Shown: positions 1-64,000 of the stretch, one piece after another
Numbering within the stretch: position 1 is the first letter of the stretch
Layout: every line of letters begins with the position of its first letter
NCBI GenBank assembly: GCA_028284765.1
Contig: JANQRA010000003.1
Coordinates: forward strand, 144,500-208,499
Source: Acidimicrobiia bacterium
Lineage (GTDB): Bacteria > Actinomycetota > Acidimicrobiia > Spongiisociales > ZC4RG35
Direction of reading: 5' to 3'
DNA: 64,000 nucleotides
The notes under the pieces: generated by a model
Seen by the model: the letters and a program-made list of their open reading frames with translations, nothing else
What the model was told of the DNA's origin: nothing
Databases searched by the model: none
Translations under genes and position numbers: made by a program

Positions 1-39
1 GCGGAGTCGAACAAGGCCTTCGCCCATTACCGGTGGTGA
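1..39 (+). CDS. rpsG: 30S ribosomal protein S7, C-terminal fragment; the gene starts upstream of the window
   Basis: Frame 1 translates to ...AESNKAFAHYRW followed by a TGA stop at 37-39. This is the canonical S7 C-terminus. Confidence 0.8.
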   Translation, partial: AESNKAFAHYRW

Positions 40-97
40 GTCTCGCTGAAGCGAGCTAACGCTCGCGAGCGAGACTTTCGAGTTGCTCCGCAACTCG
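40..97 (+). promoter_or_regulatory. Two stable hairpins in the rpsG-fusA intergenic region; possible attenuator or processing element
   Basis: Nested stem GTCTCGCT-gaa-GCGAGC-taac-GCTCGC-g-AGCGAGAC (40-75), followed by TTT. A second stem CGAGTTGC-tcc-GCAACTCG lies at 79-97. Confidence 0.35.
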
Positions 98-224
98 GAG
101 GCACCAACCGACAGATTTACAAACGAACGGTTCCCGTAGGCGGGCCCTCAAAAAACTCCCGGGCCCGAACCACAGGACGAGAACAGTTCAGAACTGAATA
201 ACGAGCCGGAGTAATAGAAAGAAA

Positions 225-2336
225 ATGAGCAACGACAACGCGCTGCATCACCTACGCGAGGTGCCCCTCAGCCGTACCCGAAACATCGGGATCATGGCCC
301 ATATCGACGCGGGCAAAACCACCCTCACCGAGCGAATCCTCTATTACACCGGCCGTAACTACAAGATCGGTGAGGTCCACGAAGGCGCCGCCACGATGGA
401 CTGGATGGAGCAGGAGCAGGAGCGTGGAATCACCATCACCTCTGCTGCCACCACTTGTATCTGGCACGAGCACGTCATCAACATCATCGACACCCCTGGT
501 CACGTTGACTTCACAGTTGAAGTCGAGCGTGCCCTTCGCATTCTCGACGGTGCAGTCGCCGTCTTCGACGGTGTCGCCGGTGTGGAGCCTCAGTCAGAGA
601 CCGTCTGGCGTCAGGCCGACCGCTACGGCGTTCCCCGAATCTGCTTCATCAACAAGCTCGACAGGACCGGAGCCGATTTCTACTTCGACGTCCAGTCGAT
701 CATCGATCGTCTTGGCGCAAAGCCTCTCGTCATGCAGCTCCCGATCGGCGCCGAAGCGGACTTCGCCGGTGTCATCGATCTGGTCGAGATGCGTGCCCAC
801 ACCTGGAAGGGTGACGACGGCAAGCAGTGGGAAACCGGTGACATTCCTGCCGATCTGGCAGACAAGGCCGCCGAGTATCGCGAGCAGTTGGTCGAGACAG
901 TCGCCGAGACGTCAGAGGAGCTTCTCGAGGCGTATCTCGAGAATGGCGATCTGACAGCCAAGGAGATTCAGGCTGGCGTGCGAGCCGGGACAATCGCTGG
1001 CGAGTTCACCCCCGTCTTCTGCGGTAGCGCATTCAAGAACAAGGGCGTGCAGCTTCTTCTCGACGCGATCGTCGCTTATCTGCCCAGTCCCGATGACCTA
1101 CCAATGACCAAGGGCTTCAAGCCGGGAGACGAAGAAGTCATCCTCGAGCGTAAGAACGACGACTCCGACCCGTTCTCAGCTCTTGCTTTCAAGATCATGT
1201 CCGATCCACACGTCGGAAAGCTCACCTACTTCAGGGTGTATTCAGGTCACCTGGCAAAGGGTGACACTGTTCTCAACACCACAACGGGCAAGAAAGAGCG
1301 CATCGGTCGTCTGCTTCGCATGCACGCCAACCACCGTGAAGACGTCGATGACATCTTCGCCGGCGACATCGTTGCCGGGATCGGATTCAAGAACACCACC
1401 ACTGGAGACACATTGGCGGCGGTCGACTCACCGATCCAACTCGAGTCGATGGAATTCCCCGCACCTGTCATCTCCGTCGCAATTGAGCCCAAGACCAAGT
1501 CGGACGAAGAGAAGCTCTCTTCGTCCTTGCACCGTCTCTCGGAGGAGGACCCCACGTTCCTGGTCCGTTCCGATGAAGAGACCGGTCAGACGATCATCTC
1601 GGGCATGGGCGAGCTCCACCTGGAGATCCTCGTCGATCGTCTACTCCGCGAGTTCAAGGTCGATGCCACGGTCGGCAAGCCACAGGTCGCATATCGCGAG
1701 ACCATCCGCAGGGGCATTGAGAAGGTCCAGTACAAGCATGTCAAGCAGTCCGGTGGTAAAGGTCAGTACGCCGACGTGGTGATCCACCTCGAGCCCACCG
1801 GCCCTGGCGGCGGTTACGAGTTCATCGACCAAATCAAAGGTGGCTCCGTCCCCCGTGAATACATCCCGTCAGTGGACGCCGGTATTGAAGAGGCCTTGGA
1901 CCAGGGCATCCTCGCCGGTTACCCACTCGTGGATGTCCGTGCGGTCCTCATCGATGGTTCTTCCCACGATGTCGACTCATCGGAGATGGCTTTCAAGATC
2001 GCCGGATCGATGGTGCTTCAGGAGGCCGCTCGCAAAGCGGGCGTGAAGCTCCTCGAGCCGGTAATGGACGTCGAGGTGACGACACCTGAGGAGTACATGG
2101 GTGATGTCATCGGCGACCTGAACTCTCGCCGGGGCAAAGTCGAGGGAATGACCCAACGTGGCAACAGCCAGGTCATCAAGGCCCAGGTGCCCATGTCGGA
2201 GATGTTCGGGTACGCCACCGACCTGCGGTCGAAGACGCAGGGACGTGCCACCTACTCAATGCAATTCAATTCATATCAGGACGTTCCTGATTCGATCGCC
2301 GAGGAAATCGTGGCGCACCGTCGCGGCGAGGCGTAA
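225..2336 (+). CDS. fusA: Elongation factor G
   Basis: 703 aa. G-domain motifs [17 protein letters not shown] and NKLD are present. The rpsG-fusA-tuf order is conserved. Confidence 0.97.
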
Positions 2337-2356
2337 GGACAACTAGGAGAAAGACA

Positions 2357-3547
2357 ATGGCCAAAGAGAAGTTCGAGCGCACCAAGCCCCACATCAACGT
2401 CGGAACCATGGGCCACATCGACCATGGCAAGACGACGCTGACCGCTGCGATCACCAAGACGCTCGCCGAGCGGGTTGGTGGGACCAACCAGTTCACCGAG
2501 TTCGAGAACATCGACAAAGCACCGGAAGAGCGCGACCGCGGAATCACGATCTCGATTTCGCACGTGGAGTACGAGACGGAGAACCGTCACTACGCACACG
2601 TCGATATGCCAGGCCACGCTGACTACATCAAGAACATGATCACCGGCGCGGCGCAGGTGGACGGTGCGATCCTCGTCGTGTCCGCAGCTGACGGCCCGAT
2701 GCCGCAGACCCGTGAGCACGTTCTCCTCGCCCGTCAGGTCGGCGTCCCCTCGATCGTTGTGTTCCTCAACAAGGTCGACATGGTCGACGACGAGGAACTC
2801 CTCGATCTCGTCGAGCTCGAGGTTCGTGACCTCCTCACCGAGTACGAGTTCCCCGGCGACGACGCCCCGGTTGTTCGTGGCTCGGCCCTCAAGGCAATGG
2901 AAGGCGATGAGAGCGCCGGCGATCAGATCCTGGAGCTGATGGAGGCTGTTGACACCTACATCCCCGATCCCGAGCGTGACAATGAGAAGCCGTTCCTGAT
3001 GTCGATCGAGGACGTGTTCTCGATCACTGGACGTGGAACCGTGGTCACCGGTCGTATCGAGCAAGGTGTCCTCAACGTCAACGAAGAGGTTGAGATCGTC
3101 GGTATCCGGGACACGCAGAAGACTGTCGCCACCGGCATCGAGATGTTCCGCAAGCTGTTGGACCAGGGTCAGGCTGGCGACAACGTCGGTGTCCTGCTCC
3201 GTGGAATCGGCAAAGATGACGTGGAGCGTGGTCAGGTTCTGGCCAAGCCCGGATCGATCACTCCGCACACCGACTTCGAAGCTCAGGTTTACGTCCTGAC
3301 CAAGGAAGAGGGCGGACGTCACAACCCGTTCTTCCCCGGCTATCGCCCCCAGTTCTACTTCCGCACAACCGACGTCACCGGTTCGGTCAACTTGCCCGAA
3401 GGCACCCAGATGGTGATGCCTGGTGACAACACGGAGATGACGGTCGAGCTGATCGCTCCGATCGCCATGGACGAGGGACTCCGGTTCGCTATCCGTGAGG
3501 GTGGCCGGACCGTCGGAGCCGGACGAGTAGTGAAGATCACCAAGTAA
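2357..3547 (+). CDS. tuf: Elongation factor Tu
   Basis: 396 aa with [22 protein letters not shown] and NKVD motifs. A GGAGA ribosome-binding site lies upstream. Confidence 0.98.
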
Positions 3548-3855
3548 TGGCAGACCAGAAGATCAGGATCCGCTTGAAGGCTTACGACCACAACGTGGTC
3601 GACGAGTCCTCAAAGAAGATCACAGAGACGGTGCTCCGCACCGAGGCCAAGATCAAGGGCCCGGTGCCGCTCCCAACGGAGATTCACCGCTACTGCGTGA
3701 TTCGCGGTCCGCACGTGCACAAGACAGGCCGTGAGCACTTCGAGATGCGGATACACAAGCGTCTCATCGACATCCTCGAGCCGACCCCGAAGACGGTCGA
3801 CTCGCTGATGCGTCTCGAGTTGCCGGCTGGTGTCGAAGTCGAGATCAAGCTCTAA
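3547..3855 (+). CDS. rpsJ: 30S ribosomal protein S10
   Basis: 102 aa, [15 protein letters not shown]... The ATG overlaps the tuf TAA stop (TAATGG). Confidence 0.95.
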
Positions 3856-3862
3856 GGGATCG

Positions 3863-4504
3863 ATGATGAAAGCAATTCTCGGACAGAAACTGGGTATGAC
3901 CCAGATCTTTGACGAAGAGGCCCGGGCCATCCCGGTGACCGTCGTCAAGGCTGGGCCTGTTCAGGTCGTCCAAATCAAGACGATGGAGCGCGACGGTTAC
4001 AACGCCGTCCAGATCTCCTATGGATCGGCCAAGCCGAAGAACGTCAATCAGCCGACCTCCGGCCACTACGCCAAGGCTGGTGTCGCTCCTGGCAGCCATC
4101 TCATCGAGGTCAAGGTCGAAGACCCCTCAGAGTTCAAGGTTGGTCAGGAGATCAAAGTCGAAGAGATGTTCGAGGCCGGCGCCAAGGCCGACGTCAGCGG
4201 TGTTTCCAAAGGTAAGGGTTTCGCCGGGGTGATGAAGCGTCACAACTTCGCCGGTCAGAACGCCAGTCACGGAAACCACAAGAAGCACCGTGCTCCAGGC
4301 TCGATTGGCGCTTGCGCCACTCCGGCCCGTGTTTTCAAGGGCATGAAGATGGCCGGTCGGATGGGTGGCGAGAAAGTCACCACGTTGAATCTCGAGATCG
4401 CCGGTGTCGATGCCGAGCGCGGACTACTGCTCCTCAACGGGTCAGTTCCCGGTCCCAAAGGCTCCGTCGTACTCGTCAGAGAGGCGGTGAAGGCTCGTGG
4501 CTGA
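3863..4504 (+). CDS. rplC: 50S ribosomal protein L3
   Basis: [16 protein letters not shown]... is a typical L3 N-terminus. The ATG is 8 nt after the rpsJ stop with AAGGGA as ribosome-binding site. The ORF-track GTG at 3830 lies inside rpsJ and was rejected. Confidence 0.93.
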
Positions 4505-5231
4505 TCTCAAAGCTCCGCTCTTCAAGGCAGATGGAAAGGCCAGCGGCGACGTCAAGCTCGACGCCGAGGTCTTTGGCATCGAGCCCAACATGGACGTTCT
4601 GCACCAGGTCGTCACAGCACAGCTGGCAGCTGCCCGCGCCGGGACCGCCAAGACCAAGACCAGGTCTGAGGTCCGCGGTGGTGGTCGCAAGCCCTGGCGC
4701 CAGAAAGGTCTGGGCCGTGCTCGTCACGGATCGATCCGTTCCCCGATCTGGGTCGGTGGTGGAGTCGCTCATGGACCCCAGCCCCGCGACTACAGCCAGC
4801 GGACACCCAAGAAGATGAAGCGTCTAGCCCTCCATTCGGCTCTTTCGGCCCGTGCTTCAGAAGAGGCGGTCAAGGTCGTCGATGAGTTCGACTGGTCGGC
4901 TCCCAAGACGAAACAGGCCGTAGGTCTGCTCGCAGCGATGGACTCACCCGGAAAGACTGTTGTGGTGCTCAGCGCCCTCGATGGCGCGGCCGCAAAGTCG
5001 TTCCGGAACCTTCCGGACGTGCGTCTGGTCGAACCCGGCCACCTCACGGCATACGACGTCCTCTGGTCAGACCAAATCGTTTTCACTTCCCACACCGTGG
5101 GTTCGGTTGGACGAGCGAGCTCCTATGAAGTCAGCGAGTCCGACTTCGTCAAAGACGACGCCTCCGCCGATGGCGGAGGTAACGACTTCGACTCCGTCGA
5201 AGATCGTGCAGACGGAGGAGAGGAAGAATGA
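4497..5231 (+). CDS. rplD: 50S ribosomal protein L4, with an acidic C-terminal tail
   Basis: GTG start, [22 protein letters not shown]... The start overlaps the rplC stop. Confidence 0.93.
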
Positions 5232-5515
5232 AAACTTCCTACGACATCATCCTCGCTCCGGTTGTCTCGGAGAAGTCCTACGACCTGATCGAGGAGCAAA
5301 ACACATACACCTTCGAAGTTGACCCCCGCTCCAACAAAGAGGAGATCAGGGATGCCGTCGAAGAAGTCTTCGGCGTCAGCGTCGTCAGGGTGAACACCAT
5401 GAACCGCAAGGGAAAGGTCAAGCGCACCGGCTACAAGCTCGGTAAGCGCAAGGACGTCAAGCGCGCCGTGGTCACTCTCGTCGAAGGCGATTCGATCGAT
5501 CTGTTCGGAGTCTGA
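5228..5515 (+). CDS. rplW: 50S ribosomal protein L23
   Basis: 95 aa with ATGA overlap onto rplD. Confidence 0.93.
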
Positions 5516-5516
5516 G

Positions 5517-6350
5517 ATGGCAGTCAAGAAACGCAAACCAACTTCACCGGGACGACGATTCCAGACGGTCTCGGATTTCGCCGAGATCACGGATTCGAAG
5601 CCCGAAAAGTCGCTGATCGCCAAGAAAGGCAAGACCGGTGGTCGGAACACCTATGGCCGTGTGACATCGCGCCACCGTGGAGGTGGGCACAAGCAGCGCT
5701 ATCGCGTCATCGACTTCAAGCGTGACAAGGACGGGATCCCCGCCCGAGTCGCTTCGATTCAGTACGACCCCAACCGAAACGCACGGATCGCACTTCTCAA
5801 CTATGTCGATGGTGAGAAGCGCTACATCATTGCTCCACTCGGTGTGAAGGTCGACGATCGTCTCGAGTCCGGCTCGAGCGCCGACATTCGTCCGGGCAAC
5901 GCACTACCTCTTCGCAACATCCCTTCGGGAACGATGGTCCATGCCATCGAGATGCGTCCTGGTGGCGGGGCCAAGATGGCCCGTTCCGCCGGCGCTGCGG
6001 TTCAGCTGATGACCAAGGAAGGCGACCTTGCCCTCCTTCGTCTCCCCTCAGGTGAGATGCGTCAGGTGCCACTCGACTGCAAGGCCACGGTTGGTCAGGT
6101 TGGGAACACCGAAGCCGAGCTCATCAAGCTGGGCAAGGCCGGCCGGAACCGCTGGAAGGGTGTCAGACCTCAAACAAGAGGCGTTGCGATGAACCCGGTC
6201 GACCACCCGCTCGGTGGTGGTGAAGGCAAGTCCTCCGGTGGACGTCACCCGGTGAGCCCTTGGGGCAAGCCCGAGGCCCGTACCCGGTCGAAAAAGAAGG
6301 CTTCCAACAAGTACATCGTCAGACGTCGATCCAAGAAAGGCAGGCGCTAG
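5517..6350 (+). CDS. rplB: 50S ribosomal protein L2
   Basis: 277 aa, conserved L2 sequence ([18 protein letters not shown]). Confidence 0.96.
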
Positions 6351-6626
6351 ATGAGTCGGTCATTGAAGAAGGGCCCCTTTGTCGACGAGCACCTCGCCAA
6401 CAAGGTCGACGCGCTCAACGACTCGGGCCAGAAGCGTGTGATCAGGACCTGGTCACGCCGCTCAACGATTATCCCGGAGATGATCGGTCACACGATCGCG
6501 GTGCACGACGGTCGCAAGCATGTGCCTGTCTACATCACCGAGTCGATGGTCGGCCACAAGCTGGGTGAGTTCGCTCCCACCCGGACCTTCCGTGGCCATG
6601 CCGAGAAGGCGGCAACCCGCACATGA
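6351..6626 (+). CDS. rpsS: 30S ribosomal protein S19
   Basis: [15 protein letters not shown]... Confidence 0.96.
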
Positions 6627-6979
6627 AAGTCAAGGCTCACTCCCGCTACATCCGGCAGTCGCCATACAAGGTGCGCCGTGTTCTCGACCTCATCCGGGGT
6701 CTCCCGGTCGAGGAGGCTGAGTACGTCCTACGACTGACCAACCGTGCAGCGGCCACACCGATCAAGAAGACGATGATGTCTGCCGTCGCCAACGCCGAAC
6801 ACAACCACGCTCTGGACGCTGAAGACTTGATCGTCGCTGAGGCGTATGCGGACGAGGGACCGACCCTTCGTCGTTTCAAGCCGCGGGCCCGAGGTCGTGC
6901 GACCCGCATCGACAAGAGAACAAGCCATATAACGATTGTCGTAGCTGACATGTCCGAAATGACTGAGGAGGTGAACTGA
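6623..6979 (+). CDS. rplV: 50S ribosomal protein L22
   Basis: 118 aa, ATGA overlap with rpsS. Confidence 0.94.
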
Positions 6980-8046
6980 TGGGTCAGAAGACACACCCCT
7001 ACTCATTCCGGCTGGGCGTCGCTACCGACTGGAAGTCCAAGTGGTTTTCGACGAAGGACTACGTCGAGTTCGTAAATGAAGATTTCAAGATCCGCGACTA
7101 CCTGCGCGGCGAACTTCAGCGTGGGGCCGTCTCGCGTATCGATATCGAGCGCACCCGCGATCGTCTCATCGTCGACATCCACACGGCCCGTCCCGGCGTC
7201 GTCATCGGCCGCAAGGGTTCAGAGGCCGAGCGTCTCCGCAACGGTCTGGAAGAGATGACCGGCGGTCGGGTGAAGCTCAACATCAACGAGGTCAAAGACC
7301 CCGACCTCGATGCTGCGCTGCTCGCCAGAGGCATCGCTGATCAACTCGAGAACCGAATCGCCTTCCGTCGCGCCATGAAGCGTGCGGTCGCCTCTGCTCT
7401 CAAAGCAGGTGCCGAAGGCGTCCGTGTCGAGTGCAAGGGTCGACTCGGTGGCGCAGATATGGGTCGCCGTGAGTGGTATCGCGAAGGTCGTGTTCCGCTC
7501 CACACCCTCCGTGCCGACATCGACTTCGGCACAGCCACCGCAAGGACCACCGTTGGCGCCATTGGCGTCAAAGTCTGGGTCTATCGCGGTGATGTGATGG
7601 AGCGAGCCTCACTCTCAGGTGAACGTATCGCAGCCGAGGCCGATCTGGCCACAGGTGGTCCGGCAAGGCGGACTCAAAAGAGCCTGAAGTCCCGCGCCGA
7701 AGAGGCAGCGGGCGTAGAGACTTCCAAGCCACGTCTCATCGAAGCCGGGGGCGGCAAGCGCCCGGTCGAGGAGATCGGCAAGGAAACCGGCGGACGGAAA
7801 CTGATCGAGGCTGGCGGGGGACGTCGTCCCACAGCTGCCGAGGCTCAGGTCCAATACGAGTCCGCCCAGGAAGACGCCTCGGCCAAGGCCGAGGTTGCGG
7901 AAGCCGATGCGTCACCTGACGGTGACGCGCCAACTACTGACGAGACCGCAGCACAGGTTGCTGCCGAGTCGGACGTAGCGGCACCTTCCGCTGAAGCGGA
8001 AGTCGATGCAGTTGTTGACACAACTGCGAAAGAAGAAGAGGAGTAA
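6979..8046 (+). CDS. rpsC: 30S ribosomal protein S3 with a ~120-aa Ala/Glu-rich C-terminal extension
   Basis: 355 aa. The N-terminal ~235 aa is canonical S3 (KH domain, [10 protein letters not shown]). The tail contains the tandem repeat [10 protein letters not shown] / [10 protein letters not shown]. Confidence 0.93.
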
Positions 8047-8052
8047 CCGGTC

Positions 8053-8466
8053 ATGTTGATGCCCAAGAGAACGAAGCACCGCAAGGTGCATCGCGGGCGC
8101 ATGTCCGGCGTCGCCAAAGGCGGCACCACCGTGAACTTCGGTGAGTATGGACTTCAGGCTCTCGAGCCTGGCTGGATCACAGCCCGCCAGATCGAGTCAG
8201 CCCGTGTTGCCATCACCCGTGCGGTCAAGCGTGGAGGAAAAGTCTGGATCACGATCTTCCCGGACAAGCCTGTCACGCAGAAGCCGGCTGAGACCCGAAT
8301 GGGCTCCGGCAAGGGAAACCCCGAGTTCTGGGTGTCCGTGGTGAAGCCTGGACGTGTCATGTTCGAGCTTGCTGGTGTGGATGAGGAGCTGGCCCGTGAG
8401 GCTATGCGCAAGGCCGGCCACAAGCTTCCGATCAAGACCCGCATCGTGAGCAGGGAGGACGCATGA
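8053..8466 (+). CDS. rplP: 50S ribosomal protein L16
   Basis: [17 protein letters not shown]... Confidence 0.96.
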
Positions 8467-8672
8467 GCGTCGCCGAACTCAGAGAGCTCACCAATGAGGA
8501 GCTGAACGAAGCGCTCATGGAGGCCAAAGAGGAGAAGTTCAATCTCCGCTTCCAGGTGGCGACAAACCAGCTCGACAACACAGCCCGTCTCACGACGGTG
8601 AAGAAAGAGATCGCTCAGATCCTCACGATTCTGAAGGAACGTGAGAACGCAGAGGAGACATCTGATGTCTGA
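8463..8672 (+). CDS. rpmC: 50S ribosomal protein L29
   Basis: 69 aa, [16 protein letters not shown]... Confidence 0.92.
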
Positions 8673-8922
8673 TAGGAACAGCCGCAAGGTCCGTGTCGGC
8701 GTCGTCATCTCCGATGCCCGTGACAAGACGGTGACTGTTGAGGTCGCCAACTCGTCCCGGCACCCGCGTTACGACAAAATCGTCCGGACCTCCAAGAAAT
8801 ATCACGCCCATGACGAGGCCAACGACGCCAACATGGGAGACACGGTCCGCATCATGGAGACCCGTCCCATCTCGAAACAGAAGAGGTGGCGCGTGGTCGA
8901 AGTCGTGGAGCGTGCTCGATGA
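8665..8922 (+). CDS. rpsQ: 30S ribosomal protein S17
   Basis: Internal ATG of the ORF at 8641. [25 protein letters not shown]... overlaps the rpmC 3' end. Confidence 0.9.
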
Positions 8923-9287
8923 TCCAGCAGGAGTCCCGTCTCAAAGTGGCGGACAACACCGGCGCGCGTGAGGTGCTTTGCATCCGCGTGCTCGGTGGCT
9001 CGTCCCGTCGCTATGCAGGCGTGGGTGATGTCATCGTCGGGTCTGTCAAGGAGGCGACTCCTGGCGGCTCGGTGAAGAAAGGCGAAGTGGTCCGTGCCGT
9101 TGTAGTGCGTACCAAGAAGGAATCCCGTCGTCAGGACGGCACCTACATTCGCTTCGACGACAACGCCTGCGTGATCATTGACACCAACCGCCAGCCACGC
9201 GGGACCCGCATCTTCGGTCCTGTGGCACGAGAGCTGCGCGACGAGCGCTTCATGCGCATCGTCTCGCTCGCACCGGAGGTGCTCTGA
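8919..9287 (+). CDS. rplN: 50S ribosomal protein L14
   Basis: [19 protein letters not shown]..., ATGA overlap with rpsQ. Confidence 0.93.
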
Positions 9288-9592
9288 TGAAACTCAAGAA
9301 GGGTGACACTGTGATGGTCATTGCCGGCAAAGACGCCGGCAGAGAGTCGACCATCTCGCGTGTTCTTCCCGCCAAGAACAAAGTACAAGTCGAAGGTGTC
9401 AATACCGCCAAGCGTCACACCAAGCCAACCGGTGCGACCATGCAGGGAGGCATCATCGACAAGGACATGCCGATCGATGCTTCGAACGTCATGATCGTCT
9501 GTAAGGACTGTGGGCCGACTCGAATCGGATACCGCTTCGATGATGACGGCAACAAGCACCGGCGCTGTGTGAAGTGTGGGACTGACCTATGA
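9287..9592 (+). CDS. rplX: 50S ribosomal protein L24
   Basis: 101 aa, [18 protein letters not shown]... Confidence 0.93.
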
Positions 9593-10152
9593 GCGATCAA
9601 CCACGTCTCAAGACGCAGTACGAGAACGAGATCGCAGCCAAGCTGAAGGATCAGCTGGGCCTGGACAACGTGATGGAGGTTCCGACCTTCGAGAAGATCG
9701 TCGTCAACATGGGCCTTGGCGAGGCCATAGCCAACAAGAAGGCAGTTGAGGAGGCAAGCGAAGAGCTTGCCTTGATCACCGGCCAGAAGCCGAAGGTCAA
9801 TCGCGCTCGTAAGTCGATTGCGAACTTCAAGCTCCGTGAAGGCATGCCTATTGGCGTGTCGGTCACTTTGCGTGGTGCACGTATGTGGGAGTTCTTCGAC
9901 CGGCTCGTGTCTGTGGCGATTCCTCGCGTCCGCGACTTCCGTGGCCTCAACCCACGGGCGTTCGACGGTCATGGCAACTACAGCGTTGGTGCCTCCGAGC
10001 AGCTCATCTTTCCCGAGATCGATTTCGACTCGGTGACCGAGACTCGTGGCATGAACATCACGATCGTCACAACCGCCAACAACGACGAGGCAGGAAAGGC
10101 CCTCCTCGACGCGTTCGGGTTCCCCTTCCGCAAGGTCGGAGCCGAGGTTTAG
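9589..10152 (+). CDS. rplE: 50S ribosomal protein L5
   Basis: 187 aa, conserved L5 sequence. Confidence 0.95.
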
Positions 10153-10160
10153 GAGGAGTT

Positions 10161-10466
10161 ATGGCCAAGAAATCAAAGATCGCAAAGAACAACAAGCGGA
10201 GGGCTCTGGTCGAGCGCTACGCAGATCGCCGTGCCGAACTGGTAGCCATCACGAAGGATCCCAACGCCTCGTTTGCTGACAAGCGTGCGGCATACCAGGA
10301 GATCGCCAAGATGCCGCGAGACGCCAGCGCAACGCGCGTGCGCAACCGCTGTGAGATAACCGGAAGGCCTCGGGCGTATCTGCGTCAGTTCGGGATGTCG
10401 AGGATTGCCGTGCGCGAGCTCGCCTCCAAAGGGGAGCTTCCGGGAGTCAGAAAGGCTTCATGGTGA
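10161..10466 (+). CDS. rpsN: 30S ribosomal protein S14, 101-aa zinc-independent type
   Basis: ATG at 10161 preceded by [26 protein letters not shown]... has only one Cys. It is embedded in an alternative-frame 193-aa ORF. Confidence 0.92.
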
Positions 10467-10864
10467 CACTCGTTACAGATCCCATCGCCGACATGCTCAC
10501 CCGCATCCGCAATGCAGTTGCGGTGGGTCATGAGCGGGTTGCGATGCCGTCATCCAAAATGAAAGTCAATATCGCCCAGATCCTGGTTGATGAAGGATTC
10601 ATCGACCGGTTTGAAGTCGCCGAAGAGGGTCATCGTCGTGAGCTGGAGCTCGTGTTGCGTTATGCCGACCGTCGTCGCTCGGTCATAGAGGGCCTGCGGC
10701 GGATCTCCCGCCCCGGTCACCGCGTCTACCGCGGCGCCCAAGAGCTCCCTCGTGTCCAAGGTGGTCTCGGTGTGGCCGTCGTCTCCACGAGCCAGGGGCT
10801 CATGGCGGACCGAGAGGCTCGCAAGCGTCGTTTGGGTGGCGAGATCATCTGCGAGGTGTGGTGA
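10460..10864 (+). CDS. rpsH: 30S ribosomal protein S8
   Basis: [19 protein letters not shown]... Confidence 0.95.
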
Positions 10865-11406
10865 TGAGCCGCATCGGTAAGAAGCCGATCGACGTGCCCA
10901 GCGGAGTCGACATCAAGATCGATGGTCAAGACGTGGTCGTGAAGGGCTCCAAAGGAGAGCTCAGCCGCACGTTCAACGAGCGGATCGGGTTCGAGATGGA
11001 AGATGGTGTTCTCACCCTCACCCGTCCTGACGATTCACGTGAGTCACGTGCTCTGCACGGTCTCAGCCGGGCCCTCCTCAACAACATGGTTGTTGGTGTG
11101 TCCGACGGATTCGTTAAGGAGCTCGAGATTCACGGCGTGGGTTACCGCGCCACCCTCAAAGGCAAGGACATCGAGCTTTTGGTCGGTTTCAGCCACCCCG
11201 TCAACGTCCAGGCCCCGGAGGGCATCACGTTCGAGGTACCCGAGCAGACCAAGATCGTCGTCTCGGGTATCGACAAGGAGTTGGTCGGCCAGGTTGCGGC
11301 CAACATCCGCAAGGTCCGTCCCCCCGAGCCCTACAAGGGCAAGGGCATCCGCTATGTGGGCGAATACGTCCGCCGCAAGGCCGGAAAGGCAGGTGCCACC
11401 GCATGA
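10864..11406 (+). CDS. rplF: 50S ribosomal protein L6
   Basis: [15 protein letters not shown]... The ATG overlaps the rpsH TGA by 1 nt. Confidence 0.94.
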
Positions 11407-11756
11407 GAGGTACCCGTTTGGACGCCCGTAGCCGGAGACACAACAGGGTTCGTAAGAGTGTGCGTGGCACACCGGAGCGCCCCCGTCTCGCGGTCTACAG
11501 GTCTAACAAGTACATCTACGCCCAGGTCATCGATGACCACGAGGGCCGAACCCTGGCAGCAGCGTCGTCACAGGAGTCAGACCTCCGTGGCGAAGGTCTC
11601 ACTTCCGAGACTGCAGCCAAGGTCGGGACACTCGTCGCCGATCGAGCGAAAGAAGCCGGAGTCAGCTCCGTCGTCTTCGACCGGGGTGGTTACAAGTATC
11701 ACGGAAGATTGAAGGCCCTCGCTGACGCCGCGCGAGAAGCCGGTTTGGAGTTTTAG
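11403..11756 (+). CDS. rplR: 50S ribosomal protein L18
   Basis: 117 aa, conserved L18. Confidence 0.93.
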
Positions 11757-11758
11757 GA

Positions 11759-12331
11759 ATGGCACGTCAAAACAGACCAGGCTCCGAGCAGAGCCAGTAC
11801 GACGAGCGCGTCATCCAGATCAACCGTGTAGCCAAGGTGGTCAAGGGTGGCCGCCGCTTCAGCTTCACTGCGCTGGTTGTCGTCGGAGACGGCAAGGGCA
11901 AGGTTGGAGTTGGTTACGGGAAGGCCAAGGAAGTGCCTGCTGCCATTCAAAAAGGAATCGAGCAGGCCCGGCGCTCCATGGAGGTCGTGCCAATGGCCGG
12001 CCAGACCATCATCCATCAGATCACCGGCACTCACGACGCTGCAAGCGTCTTGATCAAGCCGGCAGCTCCCGGTACCGGTGTCATTGCCGGTGGCGCGGTG
12101 CGTCAGATCCTCGAAGCCGCAGGCATCAAGGACGCTTTGGCCAAATCGTTGGGGTCTCCGACCCACCTCAACGTGGCCAAGGCAACGATGAATGGGCTCA
12201 TGGGCCAGCGTCGTCCTGACGAAGTCGCCAGGCTTCGTGGGAAGAAAGCCGAGGACATCACTCCTCCTGGCCTGCTCGCCGCCTACAACACGACGGAGAA
12301 CCTGCGGGCCACTCCGAGTGAGAGCAAGTGA
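11759..12331 (+). CDS. rpsE: 30S ribosomal protein S5
   Basis: 190 aa, [25 protein letters not shown]... Confidence 0.95.
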
Positions 12332-12531
12332 CCATGGCCAAGACGAAATCCCAGACCGTGAAAGTGACTCTCCGTCGCAGTGTCATCGGCGAAAAGCCGA
12401 AGACCAGGGCGACGGTTGAGGGGCTCGGTCTGCGCAAGATCAATCAGACAGTCGAACACACCGACTCCGAATCGCTTCGAGGCATGCTGGCAAGGGTCAG
12501 ACACCTCGTAGAGGTAGAGGACAACTCATGA
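12328..12531 (+). CDS. rpmD: 50S ribosomal protein L30
   Basis: 67 aa, [10 protein letters not shown]... Confidence 0.9.
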
Positions 12532-12983
12532 GTGACAAGAAAGAACAGCTGAAGCTGCACCACCTGTCGCCCGCCCCCGGATCGAAGAAGAAGAAGATCC
12601 GTGTGGGACGTGGTGAGGGTGGTCGTCGTGGCAAGACAGCCGGTCGTGGCACCAAGGGTCTCAAGGCCCGCAACACGCTTCGTCCGGGGTTCGAGGGTGG
12701 TCAGACGCCACTCGCGATGCGGCTCCCGAAGCTCAAAGGCTTCAACAATCCCAACAAAGAGACCTTCGCCATCATCAATGTCGAGACCTTGAATACCTTC
12801 CGGGCCGGGTCCGAAGTGACCCCTGAGAAACTGCGTGAGCAGGGTCTCATCAGGCATCGGGGGCGTGTGAAGGTTCTCGCCGAGGGTGATCTCGAGAAGA
12901 AGCTCACGGTCAAGGCGCATGCATTTAGCGCGTCGGCCCGTGAGAAGATAGAGGCTGCCGGCGGGACCGCCGAAGTCATCTAG
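12528..12983 (+). CDS. rplO: 50S ribosomal protein L15
   Basis: 151 aa, [34 protein letters not shown]... Confidence 0.94.
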
Positions 12984-13006
12984 CTCAACACGACCAGAAA
13001 CTTCTG

Positions 13007-14320
13007 ATGCTTTCCATCTATCGCAACATGTTCAAGATCCCGGACCTCCGGGGGAAGATCCTCTTCACCCTGGCCATGTTCGGGGTCTACCGACTCGGTG
13101 CCACCATTCCGGTGCCCGGAATCGACCTCGACGCCGTCGAGCTGTTCCAGGCACAGCAAACGGCCGGTGGCATCTACGGCTTGCTCAACCTGTTCTCAGG
13201 TGGGGCCTTGGAAGGTTTCTCGGTGTTCGCACTGGGGATCATTCCCTACATCACCGCCTCCATCATCATGCAGCTGTTGACTGTGGTCATTCCACGTCTT
13301 CAGGCTTTGCAGGAGGAGGGTGAATCGGGACGCAAGGTGATCACTCAGTGGACCAGATACATGACGGTCATCCTGGCGTTGATCCAGTCGACCGGTTTCA
13401 CGTTCCTCTTCCATTCAGGACAGTTCACCGGTGGGATCGACCTCATCCCCAATTACACGCCCGGTCGCGTGATCCTGATCGTTCTGACGATGACCGCCGG
13501 TACCGCCATGGTCATGTGGCTCGGTGAGCTCATCACCCAGCGAGGTGTCGGGAACGGAATGTCACTGATCATCTTCATCTCGATCATCAGCCAGTTCCCG
13601 TTCGTGTTCGGTCAGATCTACGGCCAGACCTGGGCGACCGGTTTCGCCATCAGGTTCATCATCATGATGGCTGTGTTCCTCCTGATGGTCGTTGCGATCA
13701 TCTACGTGGACCAGGGTCAGCGGAGGATCCCGATCCAGTTCGCCAAACGTGTCCGTGGCCGTCGAGTGATGGGTGGTCAGTCCACCTACATCCCTCTGAA
13801 GGTCAACACGGCAGGTGTCATCCCGGTGATCTTCGCCACTTCCGTTCTGCTGATTCCGTCGCTACTCGTCACGGCCATTCCGTCTGACGCCGACTGGATT
13901 CAGATCGCCCGGCGTTGGATTGACGAGAATCTCGGTGGAGGTGGCCACTCCGTCAGCTGGTGGTACATCGGCATCCTGTTCGCACTGATCGTGTTCTTCA
14001 CTTACTTCTACACGGCCATCCAGTTCGATCCCGATCAGCAGTCTGAGATGATTCAGCGTCAGGGTGGGTTCATCCCTGGCGTCCGTCCCGGACGTCAGAC
14101 TGCAGCACATCTGCGCCACATCCTCAACCGGATCACCCTGCCCGGATCGATATTCCTGGCCACGATCTCTGTGTTGCCGGCGATTGCCGGAGCCATATGG
14201 AATCTCCAGATCGCATTCTCTGGAGTCTCGATTCTGATCGTGGTTGGCGTGGGCCTGGAGACGATGAAGCAGATCGAATCCCAGCTCACGATGCGTAACT
14301 ACGAAGGAATACTGACCTAG
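13007..14320 (+). CDS. secY: Preprotein translocase subunit SecY
   Basis: 437 aa, 10 transmembrane helices, conserved SecY. Confidence 0.96.
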   Translation: MLSIYRNMFKIPDLRGKILFTLAMFGVYRLGATIPVPGIDLDAVELFQAQQTAGGIYGLLNLFSGGALEGFSVFALGIIPYITASIIMQLLTVVIPRLQALQEEGESGRKVITQWTRYMTVILALIQSTGFTFLFHSGQFTGGIDLIPNYTPGRVILIVLTMTAGTAMVMWLGELITQRGVGNGMSLIIFISIISQFPFVFGQIYGQTWATGFAIRFIIMMAVFLLMVVAIIYVDQGQRRIPIQFAKRVRGRRVMGGQSTYIPLKVNTAGVIPVIFATSVLLIPSLLVTAIPSDADWIQIARRWIDENLGGGGHSVSWWYIGILFALIVFFTYFYTAIQFDPDQQSEMIQRQGGFIPGVRPGRQTAAHLRHILNRITLPGSIFLATISVLPAIAGAIWNLQIAFSGVSILIVVGVGLETMKQIESQLTMRNYEGILT

Positions 14321-14862
14321 TGCGTCTTTTGTTCATCGGCCCTCCGGGGGCAGGCAAAGGCACACAGGCCGGCAAGGTCGCCGCACGACTTGGCATTCCT
14401 CACGTGTCGACCGGTGAGATGTTTCGGGACCACGTTGCCAGAGACACGGATCTCGGCAAGCAGGTGAAGGCAATCATGGAGGCCGGCGATTACGTGCCGG
14501 ACGAAGTCACTGTCGCCATGCTCTCAGAGCGGATCTCTCAGCCCGACGCCGAGGGCGGATACATCCTCGACGGGTTCCCCCGCACCGAGGCCCAGGTTGC
14601 GGCCCTCGACGATCTCCTGGGTGATCAAGGGCTGGACAGGGTTGTCGTGTTCGATGTCGATGAAGATGAGCTCGTCGATCGTCTCCTCGCTAGGGGACGC
14701 GCCGACGACACCGAGGAGACGATCCGCGCACGCTTCGGTATCTACCAGGAGCAAACCCAACCCCTCTTGGACATTTACGGCGAGCGAGGCTTGAACGTCT
14801 TCGTCAATGGTCTTGGTGAAGTTGAAGAGGTCAGCGACCGAATACTCTTGGTCTTGACATGA
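14320..14862 (+). CDS. adk: Adenylate kinase, short form without zinc-binding lid
   Basis: GTG start overlapping the secY stop. P-loop GPPGAGKGTQA. Confidence 0.93.
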   Translation: MRLLFIGPPGAGKGTQAGKVAARLGIPHVSTGEMFRDHVARDTDLGKQVKAIMEAGDYVPDEVTVAMLSERISQPDAEGGYILDGFPRTEAQVAALDDLLGDQGLDRVVVFDVDEDELVDRLLARGRADDTEETIRARFGIYQEQTQPLLDIYGERGLNVFVNGLGEVEEVSDRILLVLT

Positions 14863-15647
14863 TCAGCATCAAGAGCCGCCGCGAGTTCGCCAAGATGCAG
14901 AAGGCGGGGGCGTGTGTTGCGGATGTCCATCGTCGGGTCCGTGAGGCAGCGGCGCCTGGTGTCTCTCTCCTGGAACTGGAAGAGATTGGTGCCTCCACTA
15001 TCGCCGAGCACGGCTGCACGTCGTCCTTCCTCAACTATTTGGGCACCTATCCGGCGACACTCTGTCTCTCACCCAACGATGTGATCGTCCACGGAATCCC
15101 CAATGAGTACCGGCTCCAGGAAGGCGACATCCTGTCGGTGGATGCGGGTGCGATCTTCGAAGGCTTTCATGGCGACGCTGCGTTCACCATGCCCATTGGA
15201 GAGGTGTCCGCTGAGGCGCAGCACCTCATCGACACCACTGAGGCCGGCATGTGGGCCGGTATCCGCGAGGTTCGCAAAGGAAATCGGCTCGGCGACATCG
15301 GCGCTGCCGTCGCCGCCATCGGTGATGCCCACGGGTATGGGGTTGTCGAGGAGTATGTCGGTCACGGCATCGGCAGGGAGATGCATGAAGAGCCGCAGGT
15401 CCCCAACTATGGAGAGCCGGGCAAAGGTCTCAAGCTGAAGACCGGGATGGCGCTCTGCATCGAGCCGATGTTCAACATCGGACAGCGTTTTACCAAGGTG
15501 GACGCTGACGGCTGGACGGTTCGGACCAACGACGGTTCACTCTCTGCCCACTGGGAACACATGGTGGCCATTACGCCCGACGGACCGATGGTGTTCACAG
15601 CAGCTCAGGATCCAGTGCCCGTCGACGAGGTTCACGCGACGCAATGA
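14859..15647 (+). CDS. map: Methionine aminopeptidase type I
   Basis: 262 aa, metal-binding residues conserved. ATGA overlap with adk. Confidence 0.93.
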   Translation: MISIKSRREFAKMQKAGACVADVHRRVREAAAPGVSLLELEEIGASTIAEHGCTSSFLNYLGTYPATLCLSPNDVIVHGIPNEYRLQEGDILSVDAGAIFEGFHGDAAFTMPIGEVSAEAQHLIDTTEAGMWAGIREVRKGNRLGDIGAAVAAIGDAHGYGVVEEYVGHGIGREMHEEPQVPNYGEPGKGLKLKTGMALCIEPMFNIGQRFTKVDADGWTVRTNDGSLSAHWEHMVAITPDGPMVFTAAQDPVPVDEVHATQ

Positions 15648-16003
15648 GCTCTGGGTCTCTCTACGAGATCCGTGACTACCACTATCGACGCGACCTCATG
15701 GATGAGTACCGCTCCTGGACGGTCAAGGCACTCAAAGTGCTGGAACCGAAGATGGACCTGGTCGGCTGGTGGCTCGATTCAGGTGAGGAGCCCAGAGTGA
15801 TGGGTTCAGATCCGATGGAGATGCCCCACGGTTCGGCCAACGTCACGTGGATCATCCGTTGGGACAGCCTCGACCAACGTGAGAAGCGATGGGACGCGCT
15901 CTGGACCGAGCAAGACTGGCTCGACGTCTGGGAAGAGCACCCCGGGTTCGAGGGCTACCACCAGTTGCTGGTTCGCTTCATGGAGAAGATCGAACCGGTC
16001 TAG
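15644..16003 (+). CDS. NIPSNAP family protein
   Basis: 119 aa. LYEIRDYHY... and W(I)IRWDSLDQREKRWDAL... match the NIPSNAP fold signature. The start overlaps the map stop (ATGA). Confidence 0.75.
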   Translation: MSSGSLYEIRDYHYRRDLMDEYRSWTVKALKVLEPKMDLVGWWLDSGEEPRVMGSDPMEMPHGSANVTWIIRWDSLDQREKRWDALWTEQDWLDVWEEHPGFEGYHQLLVRFMEKIEPV

Positions 16004-17202
16004 GCAGGAAGGGCACTCTCGGGATCGTCGAGGTGCATCCACCGATAGGCCGCGGTGAACCATGTGCCGGCCAAAACAACCAGCAATGCCAAAAGCATCA
16101 GCCACGGTGCCGGTTGCCACCAACCGATGAAGAGAACTAGCGCTGCCGCGGCAGTCAGAGTCCCGGCGATCGGGCCGTACAGCTCTGGTACACGTTCGTA
16201 ATCCTGCAGGGTGCGGGCGACCAGTACGAGCCAGAGCAGACCGGCGGCGATTGCTCCACTCATCAACCAGGCCGTGCCGGCAGGCACGTGATCGTCCGTG
16301 GCGTGTTCGACCATGCTCACCATGGCCGCTCCGGCTGCAGCGATCGCAAGCGTGACTGGGAGGTGGCCAAAGATCCAGCGTGTTCGGTCGAGCGAGTTGG
16401 CTCTTGGGTGGCGCCGCCCGACGAAGTCAAAGTACGACCACCAGAAGGCGAAGCCGATCATCAAACCGAGCATCCCGGTCACCACGACGATTGGTGTCAG
16501 GTCGGTAGAGCCCAGACCGTCGACCACCCCAACCACAACCTCGCCGAGCACGATGATCGTGAACAGTCCGAACCTCTCGACGAGGCTGTCCGTGGTGTCG
16601 AAGTCGATGCCCGAGATTGTCTCTTCACGCCGAACGATCACCATTCCGGAGACGATGTACAGCAGGACGAAACCGCCCCACACCCAGACCCGGGCTCCCT
16701 GAGGAACCCAGATAGTGCCAAACATGACAGCCGTGAACACAACGGAGGCACCGATGTATTGGGCGGTGATCCGGTTGTACTCGTCTGAGTCCTGCCTCCG
16801 AACGCCGTACCAGAGCAGAGTCAGCAACCCCATGAAGATGCCGTAGACCAGAGCGAATTCCTCACCGGTCTCCGTCGGTGCGCCCTCGGTGTAGACAGCC
16901 AGCCAAGCGAGCAGGAGCATCTGGGCAAAGACCATGGTTCGAGTTCGCCCGTCTTCGCGTCCATGTAGGTCGTAGTAGAGCGTGCCGTTCAGCCACCCGA
17001 GCCAGATGAGCCCAAAGATCGCTGCGAAGTCGACGACACCTTGCCAGCTGATGTTGTGGGCCAAGCCGTGCGCCGCCTGGGCAACCACGACCACATATAC
17101 GAGGTCGTAGAACAGCTCGAGGAAACTGACCGACCGGTCTTCGATTACTTCGCCATGTGCCCTGGGTGGTAACCAGAATCGCCTTCGGAACTCACTCGGC
17201 AT
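16000..17202 (-). CDS. Low-temperature-requirement A (LtrA)-like polytopic membrane protein
   Basis: 400 aa with about 10 transmembrane helices. The N-terminal VSFLELFYDLVYVVVV motif is characteristic of the LtrA family. Confidence 0.6.
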   Translation of the reverse strand: MPSEFRRRFWLPPRAHGEVIEDRSVSFLELFYDLVYVVVVAQAAHGLAHNISWQGVVDFAAIFGLIWLGWLNGTLYYDLHGREDGRTRTMVFAQMLLLAWLAVYTEGAPTETGEEFALVYGIFMGLLTLLWYGVRRQDSDEYNRITAQYIGASVVFTAVMFGTIWVPQGARVWVWGGFVLLYIVSGMVIVRREETISGIDFDTTDSLVERFGLFTIIVLGEVVVGVVDGLGSTDLTPIVVVTGMLGLMIGFAFWWSYFDFVGRRHPRANSLDRTRWIFGHLPVTLAIAAAGAAMVSMVEHATDDHVPAGTAWLMSGAIAAGLLWLVLVARTLQDYERVPELYGPIAGTLTAAAALVLFIGWWQPAPWLMLLALLVVLAGTWFTAAYRWMHLDDPESALPA

Positions 17203-17220
17203 GGAGCGAGATTGTAAGGC

Positions 17221-17682
17221 CTATTGGTGGGAAGCAACCTGCTCTTCTGCAGCTTTGGCCAGATCATTGACGAGCCCGTTCAGAGCCTTGGGCAGCCCCT
17301 TCTCCAGGCGCTTCGAAACTGTGCCCTTGAGGATTCCACCCTTGGGTTCCGCGGTGGTCTCCATGGTTATCTCGGTCTTGTCGCCATCCAGCGCCTTGAC
17401 GGTGAACGTTGTATGCGAGCTCTTCACCGGCATCCCCTTGGGAACGACATCGAGAGTGATCGACTCACCTTCTTCCCATCCAGTGACGGTCTCAATCGTC
17501 GAGCCGAAGGGGGCCAGTTCGCAGGTGCGAACCGTTCCGAGACCGGTTGCTTGATCTCCTTGGATTTCGCTGGTCTTCACCTGGTCGGTCCAGGAGGCGA
17601 TGTTGCCGAAATCGGCGAGTATGTCCCAGACGACCTCTTTTGGTGCGCTGGCGACGGTGGTTCCCTTGAGTTGGACAGTCAT
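17221..17682 (-). CDS. SRPBCC (polyketide-cyclase/START-like) ligand-binding protein
   Basis: Called from the internal ATG (MTVQLKGTTVASAPKEVVWDILADFGNIASW...). Typical Polyketide_cyc2 pattern. Confidence 0.7.
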   Translation of the reverse strand: MTVQLKGTTVASAPKEVVWDILADFGNIASWTDQVKTSEIQGDQATGLGTVRTCELAPFGSTIETVTGWEEGESITLDVVPKGMPVKSSHTTFTVKALDGDKTEITMETTAEPKGGILKGTVSKRLEKGLPKALNGLVNDLAKAAEEQVASHQ

Positions 17683-17703
17683 TGATCTTCCTTTCTTGAC
17701 TGG

Positions 17704-17752
17704 TCGGTCTAATATAGACACAACAAGAACGATCAGTCAAGAATGTTCTAGG
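17704..17752. promoter_or_regulatory. Candidate TetR operator: imperfect 12-nt inverted repeat in the divergent promoter region
   Basis: TCTTGACTGGTC at 17704-17715 and GATCAGTCAAGA at 17741-17752 are reverse complements with 1 mismatch. They sit between the SRPBCC and TetR genes. Confidence 0.35.
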
Positions 17753-17760
17753 ATCAGCAA

Positions 17761-18348
17761 ATGGCACGCACCAGAGAATTCGACACGGAAGACGCCGTAG
17801 CCCAAATGGCACAGGCGTTTTGGCGTAATGGCTACGACGCAACGGGTGTTGCCGAATTGGTTGACGCCACCGGTGTGGGCCGGGCGAGCCTCTATGGAGC
17901 GTTCGGTTCGAAGCGCGACATGCTGGAGCGCTCGCTTGACTGGTACCTCGACGAGACCATCGAACCCCTGGTCGTATCTCTCGAGTCGGGTCTCGATGCG
18001 ATCGAGCAGCGATTCCTCATGTTCGGGAAAGTCCTAGAGGCCATGCCGGAGCGTGCCCGGCTCGGTTGCATGATGGTCAACGTTGGGAGTGAGGTGGGGA
18101 GTGTCGACGAGCAGTTGGGGGTGAAGGCCGGCTCCTATCGCGATCGCTTTCGACTTGCCTTTGAGCGTGGGCTGACCGCCGCAGTGGAGGCTGGCGATAT
18201 CGAGGGACCTGTCGAAGGCCGTGCTCAACTCTTGACGTTGCTGATGATGGGCATGTTTGTTGCCATACGCAGTGGAGGAACTGTCGAGGAGATCACGGAG
18301 TTGGGAGCTGCAGCCCAGGCTGAAGTGCGATCCTGGAGAGTCAGCTAG
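17761..18348 (+). CDS. TetR family transcriptional regulator
   Basis: N-terminal HTH GYDATGVAELVDATGVGRASLYGAFGSKRDML. Transcribed divergently from the SRPBCC gene. Confidence 0.9.
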   Translation: MARTREFDTEDAVAQMAQAFWRNGYDATGVAELVDATGVGRASLYGAFGSKRDMLERSLDWYLDETIEPLVVSLESGLDAIEQRFLMFGKVLEAMPERARLGCMMVNVGSEVGSVDEQLGVKAGSYRDRFRLAFERGLTAAVEAGDIEGPVEGRAQLLTLLMMGMFVAIRSGGTVEEITELGAAAQAEVRSWRVS

Positions 18349-18728
18349 CTATCGAGCAGGTAGTCGACGAGAGCGTCGACTTCTTCCATTGTCAGCCGGA
18401 GAGTGGGCATCTCGACCTGCGCTCCAAAGTCGGGGACGATGAACGCTTGCGGGACTAGCAGTGACTGCCGAACATATCCGTCAGCCGAGAGACCGGATAC
18501 GCGCTCTCCCGCCAAAGCAGCGAGATCGGTCAGGTTGGGGCCAACGTTTGTCTGACTCACCTGGCGAGGCCCGGCGTGGCAGCCGACGCAGCCTTTCGTT
18601 CGGAAGATGCTCTCTCCATCGGCAACCGTGAGCTCAGTTGAAGGGGGCTCGTCGTCTGTGAGCACGACCACGGATGCGACAGTCAGGCCGATGGTGAGAA
18701 TCAGCCCGATTGCCAACCTAGGGGTCAC
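18345..18728 (-). CDS. Membrane-anchored class I c-type cytochrome
   Basis: 127 aa. N-terminal transmembrane helix, CVGCHAG heme motif, and a distal Met (EMPTL). Confidence 0.85.
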   Translation of the reverse strand: MTPRLAIGLILTIGLTVASVVVLTDDEPPSTELTVADGESIFRTKGCVGCHAGPRQVSQTNVGPNLTDLAALAGERVSGLSADGYVRQSLLVPQAFIVPDFGAQVEMPTLRLTMEEVDALVDYLLDS

Positions 18729-19222
18729 GCTGTTGCCTGGTGTCCGCTTTCTCTTCTGATGCGGATCAGTTCGGCGACCGTGAACATGGCGGTGAGCACA
18801 GCTGCGATGGGGAGTATGAGCTCGAGTGGCTCGATACCGGTGCCTTGTGGCGCAGCGATCGCCGCATCCGAGACTTCTACGGTGCCCATCTTCTGGATTT
18901 CCCAGCTGTCGCTGTTCACGCCCCAGGTCCAGCTGCCCTCACTCAAAGTCACCTCCACGGAGTACCGGCCCTCGCCCAGATTGGTGGCCTCGAAGCGCTG
19001 TACCTCTCCACCTTTGCCGCGGAACACCGCTTGGGTGTCGCCGGCATCAATCGGTGTTTGCCCGTGTGCGAGATAGGTGTATTCGAGGGTGTAAGTGGTG
19101 TCAGGCTCAAATGTGCCCGGAACAGAGTCCATCGAGATGATTCCCCATCCACCCGCGCTTGCGGCGAGCGGTAGGAGCGTCAAGGCAGCTACTAGGCCGA
19201 TAGCGGTCAGGGTCTTTCTCAT
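18725..19222 (-). CDS. Exported protein with signal peptide and C-terminal transmembrane anchor, function unknown
   Basis: Start from the internal ATG at 19222-19220 (MRKTLTAIGLVAALTLLPLAASA...). The C-terminal helix is LILPIAAVLTAMFTVAELI. The 398-aa ORF-track extension upstream has no coding character and overlaps the next gene. Confidence 0.6.
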   Translation of the reverse strand: MRKTLTAIGLVAALTLLPLAASAGGWGIISMDSVPGTFEPDTTYTLEYTYLAHGQTPIDAGDTQAVFRGKGGEVQRFEATNLGEGRYSVEVTLSEGSWTWGVNSDSWEIQKMGTVEVSDAAIAAPQGTGIEPLELILPIAAVLTAMFTVAELIRIRRESGHQATA

Positions 19223-19803
19223 CTGAGCTCTCCAATCTCTAGAGCAACGTGTCTTGTTCTTGGCTGGTTCCTGAAGATGAGATATGTGATCGAGGCTACG
19301 CCGATGATTGCAAGGAGACCGAAGGGAAGGTTCCATTCGGGTTTCGGCTGGGTGCTGGAGTATGAGAACCCGAGTGCCTCGAGCGTGCCTTCGAGATCTC
19401 CTTCGACCCGGTGCCAGCCGATCGCATCGCCTCCCCACCCGTCGAGACCGGGTTGTTTCGGCGTGTGGATCACCGGGCCATCTTTGGCGCCGAAGTAGAT
19501 GTGTTGTTCGATGCTGTACGGCTCGCCCCAGGTAAGAGTGATCGGTTCTCCCAGGTCGGATGGCTGGTCGATCTTGACTGCGAGGTGCGAGGCGAACCAG
19601 ATGCCGCTCATCTCCATCAGCTTGTTGAGGTTCTCTTGGGCTTCGCTGGTGTATGGCTGTCGGCTGAATAGCTCGATTGGTTCTTCGATCCCAGGGCCCG
19701 AGATGGTCGCTTTCGCCGGTCCCTTCGCAAAGGCCGGTATAGCTAGAAACCATGTCATGGCGACGATCGTTGCAATCAGAGTGATCCGTCTCATCACCAC
19801 CAA
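19219..19803 (-). CDS. Exported protein with signal peptide and C-terminal transmembrane anchor, function unknown
   Basis: 194 aa. Signal peptide MRRITLIATIVAMTWFLAIPAFA, C-terminal helix LLAIIGVASITYLIF. The stop overlaps the start of the downstream gene. Confidence 0.6.
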   Translation of the reverse strand: MVVMRRITLIATIVAMTWFLAIPAFAKGPAKATISGPGIEEPIELFSRQPYTSEAQENLNKLMEMSGIWFASHLAVKIDQPSDLGEPITLTWGEPYSIEQHIYFGAKDGPVIHTPKQPGLDGWGGDAIGWHRVEGDLEGTLEALGFSYSSTQPKPEWNLPFGLLAIIGVASITYLIFRNQPRTRHVALEIGELR

Positions 19804-19859
19804 TACACCGCCGATGACTGCAAGGTTCCCGGAACCTTCTCAACCTGGGCGGTGTAGTT

Positions 19860-20429
19860 GTGGGTGAAGTATCGGTGGAGGGCCGTCCGCTGAATGAGTC
19901 GGAGCTTGTTGCCAATGCCAAGAACGGAGATCTGGCCTCATATGAGCAGCTGGTCAGAGAGCACCAGACGATCGCCTTTCGCGTCGCCTACGTCGTCGTT
20001 CGGGACCACTCGGAGGCAGAAGACGTGACCCAGGATGCTTTGGTCAAGGCACATCACAATCTCAATCGTTTCAAAGATGGCTCTCCTTTTCGGCCTTGGC
20101 TTCTGAAGATCGTGCGCAACGAAGCCCTGAACCGTCGACGTGGTCTCGGCAGACGGGAGGCGATGACTCTCCGCCATGCGGTGGATCCGTCCTCGGGAGG
20201 TGCGGCCCCATCTCCCGAGACGGCTGTGGTCGATGCCGAAGATCAACGGGCCGTTCTCGAAGCACTCGATCGTCTCCCCGAGAGGTATCGAAGTGTCCTC
20301 GCAGCTCGGTTCTTGCTCGATCTGAGCGAAGAGGAAACGGCAACGATGCTCGGGGTGGCAAAGGGGACCGTGAAGTCACGCACCTCCCGTGGCCTGGAGA
20401 AGATGCGATCGATGTTGGGAGAGTCATGA
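19860..20429 (+). CDS. ECF (group 4) RNA polymerase sigma factor
   Basis: 189 aa. Sigma region 2 (DVTQDALVKAHHNLNRF...FRPWLLKIVRNEALN) and region 4 (GTVKSRTSRGLEKMR) are present. Confidence 0.9.
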   Translation: MGEVSVEGRPLNESELVANAKNGDLASYEQLVREHQTIAFRVAYVVVRDHSEAEDVTQDALVKAHHNLNRFKDGSPFRPWLLKIVRNEALNRRRGLGRREAMTLRHAVDPSSGGAAPSPETAVVDAEDQRAVLEALDRLPERYRSVLAARFLLDLSEEETATMLGVAKGTVKSRTSRGLEKMRSMLGES

Positions 20430-21097
20430 TCGACATCGAGCGCGCACTCAGGACGACAGAACTGGAATGGCCGGAAGCGGATGTCGCGGATCGTGTCATG
20501 CGCCGGGTTCGTGAACCTCGGTCGATGGATTTGCGCTGGCTGCGACCTGCCCTGGCCGTAGCTGTTGCGATGATCTTGCTTGTGGCGACTCCGCCCGGTC
20601 GTCAGGTTGTCGCCAACGTCCTGGAAGTCGCTGGCATCGAGATCGGTTGGGGAGATGTGGCGGCTGGCGTTGACTTGGAACTAGGTGAGGAAGTGGGGCT
20701 AGCCGATGTCGAGGGTCTGATTCCGGCGGACGCACCTGATGCCGTCTATGAGATGGACGGATATGTTCACATTGTTTGGTTCGGGGGTGGTGATCTTCCG
20801 GCGGCGGGAGACTTCGGCGTCGCCGTTCTCTACACCCAGAGCCAGGGGACCATTTTCACCAATGCGCTGAAGACTCTCGGCCCCGACACGGACATCCAGC
20901 CGGTGTGGGTGAGAGGTGTCGAAGGTGTGTGGATCGAAGGTGCTGAGCACAACGTCGAACTGGCAGGTCAGGAGGTTCGCCTGGCAGCAAACGTCCTGCT
21001 TTGGCAGGAGGGTTCTACCGCACATCGAATAGAGACCACGGGCGCCTTAGAAGAGGCTTTGGAGTTGGCCGAATCCCTCAGCCAACCAGCCCCGTAG
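20426..21097 (+). CDS. Putative anti-sigma factor: single-pass membrane protein with an extracytoplasmic domain
   Basis: ATG at 20426 overlaps the sigma-factor stop (ATGA). Short cytoplasmic N-terminus, transmembrane helix ALAVAVAMILLVA, then a ~170-aa extracytoplasmic domain. No ZAS HxxxCxxC motif. Confidence 0.6.
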   Translation: MIDIERALRTTELEWPEADVADRVMRRVREPRSMDLRWLRPALAVAVAMILLVATPPGRQVVANVLEVAGIEIGWGDVAAGVDLELGEEVGLADVEGLIPADAPDAVYEMDGYVHIVWFGGGDLPAAGDFGVAVLYTQSQGTIFTNALKTLGPDTDIQPVWVRGVEGVWIEGAEHNVELAGQEVRLAANVLLWQEGSTAHRIETTGALEEALELAESLSQPAP

Positions 21098-21170
21098 AAC
21101 CCCTCGAACCTGCATGGCGTTGCGCCTGGCGCGACGCTGTGCAGGCTCGACGAATGAGGCTCGATCAGAT

Positions 21171-21198
21171 TTGCCCACCACCGAGGCACAAGTACAAT
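21171..21198 (+). promoter_or_regulatory. Sigma-70-like promoter candidate for the rpmJ-rpsM-rpsK-rpsD-rpoA-rplQ operon
   Basis: TTGCCC at 21171-21176, a 16-nt spacer, then TACAAT at 21193-21198. A ~145-nt 5'UTR precedes rpmJ. Confidence 0.4.
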
Positions 21199-21347
21199 GA
21201 CCTGGTCTTTGCCGCTTTTTCTTGGCCGAAGAGCGGTTACTAGCCAGGGCACCGTCGCCCGCAACCACCTAAACGCTCCGGTTGCACCTGACTGTGGCCT
21301 GGCGTCGCACGCGTCCGTGTGCGATCACTGAAACAGGAGTAAACACG

Positions 21348-21461
21348 ATGAAGGTAAGACCTTCCACAAAGAAAATGTGTGAGAAGTGTCGGATCATCCG
21401 GCGTCGTGGCCGCGTCTGGGTGATCTGCGAGAACCCACGTCACAAGCAGCGACAAGGTTGA
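21348..21461 (+). CDS. rpmJ: 50S ribosomal protein L36, zinc-ribbon type
   Basis: 37 aa, [37 protein letters not shown], with a C-x2-C...C-x4-H motif. Absent from the ORF track because it is under 60 aa. Confidence 0.92.
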
Positions 21462-21466
21462 ACTGA

Positions 21467-21844
21467 ATGGCACGAATTGCAGGAGTGGATATCCCAAGGG
21501 ACAAGCGTCTCGAGATCTCACTCACATACATATACGGAATCGGGTTGACGACGTCGCAGGCCATCTGTGATGCGACCGACATCGACCCCTCAACGAGAGT
21601 CCGGTCACTGACCGACGATGAGGTGGCCCGCATCCGGCGCTACATCGAGTCGGAGTACAAGGTCGAAGGTGACCTGCGCCGTGAGGTTCAGCAGAACATC
21701 AAGCGCAAGATCGAGATCGGCAGCTACCAGGGCATCCGCCACCGCCGTGGCCTCCCGGTGCGTGGCCAACGCACCCACACCAACGCCCGTGGCCGCAAGG
21801 GTCGTCGTGTCGCCATCGCCGGCAAGAAGAAGGTGACCAAGTGA
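21467..21844 (+). CDS. rpsM: 30S ribosomal protein S13
   Basis: [26 protein letters not shown]... Confidence 0.95.
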
Positions 21845-22236
21845 CGTCGAATCAGGGCGCCAAGAGGGTCCGTCGTCGCGAGCGTAAGAACATCTCGCAC
21901 GGCCAGGCTCACATCAAGGCCAGCTTCAACAACACGATTATCAACATCACCGACCTCAACGGGAACAGCGTCGCCTGGACCTCCGGAGGCTCGGTTGGAT
22001 TCAAGGGATCCAGGAAGTCCACCCCCTACGCCGCACAAGTCGCAGCCGAAGAGGCAGCCCGTCGTGCCGGCGAGCACGGGATCCGCAAGCTCGACGTCAT
22101 CGTCGCCGGCACAGGTTCCGGTCGTGACACCGCAGTGCGCACCCTCCAGAACATGGGCATGGAAGTGACCTGGGTCAAAGACGTGACGCCGATGCCGCAC
22201 AACGGTGTGCGTCCCAAGAAGCGGAGACGTGGCTGA
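21841..22236 (+). CDS. rpsK: 30S ribosomal protein S11
   Basis: GTG start, [20 protein letters not shown]... Confidence 0.94.
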
Positions 22237-22841
22237 TGGCTCGGAACACAGGGCCCAAGTGCAAGGCGTGCCGTCGGGCACGCACCCAACTCTGCCAGTC
22301 GAAGACTTGCGCCGTCGACCGTCGTCCGTACCCCCCGGGTGAGCACGGTCGTGGACGGATTCGTGAGTCCGACTACCAAATCCAGCTCCGTGAGAAGCAG
22401 AAGCTTCGCACCATGTACGGCGTGCTCGAGAAGCAGTTCCGCCGTTACTACAAGGAGTCGGCACGTCGTCCGGGAATCACCGGCGACAACCTTCTCCAGA
22501 TGCTCGAGCAGCGTCTCGACAATGTGGTGTGGCGCTCAGGCATGGCGGCCACAAGGCCCCAGGCCCGTCAGCTGGTCAACCACGGTCACTTCACCGTGAA
22601 CGGCAAGAAGGTCGATATTCCGTCCTATCAGGTTCGTCCTGGTGACACCGTCAAGGTGAAGGACAAGTCCAAAGACATCATCGTCATCCAGCATTCGGTC
22701 GACACCCAAGATCGGGTTGTCCCCGCCTGGATGTCGGTCAACACCGACGACCGCCAGATATCCGTAAACGATCATCCCCGCCGGGATCAGATCGACACCG
22801 ACATCAACGAGCAGTTGATCGTCGAGCTCTACTCGAAGTGA
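22236..22841 (+). CDS. rpsD: 30S ribosomal protein S4
   Basis: 201 aa with N-terminal zinc ribbon CKACRR...C. Confidence 0.94.
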   Translation: MARNTGPKCKACRRARTQLCQSKTCAVDRRPYPPGEHGRGRIRESDYQIQLREKQKLRTMYGVLEKQFRRYYKESARRPGITGDNLLQMLEQRLDNVVWRSGMAATRPQARQLVNHGHFTVNGKKVDIPSYQVRPGDTVKVKDKSKDIIVIQHSVDTQDRVVPAWMSVNTDDRQISVNDHPRRDQIDTDINEQLIVELYSK

Positions 22842-22851
22842 GGTAATCGAG

Positions 22852-23802
22852 TTGCTGATTGTTCAACGTCCCCAAATCGAAATCGAGGAAGCCCACAACA
22901 ACAGGGCAAGGTTCGTCGTAGAACCGCTGGAGCCCGGGTTCGGCTACACCCTCGGCAACACGATGCGTCGCACGCTGTTGAGCCGGATCCCCGGCGCAGC
23001 CATCACGTCCATCCAGATCGAAGGTGTCGAGCACGAGTTCTCGACCATCTCCGGTGTGGTTGAAGACGTCGTCGACATGATTCTCAACATCAAGAGGATC
23101 GTTGTCACCCTGGAAGGCGTCGACGAGCAGGTGCTCTATCTGTCGGCCAAGGGTGCCGGCGATGTGAAGGCCAAAGACCTCAAGCTCCCGGCTGGTGTCG
23201 AGGTCGTCAACCCCGATGCTCACATCGCAAGGCTCAGTGCCTCGGGCCGTCTCGAGATGGAGCTCACCGTGGCTCCCGGAGTCGGATACCGCACGGCAGA
23301 CGGAAACAAGGGTGGCTCCAGCGCCATCGGTGTGATTCCTGTCGACTCGATCTTCTCGCCAGTGCGCAAGGTCGCCTACCGCGTCGAGAACACACAGGTC
23401 GGTCAGATGACCAACTACGACAAGCTGGTCATCGATGTCGAGACCAACGGTGCGATTGAGCCGAAGGACGCCGTGTCGTCCGCCGGCAAGACACTTGGTG
23501 AGCTGATGGACATCTTCGCCGAGGTCGGACAGGGTGAAGGTCTGGAACTGGTCGACGTGGTCCCCGAGGCCACCGGCTCCCCGGACCTCGAACTGCCAAT
23601 CGAGGCACTCGATCTTTCCGAGCGTCCCCGCAACTGCCTGCGTCGTGCTCAGGTCAAGACTGTTGGTGAGCTCGTGGAGCGCACCTCCGATGACCTGCTC
23701 AACATCACGAACTTCGGTCAGAAGAGTCTCGACGAGGTCATCGCCAAGCTCGACGAGCTGGGCCTGAGCCTCGCTGACTCGCCGGCAGGAAGCACCGTCT
23801 GA
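22852..23802 (+). CDS. rpoA: DNA-directed RNA polymerase subunit alpha
   Basis: TTG start, 316 aa, conserved alpha N-terminal and C-terminal domains. Confidence 0.95.
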
Positions 23803-24152
23803 TGCCACGCCCTCGTAAGGGCCCGCGGTTTGGCGGCTCTCCGGCGCATGACAGGCTGATCATGGCCAACCTGGCCACGGATCTGTTCATGCACGAGAAG
23901 CTGACCACGACCGAGGCCAAAGCCAAGGCTCTGCGTCCCTATGCGGAGAAGCTGATCACCAAGGCCCGCCAAGGTGATTTACACGCACGTCGCACCGTGA
24001 TGAAGACCATCACTAACAAGGAAGCCGTGCACAAGCTCTTTGAGGATGTCGCCCCTCGTTACGAGGACCGGCCGGGTGGCTACACCCGTATCACCAAGCT
24101 CGGTCCCCGGCGTGGGGACGGTACCGAAGAGGCGATCATCGAGCTCGTCTAG
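23802..24152 (+). CDS. rplQ: 50S ribosomal protein L17
   Basis: 116 aa, [25 protein letters not shown]... Confidence 0.94.
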
Positions 24153-24176
24153 GTCCACAGATTCATATCCACGAAC

Positions 24177-24203
24177 GCCGCCCTCCGGGGCGGCTTTTTG
24201 TTT
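24177..24203 (+). terminator. Rho-independent terminator after rplQ
   Basis: GCCGCCC-tccg-GGGCGGC stem followed by TTTTTGTTT. Confidence 0.7.
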
Positions 24204-24232
24204 GGGCGACGGGAGTAGGGTCCTCACTGTCC

Positions 24233-27200
24233 GTGACTATCAGGAGACCCATGTTTCGTCGTTCCGTGTCCGTCCTGTCCGTAATGGCGATGGTCTTCGC
24301 TCTGGTGGTGGCACCGTTCCCAGTCGAAGTTGATGCCGCGGCCTGTACGCCGACCGGAACCGCGGTGACAACTGAACCTGAACTTCAGGCCGAGATGGTG
24401 CTGGCTAATGCTGCGGGTGCGGACTACACGATCTGTGTCGACCCCGGTACATATCTGATCACAGCGACCCTGGACTACACCGGCACCGACACCCTGACCA
24501 TCATCGGAACCGGACCAACAGCAGACCTCCACATCCTCGACGGACAAGACACCAGACAGATACTTACCACCACAACAGGATCGCTCACTCTCAACACCCT
24601 CCAATTCCAGAATGGGGTCTCCACTGAACATGGAGGTGCGGTCAGCGCGAGCGACGCGTCAGGCACCGGGTTGAACTTCAACGTGATCGACTTGTCCTTC
24701 GTCGATAACGATGCGCCGGAATTCGGTGGTGGCGCCTTTCTCGATTCAGACTTTGCGAGTGGTGGTGTTGTTTCCGTGATTGACTCCACATTCACTGGGA
24801 ACACGGGCGGCAACGGCGGGGGTCTCTACGTTGACGGTGGCGCCGGTCAGGACATCGTGTCTGGTAATACGTTCACGGGAAACGCTGCTGACGACACGGC
24901 CGGACCTTCGTTTGGTAACGGTGGGGGTCTCCACGTCGACCGGTCACGAGCACTGCTGATTAGCGACAACTCGTTCACGATGAATACTGCAGTTGAGGGC
25001 GGCGGTGCGTTCGTGCGGCGCTCCAGCGAGGCATCTATTGCAGACAACTCGTTCACGCAGAATTCGGCCACAGGAGACGACGGCGGGGGAGGCCTGTTTG
25101 TCGACAACACCGAACCCGCGACCATCGACTCGACCTTCACCAACAACACTTCCACAGTTGAAGGCGGAGGTCTTTCGATCGACCGGAGCGGTGACGACGG
25201 CGCCGTGCAGATTCTCGGAGCGTTCAATGGGAACAGCGGCTCCTCAGGGGGAGCGATATTCATCGATCGAAGCGAAAGCACCACGATCACTGCCAGCTTC
25301 GACGGCAACACCGCAACCGGGCCACTCGGCGACACGGTCGGTGGCGGAGCGCTGCATATCAATGCCAATGCTGACAATGAGTTTCTGATCGATGGCAGCA
25401 CGTTCACCGGCAACTCGTCTACGAATTCGCACGGGGGAGCGATTCTCGTGACTGCTTCGTCGGAGCCCGTGTCCATAGTCGACTCGACGTTCACCTCGAA
25501 CAACGCAGCCGAAAACGGCGGTGCGATTGGGGCCACGACGTTGACGGCGACACTTTCTGTCACCGGCTCTGATTTTGATTCCAATGGAGCTGGGCAATAC
25601 GGCGGTGCGATTGACACCTGCTGCGTGGCTGACCTCGGAGATGTGACGATCAGCGACTCCACTTTCGATCAGAACACAGCCGGGCAGTCAGGAGGCGCTG
25701 TTCGCCAATGCTGTGGTGAGCCTGGCACCACAGCATCCTTGACGGTTAGCGACTCGACATTCACCAACAACGAGGCAGGATTGACGTCGGGCGGGGCCAG
25801 GGGTGGCGCGATCTACCAATGCTGCGAGGTCGGGGACACAACTATTGCTGATTCCACGTTCATCGGGAACAAGGCCCTCGACGCTTCTCTTAACGACTTC
25901 AACGCCGGAGGCGCTGTAGCCACGTCCAGCGAAGCTGGTGACGTGACCATCACGGGTTCGATGTTCCACGAAAACGAAGCGACGTTCGATGGAGGTGCGG
26001 TGCGGATCTGCTGCGGCGAATCCATCGAGCTCACCGTCGCGGATAGCACCTTCACATCGAATGAGAGCGGGGCCTTGGGTGGTGCCATCAGCCTCGACTC
26101 TGTTGCCGCGGGCAACGGCGAGATGTCCGTCACCAACTCGTACTTCGAGGACAACTCCGCCGAGGAAGGTGGAGGCGCCATCGGGGTTAGCTCGTTGCCA
26201 GACTCCGTGCTGAGCCTTGCCGATTCGACATTCGTCGGCAACTCGTCACCAGGGTTCGGGTCCGCAGTAAGCATCAACAGCAGTGCGGGGGCGACAGTTG
26301 ATGCAGTTCGTGTCGTCTTCGACGGCAATACGGCCACCGAGGACGACGGCGGCGCATTGTTCCTGAGAAGCATTGGGTCGGCTGTAGTCGAATACTCCCT
26401 GTTCAGTGAGAACACGGCCGTGGGTGATGCCGGCGGAATGAAAGTCAACGACGTGGACGACATCACGATCCGCGGCACGACCTTTGTCGGCAACTCGGCC
26501 GGTGACGCTGGCGGTGCCTTCGCACAGATCCGGTCTAACGCGCTCATCGAGAACTCGACGTTCGTCGGAAACTCTGCTGGCGAGGACGGCAACCTATATC
26601 AGGCAAACAACGACGCCGGATACGACGGGGAGGTCGCGCTGATCCATGTCACAGCGGGCGCCGACCAGGACATCTTCTTGGAGTCAAGTGGTGGCGGCTC
26701 GTCGACCCTCAACGTGACCTCCTCCGTTCTCGCTGGTTGCAGCGGTGGGACGACGGTTTCGGGTGGTCACAACTTTGATACGGACGGCGCTTGTGGTTTG
26801 GGCGGTCCGGGTGATATTGCGGGTGCGGATCCGTTGTTGGGTCCGTTGGCTGATAACGAAGGGAAGACTGCTGGTGCTCCTGGCATGGAGCGGGTGATTC
26901 AGACGATGTTGCCTGGGTTGTTGTCTCCGTTGGTAAATGCTGGTGCTTCGTTGCCTACTGATCAGCGTGGGGTGGCTCGTCCGTACGGGTCGGCTCCTGA
27001 TATCGGGGCGGTGGAGTTCGTGTTCGACCCGCCTGCTAACTACGACCCGTTCACTGATGATGACGGCAGCATTTTCGAGAATGACATTGAGTGGATTGCT
27101 TGGCATGGGATCACCCGTGGGTGTAATCCGCCGGCGAACACTCTGTTCTGTCCGGGTAATGATGTGAGCCGTGAGGCGTTTGCGGCGTTGATGAGCCGGG

Positions 27201-27598
27201 CGTTGGGGTTGACTGAGATCGACCCTGGCATCGACTTCACCGATGTTGCTGATTCGAACATCTTCGAGAATGACATTCTCAGGTTGGCGACTGCTGGGAT
27301 CACGAAGGGTTGTAACCCTCCGACGAACGACGAGTTTTGTCCTAAGGACGTGTTGTCGAGGGAGGCTTTGGCTGCGTTCTTTGTCCGAGGCTTCGGCTAT
27401 ACGGACATCGACGCGGGGATTGATTTCGTGGATGTTCCTAATAGCAACATTTTCCAGGCTGACATTCTGAAGTTGGCGACGGCGAAGGTGACTCGGGGTT
27501 GTAACCCTCCGACGAACGACTTGTTCTGTCCTAAGGATGATGTGAAACGGGACACGTTTGCTGCGTTCATGAAACGGGCCTTACGACCCGACGGCTAA
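24233..27598 (+). CDS. Secreted right-handed parallel beta-helix surface protein: CSLREA-like N-terminal domain, about 17 PMP-type (GGA[IFLV]...FxxN) repeats, a DQRG...DIGAxE module, and three SLH-like cell-wall-anchoring repeats
   Basis: 1121 aa. Signal peptide MFRRSVSVLSVMAMVFALVVA. N-terminus ACTPTG...ELQAEMVLAN. Repeats such as SDNSFTMNTAVEGGGAFV, VDSTFTSNNAAENGGAIGA and ADSTFTSNESGALGGAISL. Then PTDQRGVARPYGSAPDIGAVEF. Finally three repeats of FTDV..IFENDI..AGITKGCNPPTNDxFCPKDVLSREA. Confidence 0.8.
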   Translation: MTIRRPMFRRSVSVLSVMAMVFALVVAPFPVEVDAAACTPTGTAVTTEPELQAEMVLANAAGADYTICVDPGTYLITATLDYTGTDTLTIIGTGPTADLHILDGQDTRQILTTTTGSLTLNTLQFQNGVSTEHGGAVSASDASGTGLNFNVIDLSFVDNDAPEFGGGAFLDSDFASGGVVSVIDSTFTGNTGGNGGGLYVDGGAGQDIVSGNTFTGNAADDTAGPSFGNGGGLHVDRSRALLISDNSFTMNTAVEGGGAFVRRSSEASIADNSFTQNSATGDDGGGGLFVDNTEPATIDSTFTNNTSTVEGGGLSIDRSGDDGAVQILGAFNGNSGSSGGAIFIDRSESTTITASFDGNTATGPLGDTVGGGALHINANADNEFLIDGSTFTGNSSTNSHGGAILVTASSEPVSIVDSTFTSNNAAENGGAIGATTLTATLSVTGSDFDSNGAGQYGGAIDTCCVADLGDVTISDSTFDQNTAGQSGGAVRQCCGEPGTTASLTVSDSTFTNNEAGLTSGGARGGAIYQCCEVGDTTIADSTFIGNKALDASLNDFNAGGAVATSSEAGDVTITGSMFHENEATFDGGAVRICCGESIELTVADSTFTSNESGALGGAISLDSVAAGNGEMSVTNSYFEDNSAEEGGGAIGVSSLPDSVLSLADSTFVGNSSPGFGSAVSINSSAGATVDAVRVVFDGNTATEDDGGALFLRSIGSAVVEYSLFSENTAVGDAGGMKVNDVDDITIRGTTFVGNSAGDAGGAFAQIRSNALIENSTFVGNSAGEDGNLYQANNDAGYDGEVALIHVTAGADQDIFLESSGGGSSTLNVTSSVLAGCSGGTTVSGGHNFDTDGACGLGGPGDIAGADPLLGPLADNEGKTAGAPGMERVIQTMLPGLLSPLVNAGASLPTDQRGVARPYGSAPDIGAVEFVFDPPANYDPFTDDDGSIFENDIEWIAWHGITRGCNPPANTLFCPGNDVSREAFAALMSRALGLTEIDPGIDFTDVADSNIFENDILRLATAGITKGCNPPTNDEFCPKDVLSREALAAFFVRGFGYTDIDAGIDFVDVPNSNIFQADILKLATAKVTRGCNPPTNDLFCPKDDVKRDTFAAFMKRALRPDG
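27049..27585 (+). repeat. Three tandem ~186-nt repeats encoding the SLH-like modules (roughly 80% nucleotide identity)
   Basis: Shared nucleotide blocks, for example GGTTGTAACCCTCCGACGAACGAC is identical in repeats 2 and 3. Confidence 0.7.
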
Positions 27599-28380
27599 CC
27601 GGCAATAACGCCGAGCAGCACTCCGAGCATGAGGATCGCGACTCCGAAGAGGAGTACGTGAGTCGGAGTCGTGCGACCCGGTAGCCAGCGAGAGGCGAGC
27701 ATCGGATCGGAGTAGATAACCGCGCCGAACACGATCACGAGGGCTCCGGCGATCAGCATGAACGCTGACACGTAGCCCGGAAGAAGCAGGGCCAGAATGA
27801 CCGCACCAAACGCGACACCGAACATCAAGCGGGTGAATACCCACTCCGGCAGATAGGGCCCGAGCCGGTCGCTGGCCCGATCGATAGTCGAGTCAACCCA
27901 GGCAAGAACCTTGCCGCCAAACGACTGTGGAGCAGCGTCCGAGGTCGTCTTCGCTGCTGGTTTCTTCGTACGCCCCTTCTTGGGCGCGGGTTCTTCGCGT
28001 GGCTCGAGACGCACGGGAGCTTCGACGACGGGTGCCGGCTCCGGTCTTGGCTCATCTACCGGTGCGGGCGCGACAGCCTTCGCCTCGGCCTTGTCTTTCA
28101 CACCCTTCTTTTTGCGCTTGAACCGTGACCGCTTGGCAGTCAGCTCTTCGTTGAAGCGCTCCAGCTCTTGAAGCTCGAGAAGGATTTGATCACCCTCGGC
28201 GGCAATGCGATAGCCCTTTGGGGTCGGCTCCATCCGAATATCGGACAAGGGCCATTCGCCGATCGGCACGTCACCCGCGGCAATAGAAAGCACACCGTCT
28301 TCCAATTCGACGGTCGCATCGAGGCCTTTGACGTCGCCAATGGCTTTGAGAGAGGCTGCAAATGTCCCCATTGAGGACAT
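27595..28380 (-). CDS. Hypothetical membrane protein: cytoplasmic N-terminal domain, Lys/Pro-rich linker, C-terminal transmembrane helices
   Basis: 261 aa. Linker KRSRFKRKKKGVKDKAEAKAVAPAPVDEPRPEPAP... and 3-4 C-terminal transmembrane segments. The stop overlaps the convergent beta-helix gene stop. Confidence 0.5.
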   Translation of the reverse strand: MSSMGTFAASLKAIGDVKGLDATVELEDGVLSIAAGDVPIGEWPLSDIRMEPTPKGYRIAAEGDQILLELQELERFNEELTAKRSRFKRKKKGVKDKAEAKAVAPAPVDEPRPEPAPVVEAPVRLEPREEPAPKKGRTKKPAAKTTSDAAPQSFGGKVLAWVDSTIDRASDRLGPYLPEWVFTRLMFGVAFGAVILALLLPGYVSAFMLIAGALVIVFGAVIYSDPMLASRWLPGRTTPTHVLLFGVAILMLGVLLGVIAG

Positions 28381-28410
28381 TATCGGCTGGTTGTGTTCGA
28401 CCTTTTGGGT

Positions 28411-28710
28411 TTAGTTGGCGACGTCCAAGACGAATACGCCACCAATGAAGAGGACGAAGAGGACCAGCCCGATACCCAGCAGGACCGTTCCGATGATCCC
28501 GAGGATTCGACCGGCGTTTGCGGTCCCGCGGTTTGAAGGATCGCGCCGTCCCGCATCGATGGCGGCCAGCTCTTTGTTGCCGATATTCCAGGCGAATGGG
28601 GCGAGAACGCCACAAATCACAATGCCGAGAATTCCAAGAACCAGCGCCGTTGTGGCCTGGCTCGACTCCGGATATGCGCCGCCTTCAGTTGGGAATTGGG
28701 GTGTCGACAT
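28411..28710 (-). CDS. DUF4190-like small membrane protein
   Basis: Internal ATG of the 281-aa ORF. 99 aa, TALVLGILGIVICGVLAPFAWNIGNKEL plus a second transmembrane helix. Confidence 0.55.
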   Translation of the reverse strand: MSTPQFPTEGGAYPESSQATTALVLGILGIVICGVLAPFAWNIGNKELAAIDAGRRDPSNRGTANAGRILGIIGTVLLGIGLVLFVLFIGGVFVLDVAN

Positions 28711-28767
28711 GTGACTGAGTATCGCACATCCGACACAGGCTTGTCTCGGATGTAGCCTGACCGGGCG

Positions 28768-29682
28768 GTGACCAAGCCTCAATACCTCGACTTCAACAGG
28801 GAAGACTGGGCAAGCCTTCGTGGGCGAACCCCACTCAGCCTGACTGAGGCGGAAGTCGAGAAGCTCCGGGGTATGAATGTGAATCTCGACCTGGACATGG
28901 TCGAAGACACCTTCCTTCCATTGTCCAGGCTTCTCAACCTGTACGTACAGGGAGCGCAACTGCTCTCGTCTGTGACTGACACCTTCCTGGGGACACCGCC
29001 CGTGCCACGGCCCTTCCTCTTGGGGGTTGCCGGTTCGGTGGCAGTCGGTAAGTCGACCATCGCCCGTGTGCTTGAGTCGCTTCTGGCCCGATGGCCCCAT
29101 CACCCATCGGTCGAGCTGGTGACAACTGACGGGTTCCTCTATCCCAACGAAGAGTTGGAGCGGAGAGGTCTGATGGACCGCAAGGGTTTCCCGGAGAGCT
29201 ACAACCGCGCGGCACTCCTTGACTTCGTCACACGTGCTGACGCCGGCGAGGATCACCTCGAGATCCCGGTCTACTCACACATTCAGTACGACATCGTGGA
29301 AGGGGAGACCCGGGTTGTTGCCCGACCTGACATCCTCATTGTCGAGGGCCTCAACGTGCTCCAGGCCGGAGACAGCGGAGCCTTTGTCTCAGACCACTTC
29401 GACTTCTCGATATACGTCGACGCTGATATCGAGGACATTCGCCGCTGGTACATCGAACGGTTCATGACCCTGAAGGACACTGCATTCACTCAGGAGAACG
29501 CTTACTTCCGGCGCTACGCGGAGCTTGATGAACCGGCAGCGATCAAGATCGCCGAAGGCATCTGGGAGGAAATCAACGAAGTGAACCTCGTAGAGAACAT
29601 CCGACCCACACGCGACCGAGCTTCGTTGATACTCGAGAAGGCGTCGGATCACACCGTCAGAAAGGTGCGTCTCCGTCGCTAG
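28768..29682 (+). CDS. coaA: Type I pantothenate kinase
   Basis: 304 aa. P-loop [20 protein letters not shown] and a conserved CoaA core. Confidence 0.88.
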
Positions 29683-31025
29683 CCGGGAAAGGAGACCTCG
29701 AATAGGTCCCATTCGTCCGGTACACCTTTGAGCTCGAACCGACCACAGGCCTCGAACTCCAAAGCCGAGCCGGCAACCAGGTCTTTCACCGTTCGACTCA
29801 CCATGATTCCGCCGGACTCTGCAACGTCCATGACACGGCTGGCGATGTGGACAGCCAGGCCAGCAACGTCACCGTCCCTGAGCTCGACTTCGCCCGTGTG
29901 CAACCCGGCCCGGATCGGAACCCCCATGTTCTGGAGCCCTTCGAGTAGTTCGATCGCACAGAGGATCGCCCGTTGTGGGCCGTCGAAGATGGCGAGGATC
30001 CCATCGCCGGTGCTCTTGATGAGTCGTCCACGATGCTGTTCGACGATCGAAGTGACAGTGTCCTTGTGGGCTGCCAGGAGGTCGAGCCATCGATCCTCAC
30101 CCACGTCGGCGGCCATGGCCGTGGAGCCGACGATGTCTGTGAACAGGACGGTGGCCAGCATCCGGTCTGAGTCGATCTGTTGGCGGTCGCCCGTCAGGAA
30201 CTCCTGGATCTCGTCGAGGATCGGCCCGAAGTCACCGGCGTAGAAGGGGAGTGTGTCGGCACCCGTCATCTCTACGTAGGTGGCATCGAGTCTCTCGGCG
30301 ATGAACTGCCCATAGGCAGCACGGTGGAACCGTGCATCTTTCCGGTTTAGGACCAAGGTTCTCGCCTGGACTGACGGCAAGACACCGCGAACGTCGGTGT
30401 TGGCAATCCAGGTGAGGGCTTCGCCACCAGTCCCTGGTGGCATGGAGAGGCGATTCTGCCGTAGCCAGGACTCGCCAAACCGACGGTCTTCGGCCATGGA
30501 TGGCGCCACCAATCGCAGGGGCGCAGTGGAGTGCCCGTAGTTGTCCTTCCACTGCTTGGCGAGGGATTCCAAGACTTCGTCAGGCGCGCCAATCGGATAG
30601 TCGTCGTCCCTGCGAATACGAGTAAAGCTATTGATCAGGATCAGGTCGGTGAACCGGTCCGGGTGGAGGGCGGCCAAGACGAGTGCCAGAGTCCCTCCTT
30701 CGACATCCCCGATCAAGACTGCTTCTTCAAACTCGACCTTGTCGAGGACGGCCATGACGTCGTCGAGGTGTTCCTCGACCGGGAGCGCTCGCCCGGTTCC
30801 ATGGTGATCGGACACACCGGTGCCCCGTTTGTCGATGAAGACGACCCGACCGAAGGTCCCAAGTCGTTCCAGGTAGCGCCGAGCGGCAGGTTCTTCCCAG
30901 ATGACTTCCACATTGGTCAGCCAGTTGGTGATGAAAACGATGCTGCGAGACCCGTTTCCGAACACCTGATATCCCACGAACCCTCCGGGTGTCTCGCAGT
31001 ACTGGGTCTTTGGGGCTGCCATCAC
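29679..31025 (-). CDS. Alpha/beta-hydrolase fused to a class III adenylate/guanylate cyclase (LipJ-like architecture)
   Basis: 448 aa. The C-terminal catalytic domain [12 protein letters not shown]...[11 protein letters not shown]...GLHTGEV is a class III cyclase. The N-terminal half has an alpha/beta-hydrolase fold. Confidence 0.8.
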
Positions 31026-31072
31026 CAGGCACCTTATTGGCTGCCCGGTCGGTACCCTGCGCCACCGTGAGG

Positions 31073-31588
31073 ATGTTCACCAAAGCCGGTAGGGCGGCAA
31101 TATTCGACCGCGGTGTCTATACCGAGGCCTTCTTTGACGACGACACGATGGCTGACGGCGCGCTGGTTGTGGCTGCCGTTGGCGCCCTGACGTATGTCGG
31201 CATCCTGGTCCGCTTTGGCCGACTCGACGCGTTCAGCGTCACCGACCTATTCGCCCTGCTGATCGGGTCGGTGGCCTCTTGGTTGATACTGGGTTTCGCC
31301 ACATGGTTTGCAGCGACCCGTCTGTTCAATGCAAGCGCACGCCCCCAGACTCTCATTGGGCTCCAGGGTCTCGCCGCTCTTCCACTCCTCCTGGACATCC
31401 TTGGATCGCCCTTCTCCTGGATTGGGTTCCTCTGGTATCTGGCGGTCCTGGTCCTGGCTACGAAGGAAGGGGCAGACCTCGACTTTCGGACTGCGAGTGT
31501 GTCGGTGCTTATCGGGGCGGCAGCAGCCGCTCTAGTCAGAGCCTTGCTCAATGTGCCTTTTGGTCTGTTGAGCGGTGTGTTCGCCTGA
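31073..31588 (+). CDS. Yip1-like polytopic membrane protein
   Basis: Internal ATG (MFTKAGRAAIFDRGVYTEAFFDDD...) with 4-5 transmembrane helices. The longer ORF-track start at 30989 would overlap the cyclase gene. Confidence 0.45.
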   Translation: MFTKAGRAAIFDRGVYTEAFFDDDTMADGALVVAAVGALTYVGILVRFGRLDAFSVTDLFALLIGSVASWLILGFATWFAATRLFNASARPQTLIGLQGLAALPLLLDILGSPFSWIGFLWYLAVLVLATKEGADLDFRTASVSVLIGAAAAALVRALLNVPFGLLSGVFA

Positions 31589-31591
31589 GAG

Positions 31592-32323
31592 ATGGCGATC
31601 TATCGTCTCGACCTTGCCTATGACGGCTCCGGGTTCCGGGGCTATGCACGTCAGGAAGGCCAGCGAACGGTTCAGGGGGAGTTGGAGCAGGCGTTAGCGA
31701 CTCTGCTCAAAGGGAGTGTCCCAACATCGGTCGCCGGTCGCACCGACGCCGGAGTCCACGCGCTCGGCCAGGTCGTGTCGTTCCCGTACGACGAGACGAT
31801 CGACGCTTTCAGATTCAAGCGGAGCCTGAACGGTCTGATCGGCCCAGAGGTTTCAGTCAGTCGTGTTTCAGAGGTGCCTGACGGCTTCAGCGCGAGGTTC
31901 TCGGCCAAATGGCGACGCTACCGCTACTTGATCGACCAATCCGAGGCGATCAACCCCCTGAGCAGGGGTTACGTGTGGCATGTCAAACAGGAGTTAGACA
32001 GCGATGCCATGGGGCAGGTCGGGGTGGGGTTCATCGGCGAGCACGACTTCACCTCCTTCTGCAAGTCGGTCGAAGGCAAGAGCAATGTCAGACGGGTGAC
32101 GGAGCTGACGCTCACGACGACGGGCCCGGAGATCGAGTTGACCATCGAGGCCAATGCCTTCTGTCATCAAATGGTGCGGTCAGTGGTCGGCTATCTGTAC
32201 GACGTGGGCCGAGGCTTCAGCAAGGCATCTGCCAGCGAAGTCATCGAAGCTCGTGATCGGGCGGCGGTTGCCACGGTTGCGCCACCTCACGGGCTGACTC
32301 TCATGGCTGTCGGATACGACTGA
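31592..32323 (+). CDS. truA: tRNA pseudouridine(38-40) synthase
   Basis: 243 aa, [14 protein letters not shown]...[15 protein letters not shown]. Confidence 0.9.
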
Positions 32324-32429
32324 ACGCGATTGGCCTAGTCAGCAGCTTGCGAATATCATTGTGTCCGCTTCGTTCGAAGCCGTTTCCCCAAACGCTCCCC
32401 GTGCTTTCAGCATGCGAGGAATCTCAAAT

Positions 32430-32888
32430 ATGACAATGAACAAGACCTATTCGCCCAAACCGGGCGATATCGAACGTGCCTGGCACGTCGTGGACGCGAC
32501 CGACCTCCCATTGGGCAGGCTGGCGTCCGAGATCGCACAGGTTCTACGTGGCAAGCACAAGCCCACCTACGCACCGCACATGGACACCGGTGACTTCGTG
32601 GTTGTCGTGAACGCCGACAAAGTCGTCGTTACCAGCGACAAGACACAGTCGAAGATCTATTACCGCCACTCCGGCTACCCCGGAGGCATCAAGGCGGAGA
32701 CATTCGCATCCCTCAAGGAGCGGCGTCCGGAAGCGATCATGGAACGTGCCGTCAAGGGCATGCTCCCCAAGAACAAGCTTGGCCGGAAGATGGCCACCAA
32801 GCTGAAGGTCTACGCCGGCCCGGATCATCCGCACACCGCGCAGAGCCCTCAGCCCCTCGAATTCAACATCCGAAAGGTGGAAGCCTGA
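32430..32888 (+). CDS. rplM: 50S ribosomal protein L13
   Basis: Internal ATG with a GAGGAA ribosome-binding site 9 nt upstream. [23 protein letters not shown]... Confidence 0.9.
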
Positions 32889-33280
32889 TGGCAAAGCCCC
32901 TAGTTCAGACGACCGGTCGCCGTAAGGAGTCGGTGGCTCGTGTTCGGTTCCACAACGGATCCGGTCAGGTCACGCTCAACGGCAAGCCGCTCGAGGCCTA
33001 CTTCCCAACGATGGCAACTCGGATGCGCGTCATGGAGCCGCTGAGCATGACTCAGACCCAGGGTCGGTACGACATCGACGCAACGCTCGACGGTGGTGGG
33101 ACAACCGGACAGGCGGATGCTCTTCGTCTCGGGATCTCCCGTGGCTTGGTTGAGCTCGAGCCAGAACTGCGTGATCAACTGAAGAAGGCCGGAATGCTCA
33201 CCCGTGACTCCAGGATCGTGGAGAGCAAGAAGTACGGCCTCCGCAAAGCACGACGCGCTCCTCAGTACACCAAGCGCTAA
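32888..33280 (+). CDS. rpsI: 30S ribosomal protein S9
   Basis: 130 aa ending ...KARRAPQYTKR. Confidence 0.95.
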   Translation: MAKPLVQTTGRRKESVARVRFHNGSGQVTLNGKPLEAYFPTMATRMRVMEPLSMTQTQGRYDIDATLDGGGTTGQADALRLGISRGLVELEPELRDQLKKAGMLTRDSRIVESKKYGLRKARRAPQYTKR

Positions 33281-34627
33281 GTGGATCTCCGTCGTCTTCT
33301 CGACGATGGCAAGCCCATCTTCGGCACCGACGGAGTCCGTGGGGTTGCCGGATCTGAGCTGACCTCCGAACTCGCCATGGAGATCGGCCGCGCCGCCGGC
33401 TCCTGGCTGAACGGTGGCCCGGTCCTGATCGGCCGTGACACCCGCCGATCGGGTTCGATGCTCTCGTCGGCGATCCAAGCTGGGTTCCACTCTGTGGGAA
33501 TCGACACCATCGATGTTGGCGTCATGCCAACTGGCGGTATTGCCTTCCTCACCGCATCGAGTGGCGCCACGATGGGCGTGATTGTCTCGGCATCGCACAA
33601 TCCGGCGGACGACAACGGCATCAAGCTTCTCTCCGCACGCGGCACCAAGCTCCCGGACGAGGTGGAGCGTGAGCTTGAAGATCGGATGCGTTCCCATGGG
33701 CGGGAGATTGCAGTCGGCTCATCGATCGGATACCGGCAGGAAGATCACGAGGCCTACGACCGGTATCTCGACCACCTGGTTTCGACGTCCAAATACTCCT
33801 TCAACGGTCTCAGGGTTGCCCTGGACTGCGCTAATGGCTCGGCCTACAAGGCCGCCCCCGACCTCTTTGCCCGCTTCAACTCAGATGTCGAGGTCTACTT
33901 CGCCGAGCCGGACGGAACCAACATCAACCGGGGGTGCGGCGCTACTCATCCTGAGTCTCTCGCTGGCCATGCCGACGGCCGTATCGGCCTCTCCTTCGAC
34001 GGTGACGCTGATCGTTTGATGGCAGTGGACGAAGACGGCGTCGTGGCCAACGGCGATGTGATCATGGCGATCATCGCCCGACACATGAAGGGTCAGGGGA
34101 AGCTCCGCAGAGACATGGTTGTGGCCACCGTGATGTCGAACTTCGGGTTCCGCAAGGCCATGGCCGAGTCGGAAGTGGAAGTGGTGGAGACCCCGGTAGG
34201 GGACCGGTACGTGATGGAGGCGATCACCGAGACTGGGGCCATCTTGGGCGGAGAGCAGTCGGGTCACATCATTTTCGCTGAGCACGCCAAGACCGGTGAC
34301 GGCCTACTCACCGCCGTGCAGCTGCTCAACGTGGTCGCGGGTACGGGGAAGGAGCTCCGGGAGCTCCGTGCCGAGACGATCACCGAGTACCCACAGGTGC
34401 TCGTCAACGTCGAGATGCCACGGTCGGTTGACGTCGAGGAGGTCACCGAACTGTGGGACGAGGTCGCTCTGGTCCAAGAGGAACTCGGCGAGGATGGACG
34501 GGTCCTGGTCCGGCCCTCGGGAACGGAGCCGTTGGTCAGGATCATGGTTGAAGCTGCTTCCCAATCGGAGGCAAGCGGGTACGCTGACCGTCTGGCGAAA
34601 GTCGCCAAAGAAGCAATAGGGAGTTGA
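33281..34627 (+). CDS. glmM: Phosphoglucosamine mutase
   Basis: GTG start, FGTDGVRGVAG, active-site serine loop SASHNPADDNGIK. Confidence 0.93.
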   Translation: MDLRRLLDDGKPIFGTDGVRGVAGSELTSELAMEIGRAAGSWLNGGPVLIGRDTRRSGSMLSSAIQAGFHSVGIDTIDVGVMPTGGIAFLTASSGATMGVIVSASHNPADDNGIKLLSARGTKLPDEVERELEDRMRSHGREIAVGSSIGYRQEDHEAYDRYLDHLVSTSKYSFNGLRVALDCANGSAYKAAPDLFARFNSDVEVYFAEPDGTNINRGCGATHPESLAGHADGRIGLSFDGDADRLMAVDEDGVVANGDVIMAIIARHMKGQGKLRRDMVVATVMSNFGFRKAMAESEVEVVETPVGDRYVMEAITETGAILGGEQSGHIIFAEHAKTGDGLLTAVQLLNVVAGTGKELRELRAETITEYPQVLVNVEMPRSVDVEEVTELWDEVALVQEELGEDGRVLVRPSGTEPLVRIMVEAASQSEASGYADRLAKVAKEAIGS

Positions 34628-34653
34628 TGGGTCAACTGAAGTGACATAAGAGA

Positions 34654-34840
34654 AGCGCCTGGCCTCGGTTGGATCTTTGATCGAATTCGAGGTGACGAGG
34701 AGGAAGGTCATCGAAACACTCGGCGGATGCCTTCCCGGCCAGCCACGGTCGATATGGGTGAGAAGAAAACCCGGGAGCGATTCCGGAACAGAGGCTCACT
34801 CAACGGGTAGCCGGACATCGGCTAGTCACACAGTCCCCCT
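34654..34840 (+). ncRNA. glmS ribozyme: glmS ribozyme (GlcN6P-responsive self-cleaving riboswitch) in the glmS 5'UTR
   Basis: Cleavage-site context A|GCGCC at 34654-34659. The core GACGAGGAGGAAGGUCAUCGAAACACUCGGCGGAUGCCUUCCCGGCC aligns almost position-for-position with the conserved Bacillus core GACGAGGAUGGAGGUUAUCGAAUUUUCGGCGGAUGCCUCCCGGCUG. Confidence 0.8.
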
Positions 34841-34860
34841 GACTCCAGGAAGGAATACTC

Positions 34861-36687
34861 ATGTGTGGAATCGTTGGCTATGTAGGCCCGCGTCCGGTGA
34901 CCGATGTCCTCGTGCCCGGTCTGGCCCATCTCGAATACCGGGGGTACGACTCGGCCGGGGTGGCCCTCAACACAGGCACCTCTTTCGATCTGATCAAGAC
35001 TGCGGGTCGCATTGCGGACCTCGAAGCACTAGTTGACGCCGAAGACCATTCCAATGCTCTGTCTGGCATTGGTCACACCAGGTGGGCTACGCACGGCGCT
35101 CCCAATACCGTCAATGCACACCCGCATACGGATGAGGCAGGAGACGTGGTCGTCGTTCACAACGGGATCATCGAGAACTGGGCCGACTTGAAGAAGAAGC
35201 TCGTTGAGTCGGGTCATGAGTTCATCTCCGACACTGACACCGAGGTTGTGGCCCACATGGTTGCCGACCGAGCGGACATGACACTTCGCGATGCAGTCAC
35301 CGACATCATGAATCAGGCAGAGGGTGCGCTCGCTCTCGCCGTCATGCGAAAGAGCGAGCCAGACTTGATCATCGGAGCCAGACGAGGGTCCCCTTTGGTC
35401 GTGGGCCGCGGTGACGGGGAGAACTTCCTGGCGTCCGACATCCCCGCCTTTCTCGAACACACCCGGGAGATGGTGATCATCGAAGATGACCGGGTGGTCG
35501 AGGTGCGTCCCGAATCGGTACGACTCTTCGATCTCGAGGGCAACGAGCTCGAGCCAGAGCACCGGAAGATCGATTGGGACTTCGAGGCCGCCGAGAAGGG
35601 TGGCTATCCCACGTTCATGCTCAAAGAGATTCATGAGCAACCCCATGCGATCGCGGACACGCTTGCCGGAAGACTCTCTGAAACAGGTCGCGTCGTGCTC
35701 AATGACTTGGATCTCGACCCGGTGCTGCTCCGGTCGATCGACAAGGTCTTCGTAATCGCGTGCGGCACTTCGTACCACGCGGCGATGATGGCCAAATACG
35801 CAATCGAGCGCTGGACCCGGCTGCCCGTCGAGATCGACATTGCATCCGAGTTTCGATACCGGGACCCGGTTCTCGACGACCGTTCTCTGGTGATTGGCAT
35901 CAGCCAGTCGGGGGAGACGATCGACACTCTGGCGGCGGTCCGCTACGCGAAGGCACAGGGCGCCAAGCTGATCGGTGTTTCGAACGTCATCGACTCTGCC
36001 TTGGCCAGAGAGTCGCATGCAGTGCTGTACACGAGGGCCGGGCTGGAGATCGGGGTCGCTGCGACCAAGACGTTCACTACCCAGTTGGTTGCAATGCAGC
36101 TTCTCGGGCTCTACCTGGCACAGGTCAGAGGAACACTCGACCCGGGCGCGATCGAGCTATTGGTTAGGGAACTCGAGCAGCTACCCGAGCAGGTAGCGAC
36201 AGCCTTGGAGTCGTCGGCTGCGATAGAAGAGCTGACGCGAGGATGGGCAGACGTCCGCGACTACTTCTTCCTGGGCCGATCGGGCGATTTCCCGGTGGCC
36301 ATGGAGGGGGCGCTGAAGCTCAAGGAGATCGCTTACGTCCGAGCCGAGGGATACGCCGCCGGTGAGATGAAACACGGCCCAATCGCCCTCATCGAGGAGG
36401 GGGTTGTAGTGGTCGGTGTGGCGACTGACACTCACGTCCAGGCCAAGACCCTGTCCAATATGGAGGAGATGAAGGCCCGGGGCGGCACCATCGTCCTGGT
36501 GGCTGAAGAGGACGACGACGTGGGTGAGGTTGCCGATCATGTCATCCGCGTTCCGTCAGCATCTGACTTGATCTGCACGGTCACCGCCGTGATCCCGCTG
36601 CAGCTGTTGTCATATCACGTAGCGACGGCCCGCGGCCTCGACGTCGACAAGCCGCGGAATCTCGCCAAGACGGTCACGGTGGAGTGA
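34861..36687 (+). CDS. glmS: Glutamine--fructose-6-phosphate aminotransferase
   Basis: 608 aa. N-terminal MCGIVGYVG (Cys nucleophile) and two SIS domains. Confidence 0.96.
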   Translation: MCGIVGYVGPRPVTDVLVPGLAHLEYRGYDSAGVALNTGTSFDLIKTAGRIADLEALVDAEDHSNALSGIGHTRWATHGAPNTVNAHPHTDEAGDVVVVHNGIIENWADLKKKLVESGHEFISDTDTEVVAHMVADRADMTLRDAVTDIMNQAEGALALAVMRKSEPDLIIGARRGSPLVVGRGDGENFLASDIPAFLEHTREMVIIEDDRVVEVRPESVRLFDLEGNELEPEHRKIDWDFEAAEKGGYPTFMLKEIHEQPHAIADTLAGRLSETGRVVLNDLDLDPVLLRSIDKVFVIACGTSYHAAMMAKYAIERWTRLPVEIDIASEFRYRDPVLDDRSLVIGISQSGETIDTLAAVRYAKAQGAKLIGVSNVIDSALARESHAVLYTRAGLEIGVAATKTFTTQLVAMQLLGLYLAQVRGTLDPGAIELLVRELEQLPEQVATALESSAAIEELTRGWADVRDYFFLGRSGDFPVAMEGALKLKEIAYVRAEGYAAGEMKHGPIALIEEGVVVVGVATDTHVQAKTLSNMEEMKARGGTIVLVAEEDDDVGEVADHVIRVPSASDLICTVTAVIPLQLLSYHVATARGLDVDKPRNLAKTVTVE

Positions 36688-36730
36688 GCACCAGTTGCGG
36701 TTGATCCGAACCTGACAAGACTGTCAGGCC

Positions 36731-38185
36731 ATGGGCGGTGGGGAATACAGGTTTCGGGTGACCCTCTGGGTCAGCGCCGGGGTAGCGGCGTTGACCGCTT
36801 TGCTGGTCGTCCCTTTTCCGTTTGGCGGAGACCAGGCTCTCTTTGCGGTGTTTGCCCGGATGATGGGGGACGGATCGCTCCTGTATGTGGAAATCTGGGA
36901 CGTCAAGCAGCCAGGAGTCTTTTGGTTCTTCGGGCTGGCAGGGGCCTGGAACGGATATTCCGAGATCGGGATTCACCTGGTTGAAGCTCTGCTTTGGATC
37001 GGCGGTTCGATCGGGCTCACATTCATGTCGAAACCTCGTCTGCGGCGAGAGTGGATCGCAGCCCTCTTTCCTGTGGCAGCTGCCGGGATCTTTTTCGCTA
37101 CCGCGGCCGTGGGCAACTTGACCCAGGTCGAGTCGCTGATGGCTCTTCCGCTGGCGTCGGTCGTCCTTCTTCTGGCGGATGAGGGCAACAGCCGTCGGAA
37201 GGCGTTTGCTGCCGGGTTGGTGACCGGTGTCATCGCGTTGTTCAAGTTCTTAACTGTCCTCGCTCCAATTGCAGTCCTCGCCGTCGCGGCGATCGTGAGA
37301 AGGGGCGAGGTGAGCTTCAGGGATCTGTTCAGCAGACTCCTAGCTCCCTTTGCGGTGGGATCACTCCTGCCACTGCTGGCCTTGGCAGTCTGGGTTGCCA
37401 TGTCCGGTGTCGTGGACGAGGTGTTATTCACTTGGTTTGAGTATCCGCCCCAGGTTCTCGGCATCGAACCCCGACCGCTCTCCCGCTTGCTGGACTCCTT
37501 CGTGTGGTTCGGGATCGCCTTCGGCTCAGTCGGCTTGCTGGCCCTCTTTCGCCTGATCGCGAGGCCCGCGTACCAGCGGCGTTTGACTTATCTGGCTTTT
37601 GCCGGAGTCGCCGGGGCGGTACTGGTTGCCCTCCTCCAGATCTGGTGGGCGTATCTCTTTCTCCTTGCGGTGGGGCCTCTGACGATCCTTGCCCTCCAAG
37701 GCCTGGACGACCTTTGGGAGCACCGGTGGCGCAAGGTCGGTCTTCCTGTCGTGGTACTCGCGTTGGTTCCGGCTTTGCTGCTCGCTGGAGAAAAGGCGAT
37801 CGATCTGGCAGGCCTGATAGGAGGGGAATCGCTCGAGGAATACAGGGAGTTCAGCGTGAGCTACCGGGGTGCCACGGAAGCAGTCGAGTTGGGCGGAATC
37901 GGTGAAGGCGACAACGTTTACGTCTTGGGTGATCCTCTTGTGCTTCAGATCTCTGGGGCCGATCAGTCGATCCCGGTCAATGGCTGGTCGCCGGAATTTT
38001 GGACGGCGGACGTTTGGCGGTGGGTCGGCGACGACCTCCAACGTCCAGGTACTGAGCTTTTGCTCATCGAGAACTGGGCGGCTCGGCTGGCCGAGGAGCG
38101 AGCACCGTGGTTGCTCGACGAGATCGACTTGCGATACGTCGAGCTGGCGTCGGATGATGGAGGAACCTGGTACGTCCCTCGCTGA
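36731..38185 (+). CDS. GT-C superfamily (ArnT/PMT-like) polytopic membrane glycosyltransferase
   Basis: 484 aa, about 11 transmembrane helices, acidic/aromatic first-loop motif GGDQALF...YVEIWDVKQPGVFWFFG. Confidence 0.5.
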   Translation: MGGGEYRFRVTLWVSAGVAALTALLVVPFPFGGDQALFAVFARMMGDGSLLYVEIWDVKQPGVFWFFGLAGAWNGYSEIGIHLVEALLWIGGSIGLTFMSKPRLRREWIAALFPVAAAGIFFATAAVGNLTQVESLMALPLASVVLLLADEGNSRRKAFAAGLVTGVIALFKFLTVLAPIAVLAVAAIVRRGEVSFRDLFSRLLAPFAVGSLLPLLALAVWVAMSGVVDEVLFTWFEYPPQVLGIEPRPLSRLLDSFVWFGIAFGSVGLLALFRLIARPAYQRRLTYLAFAGVAGAVLVALLQIWWAYLFLLAVGPLTILALQGLDDLWEHRWRKVGLPVVVLALVPALLLAGEKAIDLAGLIGGESLEEYREFSVSYRGATEAVELGGIGEGDNVYVLGDPLVLQISGADQSIPVNGWSPEFWTADVWRWVGDDLQRPGTELLLIENWAARLAEERAPWLLDEIDLRYVELASDDGGTWYVPR

Positions 38186-38187
38186 CG

Positions 38188-39030
38188 TCAAGACGGTTTC
38201 GTGGCAGTGGCCGAGATGAGGTCGTCGAATCGGTAGGGGATGGCCAGACGGTCGGCGCGAGTCGCCTGCATCGTCTTGATCAGTGCGTTGCCCAGCGAGT
38301 CGGGCAGTTTCGTGGCCACTACACCGGCGTATCCGCCGACCCCCACCTGTTTGGCCCACTTCTCGATCCGGACGTCTTGGAATCGGATGCGTTTCAGAGC
38401 GTCTTGGAGGCCACGTTCCGTAAAGAGGTGCAGAACACTTGGCGGAGAGAGCTGTTGCCATCTGGATCCAAAGCGGGTGGCCGTTTTGGACTCCAGGTCC
38501 CATGTCTCGATGAAGAGTCTGCCTCCTGGCTTCAGAATTCGAAAGGCCTCTTCCAGGTGCGTGCCGGGGTCCGGCATGTGCTCGAGAACCTGACCAAACA
38601 CGATCCCGTCGGCGAGTTCGCTGTCGATCGCAGCCAGATCAGGCACCACTACGTGGCCCTTCCGTTCAGCAAGGCCGGTGGCATGCGTCGAGATCTCAAC
38701 ACCAACGGCCTCCCACCCTCTGTGCCTGGCGCGGTCGAGCGTGTATCCGAAGGCTGATCCGACGTCGACCACTGACGGCGCATCGCGAGTGTTGATGTCA
38801 AGAGCGTCCAGCCGCCGATCCGAGGTCTTCAAGTGAATCTTTTCATCGGATGAATAGGCCTGATACCCACCCGCTTTGCGTCCGGCGAAATAGTCGGCCT
38901 CGTAGTAGTCATCGGGGGTTATCCCGGATAGAGATGCGGAGCCGCAACTGCTGCAGCGTGCGTAGGTGTAGTCGGCTACCCGTATGGGAGGGCCATTCAT
39001 GCCCCCGTCGCACAGTGTGCAGTTGCTCAT
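38188..39030 (-). CDS. Class I SAM-dependent methyltransferase with an N-terminal Cys4 zinc ribbon
   Basis: C-x2-C...C-x2-C at the N-terminus and a LKPGGRLFIETWD methyltransferase fold. Confidence 0.75.
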   Translation of the reverse strand: MSNCTLCDGGMNGPPIRVADYTYARCSSCGSASLSGITPDDYYEADYFAGRKAGGYQAYSSDEKIHLKTSDRRLDALDINTRDAPSVVDVGSAFGYTLDRARHRGWEAVGVEISTHATGLAERKGHVVVPDLAAIDSELADGIVFGQVLEHMPDPGTHLEEAFRILKPGGRLFIETWDLESKTATRFGSRWQQLSPPSVLHLFTERGLQDALKRIRFQDVRIEKWAKQVGVGGYAGVVATKLPDSLGNALIKTMQATRADRLAIPYRFDDLISATATKPS

Positions 39031-39090
39031 CCGGTCAAGATAGAAGGGACAGGGTCGACAACTGAACCCCTGTTCTTAGGCTGTGTCGAG

Positions 39091-40155
39091 ATGTCCGATG
39101 AACTCAAGCCCACCAGGGGGCGGGTGATGGTGGTCACGGCGAGCAATCGCCGACGTGGTGCTGAAGTCTTTGCCTCCCAACTCGGCCCGGGACTCAGTGA
39201 TTGCGGGTGGGAGGTAGACCTTGTCAGCCTGGAAGGCTCCGAAGACAGGGTTGCTATCGACTCAGAAGTGTTGGCAGACGACCTCAAGGGCAGATTCGAT
39301 CTGCGAACGGCCGGTGCGCTTCGGAAACGTGTTGCGGATCGTGCCCCCGATGTGATTCTCGCCATGGGTGGCTCGACCCTCAGATACTGCGTGTTCGCCA
39401 AAGGCGGAACACCGCTCGTCTATTTCGCTATCGGCGAGCCCCACTATTGGATCAGGTCGTCCAGGGCGCTGCGTATCAACAGGTTCCTCTTGCGACGCAC
39501 TGATTGGATCTTGGCGGTATCTCACATGACCGCCTCTCAACTCGAGGAGATGGAACCGAACGTGAAGGGGTCGGTTTCGGTGGCGTACACCGGTGTGTCG
39601 TTGACCGGCGGCGATCCGACGCCACCAAGCCAGGTCGGGCTGCGAGTGCTGATGGTGGGCAGCCTGTCTGATGAGAAGGATCCATTGTTGGGAATCGAGT
39701 CGGTCCTCGAAGTTGAAGGAGCCGTGCTGAGGCTGGTGGGTACAGGCCCGCTCGAGCCCGCAATCCGAGAGAAGGTCGCCGCCCTCGAGATCGGTGATCG
39801 TGTCGAACTGGTTGGTGCGGTCGAAGAAGTCGAAGAGCACTACCAATGGGCAGATGTCTTGCTTCTGACGTCTCGAACTGAAGGGCTGCCTGGGGTGATC
39901 ATCGAGGCAGCTGCACACGGGGTTCCGGCCGTCGGTGTCCAGGTCGGAGGTGTTGCCGAGGCGATTGCCGACGGCGGCATCGTCGTGGACCGGGAGCGTG
40001 CGTCCATCGCTCGGGCTCTGTACCAGCTCGAACAGGACCCCGCACTCGTCGCGCGTTTGGGTTCTAGTGCTAGGGAGCGGGTGCGACGAGAATTCAGCCT
40101 CGAGAAAGCGATCGACACGTTCGATCGTGCCCTGAGAGAGCAGAGTTCGTTGTGA
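39091..40155 (+). CDS. Glycosyltransferase family 4
   Basis: 354 aa, EGLPGVIIEAAAHGVPAV (E-x7-E region). Confidence 0.8.
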   Translation: MSDELKPTRGRVMVVTASNRRRGAEVFASQLGPGLSDCGWEVDLVSLEGSEDRVAIDSEVLADDLKGRFDLRTAGALRKRVADRAPDVILAMGGSTLRYCVFAKGGTPLVYFAIGEPHYWIRSSRALRINRFLLRRTDWILAVSHMTASQLEEMEPNVKGSVSVAYTGVSLTGGDPTPPSQVGLRVLMVGSLSDEKDPLLGIESVLEVEGAVLRLVGTGPLEPAIREKVAALEIGDRVELVGAVEEVEEHYQWADVLLLTSRTEGLPGVIIEAAAHGVPAVGVQVGGVAEAIADGGIVVDRERASIARALYQLEQDPALVARLGSSARERVRREFSLEKAIDTFDRALREQSSL

Positions 40156-41897
40156 AGATCGCCCATCTGACAACAGTGGACATGAGCCTTCGCTACCTCG
40201 TGCTGCCCCAACTGGAGGCGGCGGCGGAAGCTGGTGAGGCGATTGCCATCTCTGCTCCAGGCCCCTATGTCGCTGAGATCGAACAACGTGGCATCACTCA
40301 CTTCCCGCTCAGCCACTCGACGCGGGGGATGAACCCGCTATCCGATCTCGGAGCCGCTTATCAACTCTGGAAGATTCTGCGGCGAGAGGGCGTCGACATC
40401 CTCCACACCCACAACCCCAAACCAGGCGTATACGGACGCATAGTTGGTCGTCTGGCTGGGGTTCCGATCGTGGTGAACACTGTGCATGGTCTCTATGCGA
40501 CCGAAACCTCGTCACGCCTCAAACGTTGGATCGTGTACGGCCTCGAGTGGTTTGCGGCGAAGTTCTCAGATTCTGAACTGATCCAGAACCCCGAGGACCT
40601 CGACCTACTAGCCGGCAAAAGGATTGTCCCGAGATCAAAGCTTCGGCTCCTGGGCAACGGCGTCGATCTGACACGTTTCAGCCCGGAATCAGCCGACTCG
40701 CACCGAGATGAGACGAGACGAGAATTGGGTCTCGGCCCGGACGACATCGTGGTGGGGATGATCGGGAGATTGGTGGAGGAGAAGGGGGTGCCTGAGCTGT
40801 TGGACGCCTTTGCCAAGATGCCTGAGAACTATCGACTCGTCATTGCCGGGCCCGACGATCCCGAGAAGTCGGATGCCCTGCCGCGGGAGATGATCCGTGG
40901 CGCAGAGGAGAGGGGTGTCCAGTTTCTCGGCATGAGATCGGATGTTGAGCGCCTCTACGGAGCCTTCGACATGTTTGTCCTCCCGAGCCACCGTGAAGGC
41001 TTTCCTCGGGCTGCCATGGAAGCTGCGGCCAGCGGGCTACCACTTATCGCCACTAATATCCGCGGCTGCCGTCAGGTCGTGTCCGACGGTGTCAACGGGC
41101 GCTTGGTGCCGGTGTCTGACGCCGTGGCCTTAGAGGCCGCGATTTTGGAGCTGGGCAGCAGTGAATCCCTGCGTGCGACGATGGCCGCGAAGTCTCTTGA
41201 GATAGCCCGCTCCGACTTCGACGAGCGGGATGTGGTTCGGATCGTGATGGATACCTACGAGTCGGTGGCGAGTGACAAAGGGCTTCGATGGGCGCTTCCG
41301 GTCGGATCCAGTGATGTGTCGGTTCGCATTGCAGACGTCTCGGACGTGGCTGCGGTTGCCGAAATGCACACGAGGCTGATCAACACCGGGTTTCTAGCCA
41401 CCTTGGGGTCGGGATTCCTGAAGGTCCTATACGAAGAGCTGATCAACGACGAGGACTCGGTCGTTTATGTGGCGGTCGGTGGTGACGGACGGCTGGGTTT
41501 CATAGCCGGGACCAAGGACACCGGAGCCCTGTACAAGCGGTTCCTGCGAAGTCGGGCCTTCTCCGCCGGTCTCCGTGTGGTTCCGGCCCTTGGGAGGAGG
41601 GGAACAATCAAGCGGATTGTCGAGACGCTGCGATACGGCGATGAGGCGCCAAGGGCCAAGGCTGAGCTTCTGTCCATGGGAGTCACTCCCCAGTCACAGG
41701 GCAAAGGAGTCGGGTCGCTGCTGATCAACCAGCTTCTCCGATGGAGTGAATCTGAATCGGTCCCGACGATGAAGGTGGTAGTCGGTTCGGAAAACGACAG
41801 GGCCATCCGGCTCTACAACCGAAATGGCTTCGTCGACGGGCGAACCATTGAGGTTCACGAGGGAGATAGTTCGGAGGAGTTCATCTGGTCGGCCTAG
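40152..41897 (+). CDS. Fusion of a family 4 glycosyltransferase with a C-terminal GNAT N-acetyltransferase
   Basis: 581 aa. The first ~380 aa are GT4 (EGFPRAAMEAAASGLPLIATN). The last ~190 aa are GNAT (LLSMGVTPQSQGKGVGSLLINQLL). Confidence 0.7.
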   Translation: MKIAHLTTVDMSLRYLVLPQLEAAAEAGEAIAISAPGPYVAEIEQRGITHFPLSHSTRGMNPLSDLGAAYQLWKILRREGVDILHTHNPKPGVYGRIVGRLAGVPIVVNTVHGLYATETSSRLKRWIVYGLEWFAAKFSDSELIQNPEDLDLLAGKRIVPRSKLRLLGNGVDLTRFSPESADSHRDETRRELGLGPDDIVVGMIGRLVEEKGVPELLDAFAKMPENYRLVIAGPDDPEKSDALPREMIRGAEERGVQFLGMRSDVERLYGAFDMFVLPSHREGFPRAAMEAAASGLPLIATNIRGCRQVVSDGVNGRLVPVSDAVALEAAILELGSSESLRATMAAKSLEIARSDFDERDVVRIVMDTYESVASDKGLRWALPVGSSDVSVRIADVSDVAAVAEMHTRLINTGFLATLGSGFLKVLYEELINDEDSVVYVAVGGDGRLGFIAGTKDTGALYKRFLRSRAFSAGLRVVPALGRRGTIKRIVETLRYGDEAPRAKAELLSMGVTPQSQGKGVGSLLINQLLRWSESESVPTMKVVVGSENDRAIRLYNRNGFVDGRTIEVHEGDSSEEFIWSA

Positions 41898-41947
41898 CAA
41901 TTCTCCTGGCCGCCGGGCTCACGGCCCTGCTCGGCAGGGCCCTCATC

Positions 41948-42826
41948 GTGTTTGGCCTCAGGTCTGGATTCGTCGATGTTCCCGACGATGAGCTGAAGAC
42001 GCACAGTGGGAGACCTGTCCCCTTGGGAGGTGTCGCCGTCTATGTCGCCCTGCACTCGGGACTTGCGGTCATGGGAGAGTTCGACATCGGCTTGTTGGCC
42101 GGGTCAACAGTCGTGCTGATCTTGGGTCTCGCAGACGATCGTCTCTCCTTGTCGCCGATCATCAGGCTGGTGGTTGTATCGGGAGCCGCGCTAGCGACCG
42201 CCCTTCTCCGCCCGGACCCATCGCTGGCGGGAGCCATTGGCTTCACGGTGGCAGTGCTCATCGTCGTCAACGCCATAAACCTGTTCGACGGTCTCGATGG
42301 CTTGGTAGCGATATCCGCCACGTTGACCTCACTCGGCCTTGCTGCTGTGTTCTGGTCATGGCCTCCACTCGTGCTCGGCGCCGCTCTTCTTGGGTTCTAC
42401 CTTTGGAATCGGCCGCCAGCGAGGCTCTACCTGGGTGACAACGGTGCCTACCTGATCGGTCTCTCGCTGGTGTGGCTGGCATACGCAGGCGCGGAATCCG
42501 GATGGGAGATCCTTGTGGGCCTTGCGTTGGTAGGTGTCCCGTTGATCGACATGGCGGCGACGATTTTCCGGCGATACCGCTCCTCCGATCCACTGTTTGA
42601 AGGAGACCGCGATCACAGTTACGACCGATTGCACCAGTCGGGTCGATCGGTGGCCCAAGTCGGACTTTGGGTGGGGTTGATTCAGGCCGCCTGGGTGGTT
42701 GCAGTCTTGGGAATAGCCGCCGTATTTGCCCCTGCCGTGGCGGCTACTGGCTCTGCTGTGCTTGGTGTCGGGCTGGCAGTTCTGGTGGGTTTGCGGGGAG
42801 CTGGGTCAGAGGCGGCAGCTTCTTGA
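41948..42826 (+). CDS. WecA/TagO-like polyprenyl-phosphate HexNAc-1-phosphate transferase (initiating glycosyltransferase); the N-terminus is probably longer than called
   Basis: Conserved NAINLFDGLDGL and YLGDNGAYLIG motifs and multiple transmembrane helices. A transmembrane-like in-frame stretch AILLAAGLTALLGRALIVFG lies upstream of the first canonical start (GTG at 41948). Confidence 0.7.
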   Translation: MFGLRSGFVDVPDDELKTHSGRPVPLGGVAVYVALHSGLAVMGEFDIGLLAGSTVVLILGLADDRLSLSPIIRLVVVSGAALATALLRPDPSLAGAIGFTVAVLIVVNAINLFDGLDGLVAISATLTSLGLAAVFWSWPPLVLGAALLGFYLWNRPPARLYLGDNGAYLIGLSLVWLAYAGAESGWEILVGLALVGVPLIDMAATIFRRYRSSDPLFEGDRDHSYDRLHQSGRSVAQVGLWVGLIQAAWVVAVLGIAAVFAPAVAATGSAVLGVGLAVLVGLRGAGSEAAAS

Positions 42827-44147
42827 CCTCGTATCGGCTCGTCGAGCGTGCCTCCCAGCCAAGTCCGATGATCAGCACGAGGAAGAATGCAATCACCTGA
42901 CCACGCTGGCGGGCGATGATTCCAATGTTGCGGACGACGCTGAACGCCACGGCAAACCCGAGCAGGTAAAACGTCGAGAAGACGACGTAGGGTCGCGATC
43001 GCCAGTACTTCAGATTGCGCCAAACGGCCGGGAGCCGCCACAGAGTGAAACCTGCCAGCAAGGCTGTCTCTCCTGCTGCGAGCAGATGCTGAAGTTCGGT
43101 GGCCTCCCAGGGGAAAGGCCGGTAGAGCACGTGCGCCAACGCCATCGGGACGTCGAGTGGTGTGGTGACGACTCCTCCTGATCCGACCGAGCCTGAAGAT
43201 GTTCGCCGGACGACGTCGGCGGCGAATTCATCCACAGCCTGGCTGCTGAGAACATCGACCCCAAAGATGTCAGGGAAGACAGCCACCACGGCGGCAGAGG
43301 CGGCTAGCCCTCCTGCGAGGAGCATCAACCGTCGAAATGCCGCCCCCTGGTCGAGAGCTTTGGGCTTGGCAACCAGGGCCGTCAGCACCAGCGCACCGAC
43401 CACCAACGCGGCGATGTGGACCCGTACCAGACCGAGGGCAACCAGCGACACGCCCAGTCCTGTTAGCCAGCGGACTTCGAAGGCTTCGAGAGATCGACTG
43501 ATGAAGTAGGCCGATAGCCCAAGGGCCAGAACGACGAGAGCGTCTTTGCCGATCGACGACGGCCAGAAGGCGTAGGTCGGCAGGAGGAATATGAGGATTG
43601 CGTAGGGCTTGAGTTGATGGGGCTGTGCGTGTCGGCGGAATGCTGCGTAGAAGAGGATCTGACCGAGAAACGCCAGGATGGCGAAGAGCACGAAGCCGCC
43701 AAGAAGATCGGGTGTGATTATTGCGAAGAGACCCCCGGTGAAGGCTTCCACGACTTGGGTTCCGAAAGAACCTCTCCCGGTGAGCTCGGGGATGCTTCCG
43801 GACCGCCACTCTGAGGCAAGGTCGACACCAACGCGGTAGTACCGGAACGAGTCACCCGATCCGTACAGCACCGTGACCATGTAGTAGCGCCCAAGGACGC
43901 CTACCAACTTTGCTGCGAATCCGATTGCGATCCACTTCGGCAGCCATGCCTTGTCGTGCTCGCGTCGAATGGACCATCCGATGGCTGTCACCAGAAGCCC
44001 GCCCATTAGGGCAATGACTATCACCGCGGCGCCGGAGGCACCGACGCCGAGGAGAATCCCGAGCATGACCGTGGCGACTGCCGCAAGGGCGAGAATCGGG
44101 CCGTCAGATTTCACAGGAGCTCCAGGTCGGACATGGCGAAGTCCCAC
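42744..44147 (-). CDS. O-antigen polymerase/ligase-like (Wzy_C-type) polytopic membrane protein
   Basis: 467 aa, more than 10 transmembrane helices. No soluble catalytic motif. Sits in a Wzx/Wzy-type locus. Confidence 0.45.
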   Translation of the reverse strand: MGLRHVRPGAPVKSDGPILALAAVATVMLGILLGVGASGAAVIVIALMGGLLVTAIGWSIRREHDKAWLPKWIAIGFAAKLVGVLGRYYMVTVLYGSGDSFRYYRVGVDLASEWRSGSIPELTGRGSFGTQVVEAFTGGLFAIITPDLLGGFVLFAILAFLGQILFYAAFRRHAQPHQLKPYAILIFLLPTYAFWPSSIGKDALVVLALGLSAYFISRSLEAFEVRWLTGLGVSLVALGLVRVHIAALVVGALVLTALVAKPKALDQGAAFRRLMLLAGGLAASAAVVAVFPDIFGVDVLSSQAVDEFAADVVRRTSSGSVGSGGVVTTPLDVPMALAHVLYRPFPWEATELQHLLAAGETALLAGFTLWRLPAVWRNLKYWRSRPYVVFSTFYLLGFAVAFSVVRNIGIIARQRGQVIAFFLVLIIGLGWEARSTSRYEVKKLPPLTQLPANPPELPARHQAQQSQ

Positions 44148-45061
44148 GAGCCTAGGTCAAACACGTCAACTGAGATTGGGGCGAGCTCACGTGCGACCAA
44201 TCGAAGGGTCTTGACACCGGGGAGGCGCCGAAGCCCGGCGCGTCGGATGTACTTCTCTTCGGGTGATCCTGCGCTGAACCAACTGGTCACAAATCGGGAG
44301 CGGTTGGCTCGAACAATCGCCTTCACCGTTGTGGCATCGGCGTCGCCAAGGACGTCAGCAATGCGTGTCTCGGACTTGAGCCCACGACGCGAAGCCCTGG
44401 CGACAACTCCGCCGGCGCGGGTCGGGACCAAGCCGTAGTGAGCTGTCGGATGCTCATTGAACCTCCAATGCAGGTACGCCGGGTCTCGCTTGGTCCGAAG
44501 GCCGCGTGCTGGACGGTCGGTCATGGCCGGGACGACGAAAGGGCTTATTCCCGGAAGCGAGTCTCCCAACGCCGGATAACGCTCCTTGTCGACCTTGAGC
44601 GAAGGTCCGAGGCGAGGTCTGAGGTAGGCGCCGAGGTATCCGACCTCTTTCCAACCCATCTTCAGATACCCGGGTCCCGATTGCTCATTCGGAGTGTTGA
44701 AGACGAGCCTGACTCCGCTGTCTCGGGCCACCTCGATCGCACTTTCGGTCAGAGTGCGGAACACTCCCTGTCGTCCGAACTCGGGATGGGTGGCCGTGTC
44801 GACGGCTCGTACGCACTGGATCGTCTCGCCCTCGCTGGTTAGGAGCTCCCATCTCATCAGAGCTCGGACTCCGGCCAGCCGATCGCCAGCCTGGGCGACC
44901 ATCACGACTGACTTCCCAAACGGGTTCTCATAGTGCTTCCAGCGGAAAAGGGCGTCAGTGCGCTGCAGCAGTGGCGTCTCGCCAAGCGCTGCCTTGAGGA
45001 TCTCGAGGATCTCCGGGATATCCGACTCGGTGGCAATGCGAGCCTTGATGGACTCAGCCAT
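44111..45061 (-). CDS. GNAT-fold acyltransferase with a ~170-aa C-terminal extension (FemAB-like?)
   Basis: 316 aa. N-terminal GNAT motif A (THPEFGRQGVFRTL). Confidence 0.5.
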   Translation of the reverse strand: MAESIKARIATESDIPEILEILKAALGETPLLQRTDALFRWKHYENPFGKSVVMVAQAGDRLAGVRALMRWELLTSEGETIQCVRAVDTATHPEFGRQGVFRTLTESAIEVARDSGVRLVFNTPNEQSGPGYLKMGWKEVGYLGAYLRPRLGPSLKVDKERYPALGDSLPGISPFVVPAMTDRPARGLRTKRDPAYLHWRFNEHPTAHYGLVPTRAGGVVARASRRGLKSETRIADVLGDADATTVKAIVRANRSRFVTSWFSAGSPEEKYIRRAGLRRLPGVKTLRLVARELAPISVDVFDLGSWDFAMSDLELL

Positions 45062-46154
45062 TGAGAGCCTCTCGGTAGATGGTCTCGTAGCGACGGATCA
45101 TGCGTGAGATCGAGTGATGCTCGAACACGTGCCTGGCTCCGTTAGATCCCCACTCGGCCGCATCAGGGTCGGTGAGTGATCGGTCGAGTCCGGCAGCGAG
45201 GGCTTGCGGATCACTCGGGGGTACCAGCAATCCGCTCACCTCGTGTCTGACCACCGATGGCACTCCACCCACCGCGGTCGCTACGACTGGTTTGGCAGAG
45301 GCGAGAGCCTCGAGAATCGAGACGGGTAGACCTTCTACGTCGGCCGGGTTGACGATGACATCTGCTGCGTCGATGAACGTACGCGCGTCGGGCCTGCGGC
45401 CCAGGAAGCGAATCCTCGACCCAACTCCAGCCTCCTCGGCCTCGCCGATAACTCTCACGAGGTCGCCTTCGTGCTTCTCACCTCCTATAGAGACGACGAG
45501 GAAGTCATCGTTGTGCATAAGGGCGGTCGCCTGGATCAGGTTGGTGTGGCCCTTGTGAGGTCTGATGTTGCCTACGTGGACGATGAGCTTGGTTGTCTCG
45601 GCGATCCCGAGTTCGGCCCTCGCTTCGCCGCCAGGCTCGCGCATCGGAGCCACACCATTGGGTATCACCACGGGTTCGGGTCCGGGATAGCCGGAGAGGC
45701 TCTCGGCTACTGGTTCGGAGACTGCTATCACCGCTCGATTTCGACCATACGTGGCTTTGTTGAGGGTCTTTGTTGGCTCCCGATACGAGCTGGCGATGTT
45801 GTGTTCCGTGTAGACAACCGGCACGCCGCCAGCGACACGGGCGAGAATTCCCGACGACGGCAGATGTGCATGGATCAGGTCGGGCGCGGTCTCCTTGACC
45901 AAAGTCCGAAACCTGGCGAAGGTCGCTGGTGTCAGTCCCTTCTCTCCGCCGACACAGGTGACTTCGATGCCCAGATCGGTGATGGGCTCGACCAACTGAT
46001 CCTTCCAAGGAAGCACGTAGGCCACCGAATAGTCGAACCGATCCAGGTCCCAGTGCCGGGCACCTTCTGAGATCAAGACCTCGGCACCCCCGATGCCAAG
46101 ACCCTTGATGAGTACGAGGACCTTCGTCCTGTTGTCAGTCCTCGGCGACGACAC
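45054..46154 (-). CDS. Glycosyltransferase family 4
   Basis: 366 aa, EGLPVSILEALASAKPVVATAVGGVPSVV. Confidence 0.8.
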   Translation of the reverse strand: MSSPRTDNRTKVLVLIKGLGIGGAEVLISEGARHWDLDRFDYSVAYVLPWKDQLVEPITDLGIEVTCVGGEKGLTPATFARFRTLVKETAPDLIHAHLPSSGILARVAGGVPVVYTEHNIASSYREPTKTLNKATYGRNRAVIAVSEPVAESLSGYPGPEPVVIPNGVAPMREPGGEARAELGIAETTKLIVHVGNIRPHKGHTNLIQATALMHNDDFLVVSIGGEKHEGDLVRVIGEAEEAGVGSRIRFLGRRPDARTFIDAADVIVNPADVEGLPVSILEALASAKPVVATAVGGVPSVVRHEVSGLLVPPSDPQALAAGLDRSLTDPDAAEWGSNGARHVFEHHSISRMIRRYETIYREALNG

Positions 46155-47031
46155 TGGCGATCAGTTCGTCCATTCCCCGGGAGAAGCTCACCTCTGAACG
46201 CCAGCCGAGGACTCTGGCCGCCTTCTCGGCGGAAACGGTCGCTGGGGGGACGTCACCAGGTCTGGGCTCTCCGAAGGAAACTTCGGTGGGGAATCGTTCG
46301 TTGACGATGTCGGCCAGTTCTTTGATCGAGGTCGACTCCGGGGCGACGATATTGAAGACTTCGCCGGTGATGTCTGACTTCGCAGCAAGCTCGAAAGCTC
46401 TTGCGATGTCTCCAGCGTTCGTGAACTGTCGCCCTTGTGAGCCATCACCCTGAATCGTGATTGGCTCCCCGGCACGCGCCCGATCGATGAAAATGCGGAA
46501 CACAGAGTTGGGTCTGAGTCCGGAGCCGTATGCAGTCCCCAGCCGCAGGGCGACAGCTGGTGCCCCTCCGAGACTCGCAGCGGAGAGGACCATCGCTTCG
46601 CCTGCGAGTTTCGTTATCGAGTAAGGATGGTCGGGGTTCGTCGGATGTGTCTCATCGAGCGGCTGATACTCAGGCTCTCCGTAGACCTCCCAGGTCGATG
46701 CATAGACCAGTCGTGCGCCTACCTCAGCGGCAGCCTCAGCGATGATGGCCGACCCCGTGACATTCACGTGGGATGCAAGGTCCGGCTTCTCGCCTGCGAG
46801 ATAGACATCACCAATGGCTCCGATATGGACGATCACATCCATGCCATCGGCGGCCTGCAGGGTGGTGGCCCGGTCGGTGAAGTCTCCTACTACTGACTCG
46901 ACACCGTCGATGTCTGTCGGGTCGCGGTCGAAGCCACGCACAGACCAGCCATCCTGATGGAAGTGACGCGCCACGTGTCTTCCGAGAAAGCCCGCTGCGC
47001 CCGTAACCAAAACTCGCATTGATCGCCCCAT
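46135..47031 (-). CDS. NAD-dependent sugar epimerase/dehydratase (GalE-like SDR)
   Basis: MRVLVTGAAGFLGRHV (Rossmann fold) and YSITKLAGE (YxxxK). Confidence 0.8.
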   Translation of the reverse strand: MGRSMRVLVTGAAGFLGRHVARHFHQDGWSVRGFDRDPTDIDGVESVVGDFTDRATTLQAADGMDVIVHIGAIGDVYLAGEKPDLASHVNVTGSAIIAEAAAEVGARLVYASTWEVYGEPEYQPLDETHPTNPDHPYSITKLAGEAMVLSAASLGGAPAVALRLGTAYGSGLRPNSVFRIFIDRARAGEPITIQGDGSQGRQFTNAGDIARAFELAAKSDITGEVFNIVAPESTSIKELADIVNERFPTEVSFGEPRPGDVPPATVSAEKAARVLGWRSEVSFSRGMDELIASVVAED

Positions 47032-47216
47032 TCGCTTGTCGCTAGTCGTGAATCGTATCTGGTGTTACAGACAACACAGTGGGCCTACGAGGGGATGAGG
47101 TGTCAATGGGTCGACCAGCCCATTCCCACTCTACGTGTCAAGAAACCACTTTCTGTGTCGGCCGAATGCTGATAGAGTCAGACCTGGTCCCGGTGGGTTA
47201 GCAATGGGAGGCGACC

Positions 47217-49121
47217 TTGGGCGGCGCAAGCAATGGGGATAGTCCGAAAGCCCGTGAAATAGTTTCGGCAACGGCTTCTCGATTCAGAGCAGATATCGCG
47301 TTTGCAGTTCTCGACGTGATGATCGTCATCGCCGCCTACACGTTTGGTCTCGCGCTCCGCATGCTCGATCCGTTGGTCGACGACCAGGTGAACTTCTGGC
47401 GCAACCTCGCGATCGCTCTTCCGGTCATCGTTTTGGTTCACATCGTCGCCAACACGATTGCCGGTGCATACGGCCACGTTTGGGAGTACGCCAGCACTTC
47501 CGAGGCTGTGCGTCTGGTGTTCGCCAATGCGGCGGCAGCTGCGGTGATCCTCGGCATGGGTCTGGCTGCCCGGGAGCTTTGGGATTTCGTCATTCCGATT
47601 CTCACACTCGTTGTGGGCGCCCTTGTCTCGTTCCTGATGATGGGAATGGTCCGGTTCCGATCTCGTCTCTTCTCGTATCGCAAGCACTCGGATGGCCCGC
47701 GCTCGCTCGTCGTCGGCGTTGATGCAGATGCTGCTCGATTCGCGCGTGAGGCGCCCGAGGTCGAGGGTGGAGGTCGAGTGATCGGCTTCCTCAACGGCGA
47801 GGCCTCCAAAGGCGGTTCAGATCGGCGCATCGCCGACCTGCCTGTTCTCGGCTCCATCGACGAGGTTGCAGACATCGTCGAAGAGCACGAGATCGATCAG
47901 GTGGTCATCACCGGCAACGATTCTGACATTGTGCGGACCGTCGTGGATGCCTGTCTGGACACTGAAGTCAGGCTGCGAATTCTCCCCGGAACTCAGGATG
48001 TCGTGAGAGACCAGAGGGCCCCGGTCGATGCACGTGACATCAAGGTCGAGGACCTTCTGATTCGGACACCCGTTGAGAGCGACATGACCGCTGTCTGCGA
48101 CCTTCTGAGGGGGAAGACCGTTCTGGTCACCGGAGCTGGAGGCTCGATTGGATCTGAGGTAGTGGCCCAGGTCTTGGAGTACGAGCCGGGTGCGGTCTGG
48201 GCACTGGATCGAGACGAGACACTGCTGCACGACGCCACCGTCCGTTGGCCGGGCCCGGTGTCCGTTTATCTCGGCAACGTCCGAGACGGGGACGCGATGA
48301 TCCGTGCATTCGAGAAGATAAGGCCCGACGTAGTCTTTCACGCTGCTGCCCTCAAGCATGTGCCCATGCTGGAAGAGCATCCCGACGAAGCAGTCCTAAC
48401 CAACGTCGTAGGTACCAGGAACGTCATCGAGGCAGGGTCACGGGTGGGAGTCGAGAACTTCGTCCTGATCTCCACCGACAAGGCGGTGGACCCAACAAGT
48501 GTGATGGGTGCCAGCAAGCGGGTGGCTGAGTTGATGGTCAAGCTCGGCGACGCCCGACAAGACGGTTGCACCTACTCCGCTGTCAGGTTCGGGAATGTGC
48601 TCGGCAGCCGGGGAAGCGTCATCCCCACATTCGTATCCCAGATAAGGAAGGGTGGGCCGGTCACGGTCACCGATCCTGATATGACCCGCTATTTCATGAC
48701 TGTCGACGAAGCGGTTCAGCTCGTGTTGCAGGCGTCGGCTCTCGCCGACAAGGCCGATCTGTTCCTCCTCGATATGGGTGACCCGATCAGGATCGAAGAC
48801 CTCGCACGGCGGTTGATCCGGCTGTCGGGTCTGATCCCAGACGTCGACATCGATATCAAGTACACCGGAATCCGACCTGGGGAGAAGAGGCATGAGCAGC
48901 TTGCGAATGGACCGCTTGAGCCAACATCGAATCCCAAGATCCTCGAGGTCCCGGTCGAGCTTCCCACCGCTGGACTCCTGGCGGAGGCAATCCTGAAGCT
49001 CGAGGAGGCTGCGCTCCAAGGCCGGACTAACGATGTCGTGCGTATCCTTAATAGTCTTGCGGACGGGAGTCTCTGGGCAGACCGCCCAGCAGACGATCGA
49101 CTCAAGACTGGATCTGGATAG
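47217..49121 (+). CDS. Membrane-anchored UDP-GlcNAc 4,6-dehydratase (CapD/WbpM/PglF family)
   Basis: 634 aa. Four N-terminal transmembrane helices, then LVTGAGGSIGSEV ... FVLISTDKAVDPTSVMGASKRVAE. Confidence 0.88.
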   Translation: MGGASNGDSPKAREIVSATASRFRADIAFAVLDVMIVIAAYTFGLALRMLDPLVDDQVNFWRNLAIALPVIVLVHIVANTIAGAYGHVWEYASTSEAVRLVFANAAAAAVILGMGLAARELWDFVIPILTLVVGALVSFLMMGMVRFRSRLFSYRKHSDGPRSLVVGVDADAARFAREAPEVEGGGRVIGFLNGEASKGGSDRRIADLPVLGSIDEVADIVEEHEIDQVVITGNDSDIVRTVVDACLDTEVRLRILPGTQDVVRDQRAPVDARDIKVEDLLIRTPVESDMTAVCDLLRGKTVLVTGAGGSIGSEVVAQVLEYEPGAVWALDRDETLLHDATVRWPGPVSVYLGNVRDGDAMIRAFEKIRPDVVFHAAALKHVPMLEEHPDEAVLTNVVGTRNVIEAGSRVGVENFVLISTDKAVDPTSVMGASKRVAELMVKLGDARQDGCTYSAVRFGNVLGSRGSVIPTFVSQIRKGGPVTVTDPDMTRYFMTVDEAVQLVLQASALADKADLFLLDMGDPIRIEDLARRLIRLSGLIPDVDIDIKYTGIRPGEKRHEQLANGPLEPTSNPKILEVPVELPTAGLLAEAILKLEEAALQGRTNDVVRILNSLADGSLWADRPADDRLKTGSG

Positions 49122-51791
49122 ATGGAACTCCGACGGCTAAGCAGGGCCCTGAGCGGCCGATGGGCGACCGTGATCGCAATCGGGCTCGTTGGCGTTATTG
49201 CGGCACTCGCGTTCACATCCATATCCAACCGGACCCCTGGTGACACGGTCATTGCGACGGCCGCAATTCGGTTTGAGCCCGATGAGGGTCAGACGATCGC
49301 TGACCTCGCGCCTGAGATCGAGGCAGCTCGCGGCTTTGCGATCATCGCAGCGGAAGAACAGATCCTGGCTGATCCCGACATCGTGATCGAGGCCGATCTC
49401 GGTGGTGGCCGGCTGGTGTTCACGACCCAAGCTCCGAGTCAGGCCGAAGCGGCCCGCAAGGCCGCCGAACTAGTCGACGCCTTCAACCAGATCGATCCAA
49501 CGCTGGGTGGTCAGGTCGATGACGAGATGGAGAGCTTGCGATTGGAAGCTGCGTCGATCGCCGACCAGCTTCAGGCGCTAGAAGATCAGCTGTCACAGCC
49601 GGACCCCCAGGACGTCCTACTGGCAGAAAGGCTTGACTCACAGATCAACGGGATAAACCAGCGGTTGGGCGAACTGGACATCCTCGAAGCCGGTGCCGAC
49701 GCTGAGACCAGAGCTGCGATCATCCTCGAGCGCGCGAACCTCAACAACCTCTTGGCCGAGACGCTTGCGGAACGAGAAGCGCTTGGTGATGTCGAGCCAG
49801 CGCAGCTGTCGCCGGGAGACCTGCTGCTGCAGCAAACCCTTCAGAATCGGCTGACCAGCATCGCATCGGAATTCGAGCGCCTGTACCTGCGGCAGCAGGG
49901 TGTTGAGGGTATTGGTGTCCTCGAGCCCACAACCTTCTCCGACTTGAACTCTGCACCGGCCAACGCATGGGTGAATGCGGCCGTTGGATTCCTGGGTGGA
50001 GTCCTCATTGCCGTGTTTGCGCTCATGTTCTTGGCGAGGACACGGCGGACCGTTCTCCTTCCGGAAGACGTTGCGGTGCCGGTACTCGGCTCCATCCCGT
50101 CACGGGAGGTTGGCTTCTCGCTGCCTGACCGGTGGTACGACGAGGCCGAAGGAGGGCCACGCAAGACTGCCATCCAGGCACTGCGCTCCTCGGTCGAAGC
50201 TTTGGTCCCGATGTCCGGCGAAACGATCGCCATCTCACGTCATGCGGCGCCCGGTCGTGACGTCCAGGGCCTCGCCGTAGACCTCGCGTCCTCCCTAGCT
50301 ACGGCGGGAACCAGTGTTTTGGTGATCGATGCCGACTGGCATGTTCAATCTCAAATCGGCGCATCACGGGTGGGTGGCGAGACACTGGCCAGTGTTCTAG
50401 CTCTCGATCCGGCCGCACCGGAGTACCCGGCCCGGGTTGACCATGCGGCAGAGAGCGCACACCTGATTCGGAACGGGCTCTCGGTCCTGCCCTCGGGAAC
50501 TCCGCCCGCTTCTGCGGCAGACGCCCTGGCTGGTCGCCAGTTCCGGGCCCTCCTCTCAGCAGCCCAGGACCGTTACGACGTGGTGATTGTTGTGGTTGAT
50601 GCCATCGAGTCGCCAGCCGCCCAAGTGGCGATGCAGCGTGTGAATCACGCACTCGTCGTGGTCACGCCCGGTTCCACCACGATGCCAGACCTCAACGGCC
50701 ACCTCGAAGACCTGCACCGTCTCCGGGTGTCCGTCCTGGGTGCGGTGTTCCTCAGCAAGCACGACCGGGTCCAGTCCTTCTTCAGAAGTCGGTCTGCGGG
50801 CAAGAGCACAGAAAGCTCATCAGTAGCGGAGGCACCGTCGGCTGCCCCGCCGAAGAAGCCGAAGTCAAGTCGACGCAAGAAGGAGGAAGAAGGGCCGCCA
50901 CCTCCGTCACCCATCAGCCGCCTGCAGAACTACCCCATCCCCGATGAGCGCAGGACTGGCCTGTTGCCGCAGAACACCTTGCGTGATCTGGCTGACGAGA
51001 TCAGCCCGATGGACATGGTGGTCGACGAAGGCAGCCTGGGAGATGAGTTGCTTGCTGTGCTGTCCACGTCTGCCAATCCACAGGCCTATCCCGCAGTTGC
51101 CGAGTATCTGGTGGCTCGGATCGAAGACATGGTCACCGCCCAGCACGGTCTTGGCGACCTCTCGCCCGAATTGGTCGATCAAGTCGCAGAAGATGGATTC
51201 GTCTCGTTGCGAGCGCTGCGTGGCCACCGGACGGCAGGGTCTTGGTTGCGTCAGGAGATCGAGCGGGAGGCGGGAGAGTTCACCGCCGACAACATCATCT
51301 CGCAGATGGAGCGCATCCTGGGCGGAGGTATCGATGAAGAGGTCTCGATCGATGAGTGGCTCATAAAAGAGTTCTTCAAGAGACATCTGGCAAAGACTGA
51401 GGGTCAACCCTCGATCTGGCATCTAACAGGCCCGGGTCAAGCGGTCGACATCCTCGTTCCAGCCCGGAGGCTCAACTCCGAGCGGCTTTCTGACATCCTG
51501 CGAAACGTCGTGTCTAACGGTCGGGACGAGATGGTTCGTTTCCGACACTCGGCGATGGCTCATGGCGATCATGAGCAAGCGGGACTGTTCGACACGCGTA
51601 TTGCGGAGTTCGATCGGTTCGAGTCTGCTCTCCAGTCTGTGGCCACTGGCAAGTACGGAAAGACGGAAGCGTGGGAGCCGGACTGGACGAAAGGTACCCG
51701 CTCCAATCTCGCCGTCTTCCAAGATGCGGGCCTGATCCCGTTCCCGGTCCTGTCACAACAGGAGATGGACGCCACTTTGGTGTCTGCCTGA
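49122..51791 (+). CDS. Wzz/PCP-like chain-length determinant fused to a BY-kinase-like domain with degenerate Walker A, plus a ~330-aa C-terminal domain with no recognisable motif
   Basis: 889 aa. Transmembrane helix 1 is WATVIAIGLVGVIAALAF, followed by a coiled-coil region and transmembrane helix 2 VGFLGGVLIAVFALMFL. Then PVLGSIP...AISRHAAPGRDVQGLAVDLASSLATAGTSVLVIDAD; a CpsD/Wzc would have GEGKST here. YDVVIVVVD is Walker-B-like. There is no C-terminal Tyr cluster. Confidence 0.65.
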   Translation: MELRRLSRALSGRWATVIAIGLVGVIAALAFTSISNRTPGDTVIATAAIRFEPDEGQTIADLAPEIEAARGFAIIAAEEQILADPDIVIEADLGGGRLVFTTQAPSQAEAARKAAELVDAFNQIDPTLGGQVDDEMESLRLEAASIADQLQALEDQLSQPDPQDVLLAERLDSQINGINQRLGELDILEAGADAETRAAIILERANLNNLLAETLAEREALGDVEPAQLSPGDLLLQQTLQNRLTSIASEFERLYLRQQGVEGIGVLEPTTFSDLNSAPANAWVNAAVGFLGGVLIAVFALMFLARTRRTVLLPEDVAVPVLGSIPSREVGFSLPDRWYDEAEGGPRKTAIQALRSSVEALVPMSGETIAISRHAAPGRDVQGLAVDLASSLATAGTSVLVIDADWHVQSQIGASRVGGETLASVLALDPAAPEYPARVDHAAESAHLIRNGLSVLPSGTPPASAADALAGRQFRALLSAAQDRYDVVIVVVDAIESPAAQVAMQRVNHALVVVTPGSTTMPDLNGHLEDLHRLRVSVLGAVFLSKHDRVQSFFRSRSAGKSTESSSVAEAPSAAPPKKPKSSRRKKEEEGPPPPSPISRLQNYPIPDERRTGLLPQNTLRDLADEISPMDMVVDEGSLGDELLAVLSTSANPQAYPAVAEYLVARIEDMVTAQHGLGDLSPELVDQVAEDGFVSLRALRGHRTAGSWLRQEIEREAGEFTADNIISQMERILGGGIDEEVSIDEWLIKEFFKRHLAKTEGQPSIWHLTGPGQAVDILVPARRLNSERLSDILRNVVSNGRDEMVRFRHSAMAHGDHEQAGLFDTRIAEFDRFESALQSVATGKYGKTEAWEPDWTKGTRSNLAVFQDAGLIPFPVLSQQEMDATLVSA

Positions 51792-51795
51792 ATCG

Positions 51796-52587
51796 GTGTC
51801 GGTCGTCAGACGGCTGGCCAAGAGTGCCTTCACAGCCTCCGATCGGTTGCAGCCTGCCCCAAAAGGACCGCGGGTTCTGATATACCACCGCGTAGGCCGC
51901 TTTCTGGGCCAGCAGATGGAGGTCACCGAAGACGACTTCGCTTGGCAGTCGGATTGGCTGGCGTCCAACAGGGAAGTCGTTCCGCTCGATGAGGCTCTGA
52001 AGAGGTGGACGGACGAGGACTCCAGTGGTCTGGTTGCGATAACAATCGATGACGGATATGAGGACACATTCACCGAGGCATTTCCGATCCTCATGGAAAG
52101 GCGCCTGCCGTTCACGCTCTACGTCTCCACCGAGCACGTCGAGACCGGTGTGCCGCTGAATGCAGAGACTGGGGCGCCACCGCTGACATGGGATCAGATA
52201 CGTGAAATGCTCGATTCCGGTCTGATGACCTTGGGAGCGCACACGCACTCACATCCCGATCTCCGCAACATCGATCCCGATGACATCGAGACCGAGCTGA
52301 GAACTTCGGATGAGCTGATTGAGCAGCGCACAGGAGTCAAACCGATCCACTTTGCGTACCCGTGGGGCTACTGGTCTGGCGCAGCAGAGCAGCTGGTGGC
52401 TGAGAGGTATCAGTCGGCCGTTCTCGGATCCCCTTTCAGCGCCAAACATGAGTTTCATCCGCTACTGGTTCACCGATATCCCGTTCAATTGAGCGATGGA
52501 CGGCGGTTCTTCGAGGCGCGGCTCCGTGGTGGGATGTTGCTGGAGGAGCGGATTCGTCGCAGGCTCAGAGGCTACGAAGGGCCTTGA
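51796..52587 (+). CDS. Polysaccharide deacetylase (CE4/NodB family)
   Basis: 263 aa, TIDDGYEDTF...HTHSHPDL motifs. Confidence 0.8.
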   Translation: MSVVRRLAKSAFTASDRLQPAPKGPRVLIYHRVGRFLGQQMEVTEDDFAWQSDWLASNREVVPLDEALKRWTDEDSSGLVAITIDDGYEDTFTEAFPILMERRLPFTLYVSTEHVETGVPLNAETGAPPLTWDQIREMLDSGLMTLGAHTHSHPDLRNIDPDDIETELRTSDELIEQRTGVKPIHFAYPWGYWSGAAEQLVAERYQSAVLGSPFSAKHEFHPLLVHRYPVQLSDGRRFFEARLRGGMLLEERIRRRLRGYEGP

Positions 52588-54389
52588 TTCCGAGTTGCAG
52601 TCAGTTCGCTGAATCGCCGATTCCAGGCCTCGATTGTCACCAGCTTCATGAGTAACCACTGGTGGTTTCTCTCTCCTGACATGTGTTCGTCGAGGTGTCG
52701 TCTCACCACTCCGTGATCGATGAGGGCAGTCTGGTTTTCGAGGTTTGCCAATCGGTCATGGACGAGTTCACGAAGCGGGCCACGGAACCATGAGGCAAGT
52801 GGCAAGGACTGCCCGATCTTCCGGTTGAAGGCAAGGTTTTCGGGTAGTGACTTTCGTGCAAGCTCCCTGAGCTCACACCGGTCGGGCCCCTTGTTCGCGA
52901 GCCGGGCCAGGATTCTTGGGAACTCCGGATTGGTGTAGGGAAGAGCGGAGCGCATCCCATACGCCTCGGGCCACCGTGTCATCCAGTGGGTCCCCCGCTC
53001 CGGGTAGGTGAAGTAGTTCCACCCAAAGGACTCGACAGCGGATAGGTCGTTTAAGGGCTGGTCCCCGAAGAACGCAGCGACGCTCTCTTTGGCCGTCAAC
53101 CAAGCAGCGTCCACCAGCCCGGGCTCGGTGATGAACTGATGGATTTCGGAGTGGGGGACAGCCGGACCTAGACCATCGAGCACTGCTTCGAGCGGTCCTC
53201 GTGCGTATCGATCGAGCGAGTCTGACAGGCCTTTGATGCCTCTGATGTTGTTGAGTGGTCGCATTGCCTTAGTGGCCGCGCCAGCCACCGGCCTCGGGAT
53301 GAAACCCTGGATGAACTTCCAGCGTTCGTCGCTGCCTGTGAGGTACCAGGTGTCTGGGCCGGTGCCTCCGAATACGAGCTCGTGGCCAGCCTGGGCTACG
53401 GGGGCCAGGTTGGCCGTGTGGGCTGCGTAGCCGAATGGTGACTCGTAGTGAGCGACCATCCAATCGATGTGCTGTTCGATGAACTCAGGTCCATAGACAA
53501 TCGGCACGTGCTCGACCCCGAGATGGTTCGCAACCAGGGCTGCCTCGGAGAACTCATCGATGATCCCCACTTCGCCTGAGAACGTGAGCGTGTATGTAGT
53601 GAATTCCATTCCGAGACGGTGCATTGCTGCCGCGAGGCCGACCGAGTCGATTCCTCCTGACATGAGGAGCGCTGGCTCCATGGCTGTGGTCGAATGCCAG
53701 CTCGATATGGAGTCGCTGAGAAGTGCATCCAACTCCTCAACCGTCTCTGCTGTCGGCCTTGTCTCGTTGCGCGGTTCCCACGCTGGACGCCAGATGCGTT
53801 TGTGTTCCACGCCTCTCTCCGAGACCTGAAGAGCATGCCCGGGGATGAGACTCCTTATGGCCGCGTACATCGTTTGTCCGGGGATCAGCGAACCGAATCG
53901 AAGGCTGTTGGTGACCGCAGCGGGATCCACTTCGTCGCCGGGCCTTGCAAGCTGATCCACCCTGGTGGACCACCAGACAGAACCGCCATCGATGCGATAG
54001 GCAAGCCTCGGAGCTCCACCCGGGTGGCGTATGAGGCTGAGTGTCTGGCTCTGAGCGTCCCAGAAGGCGATCGCTGCCAACCCGAGAAGGTCTCCGAGGA
54101 CGTCCAGACCTCGCTGCTGGACCAGGCTTAGAAGCTCTTGCAGGTCGGTCCCCCAAGGCGGCCCAACAATCGTCCCCTTGACGAAGATCGCGGAACCGTC
54201 TTCAACTCTCGCGTGCGCAGTCTTGTTGCTGACGGCCACAGCCACCGTTTCGGTAAGCGTCAGTACTTGATGTGCTGGCGCTTCGGATCTGAATACCTCC
54301 ACAGCACCGTCCACCCCGGCCGGGGAGAAGACGCCAAAGAGGTCTGCGATTGGGGGCCAGGATTGTTCGGCCAGTCGGGGAGTTTTCAT
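52572..54389 (-). CDS. Asparagine-synthetase-family (AsnB-like) amidotransferase lacking the N-terminal Cys nucleophile
   Basis: 605 aa. PP-loop LLMSGGIDSVGLAAAM is present. The N-terminal Ntn-type domain starts MKTPRLAEQSWPPIADLFGVFS..., and no Cys is available to act as the glutaminase nucleophile. Confidence 0.7.
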   Translation of the reverse strand: MKTPRLAEQSWPPIADLFGVFSPAGVDGAVEVFRSEAPAHQVLTLTETVAVAVSNKTAHARVEDGSAIFVKGTIVGPPWGTDLQELLSLVQQRGLDVLGDLLGLAAIAFWDAQSQTLSLIRHPGGAPRLAYRIDGGSVWWSTRVDQLARPGDEVDPAAVTNSLRFGSLIPGQTMYAAIRSLIPGHALQVSERGVEHKRIWRPAWEPRNETRPTAETVEELDALLSDSISSWHSTTAMEPALLMSGGIDSVGLAAAMHRLGMEFTTYTLTFSGEVGIIDEFSEAALVANHLGVEHVPIVYGPEFIEQHIDWMVAHYESPFGYAAHTANLAPVAQAGHELVFGGTGPDTWYLTGSDERWKFIQGFIPRPVAGAATKAMRPLNNIRGIKGLSDSLDRYARGPLEAVLDGLGPAVPHSEIHQFITEPGLVDAAWLTAKESVAAFFGDQPLNDLSAVESFGWNYFTYPERGTHWMTRWPEAYGMRSALPYTNPEFPRILARLANKGPDRCELRELARKSLPENLAFNRKIGQSLPLASWFRGPLRELVHDRLANLENQTALIDHGVVRRHLDEHMSGERNHQWLLMKLVTIEAWNRRFSELTATRNQGPS

Positions 54390-54476
54390 GTTGATGCAGT
54401 CGGCAGAGCGCTCATCGGTTGTCGCTGATCCAGATGGGGTACAGAGGCATTATCGGTCTATCTTGTTGTCCACCGA

Positions 54477-55964
54477 ATGGCTGATGCGAGCCGGGACTCC
54501 CGGTCTTTTCGAACGGATGCCTTGTCCGGCGGTAGGTGGGGTGCGATCAGAAGTGTCGCTCTCCAGGTCTCGACCATCCTCACAACCGCAGTCCTGGCGA
54601 GATTGCTATCTGACACCGACTTCGGACTGGTGGCGATCACGGTGGTGGTGCTCACGATGTTCGACCTCATCACGAGGGTCGGGTTGGGTGCCTCCGTCGT
54701 CAGACGGGAACCGCTTACCAAGGAATTCTCCTCGACCTTCTTCTGGGCTTCTCTGATTCTCGGTCTGGTTGCTGGCGGCTTGGCCGCCTTGATCGCCGTT
54801 CCCGGCGCCAGGCTGGCGGGCAATGTAGACGCTGCGCCATTGGTCGTGCTGTCTGCAGCCACACTTCCCTTCAATCTCATGGCGCGAGTGCCGTCCGGCC
54901 TTCTCTCACGAGAGTTTCGCTTCCGCACCCTTGCGATGATCGATATCTCGGGTGCATTCGTCCACGGCATCGTCGCTATCTCATTGGCCTTTGCTGGATT
55001 CGGCGCATGGTCGGTCGTCATAGGCCAGGTGGTTCGAAGCCTCGTGATGCTGGTGGCGTCTGTGTTGGCGACCCGGTTCCGGCCCGACTTCACCATGAAC
55101 TTCGGCTTTCTTCGTGAGGAGTTGTCATTCAACGCCAGCTGGTTGAGCGCTGACTTGATCAGCTACGCCAACAAGAACGCTGACTACTGGTTCGTGGGTA
55201 ATCGCCTCGGTACTGGTGCCCTGGGCGTCTACTACGTGGCATATGTGATCCCGAACCTGCTGAGACGTCGCATCACGCAGGTCGGCCACGACGTGATCTA
55301 TCCAGTCGTCTCCAGAATCGCGGAGGACACGAAACGCATCCGATCTGTTTACCGCGAGGTGCTGTGCCTCGTCTCATTCCTGGCAGTACCGATGATGCTG
55401 GGTCTGGCGGCCGTTGCTGATCTGACGATTCTGATCGGCTTTGGCCCCGACTGGACCGAGGCAATCGACCCACTTCGTATCGTCGCCGTGTCCGCTGCAA
55501 TCACGGCCGTCACTGTCGTAGGGCAGCCCATCTTCGCAGCCATGGGCCATCCTCAGGTTCTGATACCCATCGGGATCATTCAGCTTGTGATCCTTGGCGT
55601 TGGTCTTTCCTTCTCGTTCAACGACGGCAGTCTGGTGGCAGTGTCCCTCGCTGTTTTGCTGGCGACCTCTGTCCGGTTTTTCCTGGTGGTGAGGAAACTC
55701 AAGCAGATGATCGGTGTGAGCTACCGAGCCTTCGTAGTGGCTGTCATGCCATACGTCGTTGCCTCGCTGATCATGGTCTCGGCAGTTTGGGCTCTCCGCT
55801 CAACGGTCTTCGAACCGCTCTCCGTGGTACCGGAGGCAATAGTCGCGGTTGGCGTCGGTGCCCTTCTTTACCTCGGTTCTGGGTTCTTGTTCTTTCGGAG
55901 GAGCTTCTCGGAGCAGATAGTTGCCGTTAGAGCCCTGCTGATTCCTAGTCGGAAGAAGGCTTGA
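54477..55964 (+). CDS. Wzx-type oligosaccharide flippase (MOP superfamily)
   Basis: 495 aa, about 12-14 transmembrane helices, typical polysaccharide-biosynthesis membrane protein pattern. Confidence 0.75.
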   Translation: MADASRDSRSFRTDALSGGRWGAIRSVALQVSTILTTAVLARLLSDTDFGLVAITVVVLTMFDLITRVGLGASVVRREPLTKEFSSTFFWASLILGLVAGGLAALIAVPGARLAGNVDAAPLVVLSAATLPFNLMARVPSGLLSREFRFRTLAMIDISGAFVHGIVAISLAFAGFGAWSVVIGQVVRSLVMLVASVLATRFRPDFTMNFGFLREELSFNASWLSADLISYANKNADYWFVGNRLGTGALGVYYVAYVIPNLLRRRITQVGHDVIYPVVSRIAEDTKRIRSVYREVLCLVSFLAVPMMLGLAAVADLTILIGFGPDWTEAIDPLRIVAVSAAITAVTVVGQPIFAAMGHPQVLIPIGIIQLVILGVGLSFSFNDGSLVAVSLAVLLATSVRFFLVVRKLKQMIGVSYRAFVVAVMPYVVASLIMVSAVWALRSTVFEPLSVVPEAIVAVGVGALLYLGSGFLFFRRSFSEQIVAVRALLIPSRKKA

Positions 55965-56862
55965 GCGGCGGCGGGAATCGATGAGCCGTAAGGCTTCCAC
56001 CATCGGATAGAACCTTGGGAAGGTGGTACTTGAGGCGTAGCGGCTGATGGTGCCTGCCGATTGCCCTTCGAAGGTTGATCATCATGCGGGTTGGCTTGCG
56101 ATACCAGAGCCGATAGAAGATGTCCCGGGCGTCGGCCCGTCTCCGAATGCGGACCTCGTCGGTGAAGGCTGCTGTGGTCGACACGCTCCCGGTATGAACA
56201 CAGGTGGCGTCGGGCACTGTCACCACTCGATACCCGAGGTGTTTGACCCGCTTGGCCAGGTCTATGTCCTCTCCGTATAGGAAGAACTGTGGGTTGAACC
56301 CACCAATCTCGCGAAGAAGGTCGGTGGGTCCCGCGACGCAGGCGCCGACCACCCACGCGACATCCACGAGTCCCTGTGATGTTGGGTAGCGAGCATTGTC
56401 ACGCCCCGGCCCTGAGAGGTTGGAGATCAGCCGCCACTCTTCTGCCAGCCCCGGGAAGTCCTCCCGCGCTGCAGGCATCGGTTGCCCAGATTCGTCAACG
56501 ATCCTGGGACCAATCAGACCTATCCGCATGTCAGTGTCGAGGGCGGCAAGGAGTTTGTCGACCATCTCGGATCCGAACTCAACGTCGTCATTGAGGATCA
56601 TCGTCACCCGACCTTCGGCGTCGGCGAGTGCCAGATTCGCAGCGTGGCCGTAGCCAGAGTTCTCAGGGTTGGCGATGACCTTGCCGTTCTGGATTGTTTG
56701 CCTGGCGATTTCGACCGATTTATCTGCTGAAGCGTTGTCCACCACGATCACCTCGTAGTCGAGGTGTTCCAGGGCGCGTTCATGGCTCTCGATGGCGTCC
56801 TTGATGCGGTCTTCGGAGTTGTAAGAGATGATCACAGCGGAGACGTCTAGTGAGTTAGGCAC
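55945..56862 (-). CDS. Glycosyltransferase family 2
   Basis: 305 aa. VSAVIISYNSEDRI..., DNASAD (DxD) and LNDDVEF motifs. Confidence 0.82.
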   Translation of the reverse strand: MPNSLDVSAVIISYNSEDRIKDAIESHERALEHLDYEVIVVDNASADKSVEIARQTIQNGKVIANPENSGYGHAANLALADAEGRVTMILNDDVEFGSEMVDKLLAALDTDMRIGLIGPRIVDESGQPMPAAREDFPGLAEEWRLISNLSGPGRDNARYPTSQGLVDVAWVVGACVAGPTDLLREIGGFNPQFFLYGEDIDLAKRVKHLGYRVVTVPDATCVHTGSVSTTAAFTDEVRIRRRADARDIFYRLWYRKPTRMMINLRRAIGRHHQPLRLKYHLPKVLSDGGSLTAHRFPPPLKPSSD

Positions 56863-58162
56863 TATTGAAAGCCCTCCTCATGGAGTCGAGGTCGGCTCCG
56901 GTCCCGGCCTCGAAGTGTTGAGTTTGATGGCTCAAGAGCGTCCAGAGGGCACTGTTTGGTACGTCAACGTCATTGAGAGTGATGGGTTCATCCTTCGCCA
57001 GTTTCCTCGTCACCGTGACACCCGGGGCCAGCCCGATTGGCAGCCACGTCGAGTCGGAAACCTTGTCGATCTCGCCATACACGTCGTACCCGCCGATGCC
57101 ATCGATCACGGTTCCGACATCCAGGTCTCGTTTGGCCAACGACACGACCTCTGCCACCGGAGCGCCGATTGGAGCGATCGTGGGCTCGTTGTCCAGGGCG
57201 GCCTCCGCGATCGAGATGGGCGTTTCGAACTGGACGAGGTGCCATGGTCGGAAGAAGAGGTACCAAGGTCCATCGCCCATCTTCAGGTATTGGAGATAGG
57301 GGGCCGCCAACTCCTCATGCGCACCGGTCGCGATCACGAAGACTCCACTTCCGAAGTCACCGCCGAGGGTGTAGTCGACCACGCCTGTACCGGACAGGGC
57401 TGATCTGAAATCTGTCAAGGCATCGGCCATGGTGGTTTCCACGCCGTGCATGCCTCTCACTTCTGGGAGGAGGCCCGTTGCATTGGCAACAGACACGTTC
57501 TCGACGTTCATCTTCGTGCCGTCGGTAAAGGCAGTCGTCATGTGCAAGCTTGTCTTCTGCTTCTCGGCCCAGGGGCGGATGGAGTCAGGTGTGGCGTGTC
57601 TGTCGAGGAAACCCTTGCAATTGATCGCGGCAACGGTTTCCAGGCCGATTCCCTCTACGTACTCGACCAGCCTCTGCATGACACCTGGCTGATCGCCGTC
57701 ACTGCCTGTGTACACCACTCCCGATTGATCAGCGAGCACCTTGAGGATCGGTCCGACTGTGGCGTCTGTCTCGTAGTTGAGAGAGACAACATGGCATCCA
57801 GCAGCGAAAGCCTCCAGCGCTACCTTGGCCCCGAAGCTGGTGTCTCCCGTCGCCTCCACGACCACGTCGATAGAGCTCAACTCGCTGAGAATCGATGGCT
57901 CGCTGACGAGGGCGGTTTTCCCTTCGCGGACCATGTCATCCAACTGTTGGCTGCCGACTTCCTCGTCCACCGCCTCTATCCCGTTGGTCTGAAGCATCAT
58001 GTTCGCCCGCTCCGCAGACCGTGCGATCACCAGGGATGGTGTCATTCCAGGGGTCAGTTTCAACTGGTGGATGAGACCTCGAGCGACGAACCCCGAACCC
58101 ACGACAGCCACCCTGATGTGACGCCCGGACTGTTCGGCTTCTTGGAGTCTTCTGAAGATCAT
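56855..58162 (-). CDS. NAD-binding (homoserine-dehydrogenase-like Rossmann) oxidoreductase with a C-terminal SAF domain (COG4091-like)
   Basis: Internal ATG at 58162 preceded by GGAGG. N-terminal VAVVGSGFVARG. C-terminal SAF-like VVSLAKRDLDVGTVIDGIGGYDVYGEI...DEPITLNDV. The 97-aa upstream extension in the ORF track has no coding character. Confidence 0.55.
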   Translation of the reverse strand: MIFRRLQEAEQSGRHIRVAVVGSGFVARGLIHQLKLTPGMTPSLVIARSAERANMMLQTNGIEAVDEEVGSQQLDDMVREGKTALVSEPSILSELSSIDVVVEATGDTSFGAKVALEAFAAGCHVVSLNYETDATVGPILKVLADQSGVVYTGSDGDQPGVMQRLVEYVEGIGLETVAAINCKGFLDRHATPDSIRPWAEKQKTSLHMTTAFTDGTKMNVENVSVANATGLLPEVRGMHGVETTMADALTDFRSALSGTGVVDYTLGGDFGSGVFVIATGAHEELAAPYLQYLKMGDGPWYLFFRPWHLVQFETPISIAEAALDNEPTIAPIGAPVAEVVSLAKRDLDVGTVIDGIGGYDVYGEIDKVSDSTWLPIGLAPGVTVTRKLAKDEPITLNDVDVPNSALWTLLSHQTQHFEAGTGADLDSMRRAFNSA

Positions 58163-58185
58163 CGGGTGTAGCCTCCACGAACGTT

Positions 58186-59262
58186 TTGAAAGCCGTAATT
58201 CTCGCCGGGGGTCAGGGCACACGACTCCGCCCGCTGACCTATTCCGTTCCGAAGCAGTTGGTTCCGATTGCCGGGCGTCCTGTGCTGGCCCATATCGTTG
58301 CCAACCTCGAAGAGTGTGGAGTCGAGGACATCGCGATCGTGACCAGTCCCGAGGCCGAGGCTGCCGTTCGGCAGATGATCTCGGACGAGGGTCTTGAGCG
58401 GCTGGGCATCGAGGTCTTGATACAGAACTCGCCTGACGGCCTTGCGGCTGCATACGAAGTGGCGCTCGATTGGGTTGCGGACGAGCCGTGTGTGCTCTAC
58501 CTGGGCGACTGTCTCCTCACAGGCGGCATAGGTCATGTGATTTCCGAACATGTCGCTGGCGATTTCGACGCAACGATACTCGTGGCCGAAGTCGACGATC
58601 CCAGCAGATACGGCATCGTCGAGGTGGCGGATTCCGGGCTGATCGAGCGACTCGTCGAGAAGCCCACGGAGCCCAAGAGCAACTTGGCGATTGTGGGCGT
58701 GTATGTGTTCGGTTCGGGGACCTCCGATATCGTCCGAGCGGTCGAGCCCGGCTTCCGCGGCGAGCGGGAGATCACGGATGCGCTTCAGGCCATTGTCGAC
58801 GGTGGCGGTCGGGTCGCTGAGAGCAGATTGGCCGGCTGGTGGATCGACACGGGAACCCCGCCGGACGTGCTCAACGCCCAGGCTCTGCTGCTCGAAGGTC
58901 TGGAGACATCTCAGGACGGCACGCTCGAAGGCAGCGATGTGACGGGCTCGGTGTTCGTTGCGGAAGGCGCATCGGTCGAAGGCGCAGTGCTCGTGGGACC
59001 CGTGGTCCTTGCGGAAGGCGCCGTTGTCAGAGGCGGGACGGTCGGCCCCAACGTCTCCGTTGGACGTGGCTGTGTTGTCGAATCGTCGACCATCCACAAC
59101 TCGATCGTCATGAGCGGCAGCATCGTGTCGACCTCCCATCTCTCGGATTCGATCGTTGGCCCTGATAGCGAGATAAGAGGGGTTCAGGGTCAGCCGGACG
59201 TTCGGCTGATCGTTGGGGCCGAGTCGGCGATTGTCTCAGGGGAATCCAGCCACTCGGGGTGA
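58186..59262 (+). CDS. Sugar-1-phosphate nucleotidyltransferase (RmlA-like long form with a C-terminal left-handed beta-helix)
   Basis: MKAVILAGGQGTRLRPLTYSVPKQLVPIAGRPVL, then C-terminal hexapeptide repeats. Confidence 0.8.
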   Translation: MKAVILAGGQGTRLRPLTYSVPKQLVPIAGRPVLAHIVANLEECGVEDIAIVTSPEAEAAVRQMISDEGLERLGIEVLIQNSPDGLAAAYEVALDWVADEPCVLYLGDCLLTGGIGHVISEHVAGDFDATILVAEVDDPSRYGIVEVADSGLIERLVEKPTEPKSNLAIVGVYVFGSGTSDIVRAVEPGFRGEREITDALQAIVDGGGRVAESRLAGWWIDTGTPPDVLNAQALLLEGLETSQDGTLEGSDVTGSVFVAEGASVEGAVLVGPVVLAEGAVVRGGTVGPNVSVGRGCVVESSTIHNSIVMSGSIVSTSHLSDSIVGPDSEIRGVQGQPDVRLIVGAESAIVSGESSHSG

Positions 59263-60203
59263 CGGCGCGCCCATTCGACCGTGTGTGCTACCCCGTCCTC
59301 CAACGATGTGGTGGCTCTCCACTCGAGTAAGTCGGCGGCCTTGGAAACTGCGGGCACACGTCGGTCGATGTCCTCGTACTTCTCGCCGAATTCTTCTGAG
59401 GTAGAGAAATCGTCCCACCCAATGTCCGATTCACAGGCATCTAGAACCGCTTTGGTGACATCGAGGATCGTCGATTCTCTTGAACTCCCCAGGTTGAACG
59501 TCTCTCCGATGGCTGACTCCTGAGTTCCGGCTCGGACGGTCCCCTCTACGACGTCTGTCACAAACGTGAAGCAACGAGTCTGTTGCCCACCGTCATAGAC
59601 GAGTGGCCGTTTTCCGTTCAGAACCCGGTGAACTGCCCGGGAGACTGCATAGTTAGGGACCTGTCTCGGTCCGTATGCGTTGAAGAATCTGACGACACTC
59701 ACCGGAATAGCAGCCTGCCGATAAACCGCCCACGCGAGATGCTCTCCAGCGGCCTTCGATGTGGAGTAGCTCCATCGATCAACTGAGGGAGGTCCGAGGA
59801 CTCTGTCGTCTTCCTCACCCCATGGCACGACCGGATTTCGACCGAAGACCTCGGACGTTGAGCTGAATAGGAATCTGGCTCCGGTGTCCCGGCTGGCGAG
59901 GAGGGCGTTTCTGGTACCGATGACGTTGACGTCGACGACATCGAAGGGATTGCTCATGTAGTTGGAGACGCCCACGACGGCAGCGAGGTGAAACACGACG
60001 TTGGCTCCTCGAATCGCCTCTTTCATGAAGTCGACATCTCGCACATCCCCGGCCATGAATCCGTACCCCGGCATCGAGGAGGCCTTCTTCAGCCATTGGG
60101 TCTCGACGCGGTCCAACGCCCGGACGTCAACACCATCTTCGAGCAACCTCTCGGTGAGGTGGCTTCCAACGAAGCCACCAGCACCGGTGACCACGGCCTT
60201 CAA
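59190..60203 (-). CDS. NAD-dependent nucleotide-sugar epimerase/dehydratase (UDP-glucuronate decarboxylase or 4-epimerase-like)
   Basis: 337 aa. MKAVVTGAGGFVGSHL and YSTSKAAGE. Adjacent to a Ugd-family gene. Confidence 0.75.
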   Translation of the reverse strand: MKAVVTGAGGFVGSHLTERLLEDGVDVRALDRVETQWLKKASSMPGYGFMAGDVRDVDFMKEAIRGANVVFHLAAVVGVSNYMSNPFDVVDVNVIGTRNALLASRDTGARFLFSSTSEVFGRNPVVPWGEEDDRVLGPPSVDRWSYSTSKAAGEHLAWAVYRQAAIPVSVVRFFNAYGPRQVPNYAVSRAVHRVLNGKRPLVYDGGQQTRCFTFVTDVVEGTVRAGTQESAIGETFNLGSSRESTILDVTKAVLDACESDIGWDDFSTSEEFGEKYEDIDRRVPAVSKAADLLEWRATTSLEDGVAHTVEWARRHPEWLDSPETIADSAPTISRTSG

Positions 60204-61531
60204 CGACCGATCCCCCGGTATCTCAGGCCCAGCTGTTCCATCTCCTCGATCTGGGCGCGGGAGAAGTACATCCGCCCATCAACGATCAAGCATCCGGGAG
60301 CCGTGAGTTCCGCCAGCTCGGCGATTTCGAGCCTCTTGAAGTCGTCATGACCTGTCAGGAATGCCACGCAGTCGGCATCCTCGATGGCCTCGGCGAGATT
60401 GTCGCATGGCTCGACGGATGTCACGTAGCTGAACTCGCTTGGGTCGACCCACGGGTCGAACACACTGAGATGTGCCCCCGAGCCTTCGAGAAGTGCAATC
60501 AAGTCGCGAGTCGGGGTGAGCCTGACGTCTCCGGTGTTGTTCTTGAACGCGACACCCAACACTGAGACCTTCGCGGTTTCGATCGGCTTGTCGGCCTTGG
60601 CCAGGCCATCGGAGATGAGGCTGTAGGTGTAGCCAGGCATTTCGTCATTGATGGCTCTGCCGGCTGACGGGAGCCGTAAAGACAGTCCGTGCTCTTCAGC
60701 CATGTGATGCACGAACCACGGGTCTTTGGTCAGGCAGGAGCCACCCACTCCCATCGACGGTGTGAGGATGTTGACGTGGTGGCGGCCTTTGGGCAGGCTG
60801 TTGGCAGCTTCAATCACCTCCAACACGTCGACGTTGAGCTTGTCGCTGAGCTGAGCGAGTTCGTTGCCCATCGCGATACTGAGATCAATCCACCAGTTGT
60901 CCGCGAGTTTCGAGAGCTCAGCCGTTCGGGCGTCGGACACCCGTACGGTCGGAAGACCAAGCGCCTCTTCCCAAAAATCACCGGCTCGTGTGGTGCTTTC
61001 TTGGTCGACGCCACCGACGACAACCGGAAGGACCTGAAGCTCGTGAAGCGCACGGCCTTCTGCGAGACGCTCCGGGCAGAAGGCGAGAAAGAAGTCCTTG
61101 CCTGCCTGGAGTCCTGACTCCTCGAGAATCGGCTGAGCGATCCCCTCAGTCGTCCCTGGTGGAACGGTGCTTTTGAGCACCACGAGCTGACCGGGTTGGA
61201 GGTTCTGCGCGACTTGACGGCAAGCCTGGCTCACCTGGGTGGTGTCAGGCTCCCCGGCATCGTCCATCGGCGTGCCGACAGTCACGATCACAACGTCGGC
61301 TTCCTTCACCGGATCGAACGAGGACGTAGCCGTGAGGTGTCCGTCGGCCACTGCCTGCGCAACCAGATCACCCAGTCCGGGCTCGTTGATTGCAGCCGTT
61401 CCTGAGTTGATCGAGCTGACCACCTTCTCAGATGGATCGATCCCCGTGACCTGGTACTTCTTCGATGCCAGGACTGCCCCCACGCAGCTCCCTACATACC
61501 CGAATCCAACAACTGCTACCTGCGCACTCAA
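60200..61531 (-). CDS. UDP-glucose/GDP-mannose dehydrogenase family protein (Ugd-like)
   Basis: VAVVGFGYVGSCVGAVLA is the N-terminal Rossmann fold and CLTKDPWF is the catalytic Cys region. The start is placed at TTG 61531 with a GGGGTGA ribosome-binding site. The ORF-track start at 61633 adds an atypical 34-aa leader. Confidence 0.8.
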   Translation of the reverse strand: MSAQVAVVGFGYVGSCVGAVLASKKYQVTGIDPSEKVVSSINSGTAAINEPGLGDLVAQAVADGHLTATSSFDPVKEADVVIVTVGTPMDDAGEPDTTQVSQACRQVAQNLQPGQLVVLKSTVPPGTTEGIAQPILEESGLQAGKDFFLAFCPERLAEGRALHELQVLPVVVGGVDQESTTRAGDFWEEALGLPTVRVSDARTAELSKLADNWWIDLSIAMGNELAQLSDKLNVDVLEVIEAANSLPKGRHHVNILTPSMGVGGSCLTKDPWFVHHMAEEHGLSLRLPSAGRAINDEMPGYTYSLISDGLAKADKPIETAKVSVLGVAFKNNTGDVRLTPTRDLIALLEGSGAHLSVFDPWVDPSEFSYVTSVEPCDNLAEAIEDADCVAFLTGHDDFKRLEIAELAELTAPGCLIVDGRMYFSRAQIEEMEQLGLRYRGIGR

Positions 61532-61638
61532 TGGCTCACCCCTTCTGCTTCGCCCTTGACCCTCCATTCTGCCACCACTGACGACAACCTCAACCTGACG
61601 CTGGACTGTCCGGCTTTTCCGCGTAGTGTTCACTCACC

Positions 61639-63195
61639 GTGATCATCACCGCTGCATCGGTTCCTGCGGGGGAGACCATCGACGCAGATGTCTGCATCAT
61701 CGGTGCCGGTCCTGCCGGGTTGTCTCTCGCCCGCAAACTGGATGGCACGCGCCATCGCGTCTACATCATCGAGACCGGCGGTGAGCACCCGGATGACTTC
61801 TCAGCTCGTATGTCCGAAGGAGATTCAGTGGGTCATCACTACTTCGACATCAAGACGTCTCGCGAGCGGGTGCTTGGCGGCAGTTCTTACATCTGGGAGG
61901 AGTGGATGCGTGCCCGTCCGCTTGATCCGATCGACTTCGAGCGGCGCTCATGGGTCGAACACTCTGGGTGGCCATTTGGCCGAGAAGAGTTGCAGCCGTT
62001 CTACAAAGAAGCTCAGGACCTCCTAGGTCTCGGTCCGTTCGACTACGAGGTCGAAGGTGCCTACGAAGGGGATGTGCGACAAGTCAGGTTTCGCTATTCG
62101 GCGACCGCTGACTTCACCACCAGTCGATCGTGGTTGGAGAAATCGTCGAACATCTGTGTGGTCCTGGGCGGAACTGCGCTACAGCTTGTCCCAAGCGACG
62201 ATCAACCAGAACGGGTTGAGTCAGTTGAGGTGGGGGCTGTCGGCGGTCACGTGTTTTCGGTTGGATCCGACGTTGTTGTGCTTGCGGGCGGAGGCATCGA
62301 GGTGCCGCGCCTGCTTCTCCTGTCGAGGAAACGGATGGCCTCGGGCTTCGGCAATCACCATGACCTGGTCGGCAGGTATTTCATGGAACACCCCAGGGTC
62401 TCTAGAGGTCGCGTCGATTGGACCGGAGGGAAATCGGCCGAGACGTTCGCGATCGTGAGGCATGCCGATCATGCAACCCGCCTGGCCTTCGCTGCGACGC
62501 CTGAGCTCATGGAACGAGAAGGCCTTCTCAACGGGATGATCCTTCTCACCCCGGCGTCCGAACGTGAGGTTTCGGAGTCGGTGCGTTCGCTGGCGATGGT
62601 CCGGGATCGCATCTTCCGTGGCAAGGAGAGTGGGGAGCGAACGCCGGGGCATGTGCGATCACTCGTCAGGAATCTGATGAAGACATGGCAGGAAACCCAT
62701 GTCGATAGTGAAACCAAAGCGGGCTTGTTACGTGTCTCCGCAACGGTGGAACAAGAGCCCAACCCTCAGTCGAGAATCACGCTGGGTGAGCAGTTGGATC
62801 CTCTCGGTCAGCCGCTCCCCGAACTCGACTGGCAGCTGGGAGCAAAAGAGAAGCGGACAATCAGAGAGATGCAGGTGGCCCTGAGTGCGTGGCTGCAAAA
62901 CCAGGGCGCAGGCGAGTTCTCAGGCTTGCTGGGTGATGAGGAGCCCGACCGTGCCCTTCGCGGTGAATGGCATCAGCTGGGAACGGCTCGTATGTCCACA
63001 TCGGAGAGGAGCGGAGTTGTCGATCCGGATCTCAGGGTCCATGGGTCGGCCAACGTTTACGTTGCCGGGGGAGCGGTGTTTCCGACGGTCGGATACGCCA
63101 ATCCGACTCTGACGATCGTTGCTTTGTCACTGCGGCTGGCCAGCCATCTCGAACCACGGTTGGCATCGCGGCCTTCCCTTGGCGCCTTTTGGTGA
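61639..63195 (+). CDS. GMC-family FAD-dependent oxidoreductase
   Basis: 518 aa. N-terminal DADVCIIGAGPAGLSLA. C-terminal GTARM...DPDLRVHGSANVYVAGGAVFPT. Confidence 0.8.
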   Translation: MIITAASVPAGETIDADVCIIGAGPAGLSLARKLDGTRHRVYIIETGGEHPDDFSARMSEGDSVGHHYFDIKTSRERVLGGSSYIWEEWMRARPLDPIDFERRSWVEHSGWPFGREELQPFYKEAQDLLGLGPFDYEVEGAYEGDVRQVRFRYSATADFTTSRSWLEKSSNICVVLGGTALQLVPSDDQPERVESVEVGAVGGHVFSVGSDVVVLAGGGIEVPRLLLLSRKRMASGFGNHHDLVGRYFMEHPRVSRGRVDWTGGKSAETFAIVRHADHATRLAFAATPELMEREGLLNGMILLTPASEREVSESVRSLAMVRDRIFRGKESGERTPGHVRSLVRNLMKTWQETHVDSETKAGLLRVSATVEQEPNPQSRITLGEQLDPLGQPLPELDWQLGAKEKRTIREMQVALSAWLQNQGAGEFSGLLGDEEPDRALRGEWHQLGTARMSTSERSGVVDPDLRVHGSANVYVAGGAVFPTVGYANPTLTIVALSLRLASHLEPRLASRPSLGAFW

Positions 63196-63196
63196 G

Positions 63197-64000
63197 TTAG
63201 CGATTCGACAGCCGGCGCTTCAGGCGACGCAGCCCGCCGTTCAAGATCCTTCTGTCGAGAGCTGCCAGACGGTCCCCAACTGAGAGAGTGCGGGCCTCGT
63301 CGGACAGGACCTCGTCGAAGACGATCCCAGCCAATTCATCCTCACCCACCTGTTGGAGCCCCTCGTGGATCTGGGGGTAGACCGATGGAATGGATGGGCT
63401 GCGAGCGAGGGAGTTGCGCACGAGCGAGGGGTCGAGTGACGGGTTGACGAAGATCGGCATCGCTTCGAGTCGGTCCAGGGCCCGCAAGGTGAGTTTGGTG
63501 CGGATGCATTTCTCGCACTCGCCACAATTGAATTCCCCCTCTGCCAAACGGTTCGCAACAAAACAGATCTTGATTCTCTCGTGAGCCGGCTCCCAGTCGG
63601 CAAGCCGTGAGGTCTTCTCGTAGCGCGAGACACCATCCATTTGGTGCTTGACCTCCACGGCGCCGCTCGAATAGTTGGGATCTAGAAATGGGTGTGAGCC
63701 CTCGTGAACGGTCTCCGGATTTGATTCCACGCCCGAGGCGATCGACAGGGTCTTGACGCCTTTGCCCAAGGCATGCCCGGTGCTGGCGATGAGTGCCCCG
63801 TATAGCTCGTGGCCGAAGAAGTGGTTGGCAGGCTCAAGTTCTCTCACGTTGGTGGCGATCGGAACCAACTCGAGGTCGGTGTCACGCGCGAGATTCTCGA
63901 GTTGGCCCCAGTACGGGTCGCCTGGGCCGAACTCAAACGGATCGAAGCCTTTGGAGATGACAACGCCCAAGTCGAACCATGCCGCATCGTCTTCGCTGGA
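63197..64000 (-). CDS. Hypothetical protein, C-terminal part only (gene continues beyond the window); has a C-x2-C-x2-C cluster
   Basis: Open minus-strand frame to the window end. C-terminal CFVANRLAEGEFNCGECEKCIRTK. Confidence 0.4.
   Translation of the reverse strand, partial: SSEDDAAWFDLGVVISKGFDPFEFGPGDPYWGQLENLARDTDLELVPIATNVRELEPANHFFGHELYGALIASTGHALGKGVKTLSIASGVESNPETVHEGSHPFLDPNYSSGAVEVKHQMDGVSRYEKTSRLADWEPAHERIKICFVANRLAEGEFNCGECEKCIRTKLTLRALDRLEAMPIFVNPSLDPSLVRNSLARSPSIPSVYPQIHEGLQQVGEDELAGIVFDEVLSDEARTLSVGDRLAALDRRILNGGLRRLKRRLSNR

Follow-up and report, generated by a model that had tools for sequence, protein, structure and literature searches.

Apparent in-place decay of infA into a putative structured leader of the rpmJ operon, beside a separate mosaic insert at the map/rpmJ junction of an Acidimicrobiia bacterium

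The DNA considered here is a window of 64 kb, and the site of interest lies inside its ribosomal super-operon, between map and rpmJ. The gene content and layout at this junction hold as they were first described: all nine inserted genes are non-ribosomal, the family matches proposed for them stand, and the overlap of the NIPSNAP-like start with the map stop is visible in the sequence as ATGA. The features are as follows (positions are those of the window).

13007–14320, forward strand: secY
14320–14862, forward strand: adk
14859–15647, forward strand: map (methionine aminopeptidase; Pfam PF00557, E 2e-47), final gene of a spc-type operon and left border of the variable site
15644–16003, forward strand: NIPSNAP-like gene (Pfam PF07978, E 2.3e-7)
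16000–17202, reverse strand: membrane protein of the LtrA family, convergent to the preceding gene (PF06772, E 1e-60)
17221–17721, reverse strand: SRPBCC/polyketide-cyclase-like protein (PF10604, E 2e-17)
17693–17743, no strand: 18-nt inverted repeat (I10) between the SRPBCC and TetR genes, 89% complementary
17761–18348, forward strand: TetR-family regulator (PF00440, E 3e-11)
18345–18728, reverse strand: mono-haem cytochrome c with a membrane anchor, encoded by the third gene of the exported operon (PF00034, E 2e-6; CxxCH)
18725–19222, reverse strand: exported protein of 165 aa, with a signal peptide and anchored in the membrane at its C-terminus (sequence, gene call)
19219–19794, reverse strand: first gene of the operon, coding for an exported 191-aa protein that has a signal peptide and a C-terminal anchor (sequence, gene call)
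19804–19856: pair of ECF-type promoter motifs, GGAACC-N13/14-CGGTGTA, placed back to back so that each faces one operon (reverse strand, 19829–19804; forward strand, 19831–19856)
19860–20429, forward strand: ECF sigma factor (PF04542 and PF08281, E 1e-15)
20426–21097, forward strand: putative anti-sigma factor, 223 aa, with one transmembrane helix (assigned from its position and the hydrophobic stretch WLRPALAVAVAMILLVATPPG)
21171–21198, forward strand: predicted sigma-70-type promoter TTGCCC-16-TACAAT (consensus scan), the former infA promoter, now that of the rpmJ operon
21203–21348, forward strand: infA remnant, predicted structured 5′ leader of rpmJ (nhmmer, alignments, conservation, fold)
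21349–21461, forward strand: rpmJ
21349–24152, forward strand: rpmJ-rpsM-rpsK-rpsD-rpoA-rplQ operon, right border of the variable site (ORFs and translations)

Both borders are conserved, the Map protein being 75–88% identical to those of 23 Acidimicrobiia species representatives and the products of the rpmJ-to-rplQ operon 78–98% identical to those of relatives. As the initial annotation had it, no infA reading frame is present: tblastn with the IF-1 sequences of E. coli, B. subtilis and M. tuberculosis found none in the 64 kb, the top match (E 0.065) lying at an unrelated location, and IF-1 must therefore come from a gene elsewhere, as was also supposed. The “long intergenic region” reported before rpmJ is indeed a gap, of 251 bp (21098–21348, counted from the gene in the anti-sigma position), but it is not empty, since it holds a sigma-70-type promoter and a truncated infA remnant. 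The idea that infA is merely absent, or was displaced by the insert, fails for the same reason, as the remnant persists directly upstream of rpmJ and does so in insert-free relatives too.

The remnant comprises the old 5′ UTR, degenerate codons 1 to about 38, an internal deletion and the last ~15 nt, which carry the Shine-Dalgarno sequence of rpmJ. There is no start codon after the promoter, and alignment to intact infA shows codons ~40–66 to be missing, so that as an infA gene (PF01176, ~72 aa, S1-like OB fold) it fails for want of an intact reading frame. Its alignment with intact infA is nevertheless colinear at the level of single bases, from the -10 box through ...GGTGGCCTGG..GCTCGCGCACGTC and the deletion to TGGAGA-ATG. 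An nhmmer profile of infA DNA matches the window at 21192–21319 with E 3.8e-3, and gives syntenic matches on the same strand in relatives (L032, 2.7e-19; L016, 7e-11; L012, 5.5e-9; L003, 1.8e-4); because the window's own E-value is modest, the case for an infA remnant rests on synteny and on these intermediate relatives. Inside intact infA there are also matches to a covariance model derived from the leader.

Across about 50 related map-to-rpmJ junctions either the remnant is present or infA is lacking, with an infA ORF in 0 of 24 junctions from related genomes (of the infA-less lineages) and 0 of 25 from metagenomes. The order map-infA-rpmJ is kept at eight Acidimicrobiia loci of one related lineage (Map 64–66% identical), and since neighbour-joining trees nest this infA-containing lineage within infA-less ones, there may have been one decay event or three to four. 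Taken together, the alignments indicate that infA was not displaced by the insert, which sits after map and ahead of the old infA promoter, and that infA decayed in place into what appears to be a conserved, folded RNA leader before rpmJ.

Both boxes of the predicted promoter, -35 and -10, are conserved across relatives, and the -10 box also precedes intact infA; as judged from sequence, the remnant thus lies in the 5′ UTR of the rpmJ operon. It is scarcely credible that the product of the conserved stretch is instead a small protein or a free-standing small RNA. There is, admittedly, a 44-codon ORF at 21197–21331, but its ATG falls inside the -10 box and is missing in L003, L004, L005 and L011, and one-nucleotide indels between relatives shift the frame, which rules out a conserved ORF; against a separate small RNA, a sequence scan found no terminator between the structure and rpmJ.

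A more serious alternative, though still an unlikely one, is that the remnant is a neutral pseudogene whose apparent conservation simply reflects its overlap with the rpmJ promoter and ribosome-binding site, both of which would be needed at this spot anyway. However, its core is 75–90% identical between species, as against 40–51% at four-fold sites of the flanking genes, which is far from the divergence expected of a neutral pseudogene and points to strong purifying selection. Moreover, conservation peaks not in the promoter or the Shine-Dalgarno sequence but in the central ~70 nt between them, near-invariant in nine species, and the same segment is retained in lineages whose deletion endpoints differ.

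Structure bears on the same question. The remnant has a predicted fold energy of -60.7 kcal/mol (z -2.4), and in an alignment of 11 rows, fitted by a model, the proposed pairs hold in 92% of cells, with compensatory change at 14 of the 35; none of 500 shuffles reaches this score, and controls slid along the sequence give 28–41%. These covariations support a conserved secondary structure (on 11–16 sequences overall and the one model-fitted alignment), and the compensatory changes fall in helices 1 and 3, which again argues against neutral decay. The third hairpin, for its part, shows weak conservation (78% of cells paired), and this would suit a pseudogene, as would the lack of a known ligand or Rfam family: the interval 21000–21500 has no Rfam match at E up to 10, glmS alone reaches the gathering score across the whole window, and covariance models of known leader families (Alpha_RBS, S4-Clostridia, S4-Fusobacteriales and others) do not match the remnant.

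Some of the fold seems to be older than the decay. An outer helix of 13 pairs holds in 89% of cells when remnants and intact infA genes are taken together, and single-sequence folding of intact genes predicts it as well, so that the main helix appears to pre-exist inside the intact in-cluster infA of sister lineages, although amino-acid constraints could lie behind part of it there. Given such a pre-existing helix and the purifying selection, we infer that the remnant was kept as a putative cis-regulatory RNA of the rpmJ-rplQ operon, in which case the leader would most likely be bound by a product of the operon itself, e.g. S4.

The nearest parallels are the alpha-operon leaders that serve ribosomal-protein autoregulation, i.e. 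Alpha_RBS of E. coli and the S4 leaders of Clostridia and Fusobacteriales (PMC7247131), likewise structured 5′ leaders before an operon containing rpsM-rpsK-rpsD-rpoA-rplQ, and sharing with the present case conservation and covariation within one bacterial lineage. Unlike these, the window's leader has no counterpart in Rfam, precedes rpmJ and is visibly derived from infA coding sequence; for Actinobacteria, PMC7247131 lists no leader of the alpha operon.

As to the source of IF-1, sequences of this protein from Acidimicrobiia-like organisms fall into two kinds, 83 of 186 carrying a GKMRRGR loop, with no intermediates. Every GKMRRGR-type infA that was looked up is solitary (7 of 7, in six different contexts), and the canonical type lay within map-infA-rpmJ in 3 of 3 look-ups; the GKMRRGR-loop protein is thus a distinct Acidimicrobiia type, encoded alone and away from ribosomal genes at the seven loci inspected. 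A diverged stand-alone paralogue of the LARA[AS]GKMRRGR type probably supplies IF-1 in this genome as well; contig look-ups and protein searches did not find the working infA for this or any other genome with a remnant junction.

Loss of this gene from its cluster has precedents. In plastid genomes infA was reportedly found by Millen et al. in 2001 to have become a pseudogene repeatedly, with the working copy in the nucleus, and infA pseudogenes and “parallel losses” are said to be discussed in a further study (PMC4579063) too. The gene, the cluster next to rpl36/rpmJ, the decay in place and the supply of IF-1 from another locus are all common to both cases, and the repetition seen in plastids may be compared with the one or three to four events here. 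The differences are that the host is a free-living bacterium, that the replacement would be a paralogue in the same chromosome, and that the remnant is apparently under purifying selection rather than freely decaying. In E. coli and other Proteobacteria infA also lies outside the ribosomal cluster, so that the IF-1 gene stands alone there, as presumably here, apart from map and rpmJ; infA is likewise missing between map and rpsM in L054, L062 and L070 (labelled as Proteobacteria, Anaerolineae and Myxococcales respectively). To our knowledge, however, no infA remnant has been noted at the old site in lineages with this kind of relocation, whereas here the old site keeps a conserved one.

The inserted block itself (5.5 kb, the largest load seen at this junction) is a mosaic of a five-gene right-hand module and a four-gene left-hand part. 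In the latter, the NIPSNAP-like gene is probably read through from the spc operon, and was absent at every related junction examined; in metagenome contig L142, the fourth genome with either LtrA or the module, the infA remnant is preceded by an LtrA gene of 61% identity. The TetR regulator matches named NCBIfam equivalogs only weakly. The public gene call for an identical contig (L001) starts the SRPBCC gene at 17682, and the inverted repeat before it, with promoter-like hexamers on both strands, is likely to be the TetR operator.

The right-hand module is built around the sigma factor, which has regions 2 and 4 only (TIGR02937, 98.6 bits against a cut-off of 42.9), and whose stop codon is overlapped by the start of the putative anti-sigma gene. 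Homologues of the latter follow the sigma gene in two other species-level lineages, L122 and L146, which share the module, but it has no Pfam or NCBIfam family, anti-sigma domain or solved relative. The two exported proteins also lack any Pfam or NCBIfam match; homologues of the 165-aa protein are 67% (L122) and 48% (L146) identical, and those of the 191-aa protein 44–51% and 36%, with no close relatives of the latter found in a metagenome scan, while in L146 the same junction holds a homologue of the cytochrome c with 54% identity. The pair of GGAACC-type motifs is conserved in all three lineages, although their spacers differ, and start codons follow 3 nt after each motif, so that the sigma gene is predicted to have an autoregulatory promoter with a GGAAC-like -35 box.

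These traits (regions 2 and 4 only, a translationally coupled membrane-spanning partner, and a GGAAC-type -35 box before the module's own gene and a neighbouring operon) are those of modules such as SigW, SigE and SigL-RslA, from which the present one differs in that no anti-sigma domain or zinc motif can be recognised in its putative anti-sigma factor. The resemblance to sigL-rslA that had been suggested is positional only. SigH, SigW and SigE are the best solved relatives of the sigma factor, with SigL (6dv9) ninth, no SigL equivalog is among its best 25 NCBIfam matches, and the anti-sigma factor lacks an HxxxCxxC motif, its cytoplasmic part MIDIERALRTTELEWPEADVADRVMRRVREPRSMDLR having neither His nor Cys; the sigma factor is not specifically SigL-like, nor is it a SigL orthologue. 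Nor does it stand directly downstream of map, from which it is 4.2 kb distant. The predicted target operon, with its two novel exported proteins and cytochrome c, is undescribed.

On the suggested synteny comparison the module recurs in L122 and L146, and the block is missing from the 23 species representatives that stand nearest in the genome collection. This absence, and the accessory content (regulators, membrane proteins, exported proteins), might suggest a recently acquired mobile island, but that is very improbable: no integrase or transposase domain was found with Pfam, there are no direct or inverted terminal repeats and no tRNA, and GC (57–63%) matches the surroundings, all in keeping with the first description, which saw no recent island and no flanking repeats. 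In addition, the right half is common to L122 (77.5% nucleotide identity) and L146, in the same place and with deep protein divergence.

The module is accordingly not recent, as proposed, but the use of the junction by a whole lineage for envelope-stress genes is not borne out. Only three of about 50 related junctions carry the module; the others are empty, with no remnants of it found, or hold unrelated cargo, be it a gene of aminotransferase-like, P-type-ATPase-like or DUF4389-like type, MarR with ankyrin-like genes, or DinB-like with histidine-kinase-like genes. It is therefore unlikely that infA simply relocated from a junction that is an old, lineage-wide home of such genes, comparable to sigL-rslA after mapA. 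The module's proteins are 36–77% identical among its three lineages, the block bears no island marks, and the M. tuberculosis order, mapA-sigL-rslA, would fit, but the sparse distribution, a sigma/anti-sigma pair unlike SigL-RslA, and an infA remnant left in place rather than excised all speak against it. The patchiness of the module on the tree fits both ancestry with losses and transfer between relatives. Chromosomal insertion hotspots, where variable accessory cargo occupies a fixed boundary between conserved core genes, are comparable, except that this site lies within the ribosomal super-operon and has no recombinase, repeats or tRNA.

The explanation that probably accounts best for all this is that infA decayed in place to a selected rpmJ leader, and that a separate mosaic insert was added at the operon boundary. 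This boundary, running from the map end to the former infA promoter, would be a transcriptionally neutral site between highly conserved genes, at which different lineages gather different accessory genes: here, on the left, LtrA, the TetR/SRPBCC pair and the NIPSNAP-like gene, into which transcription would continue from map, and on the right a sigma/anti-sigma pair that may drive itself and a divergent operon, for two exported membrane-anchored proteins and cytochrome c, from the two mirrored promoters. Independently of this, the in-cluster infA would have lost its reading frame in the ancestor of a large uncultured Acidimicrobiia group, leaving the promoter, the 5′ UTR, the degenerate first ~38 codons and the last ~15 nt with the rpmJ ribosome-binding site. 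With IF-1 presumably provided by the diverged stand-alone paralogue elsewhere in the genome, the ~145-nt remnant would have become the multi-helix 5′ leader of the rpmJ-rpsM-rpsK-rpsD-rpoA-rplQ operon, retained as a cis-regulatory RNA whose ligand may be an operon product, perhaps S4.

In the window, which is DNA of an uncultured Acidimicrobiia bacterium, the gene order is secY, adk, map, nine non-ribosomal genes, a 251-bp gap, rpmJ, rpsM, rpsK, rpsD, rpoA and rplQ; an 8.7-kb contig in the Logan assembly of SRR20820731 is identical to part of the window, and the nearest Map proteins (75–88% identity) all come from Acidimicrobiia genome bins. Every family label that the initial annotation had given to the inserted genes was borne out by Pfam, the ATGA overlap between map and the NIPSNAP gene can be seen directly in the sequence, and the claim that no infA reading frame exists in the window agrees with a tblastn search of the 64 kb using three IF-1 proteins, which gave no match (best E-value 0.065). 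Taken with the gene order, these results establish that the original observation was correct; the interpretation placed on it, namely an old, lineage-specific use of this junction for envelope-stress genes, holds in part only. No infA-like frame was found between 15.6 and 21.3 kb, and yet a non-coding relic of infA is present.

The synteny comparison that had been proposed was carried out on 80 loci around Map homologues, one genome per species, the positions of the nine insert genes and of the genes on either side being determined in each. Among the 23 closest species (loci L003–L025) 19 junctions are visible, and infA is absent from all 19; in 11 of these map and rpmJ are only 160–235 bp apart, and none of the nine insert genes is present in any of the 19. 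Since relatives free of the insert also have no infA, loss of the frame is a trait of the clade, unlinked to the insert. The canonical map-infA-rpmJ order is kept in eight loci of a related Acidimicrobiia lineage (Map 64–66% identical), and there are five further loci without infA (L030, L032, L035, L037 and L038). Two of the closest loci, L022 and L025, lie on contigs labelled uncultured Gammaproteobacteria and uncultured Acidobacteriota respectively, yet carry an Acidimicrobiia-type secY-adk-map (75–86% identical to the window); mislabelling or contamination probably explains these two bins.

What had not been expected is that infA decayed where it stood, its remnant being under selection, structured and probably in use as a leader. 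Relatives show striking conservation of the sequence 5′ of rpmJ, which extends to a predicted promoter of the form TTGAGC-17-TAnCAT. That the gap might hold a divergent infA reading frame was ruled out, as there are stops in all frames and one-nucleotide indels shift the frame among relatives, while the idea of a novel element unrelated to infA was dropped after matches to infA had been obtained with a covariance model, by direct alignment and with a DNA profile. In the direct alignment the infA promoter, 5′ UTR and approximately codons 1–38 match the element colinearly, which accounts for the fact that a covariance model of the element also matches inside the intact infA of L029, L034 and L036; after about codon 38 there is an internal deletion of 70–100 nt, followed by the final ~15 nt of infA, from which rpmJ takes its Shine-Dalgarno sequence. 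A DNA profile built on intact infA (13 genes plus 70 nt upstream of each) finds matches in the infA-less loci on the same strand and in the syntenic position, with E-values of 2.7e-19 (L032), 7e-11 (L016), 5.5e-9 (L012), 8.8e-5 (L010), 1.8e-4 (L003) and 2.7e-3 (L122). The corresponding features of the window are:

21171-21198, predicted promoter, in the window version TTGCCC-16-TACAAT
21192-21319, match to the infA DNA profile (E 3.8e-3)
21203-21348, + strand, non-coding infA remnant (putative leader) upstream of rpmJ

Compared with seven other species, the window's remnant core shows 75–90% identity, and four-fold degenerate sites of rpsM, rpsK, rpsD, rpoA, map and secY are saturated, at 40–51%. 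The remnant folds at −60.7 kcal/mol (z −2.4). When 11 species are aligned by fitting to the model, 92% of cells are paired and 14 of 35 pairs show compensatory changes; none of 500 shuffles attains the values of the remnant, and slid controls reach 28–41%. For the outer helix, of 13 pairs, 89% of cells are paired across 16 sequences comprising remnants and intact in-cluster infA (slid controls 20–44%). This helix is present in single-sequence folds of the intact in-cluster infA of the sister lineage, and absent from those of stand-alone infA, Actinomarinales and outgroup loci. Lineages that have apparently lost the frame separately retain the same segment, their deletions ending at different points; the clearest such case is L032, which groups with infA-containing species in two trees. 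From these alignments and folds we infer that a cis-acting RNA element overlapping the 5′ part of infA is the reason for the remnant's retention. The leader matches no Rfam family, and the S4-type leaders published for this operon are from other phyla (PMC7247131).

Two further pairings can be read from the window. The conserved GGTCTT at the 5′ end of the leader (21203-21208) is complementary to AAGACC of rpmJ codons 3–5 (21356-21361), and the first rpmJ codons themselves form a perfect 6-bp hairpin, GAAGGT-AAG-ACCTTC (21351-21365); either could mask the start region. In one relative (L008:3447-3741) the third hairpin of the leader contains about 90 nt extra, the core being untouched.

As to which gene supplies IF-1, searches with Acidimicrobiia IF-1 as query gave sequences of two clearly distinct types, without any intermediates.

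Table. Acidimicrobiia-like IF-1 sequence types.
Canonical type: LAHVSGKMRMRYIRI; 98 sequences
Second type: LARA[AS]GKMRRGR.IRI; 83 sequences

In the second type (proteins P0098–P0189) LARA[AS]GKMRRGR replaces LAHVSGKMRMR, and relative to Thermus IF-1 there is a one-residue insertion within the conserved GKMR-x-YIRI segment. This segment, which lies in the 30S-contacting region of IF-1, aligns with the Thermus IF-1 of 30S complexes. All three canonical genes looked up lie within map-infA-rpmJ, and all seven second-type genes looked up are solitary, in six different neighbourhoods; two of their contigs are 2.77 Mb long, and the name of one of these ends in a circular-type suffix. A comparison of the window ORFs with the loci of stand-alone infA found nothing shared, and GC content was not discriminating. 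That second-type IF-1 serves the window's organism is something we infer, since among the contigs compared no GKMRRGR-type infA was found with a remnant junction in one genome. One protein, P0111, appears in a public gene call as a 110-aa fusion of IF-1 and L36, probably through a sequencing or calling error where the infA stop overlaps the rpmJ start.

The insert itself is one case of a variable site at the operon boundary, i.e. ordinary genome plasticity. A scan of JGI metagenomes with the remnant core gave 34 contigs; all those long enough to show flanking genes are map-rpmJ junctions, and none has infA. From one genome or metagenome locus to the next, the cargo at the boundary between map and the former infA promoter varies widely.

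Table. Cargo at the boundary in relatives' junctions; labels were assigned by reading the sequences and not by profile search.
Nothing at all: some junctions
0.3-0.7 kb of sequence without assignment: some junctions
DUF4389-like gene: L126, L142
MarR-like and ankyrin-like genes: L131, L137, L144
Aminotransferase-like gene: L014, L017
P-type-ATPase-like gene: L009
Secreted proteins without known identity, 3.1 kb: L135
DinB-like and histidine-kinase-like genes: L030

In an Acidimicrobiales bin (L041:10732-15579) there are 4.8 kb between map and an intact infA, so that the boundary is in use even where infA survives. The load of the window is composite, the largest within its own clade and second overall to that of L030, and no mobile-element marks were found at the insert. 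A stretch lying between map and the promoter is common to several relatives (L003:10772-10985, L008:3218-3445 and other 0.3-0.5-kb gaps) and gives similar peptides on translation (RAITRAIKAPNWAG...); it could be a small gene or a further remnant. At the other end of the operon, a 1121-aa ORF with Chlamydia-PMP repeats directly follows rplQ (24233-27598, + strand), and the alignment with L122, the closest relative, which is without these 3.4 kb, skips from window position 24207 to 27611, a second case of lineage-specific insertion. Elsewhere in the window, a glmS ribozyme (Rfam RF00234, 98 bits; 34643-34811, + strand) lies directly 5′ of glmS (34861-36687) and is preceded by a phosphoglucosamine-mutase-like gene (33281-34627).

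Within the insert, the right-hand module (cytochrome c, 165-aa and 191-aa genes with the ECF sigma/anti-sigma pair) recurs in L122 (S11 98% identical; 77.5% nucleotide identity) and in L146, where the order is map, cytochrome c, 165-aa, 191-aa, ECF sigma, anti-sigma, remnant, rpmJ, without the four left-hand genes; L142 has an LtrA gene 5′ of the remnant and no module. Among these genomes the module proteins are 36–77% identical and the ribosomal proteins 82–98%, implying that the module is old and fast-evolving. Its distribution on a five-protein tree is patchy, no traces of it were found in the short-gap junctions of relatives without it, and a metagenome scan gave no relatives of the 191-aa exported protein. 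The sigma factor, whose position had been likened to that of SigL, shows no specific resemblance to SigL and is best described as a generic ECF sigma; in its partner a single membrane helix but no known domain was found. The 65 bp between the sigma gene and the divergent operon contain two mirrored copies, one per direction, of GGAACC-N13/14-CGGTGTA, conserved with differing spacers in the window, L122 and L146, and a start codon lies 3 nt past each. This pattern probably reflects autoregulation by the ECF sigma together with a divergent target operon; through the two motifs the sigma would drive both its own operon and its neighbour, and the messages would be leaderless. Among the left-hand genes, TetR and SRPBCC diverge around an 18-nt palindrome, and the NIPSNAP-like gene is probably translated as the tail of the spc operon. 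The module's distinct promoter footprint makes it a small candidate regulon of uncharacterised exported redox proteins that lends itself to testing.

It is a tentative proposal, to which we would give slightly less than an even chance, that a regulatory RNA structure within codons 1 to ~38 of infA persisted after the gene itself had gone, in that the diverged GKMRRGR paralogue took over, the in-cluster frame was lost independently in several Acidimicrobiia lineages, and the same segment was kept each time as the rpmJ-rpoA leader. A literature search turned up no account of infA decaying or relocating in Acidimicrobiia; the nearest parallel is in plastids, where decay of infA has occurred repeatedly. 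If true, the proposal would provide a bacterial counterpart to this plastid decay, and a leader of a new class for ribosomal operons, derived from coding sequence. The remnant would show how a paralogue can replace an essential, universally conserved gene, with the old copy recycled as a regulatory leader; it is a candidate new leader RNA for the operon of S13, S11, S4, the RNA polymerase alpha subunit and L17, for which none is described in the phylum, and it draws attention to an IF-1 subfamily that stands apart through a change in a conserved loop. For annotators, a missing infA in Acidimicrobiia bins is real biology and not incompleteness, which bears on completeness estimates based on marker genes.

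Follow-up and report, generated by a model that had tools for sequence, protein, structure and literature searches.

A strand-asymmetric block of G/T-ending codons in the SLH anchor module of an Acidimicrobiia beta-helix gene

A gene for a secreted beta-helix protein in an Acidimicrobiia genome carries, at its 3′ end, a real and very strong block of G/T-ending codons. The block covers 284 codons (26726..27577, + strand) of a 64-kb window, i.e., the whole stretch of DNA that was analysed, and was delimited by a change point and by its fraction of G/T-ending codons. Its silent sites are nearly all G or T, so its composition is a strand-asymmetric enrichment in keto bases and not a low GC3, and the protein that it encodes is native-like. 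We give a probability of roughly 40% to the reading that this is a homeologous recombination block, i.e., one whose limits are the limits of homology and whose source was a related copy, or an extrachromosomal one, in which the coding strand was keto-skewed.

The gene, its anchor module and its neighbours

The gene (24233..27598, + strand) is an ORF of 1121 aa, or of 1115 aa with the alternative start at 24251 that was used in the Logan gene call. Its product is a PMP-repeat beta-helix protein with a C-terminal choice-of-anchor Q/triple-SLH anchor. The 5′ part (24233..26725, + strand) encodes the signal region and the PMP/beta-helix repeats, several of which are of the GGA(I/L/V)/FxxN type; the product matches Chlam_PMP in Pfam (E 1.1e-23, 81 bits against a cut-off of 20.6), and TIGR01376 POMP_repeat matches five stretches of it. 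Codon usage in this part agrees codon by codon with that of the other 61 genes of the window.

The anchor module had been described in an earlier note on this DNA as a DQRG/DIGA segment plus three SLH repeats. The DQRG...DIGA motif lies within a choice-of-anchor Q domain (NCBIfam NF041518; aa 866-929, 26828..27019, + strand; E 1.8e-14, 53.7 bits against a cut-off of 25), which directly precedes the repeats, so the segment is better named after that domain. The three SLH-like repeats (27065..27253, 27254..27442 and 27443..27595, all + strand) were delimited by a 189-nt period of internal DNA repeats and by comparing a family profile with Sap and SbsB. Against Pfam SLH (PF00395), the window's own sequence scores 16.1-16.6 bits, below the cut-off of 20.8, and the SLH designation holds at the level of the family: each of the 14 family members in the alignment matches Pfam SLH (E <= 0.01, best E 2.4e-16), nearly all protein-search matches to the module carry PF00395, and profile positions 8-169 align with Sap (3PYW, 6BT4) and SbsB (4AQ1) at E 1.8e-10 to 1.9e-9. 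Judged by these alignments, the three repeats appear to be SLH repeats homologous to solved triple-SLH domains. Sap of B. anthracis (3PYW) and SbsB of G. stearothermophilus (4AQ1) likewise have three tandem repeats of ~60 residues after a choice-of-anchor domain. Unlike those anchors, however, the module falls under the Pfam threshold and is an Acidimicrobiia-specific subtype, with a G-C-N-P-P...F-C-P motif inserted in every repeat.

Upstream, rplQ is followed by an intrinsic terminator (24177..24203, + strand) consisting of a 7-bp all-GC stem and then TTTTTGTTTG, so that the beta-helix gene is transcribed as a separate unit; no internal promoter signal was matched within its 3.4 kb. Downstream lies a convergent membrane-protein gene (27595..28380, - strand) that is syntenic in L001, the locus with the ortholog discussed below. 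Its stop overlaps that of the anchor gene by 4 nt, so there is no space for an intrinsic terminator between the two genes. On its own strand, the convergent gene has normal usage (G/T-ending fraction 0.39-0.64 in 40-codon windows), and no reciprocal skew was seen in those windows.

Composition and edges of the block

A two-segment likelihood test placed the third-base change point at codon 831/832 (window position 26726), with a 2dLL of 94.8; the highest value among 300 permutations was 20.8. The earlier note had reported a sharp codon-usage step near 26.74 kb, at the junction between the PMP repeats and the anchor module; the step is borne out 14-36 nt from that placement, and it does coincide with the junction. 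The switch is completed within 2-3 codons, with ordinary usage directly outside, and the G/T run begins 3-4 codons ahead of the first residues conserved with the ortholog. On the right, the pattern does not continue to the stop codon, as had been thought, but ends at 27577. The last G/T-ending codon is CGG (27575-27577), and from 27578 an ordinary-usage tail (27578..27598, + strand; GCC TTA CGA CCC GAC GGC TAA) completes the gene. All six of its sense codons (27578-27595) end in A or C, for which tract frequencies give a naive probability of ~0.26^6 = 3e-4. The gene thus changes abruptly at two internal breakpoints (26726 and 27577) with native sequence outside both, as expected of a mosaic gene.

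The skew is broken within SLH-like repeat 2, where a few ordinary codons (GTC CGA GGC TTC GGC) stand together at about 27363-27383. The occurrence of such a patch by chance is only marginally unlikely; the patch resembles patchy heteroduplex repair.

Within the tract, TTG makes up 77-81% of Leu codons (13% in the background), GCT and GCG together 97-100% of Ala codons, and CCT and CCG together 96-100% of Pro codons; A-ending codons are nearly absent. In four-fold boxes, the G/T-ending fraction is 0.83-0.94 (100-codon windows), compared with 0.47 +/- 0.08 and a maximum of 0.65 in 1276 such windows from all other genes, so the composition is unlike that of the host genes and no native gene within the 64 kb uses the same codon set. 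Third-base frequencies go from A3 0.13, C3 0.45, G3 0.24 and T3 0.18 in the 5′ part to A3 0.02, C3 0.24, G3 0.38 and T3 0.35 in the tract. The shift had been described as one to TTG, GGT, GCT, CCT and GTT; G-ending codons in fact rise together with T-ending codons, and GC3 falls only from 0.69 to 0.62. At four-fold sites the frequencies are A.008, C.083, G.467 and T.442, with 53 T against 1 A. The loss of A is confined to position 3, its frequency at codon positions 1 and 2 being normal (0.24 and 0.25). Within the tract, G outnumbers C on the sense strand (G.34, C.22), and the antisense strand is C-rich and G-poor (C.34, G.22); strand skew across the whole window is ordinary.

Comparison with the ortholog and the character of the changes

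The closest relative of the module is that of the syntenic ortholog in L001 (protein P0001), with 73% aa identity. The alignment is gapless over 227 residues (codons 825 to 1052, 72-73% identity) and fails left of codon ~826, the 5′ part having 41% identity and many indels. The ortholog has the same domain architecture and the same junction, both flanks are syntenic, and the C-terminal motif KRDTFAAFMKR-LRP-G of repeat 3 is shared as a derived feature; the next-best relatives reach <=61% identity, in the SLH part only. A donor, if there was one, would therefore come from the same narrow clade or be a copy of the same gene. Flanking orthologs are 70% (CoaA), 68% (DUF4190) and 45% (downstream gene) identical, so at this distance the 73% of the block is not phylogenetically incongruent with L001, the sole ortholog compared. 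A 95%-identical relative (L017, from SRR20820730) has sequence that stops short of the module.

The signature itself is not shared. It is absent from the ortholog's module and from 15 related SLH anchors, all with normal usage, and is therefore not a property of the domain family. The ortholog has normal A3 and no skew in the same convergent arrangement (17-nt gap). Neither the other genes of the window nor those on the ortholog's contig or in ~180 kb of related Acidimicrobiia DNA show keto enrichment this strong, and there is no general 3′-end effect among 114 genes. A weaker tract of the same direction occurs in L006, another Acidimicrobiia MAG, in the last 141 codons of an unrelated SLH-anchored gene (T3.38, A3.03; 2dLL 42).

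From ortholog to window, third bases changed from C to T 37 times, C to G 11 times, G to T 9 times and A to T 5 times, and nothing changed to A. A single base composition predicts the usage of six-fold Leu and Arg codons (TTG expected 14.8, observed 17), and the pyrimidine share per amino acid is preserved (0.50 in the tract, 0.58 in the background). Replacement sites lean the same way, with 50 A/C-to-G/T differences from the ortholog against 25 in reverse (p = 0.005), or 44 against 24 (p = 0.02) when synonymous first-position changes in Leu codons are left out; controls are symmetric (36:35 and 59:55, with 70:55 in a further control). The tract is clade-typical codon usage plus a near-saturated sense-strand change from C to T and A to G, and the signature looks mutational in character. 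Host translational optimisation is unsupported as its source: highly expressed host genes favour C-ending codons, and the shift in the tract shows no correlation with this tendency (r = -0.16).

Loss of C and A from the coding strand and gain of T and G, with pyrimidine and purine shares preserved and replacement sites also biased, is what deamination-type asymmetry produces. Such asymmetry should, however, extend over a transcription unit or replicon, and here it is confined to the final 850 nt of a unit 3.4 kb long. In vertebrate mitochondrial DNA, the H strand undergoes C-to-T and A-to-G deamination while single-stranded, as seen in ND6 versus the other genes. There, too, two transitions on one strand bring four-fold sites near saturation and nearly eliminate one purine and one pyrimidine, but the skew is replicon-wide and tied to the mode of replication, whereas ours occupies 850 bp within one bacterial chromosomal gene. 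Bacterial transcription is associated with an excess of C-to-T changes on the non-transcribed strand. The direction is the same, in that the coding strand gains T and loses C, but the reported effects are small and affect whole units, whereas this one is near-saturating and limited to the last quarter of its unit.

The variable regions of diversity-generating retroelements (DGRs) are likewise sharply bounded 3′ tracts of surface-protein genes with base- and strand-specific substitutions. They are ~100-150 bp long and have a template repeat, whereas the tract is 850 bp long and searches of the whole window with the module (blastn at word size 7, and tblastn) returned the module and its internal repeats only. 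Unlike in a DGR, C is depleted as well, A is lost solely at silent third positions, and the protein is conserved (73%) rather than diversified. A DGR is unsupported on these grounds.

Origin of the block

On the recombination reading that we prefer, the conserved 3′ module, from the choice-of-anchor Q domain to the third SLH repeat, would have been replaced in a single event by another copy of the same module. Strand exchange would have spanned the whole shared stretch and halted where homology ended, i.e., at the hypervariable PMP repeats on the left and, on the right, at the last few codons ahead of the convergent gene, which is itself poorly conserved. The donor would have been a sister-lineage ortholog, a paralog or a copy on another replicon, all within the same narrow Acidimicrobiia clade, and silent C-to-T and A-to-G changes would have driven its coding strand near saturation, with selection holding the protein. 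Both are deamination-type transitions of the kind that frequent single-strandedness should produce in a strand. A discrete exchange predicts abrupt edges with ordinary usage outside, and the earlier note's proposal of a mosaic gene made by recombination stands as far as the discrete, abruptly bounded and module-matched block is concerned; for the recombination itself, an origin in place is a competing account. Recombination reportedly imports blocks of about 20% divergence into the mosaic penicillin-binding-protein genes of Streptococcus and of Neisseria. As in those genes (S. pneumoniae, Neisseria), we see a sub-genic block with abrupt edges, a domain as the exchanged unit, native flanks, and a DNA divergence of roughly 20-25% between block and host. 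However, donors of the penicillin-binding-protein blocks have been identified and their block proteins are more divergent than the flanks, neither of which is the case here, and those blocks are marked by simple divergence rather than by strand-asymmetric silent-site composition.

Several points count against recombination. Searches of GTDB genomes, JGI metagenomes, IMG/VR, plasmids, phages and the protein collection turned up neither a donor nor a closer copy of the module, a weak negative in that the word-indexed protein search missed even the protein itself; P0001, at 73%, is the best relative, and no donor lineage was identified. We know of no cellular genome with ~91% G/T at silent sites and <1% A, so the donor's composition would itself require an unusual process. 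As the composition shows no sign of drift back to host usage, the import would need to be a recent one, but the same metagenomes yielded nothing similar. Donor and recipient modules would be ~70-75% identical in DNA, making RecA-type exchange rare, and the distance of the module from its ortholog (73% identity) is what plain vertical descent leads one to expect, with no incongruence favouring transfer.

The main rival reading, possible although we think it unlikely, is that the module was always here and that persistent strand-specific mutation over ~850 bp turned silent C to T and A to G under purifying selection on the protein. Candidate causes are deamination of the coding (non-template) strand, exposed by recurrent R-loops or by stalled transcription bubbles where the gene's 3′ end meets an overlapping convergent gene head-on, or a templated/retro-conversion mechanism. 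Such an origin needs no donor, fits a module identity close to the 68-70% of the flanking genes, accounts for host/clade usage overlaid with sense-strand C-to-T and A-to-G at silent and replacement sites alike, and makes of the extreme composition, without drift back, a maintained equilibrium. The sense strand is G-rich, which favours R-loops, and the weaker tract in L006 has the same direction. However, edges at domain limits are unlike a diffuse mutational field, only the last quarter of a single transcription unit was hit, the convergent gene has no reciprocal skew, the L001 ortholog has the same layout without skew, and 3′ ends in general show no effect; to our knowledge, reported strand asymmetries of bacterial transcription amount to a few percent and never approach saturation. 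A novel local process in a bacterial chromosome, with sustained single-strandedness of the R-loop type or RNA- or ssDNA-templated re-copying of the 3′ module that preserved the protein, is likewise an unlikely explanation; if it were true, the L006 tract would be a second instance.

Selection on the nucleic acid is improbable. It could act through a C-poor mRNA that escapes Rho, through C-rich, unstructured antisense RNA as a long Rho-loading site stopping read-through from the overlapping convergent gene, through an antisense ORF, or through the kinetics of anchor translation. A domain-limited extent would then be natural, the convergent genes overlap with no space for an intrinsic terminator, and folding of the C-rich, G-poor antisense strand is much weaker (-241 kcal/mol, compared with -328 kcal/mol for the sense strand). 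A Rho-loading site needs ~100 nt, however, and not 850, and the ortholog has the same gene arrangement and lacks the skew. The antisense frame is open for 298 codons (26687..27580), which follows trivially from an A3 of ~0; its product is low-complexity (R/T/S/Q/P-rich) and not conserved in the ortholog, and an antisense gene is unsupported. A structured RNA is likewise unsupported, with z = -1.3 (sense) and -2.4 (antisense) in 20 shuffles, which is not significant, and no Rfam match. Selection for rare codons would employ A-ending codons too, and these are absent; the host's optimal codons end in C; and selection at synonymous sites does not predict the bias at replacement sites. Still less probable is the foreign, lower-GC3 donor that the earlier note had proposed, by which an anchor cassette from a distant organism would have been joined onto a native beta-helix gene. 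The codon usage is indeed sharply unlike that of every native gene in the window, and the module is evolutionarily mobile, SLH anchors being joined to many different N-terminal domains across Acidimicrobiia. This proposal is largely refuted by orthology: the syntenic ortholog's module is by far the best relative, with the same architecture and junction, and the protein does not group with a distant taxon. Nor does the signature, a strand asymmetry in which GC3 barely moves, point to a low-GC source. The tract ends within the ORF and is flanked by neither mobile-element genes nor repeats, the window holds no second copy of the module, and a phage or plasmid source is unsupported, with no matches in plasmid, phage or viral collections. 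An assembly chimera or a systematic sequencing or polishing error is the least probable of all, a negligible risk even for a metagenome-assembled genome: an independent Logan assembly (SRR20820731) is 100% identical across 23745-32576, a second run has an identical flank, both flanks are syntenic with L001, and no error process would restrict its changes to silent positions while leaving the reading frame and its conserved motifs intact.

If the block was acquired by recombination, cell-wall anchor modules would move as whole units from one close Acidimicrobiia lineage or replicon to another, and an unsampled relative or element with a mitochondrion-like keto skew on its coding strands is implied. 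An origin of the skew in place would instead make it a rare natural example of mutation pressure that is sub-genic, strand-specific and near-saturating in a bacterial chromosome, bearing on how R-loops, convergent transcription and retro-conversion shape bacterial genes. Either way, it is a warning for compositional detectors of horizontal gene transfer, as strongly "foreign" codon usage can encode a native, orthologous protein.

The anchored beta-helix gene and its surroundings

The gene in question (24233..27598, + strand, 1121 codons) lies directly after the rpoA-rplQ operon, with a strong intrinsic terminator upstream (24177-24203). Its product carries Chlamydia-type PMP repeats (Pfam 81 bits; TIGR01376), then a choice-of-anchor Q domain (NCBIfam, aa 866-929, E = 1.8e-14) which holds the DQRG/DIGA motif, and it ends in three repeats of ~63 residues. 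These repeats score 16 bits against Pfam SLH, below the cut-off of 20.8; the same Pfam family is matched by 14/14 aligned members of the anchor family, and the anchor-family profile spans the triple-SLH domains of Sap (3PYW) and SbsB (4AQ1) with E about 2e-10. The family alignment defines an Acidimicrobiia SLH subtype in which all three repeats carry an inserted, invariant G-C-N-P-P-x-N-x-x-[FY]-C-P motif. Each repeat thus contains two invariant cysteines, a pairing in the alignment that suggests a disulfide. Weak Pfam Rap1a matches also occur in 8/14 members (best E 2e-4). Both the gene neighbourhood and the named matches assign the window's organism to Acidimicrobiia.

Downstream is a convergent membrane-protein gene (27595..28380, - strand) with ordinary codon usage. 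The two stop codons (TAA on + and TAG on -) overlap by 4 nt at 27595-27598, so an intergenic terminator is impossible for both genes. A simple sigma-70-type scan, which is weak for Actinobacteria, gave no signal of an internal promoter or separate transcription unit within the beta-helix gene.

Two other regions of the window deserve mention. At 15644-21100, the usual secY-adk-map ... rpsM-rpsK-rpsD-rpoA-rplQ order is broken by ~5.5 kb of DNA in which non-ribosomal ORFs lie on both strands (among them 16000..17202 -, 17761..18348 + and 19219..19803 -). Third bases are atypical in 20096..21097 (+) (GC3 0.59, T3 0.24-0.30), an ORF whose frame may not be that of a genuine gene. Beside the CoaA-like kinase gene, 29679-31025 (-) encodes a 447-aa protein assigned to both alpha/beta-hydrolase and guanylate/adenylate-cyclase Pfam families (Logan annotation of an identical contig), which is an unusual domain pairing.

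A sharply bounded change in third bases

A sliding view along the gene shows a clear step in third bases, and a two-segment likelihood test places the change point at codon 831/832 (window 26726) with 2dLL = 94.8; across 300 permutations the statistic reached 20.8 at most. A gene-wide null built from stop-to-stop ORFs was left out, as it was contaminated by overlapping frames and leaders. The 5′ part of the gene matches the 61 other window genes codon by codon. In the 3′ part, TTG makes up 77% of Leu codons (background 13%), GCC falls to 3% (background 43%) and A-ending codons are almost nil. The share of G/T-ending codons in four-fold boxes, taken in 100-codon windows, is 0.83-0.94 across the tract and 0.47 +/- 0.08 elsewhere (maximum 0.65 in 1276 windows from all other window genes). 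The sharp codon-usage discontinuity reported in the earlier note is therefore confirmed, and it is real, extreme and sharply bounded.

Its nature and extent differ from that description, which had a lower-GC3 pattern running to the stop codon. A simple drop in GC3 is ruled out, since GC3 changes by only 0.07 (0.69 to 0.62) and the signal is instead one of keto bases (G/T) versus A/C: A3 goes from.13 to.02, C3 from.45 to.24, G3 from.24 to.38 and T3 from.18 to.35. Codon positions 1 and 2 are the same on either side of the step. The G/T-ending run starts within 2-3 codons of 26726 and stops at 27577, where six sense codons of ordinary usage (GCC TTA CGA CCC GAC GGC) precede the stop.

Base frequencies in the tract at pure four-fold sites are A 0.8%, C 8.3%, G 46.7% and T 44.2%. 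Usage in the six-fold families follows from this composition as well (TTG expected 14.8, observed 17; CGG and CGT as observed), making a separate TTG preference unnecessary. The four-fold pyrimidine share is about equal in tract and background (0.50 vs 0.58), and in Ala, Gly, Pro and Thr codons T(+C) and G(+A) take up the same shares in the tract as C+T and A+G do in the background. Because these shares are kept per amino acid, a workable description of the tract is codon usage typical of the clade, overlaid by C-to-T and A-to-G change that is almost complete on the sense strand. A pure transition model is approximate, not exact: comparing the module with its syntenic ortholog gives 37 C-to-T third-base changes and none toward A, but also 11 C-to-G, 9 G-to-T and 5 A-to-T, and Val deviates. 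Loss of C is tied to the middle base (T:C third-base ratios of 36:2 after C, 25:13 after G, 23:28 after A and 18:23 after T), an effect not separable from degeneracy-dependent selection that favours C in two-fold boxes. A bias in this direction is also present at replacement sites, with 50 A/C-to-G/T changes vs 25 in reverse (p = 0.005), and 44 vs 24 (p = 0.02) once synonymous Leu changes are removed; three control comparisons were near-symmetric. This argues for mutation pressure on the sense strand, not synonymous-codon selection alone.

Orthology and integrity of the module

The best match of the module is protein P0001 on L001, a 3.4-kb metagenome contig of 63% GC. Downstream, L001 carries the three genes that also follow in the window, making P0001 a syntenic ortholog, and its own convergent pair is separated by a 17 nt gap. 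The two proteins align ungapped over residues 825 to 1052 at 72-73% identity and have the C-terminal motif KRDTFAAFMKR-LRP-G in common. Flanking orthologs on L001 are 70% (CoaA), 68% (DUF4190) and 45% (membrane protein) identical, so the module has diverged as vertical descent predicts. The earlier suggestion that the module is foreign thus fails at the protein level, where it is native. The PMP part, at only 41% identity to the ortholog with many indels, far outpaces the anchor module and neighbour genes in its evolution; apart from the segment itself, the protein collection contains no relative of 24233-26725 above 32% identity.

Codon usage is ordinary in the ortholog's module (G/T-ending about 0.5, C3 about 0.5, T3 about 0.08), as it is in 15 other family anchors from Acidimicrobiia genomes and metagenomes (module-minus-upstream shift +0.03 +/- 0.09). 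This confines the skew to the window's lineage and rules it out as a property of the SLH/choice-of-anchor family. The window gene has three SLH repeats (27065-27595) and P0001 has two (L001:1041-1427), the second of which resembles the first half of repeat 2 fused to the second half of repeat 3. This resemblance suggests an unequal-crossover deletion in the ortholog's lineage. DNA identity among the three repeats of the window gene is just 69-75%, which makes the triplication an old one.

An artefact is the least probable origin of the tract, and we consider the chance of one to be minimal. Window 23745-32576 is matched at 100% identity by L016, which Logan assembled from run SRR20820731; this independent assembly rules out a chimera, and a contig of a sister run matches the flank exactly. 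The tract's changes are limited to silent positions, leaving the frame intact and conserved motifs encoded. The sister run, SRR20820730, also contains L017, a contig matching window 23406-24405 (rpoA-rplQ plus the first part of the beta-helix gene) at 95.3% identity with 42 mismatches and 4 gaps. The 100% identical contig L018 is present in that run too, so two close strains or species co-occur there. The region from 24405 to 27950 is not contiguously assembled in SRR20820730, and the module of the 95% relative or any closer one was not recovered by exact-protein look-ups of RplQ, CoaA and DUF4190, a cluster listing, or queries with the 5′ part and choice-of-anchor Q.

Origin of the skew

Several explanations fall away. 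Host translational optimisation is ruled out by 25 highly expressed window genes (ribosomal proteins, EF-Tu, EF-G and RpoA), which favour codons ending in C as well as GGT and CGT; no correlation links this preference to the shift in the tract (r = -0.16). A slow-translation cluster of rare codons is ruled out too, as it would also draw on A-ending codons, which the host uses just as rarely but the tract lacks, and so is a generic 3′-end codon effect (0.013 +/- 0.091 in 114 genes). A diversity-generating retroelement (DGR) origin fails for lack of a template repeat in the window, the wrong size and signature, and normal A at codon positions 1-2. The antisense frame is open for 298 codons (26687..27580), but an antisense gene is rejected: the openness follows from A3 near 0, the product is of low complexity and the ortholog cannot have retained the frame. 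RNA folding of the tract does not stand out (z = -1.3 sense and -2.4 antisense, from only 20 shuffles) and the tract has no Rfam match, and we regard selection at the nucleic-acid level as improbable. Transfer of the module from a distant donor seems slightly more improbable still; the closest protein is the syntenic ortholog's, and phage, plasmid and viral collections gave no matches to the tract.

Two readings remain, each of which requires one unknown: a donor copy of odd composition if the tract arrived by recombination, or a local process if it arose in situ. Our best explanation, held tentatively at a probability of about 0.4, is that the gene is a mosaic produced by a recombination block. 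The mosaic structure proposed in the earlier note is reasonable, supported by abrupt edges at the limits of homology, while its foreign, lower-GC3 origin is unsupported. Strand exchange over a module common to both copies would convert all of it and end at its borders: on the left, hypervariable PMP repeats which are unalignable even with the ortholog, and on the right, a few codons followed by the poorly conserved convergent gene. Abrupt edges where the homology of diverged copies would end are a natural outcome of such an event. The process behind the skew could then have been gene-wide or replicon-wide in the donor, e.g., in a copy spending time single-stranded. A short patch of ordinary codons within the tract (~27363-27383), only marginally improbable by chance, would be compatible with patchy heteroduplex repair. 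Against recombination, phylogenetic incongruence is absent, the partners would have been about 25% diverged, and the tract's composition has not drifted back toward host usage. No donor was found, a weak negative because in the word-indexed protein search neither the module nor the choice-of-anchor Q segment, used as query, brought up even the window's own protein (P0121), which a 5′-part query did return. An origin in situ, which we judge unlikely but well ahead of the explanations already set aside, fits both the vertical-looking protein divergence of the module and the extreme, equilibrium-like composition of the tract. However, it offers no mechanism for sharp edges that coincide with a domain, just a quarter of the transcription unit is affected, and the ortholog has the same convergent gene arrangement without the skew. 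Part of the probability is assigned to none of these readings.

A weaker 3′-terminal shift in the same direction occurs in an unrelated SLH-anchored gene (8612..10540) of L006, from another Acidimicrobiia MAG (MFD05684.bin.2.275); L006 recurs as the metagenome locus L013. The last 141 codons of the L006 gene have A3.03, C3.29, G3.30 and T3.38, compared with.11/.45/.29/.15 upstream (2dLL = 42), and the shift sets in within the first SLH repeat, directly behind its conserved GCNP...FCP motif. It could reflect recombination among anchors or a recurrent local process. In the window, the module is a native orthologous anchor whose silent sites carry a one-strand, deamination-like G/T skew.

Follow-up and report, generated by a model that had tools for sequence, protein, structure and literature searches.

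A cell-surface polysaccharide locus with a conserved core, a variable arm and a Wzc-like protein lacking Walker A in an uncultured Acidimicrobiia genome

Directly 3' of glmM, a glmS ribozyme and glmS, an uncultured Acidimicrobiia (Actinomycetota) genome carries about 21 contiguous glycan genes, which span positions 36731-64000 of the window, i.e. of the whole 64,000-nucleotide stretch of DNA analysed here, and which raise the question of what they make and whether their product is connected to an SLH protein encoded upstream. A sequence-only reading had proposed a large surface-glycan locus that builds either a cell-wall polymer serving as SLH ligand or a glycan for the SLH protein. Domain searches with Pfam and NCBIfam bore out the gene inventory of that reading nearly gene by gene, and its description as a large surface-glycan locus on a polyprenyl-phosphate carrier holds: the initiating transferase, the flippase (Wzx) and the co-polymerase (PCP) are all encoded. 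The start of the locus right after glmM and the ribozyme-controlled glmS was confirmed by domains and an RF00234 match:

33281-34627, plus strand: glmM, phosphoglucosamine mutase (PGM_PMM domains I-IV), conserved upstream neighbour
34643-34811, plus strand: glmS ribozyme (RF00234, 98.2 bits against a gathering score of 37)
34861-36687, plus strand: glmS, glutamine-fructose-6-P amidotransferase (SIS domains and GATase)

About 21 glycan genes in an unbroken stretch of 27 kb exceed chance expectation by far, and the locus is a real, ordinary-in-kind cluster for cell-surface polysaccharide. The even GC content across the region (0.59-0.62) gives no hint that it was imported recently.

We compared the region with about 100 related loci, namely those of 23 Acidimicrobiia species-level genomes (centred on the PCP gene) and 80 metagenomic loci (centred on the gene for GT4b). 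In this comparison, it splits in two, a collinear core at 39.1-52.6 kb and a variable arm from 52.6 kb onward. The core consists of the following genes:

39091-40155, plus strand: GT4 glycosyltransferase a (GT4a; Glycos_transf_1 / Glyco_transf_4)
40152-41897, plus strand: GT4 glycosyltransferase b (GT4b; GT4 domains) fused to a C-terminal GNAT domain (Acetyltransf_1, residues 493-560)
41948-42826, plus strand: WecA/MraY-family polyprenyl-phosphate HexNAc-1-P transferase, the initiating enzyme (PF00953, E 8e-21); short, with 292 aa, and under the cut-off of the WecA model TIGR02380 at 73.5 bits
42744-44147, minus strand: polytopic membrane protein of 467 aa (weak PMT_2 match, E 6e-3)
44111-45061, minus strand: GNAT N-acetyltransferase, 316 aa (Acetyltransf_9, E 6e-15)
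45054-46154, minus strand: GT4 glycosyltransferase c (GT4c; GT4 domains)
46135-47031, minus strand: SDR epimerase/reductase, divergent to CapD (Epimerase, E 2e-48; best PDB matches MoeE5 and GalE-type 4-epimerases)
47217-49121, plus strand: CapD/PglF/WbpM-type membrane-anchored UDP-HexNAc 4,6-dehydratase (Polysacc_synt_2, PF02719, E 1e-101; PseB model 189 bits, FnlA model 173 bits; four N-terminal TM segments)
49122-51791, plus strand: Wzc-like polysaccharide co-polymerase, 889 aa (TM 9-36 and 280-308; EpsG/eps_fam models, E 1e-11)
51796-52587, plus strand: polysaccharide deacetylase (Polysacc_deac_1, E 3.5e-25)

The collinear core was found in about 15 of the 23 species-level genomes, at 38-68% identity, and on many metagenomic contigs. 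The best conserved gene of the cluster is that of the core SDR (homologues 60-69% identical); homologues of the other proteins share 28-49% (GT4a, collinear), 44-66% (GT4b), 43-54% (stand-alone GNAT, collinear), 46-62% (GT4c) and 48-57% (deacetylase) identity, and the WecA-like gene keeps its position in L019, L022, L024, L029, L037 and other loci. In practically all PCP-centred relatives of sufficient length, the deacetylase gene comes immediately after the Wzc-like gene; in some GT4b-centred loci, the two are at least about 1 kb apart. Four relatives (L029, L059, L060 and L083) keep the order glmM, ribozyme, glmS, cluster, with the RF00234 element and with glmM homologues of 68-77% identity; glmS homologues upstream of the cluster in relatives are 77-86% identical, and the distance from glmM-ribozyme-glmS to the core is 0.4-3.7 kb in related genomes. 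In a second kind of relative (type B), the cluster stops at the housekeeping genes nnr/yjeF, alr, tsaE and tsaB, and a GT4b without GNAT domain is followed by a sugar N-formyltransferase gene. The location of the collinear core downstream of glmM-ribozyme-glmS in many Acidimicrobiia fits a housekeeping polymer and not a serotype cassette, and we infer that the polymer is probably a constitutive envelope component. If the locus were an ordinary capsule or exopolysaccharide island that varies between strains and has no special wall role, this would account for the Wzc-like PCP-2a, the deacetylase and Wzx, all typical of such loci, and for the variation of the right-hand half between genomes. This explanation is unlikely, however, as order and chromosomal site of the left-hand core are kept across species-level genomes at 38-68% protein identity, serotype cassettes behave otherwise, and the GC content is uniform. 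Thus, the cell-wall polymer proposed before gains indirect support from the collinear core beside glmS, but its attachment to the wall is unsupported since no LCP ligase was seen at the locus.

The co-polymerase of the core had been called Wzz-like; it is indeed PCP-like, but fold and profile matches show it to be Wzc-like instead, with a degenerate BY-kinase domain. In Foldseek, its AF2 model (pLDDT 79.6) gave Wzc 7NHR as best match (E 2.3e-18) and a TM-score of 0.81 to CapAB, and the profile of its family matched Wzc with an E-value of 4.5e-17. As in E. coli Wzc, a PCP-2a tyrosine autokinase (7NHR, 3LA6), two TM segments flank a helical extracytoplasmic domain and a cytoplasmic P-loop-fold domain follows. 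Unlike in Wzc, there is no Walker A motif: in the profile alignment, 'evssedvq' faces 'SPSAG(K)TF' of Wzc, and GK[ST] is missing from all 27 aligned members of the family (n = 33), whose 30 named full-scoring members all come from Acidimicrobiia metagenome genomes. Because Walker A is absent family-wide, the protein cannot be a tyrosine autokinase. The family keeps the DxD motif and a hydrophobic, Walker-B-like strand with Asp at its end. Instead of the C-terminal tyrosine cluster of Wzc, the family has a disordered linker and then a conserved domain of about 250 aa with neither a Pfam match nor a PDB sequence match, and control of the protein is presumably exerted via this extra domain.

The cap5/cap8 loci of Staphylococcus aureus contain the CapD dehydratase with its paired reductase CapN, the co-polymerase and kinase CapA/CapB, and Wzx/Wzy. 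Compared with these, the locus is alike in that a membrane-anchored CapD-type 4,6-dehydratase adjoins an SDR of about 300 aa, and in having GT4s, an NDP-sugar dehydrogenase, a flippase, acetyltransferases and a PCP with a BY-kinase-fold domain. It differs in that its initiating enzyme belongs to the WecA and not to the Bac_transf family, that PCP and kinase-fold domain form one protein, as in Wzc, with Walker A lost, and that no Wzy family member is recognisable; the two systems have no close sequence relationship.

The last difference leads to the question of the polymerase, since recognised Wzy and Wzy_C families have no match among the proteins of the locus. In addition to the 467-aa protein, the locus encodes a second polytopic membrane protein, left of the core and next to a methyltransferase gene; both genes are specific to the window, with no counterpart found in the related loci:

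36731-38185, plus strand: polytopic membrane protein of 484 aa (about 10 hydrophobic segments; PMT_2, E 1.2e-3, below threshold)
38188-39030, minus strand: SAM-dependent methyltransferase (Methyltransf_23, E 5e-20)

For the earlier labels 'Wzy/ligase-like' and 'GT-C (PMT/ArnT-like)', the searches gave PMT_2 matches below threshold and nothing more, which leaves the Wzy label putative. The 484-aa protein, with no NCBIfam match and no PDB sequence match, is a possible GT-C-type transferase. For the 467-aa protein, a Pfam search for Wzy_C gave no match, and its AF2 model was unusable (pLDDT 42). Its family is large (17,941 representatives), with weak PMT_2 matches for 7 of 13 and 5 of 43 members and one homologue over the cut-off at 29.3 bits, and wherever a related locus is long enough, a gene of this family almost always keeps to one side of the GNAT gene. 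Given where its gene lies, its conservation, its topology and a fusion protein (P0305), we consider the 467-aa protein a candidate for the polymerase (Wzy role) or for a GT-C transferase.

Either polytopic protein might alternatively transfer a lipid-linked glycan to surface proteins, e.g. the beta-helix protein upstream, in a pgl-like protein O- or N-glycosylation. The pgl pathway of Campylobacter jejuni comprises PglF/E/D/C/A/J/H/K/B. With this pathway, the locus shares the logic of an N-acylated 6-deoxy-amino sugar, with a PglF-like enzyme (CapD), a PglD-like one (GNAT) among the acyltransferases and, in relatives, a PglE-like one (DegT), as well as GT4 extension on a lipid carrier, its GT4 enzymes giving weak PglH and PglJ matches. 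The GT-C-like PMT_2 similarity of both polytopic proteins, a PglK-like ABC exporter in one relative and the SLH genes embedded now and then in the cluster also point in this direction. On the other hand, initiation is of WecA and not PglC type, the PMT_2 matches are largely sub-threshold, and the Wzc-type co-polymerase conserved in the core indicates polysaccharide polymerisation and export. Moreover, searches for STT3/PglB and Wzy_C (PglL/WsaB) domains at the locus found none, so that the suggested pairing with a Wzy_C-type oligosaccharyltransferase falls away and protein glycosylation is left without specific support; we regard it as highly improbable.

The right-hand part of the locus is of a different nature. 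The variable arm is absent from the relatives, with the exception of a DRL/SAF and RmlA pair in L024 and a weak Wzx match in L081, and contains the following genes:

52572-54389, minus strand: AsnB-like amide synthetase (Asn_synthase, E 2e-28)
54477-55964, plus strand: Wzx (MOP-family) flippase (Polysacc_synt_3, PF13440, E 7e-68; TuaB-like and MOP-flippase NCBIfam matches)
55945-56862, minus strand: GT2 glycosyltransferase (Glycos_transf_2, E 5e-23)
56855-58162, minus strand: NAD(P) oxidoreductase with DRL_cat (E 4e-43) and SAF domains
58186-59262, plus strand: long-form glucose-1-phosphate thymidylyltransferase, RmlA-long (TIGR01208, 334.8 bits, over the cut-off of 320.25)
59190-60203, minus strand: UXS/ArnA-type SDR (PDB 8VR2 167 bits, human UXS1 150 bits, ArnA 106-110 bits)
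60200-61531, minus strand: NDP-sugar 6-dehydrogenase, CalS8-like (PDB 4XR9, CalS8, E 7.5e-131, 440 bits)
61639-63195, plus strand: GMC-family FAD oxidoreductase (GMC_oxred_C, E 7e-24), an uncertain member of the locus with no homologue among the related loci

The flippase lies outside the conserved core: in the 23 genome relatives, the 10 kb on either side of the Wzc-like gene contain no Wzx homologue, the match in L081 (27% identity) is the only one among the 80 GT4b-centred loci, and an ABC exporter resembling MsbA/PglK occurs in one relative. The dehydrogenase had been taken for Ugd, but is closer to the TDP-glucose dehydrogenase CalS8, UDP-glucose dehydrogenases scoring 165 bits against the 440 bits of CalS8; judged from start codon and ribosome-binding site, its start is probably TTG 61531. 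In calicheamicin biosynthesis, a TDP-pentose route runs via CalS8. As in that route, a thymidylyltransferase, a CalS8-like dehydrogenase and a UXS-type decarboxylase are found side by side, here in a polysaccharide locus and there in a natural-product cluster. The UXS-like SDR, which is also matched by the NCBIfam ArnA and UDP-xylose synthase models, is a probable NDP-glucuronate decarboxylase. The DRL/SAF oxidoreductase matches Brucella DRL (3UPL/3UPY) with an E-value of 1e-64; an ORF starting at 58453 would overlap the RmlA gene, and ATG 58162 is the probable start. Three components, the AsnB-like, the DRL/SAF and the GMC protein, had been considered atypical for such loci. A DRL/SAF homologue also pairs with RmlA in L024, and the AsnB-like protein is not atypical: it matches TIGR03108 eps_aminotran_1 (E 1e-29), a group that also holds WbpS and WbqG, the precedent for uronamide formation by AsnB-like enzymes (PMC7468200). 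Correct was the observation that the AsnB-like enzyme lacks the Cys nucleophile, as there is no Cys in the first ~100 residues, nor after any alternative start. In combining a CapD/WbpM-type dehydratase and a WecA-family initiator with an NDP-sugar dehydrogenase and an AsnB-like enzyme of this group, the locus resembles O-antigen clusters with uronamide sugars, those of Pseudomonas aeruginosa O6 (WbpM, WbpL, WbpS) and of E. coli O121 (WbqG), from which it differs by the missing glutaminase Cys, by a TIGR03108 score of 103.7 bits against a cut-off of 816.9 bits and by a dehydrogenase of the TDP-glucose type.

Taken together, the locus is probably a Wzx/Wzy/Wzc-type assembly line for a heteropolysaccharide on a polyprenyl-phosphate carrier, with a conserved core and a strain-variable arm. 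For the sugar products, we infer the following route from the gene identities. GlmM and GlmS would supply UDP-GlcNAc, which CapD/PglF would turn into a 4-keto-6-deoxy-HexNAc; the SDR of the divergent gene, together with the GNATs, would make a 6-deoxy N-acyl-hexosamine from it. Relatives carry a DegT aminotransferase and a sugar N-formyltransferase, which would serve for this step instead; as the window has no DegT aminotransferase, its sugar chemistry appears to differ from that of the relatives, albeit with uncertainty. The WecA-type enzyme is predicted to initiate the lipid-linked repeat unit and the three GT4 enzymes to lengthen it at the cytoplasmic face, whereas flippase (Wzx) and GT2 would come from the variable arm. 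Polymerisation after flipping would most plausibly fall to the 467-aa protein, with the 889-aa Wzc-like protein as putative co-polymerase, and the deacetylase may edit an N-acetyl group. RmlA-long, the CalS8-like dehydrogenase and the UXS-like SDR could lead from dTDP-glucose via dTDP-glucuronate to a pentose (or 4-keto-pentose), and the Cys-less AsnB-like enzyme probably amidates a uronic acid.

Finally, we addressed the proposed link to the SLH protein, which is encoded by the only SLH-like ORF of the window:

24233-27598, plus strand: secreted beta-helix protein of 1121 aa with three C-terminal SLH-like repeats (Chlam_PMP repeats, E 1e-23)

The gene ends 9.1 kb upstream of the locus, so that the distance given for an SLH-anchored beta-helix protein is right, and the protein has Chlam_PMP beta-helix repeats, but the C-terminus alone scores below the Pfam cut-off for SLH (E 1.3e-3; 19.1 against 20.8 bits). 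Its 1,240 homologues mostly have PF00395 and the NCBI name SLH, which identifies the C-terminal repeats as SLH at family level; they are divergent, with a Cys pair in each (GC...FCP). For the core cluster to make a secondary cell-wall polymer that docks Acidimicrobiia SLH proteins, including this neighbour, it speaks that triple SLH modules are very common in the lineage (at least 1,240 protein clusters), that the core, adjacent to glmS, resembles a locus for a housekeeping polymer and that the repeats keep the Arg of a TRAE-like motif. In addition, genuine SLH proteins (38-54 bits, over the cut-off) are encoded in or beside the clusters L044, L075, L087 and L100, the SLH gene of L087 adjoining an MBOAT and DltD-like O-acetylation pair. 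Like the SLH/CsaB systems of Bacillus anthracis and Paenibacillus alvei, the organism combines a TagO/WecA-type initiating enzyme with triple SLH modules on surface proteins (PMC6030368). However, the enzymes that define the characterised SLH-ligand pathway, CsaB pyruvyltransferase, TagA ManNAc transferase and MnaA epimerase (PMC6030368), were found neither in the window nor in the scanned related ORFs, the locus is far larger than in these bacteria and has a Wzc-like co-polymerase, and the SLH repeats are divergent. Since there is no pyruvyltransferase, an SLH ligand would need a non-canonical anionic epitope, e.g. a uronic acid. Nor are SLH genes enriched near the cluster: the co-occurrence check gave none within 10 kb, or in about 400 kb around the cluster overall, in the 23 related genomes, and those at 4 of the 80 metagenomic loci (four genes in 691 kb) are about at chance level, no more than expected if each genome has, roughly, tens of SLH genes. 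Furthermore, the SLH module is a generic anchor that over 1,240 different proteins of the lineage carry, seven housekeeping genes separate SLH gene and locus in the window, and cultured Acidimicrobiia were scored without SLH and CsaB. These results do not support the suggested link, and we judge a role as SLH ligand to be improbable.

At its right-hand end, the locus may extend past position 64000, where the window closes within a further reading frame:

63200-64000, minus strand: partial ORF running off the window end (weak DUF6395 match, E 5e-3)

The gene inventory that the sequence-only reading had given for 36731-64000 was borne out almost gene for gene by an ORF map combined with Pfam and NCBIfam scans. 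Directly behind glmS, some 21 genes related to glycans extend without a gap to the end of the window, lying on alternating strands, and the GC content of the region is even throughout. Among them are an initiating polyprenyl-phosphate sugar-phosphate transferase (PF00953, E 8e-21; WecA model TIGR02380, E 1.6e-20, under the equivalog cut-off) and a Wzx flippase of the MOP/PST family (PF13440, E 7e-68; 203 bits with the MOP flippase NCBIfam model, whose cut-off is 273). Positions 36301-48185 of the window recur without any difference in a Logan metagenome contig, and the 889-aa protein of the locus is 100% identical to one encoded on an NCBI contig of 281,849 bp. We read the locus as a genuine heteropolysaccharide locus of the Wzx/Wzy/Wzc type, whose product is probably a polymer of N-acylated 6-deoxy-hexosamine that also contains uronic or uronamide sugars. 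The features on which the analysis centres are the following:

24233-27598, forward strand: 1121-aa beta-helix protein with SLH-like repeats, outside the glycan locus
33281-34627: glmM
34643-34811: glmS ribozyme (RF00234)
34861-36687: glmS
36731-38185, forward strand: 484-aa polytopic protein
about 39.1-52.6 kb: core, a collinear gene block
42744-44147, reverse strand: 467-aa polytopic membrane protein of the core
49122-51791, forward strand: 889-aa Wzc-like co-polymerase of the core
52.6 kb onward: variable arm

The ribozyme, located 50 nt upstream of glmS, matched its covariance model over the full model length with 98.2 bits (gathering threshold 37). Upstream of the locus, the gene order in the window is ribosomal protein operons, truA, rplM, rpsI, glmM and glmS, which is the actinobacterial arrangement.

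In order to find related loci, alignment-based queries were used, since single proteins as queries matched nothing: the SAF protein found no match in genome contigs and the 484-aa protein none in metagenome contigs. A genome scan with an alignment of the 889-aa family, followed by analysis of synteny by tblastn, yielded 23 loci, and a metagenome scan with an alignment of the core glycosyltransferase GT4b yielded 80 further loci (691 kb). About 15 species-level genomes among the 23 loci have a collinear block in common, with the order GT4a, GT4b, WecA or a sugar N-formyltransferase, 467-aa protein, GNAT, GT4c, SDR, CapD, Wzc-like protein and deacetylase, and with protein identities of 38-68%. 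In type-B relatives, the block is extended by genes for a small membrane protein, for a fourth GT4 and for a DegT aminotransferase before it runs into the housekeeping genes nnr/yjeF, alr, tsaE and tsaB. Four of the related loci (L029, L059, L060 and L083) show glmM, a glmS ribozyme (confirmed in all four), glmS, 0.4-3.7 kb of variable DNA and then the core; in a fifth, L037, whose contig begins inside glmS, the core follows glmS in the same order. Even in the more distant loci L032, L034 and L054, the GNAT gene still has a diverged member of the 467-aa family beside it, in the same place. In the relatives examined, no counterpart was found for the 484-aa protein and the methyltransferase, nor for the genes from the AsnB-like gene onward, with the exception of a SAF-RmlA pair in one locus (L024).

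The locus thus consists of a conserved, site-specific core and a variable accessory arm, and the core is conserved within an uncultured branch of the Acidimicrobiia, where it lies just downstream of glmM-ribozyme-glmS. Such a fixed-site core with a variable arm is unlike a serotype cassette and argues for a constitutive envelope polymer. Acidimicrobiia are an abundant actinobacterial class of soil, sediment and marine habitats whose cell envelope is almost uncharacterised, and the fixed-site cluster beside a ribozyme-controlled glmS is a concrete candidate for their main surface polymer.

Two types of cluster were observed: in one, a GT4b-GNAT fusion is followed by WecA (window 40152-41897), whereas in the other a lone GT4b is followed by a sugar N-formyltransferase (L009, 1078-3186), with a DegT aminotransferase further downstream. 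Because of these differences in gene content, we suggest that the two types represent N-acetyl and N-formyl variants of the same polymer. In addition, GT4a of two related loci (L029, 7582-10357; L083, 7741-10507) is fused to an N-terminal NTP_transf_5 domain, an uncharacterised nucleotidyltransferase; the gene before it encodes a divergent LuxR/GerE-family regulator that may control the cluster.

The most unusual element of the locus is the family of its Wzc-like protein, which lacks Walker A and carries an unassigned C-terminal domain. The 889-aa protein had been labelled Wzz-like, and it does contain a two-TM Wzz-like extracytoplasmic domain (TM segments 9-36 and 280-308); the label falls short in that a cytoplasmic domain of P-loop fold is also present and that both fold and profile match full-length Wzc. 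An AlphaFold model computed from the family alignment (pLDDT 79.6) had full-length E. coli Wzc (7NHR) as its best PDB match in Foldseek, with an E-value of 2.3e-18 and about 700 aligned columns. The cytoplasmic domain of the model resembles the kinase domains of CapAB, Wzc and Etk with TM-scores of up to 0.81 (CapAB), and the family sequence profile matches full-length Wzc with an E-value of 4.5e-17. On this evidence, the protein is a polysaccharide co-polymerase (PCP) of the Wzc type. The family comprised 33 matches with full-length members of 868-916 aa, and every named full-length member came from Acidimicrobiia metagenome genomes.

E. coli Wzc possesses a Walker A motif and a C-terminal tyrosine cluster, neither of which is present in the family of the window's protein. 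The P-loop motif G-x4-GK[ST] occurs in none of the 27 aligned members and the respective positions are variable; in the profile alignment, the variable family string "evssedvq" stands opposite the Wzc Walker A "SPSAG(K)TF". In place of a tyrosine-rich C-terminal cluster, the 889-aa protein has a disordered low-complexity linker with a single Tyr, and a conserved, confidently modelled domain of about 250 aa (residues ~639-888) without a Pfam or PDB sequence match. Since GK[ST] is missing and the tyrosine cluster is replaced by the linker and this domain, the protein is predicted to be unable to autophosphorylate. With Walker A missing from 27 of 27 aligned members, this family of Wzc homologues lends itself naturally to testing whether a co-polymerase must autophosphorylate in order to function. 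The rest of the locus is built along familiar lines of polysaccharide assembly and leaves the current understanding unchanged. In one metagenome-assembled genome, MFD02242.bin.2.214, two copies of the Wzc-like gene (L007 and L021), each accompanied by CapD and a deacetylase, lie near the ends of different contigs, which could reflect either a duplication or an artefact of assembly or haplotypes.

With regard to the polymerase, the 467-aa protein had been described as Wzy/ligase-like and the 484-aa protein as a GT-C enzyme; neither protein has a Wzy_C match, and the PMT_2 similarity that both show is only sub-threshold. When the two polytopic proteins were compared to the Wzy-type Pfam families, no match was obtained at E <= 1 and only PMT_2 appeared weakly; this includes Wzy_C, the domain of O-oligosaccharyltransferases of the WsaB/PglL type. 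The family to which the 467-aa protein belongs is large (17,941 representatives at E <= 1e-3), and some of its members reach the PMT_2 threshold, e.g. P0154 with 29.3 bits, while none of those examined matches a Wzy family. The family profile showed no relationship to the 484-aa protein, which in turn had no match among PDB sequences. A homologue search with a chimeric query of both proteins returned 4 matches, with hydrophobic words saturating the candidate list, and the 467-aa protein, when modelled with AF2 from 5 sequences only, gave a structure too poor for fold comparison (pLDDT 42). By exclusion and based on its conserved position, we infer that the 467-aa protein is the candidate polymerase. 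In a protein from the representative library, P0305 (965 aa), a ParA/BY-kinase-like P-loop domain is fused to a domain of the 467-aa family; this fusion may hint at a functional tie between the family and PCP modules, or it could be an artefact of gene calling.

The sequence-only reading had further proposed that the locus builds the ligand of the neighbouring SLH protein or glycosylates it. This 1121-aa protein has a signal-like N-terminus, Chlam_PMP beta-helix repeats and three C-terminal repeats of about 60 aa with the pattern F.D...F..DI..LA..GIT.GC..P.N..FCP..V.R...A.F. Its designation as an SLH protein holds at the family level: the repeats alone score 19.1 bits, under the Pfam SLH threshold of 20.8, and among at least 1,240 homologues almost every one carries PF00395, those with a name being SLH-domain proteins of Acidimicrobiia. 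A search of PDB sequences with the repeats found no match. The module is fused to varied passengers such as cupredoxin, PKD, Excalibur and fn3 domains. This family-level homology and the many fusions indicate that the module serves the lineage as a generic anchor and is no special partner of the glycan locus. A Cys pair (GCNPP...FCP) is conserved in each of the three repeats (27020-27598), and [ST]R[EGD] is found where canonical SLH has TRAE. As such variant repeats fall just under the Pfam cut-off, surveys applying gathering cut-offs may undercount SLH proteins of Acidimicrobiia. The gene itself interrupts an otherwise housekeeping ribosomal-protein region, with rplQ (23802-24152) on one side and the truA/rplM/rpsI block on the other.

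SLH genes near the clusters were detected with an HMM built from 120 homologues. In the window, it identified a single SLH-like ORF. The surroundings of the cluster in the 23 genomes, about 400 kb in total, yielded none, and the metagenomic loci centred on GT4b (691 kb) yielded four SLH genes. Three of these four (L044, L075 and L087) were scanned with Pfam and all exceeded the SLH threshold; the SLH proteins of related loci score 38-54 bits. The SLH gene lies between GT4b and WecA in L044 and directly after GT4b in L075 and L100. In L087 (2067-8039), it has an ATP-grasp/HAD pair on one side and, on the other, a DltD-like plus MBOAT pair, which we take to resemble the PatB/PatA pair for O-acetylation of wall polysaccharide in Bacillus. 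The presence of SLH genes within or beside four related clusters is suggestive of a linkage. As a rough background, at least 1,240 SLH protein clusters compared to 33 clusters of the Wzc-like family correspond to tens of SLH genes per genome, and therefore at least as many SLH genes near the clusters are expected by chance. A meaningful 9-kb spacing between the SLH gene and the locus was rejected.

The characterised SLH-ligand pathway requires TagO, TagA, CsaB and MnaA (PMC6030368). SLH and CsaB normally co-occur, and cultured Acidimicrobiia are scored without either in a published table (bioRxiv 10.1101/2021.05.31.446380). Of the four enzymes, the window locus has the TagO/WecA-type enzyme alone: the CsaB pyruvyltransferase family PF04230 had no match in the genes of 36731-64000 or in the scanned upstream genes of the window, and there was no WecG/TagA match (TagA-type ManNAc transferase) or Epimerase_2 match (MnaA UDP-GlcNAc 2-epimerase) in the locus. 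Both the SLH-ligand and the protein-glycosylation reading are possible but have no specific support. We give little credence to a more far-reaching scenario, in which the core would specify the chief glycopolymer in the walls of a large uncultured branch of Acidimicrobiia. The abundant Cys-paired SLH modules of the lineage would dock onto this polymer without any need for CsaB pyruvylation, and the Wzc-type co-polymerase, governing its synthesis, would use a new C-terminal regulatory domain in place of tyrosine autophosphorylation.

Regarding the enzymes of the variable arm, the label Ugd did not hold, as the nearest relative of the dehydrogenase is the TDP-glucose dehydrogenase CalS8 (PDB 4XR9, E 7.5e-131); a plain UDP-glucose dehydrogenase was rejected. 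Its gene adjoins those of a long-form glucose-1-phosphate thymidylyltransferase (TIGR01208, above the NCBIfam cut-off) and of a UXS/ArnA-type SDR with matches to UXS1 and ArnA, so that genes for a predicted thymidylyltransferase, TDP-glucose 6-dehydrogenase and UXS-type decarboxylase lie together. This adjacency suggests that the trio could form a branch from dTDP-glucose via dTDP-glucuronate to a pentose, and the polymer may possibly contain pentose as well.

The AsnB-like protein indeed lacks an N-terminal Cys and contains a synthetase domain (PF00733, E 2e-28). Its best family match is eps_aminotran_1 (TIGR03108), at 103.7 bits where the cut-off is 816.9, and the Cys nucleophile of the glutaminase is missing. 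Since WbpS and WbqG, which form uronamides in O-antigen loci (PMC7468200), belong to this group, such an enzyme is not atypical for glycan loci as had been assumed, although the protein of the window differs from WbpS and WbqG by the missing Cys and the sub-cut-off score. The SAF oxidoreductase is homologous to Brucella DRL (E 1e-64). Its longest ORF (56855-58453, reverse strand) is longer by about 97 residues rich in Arg and Pro and reaches about 270 nt into the divergent RmlA gene; it is probably an over-extension typical of high-GC DNA, and the true start is probably the ATG at 58162. Outside the locus, an alpha/beta-hydrolase domain is fused to an adenylate/guanylate cyclase catalytic domain at 29679-31025 (reverse strand).
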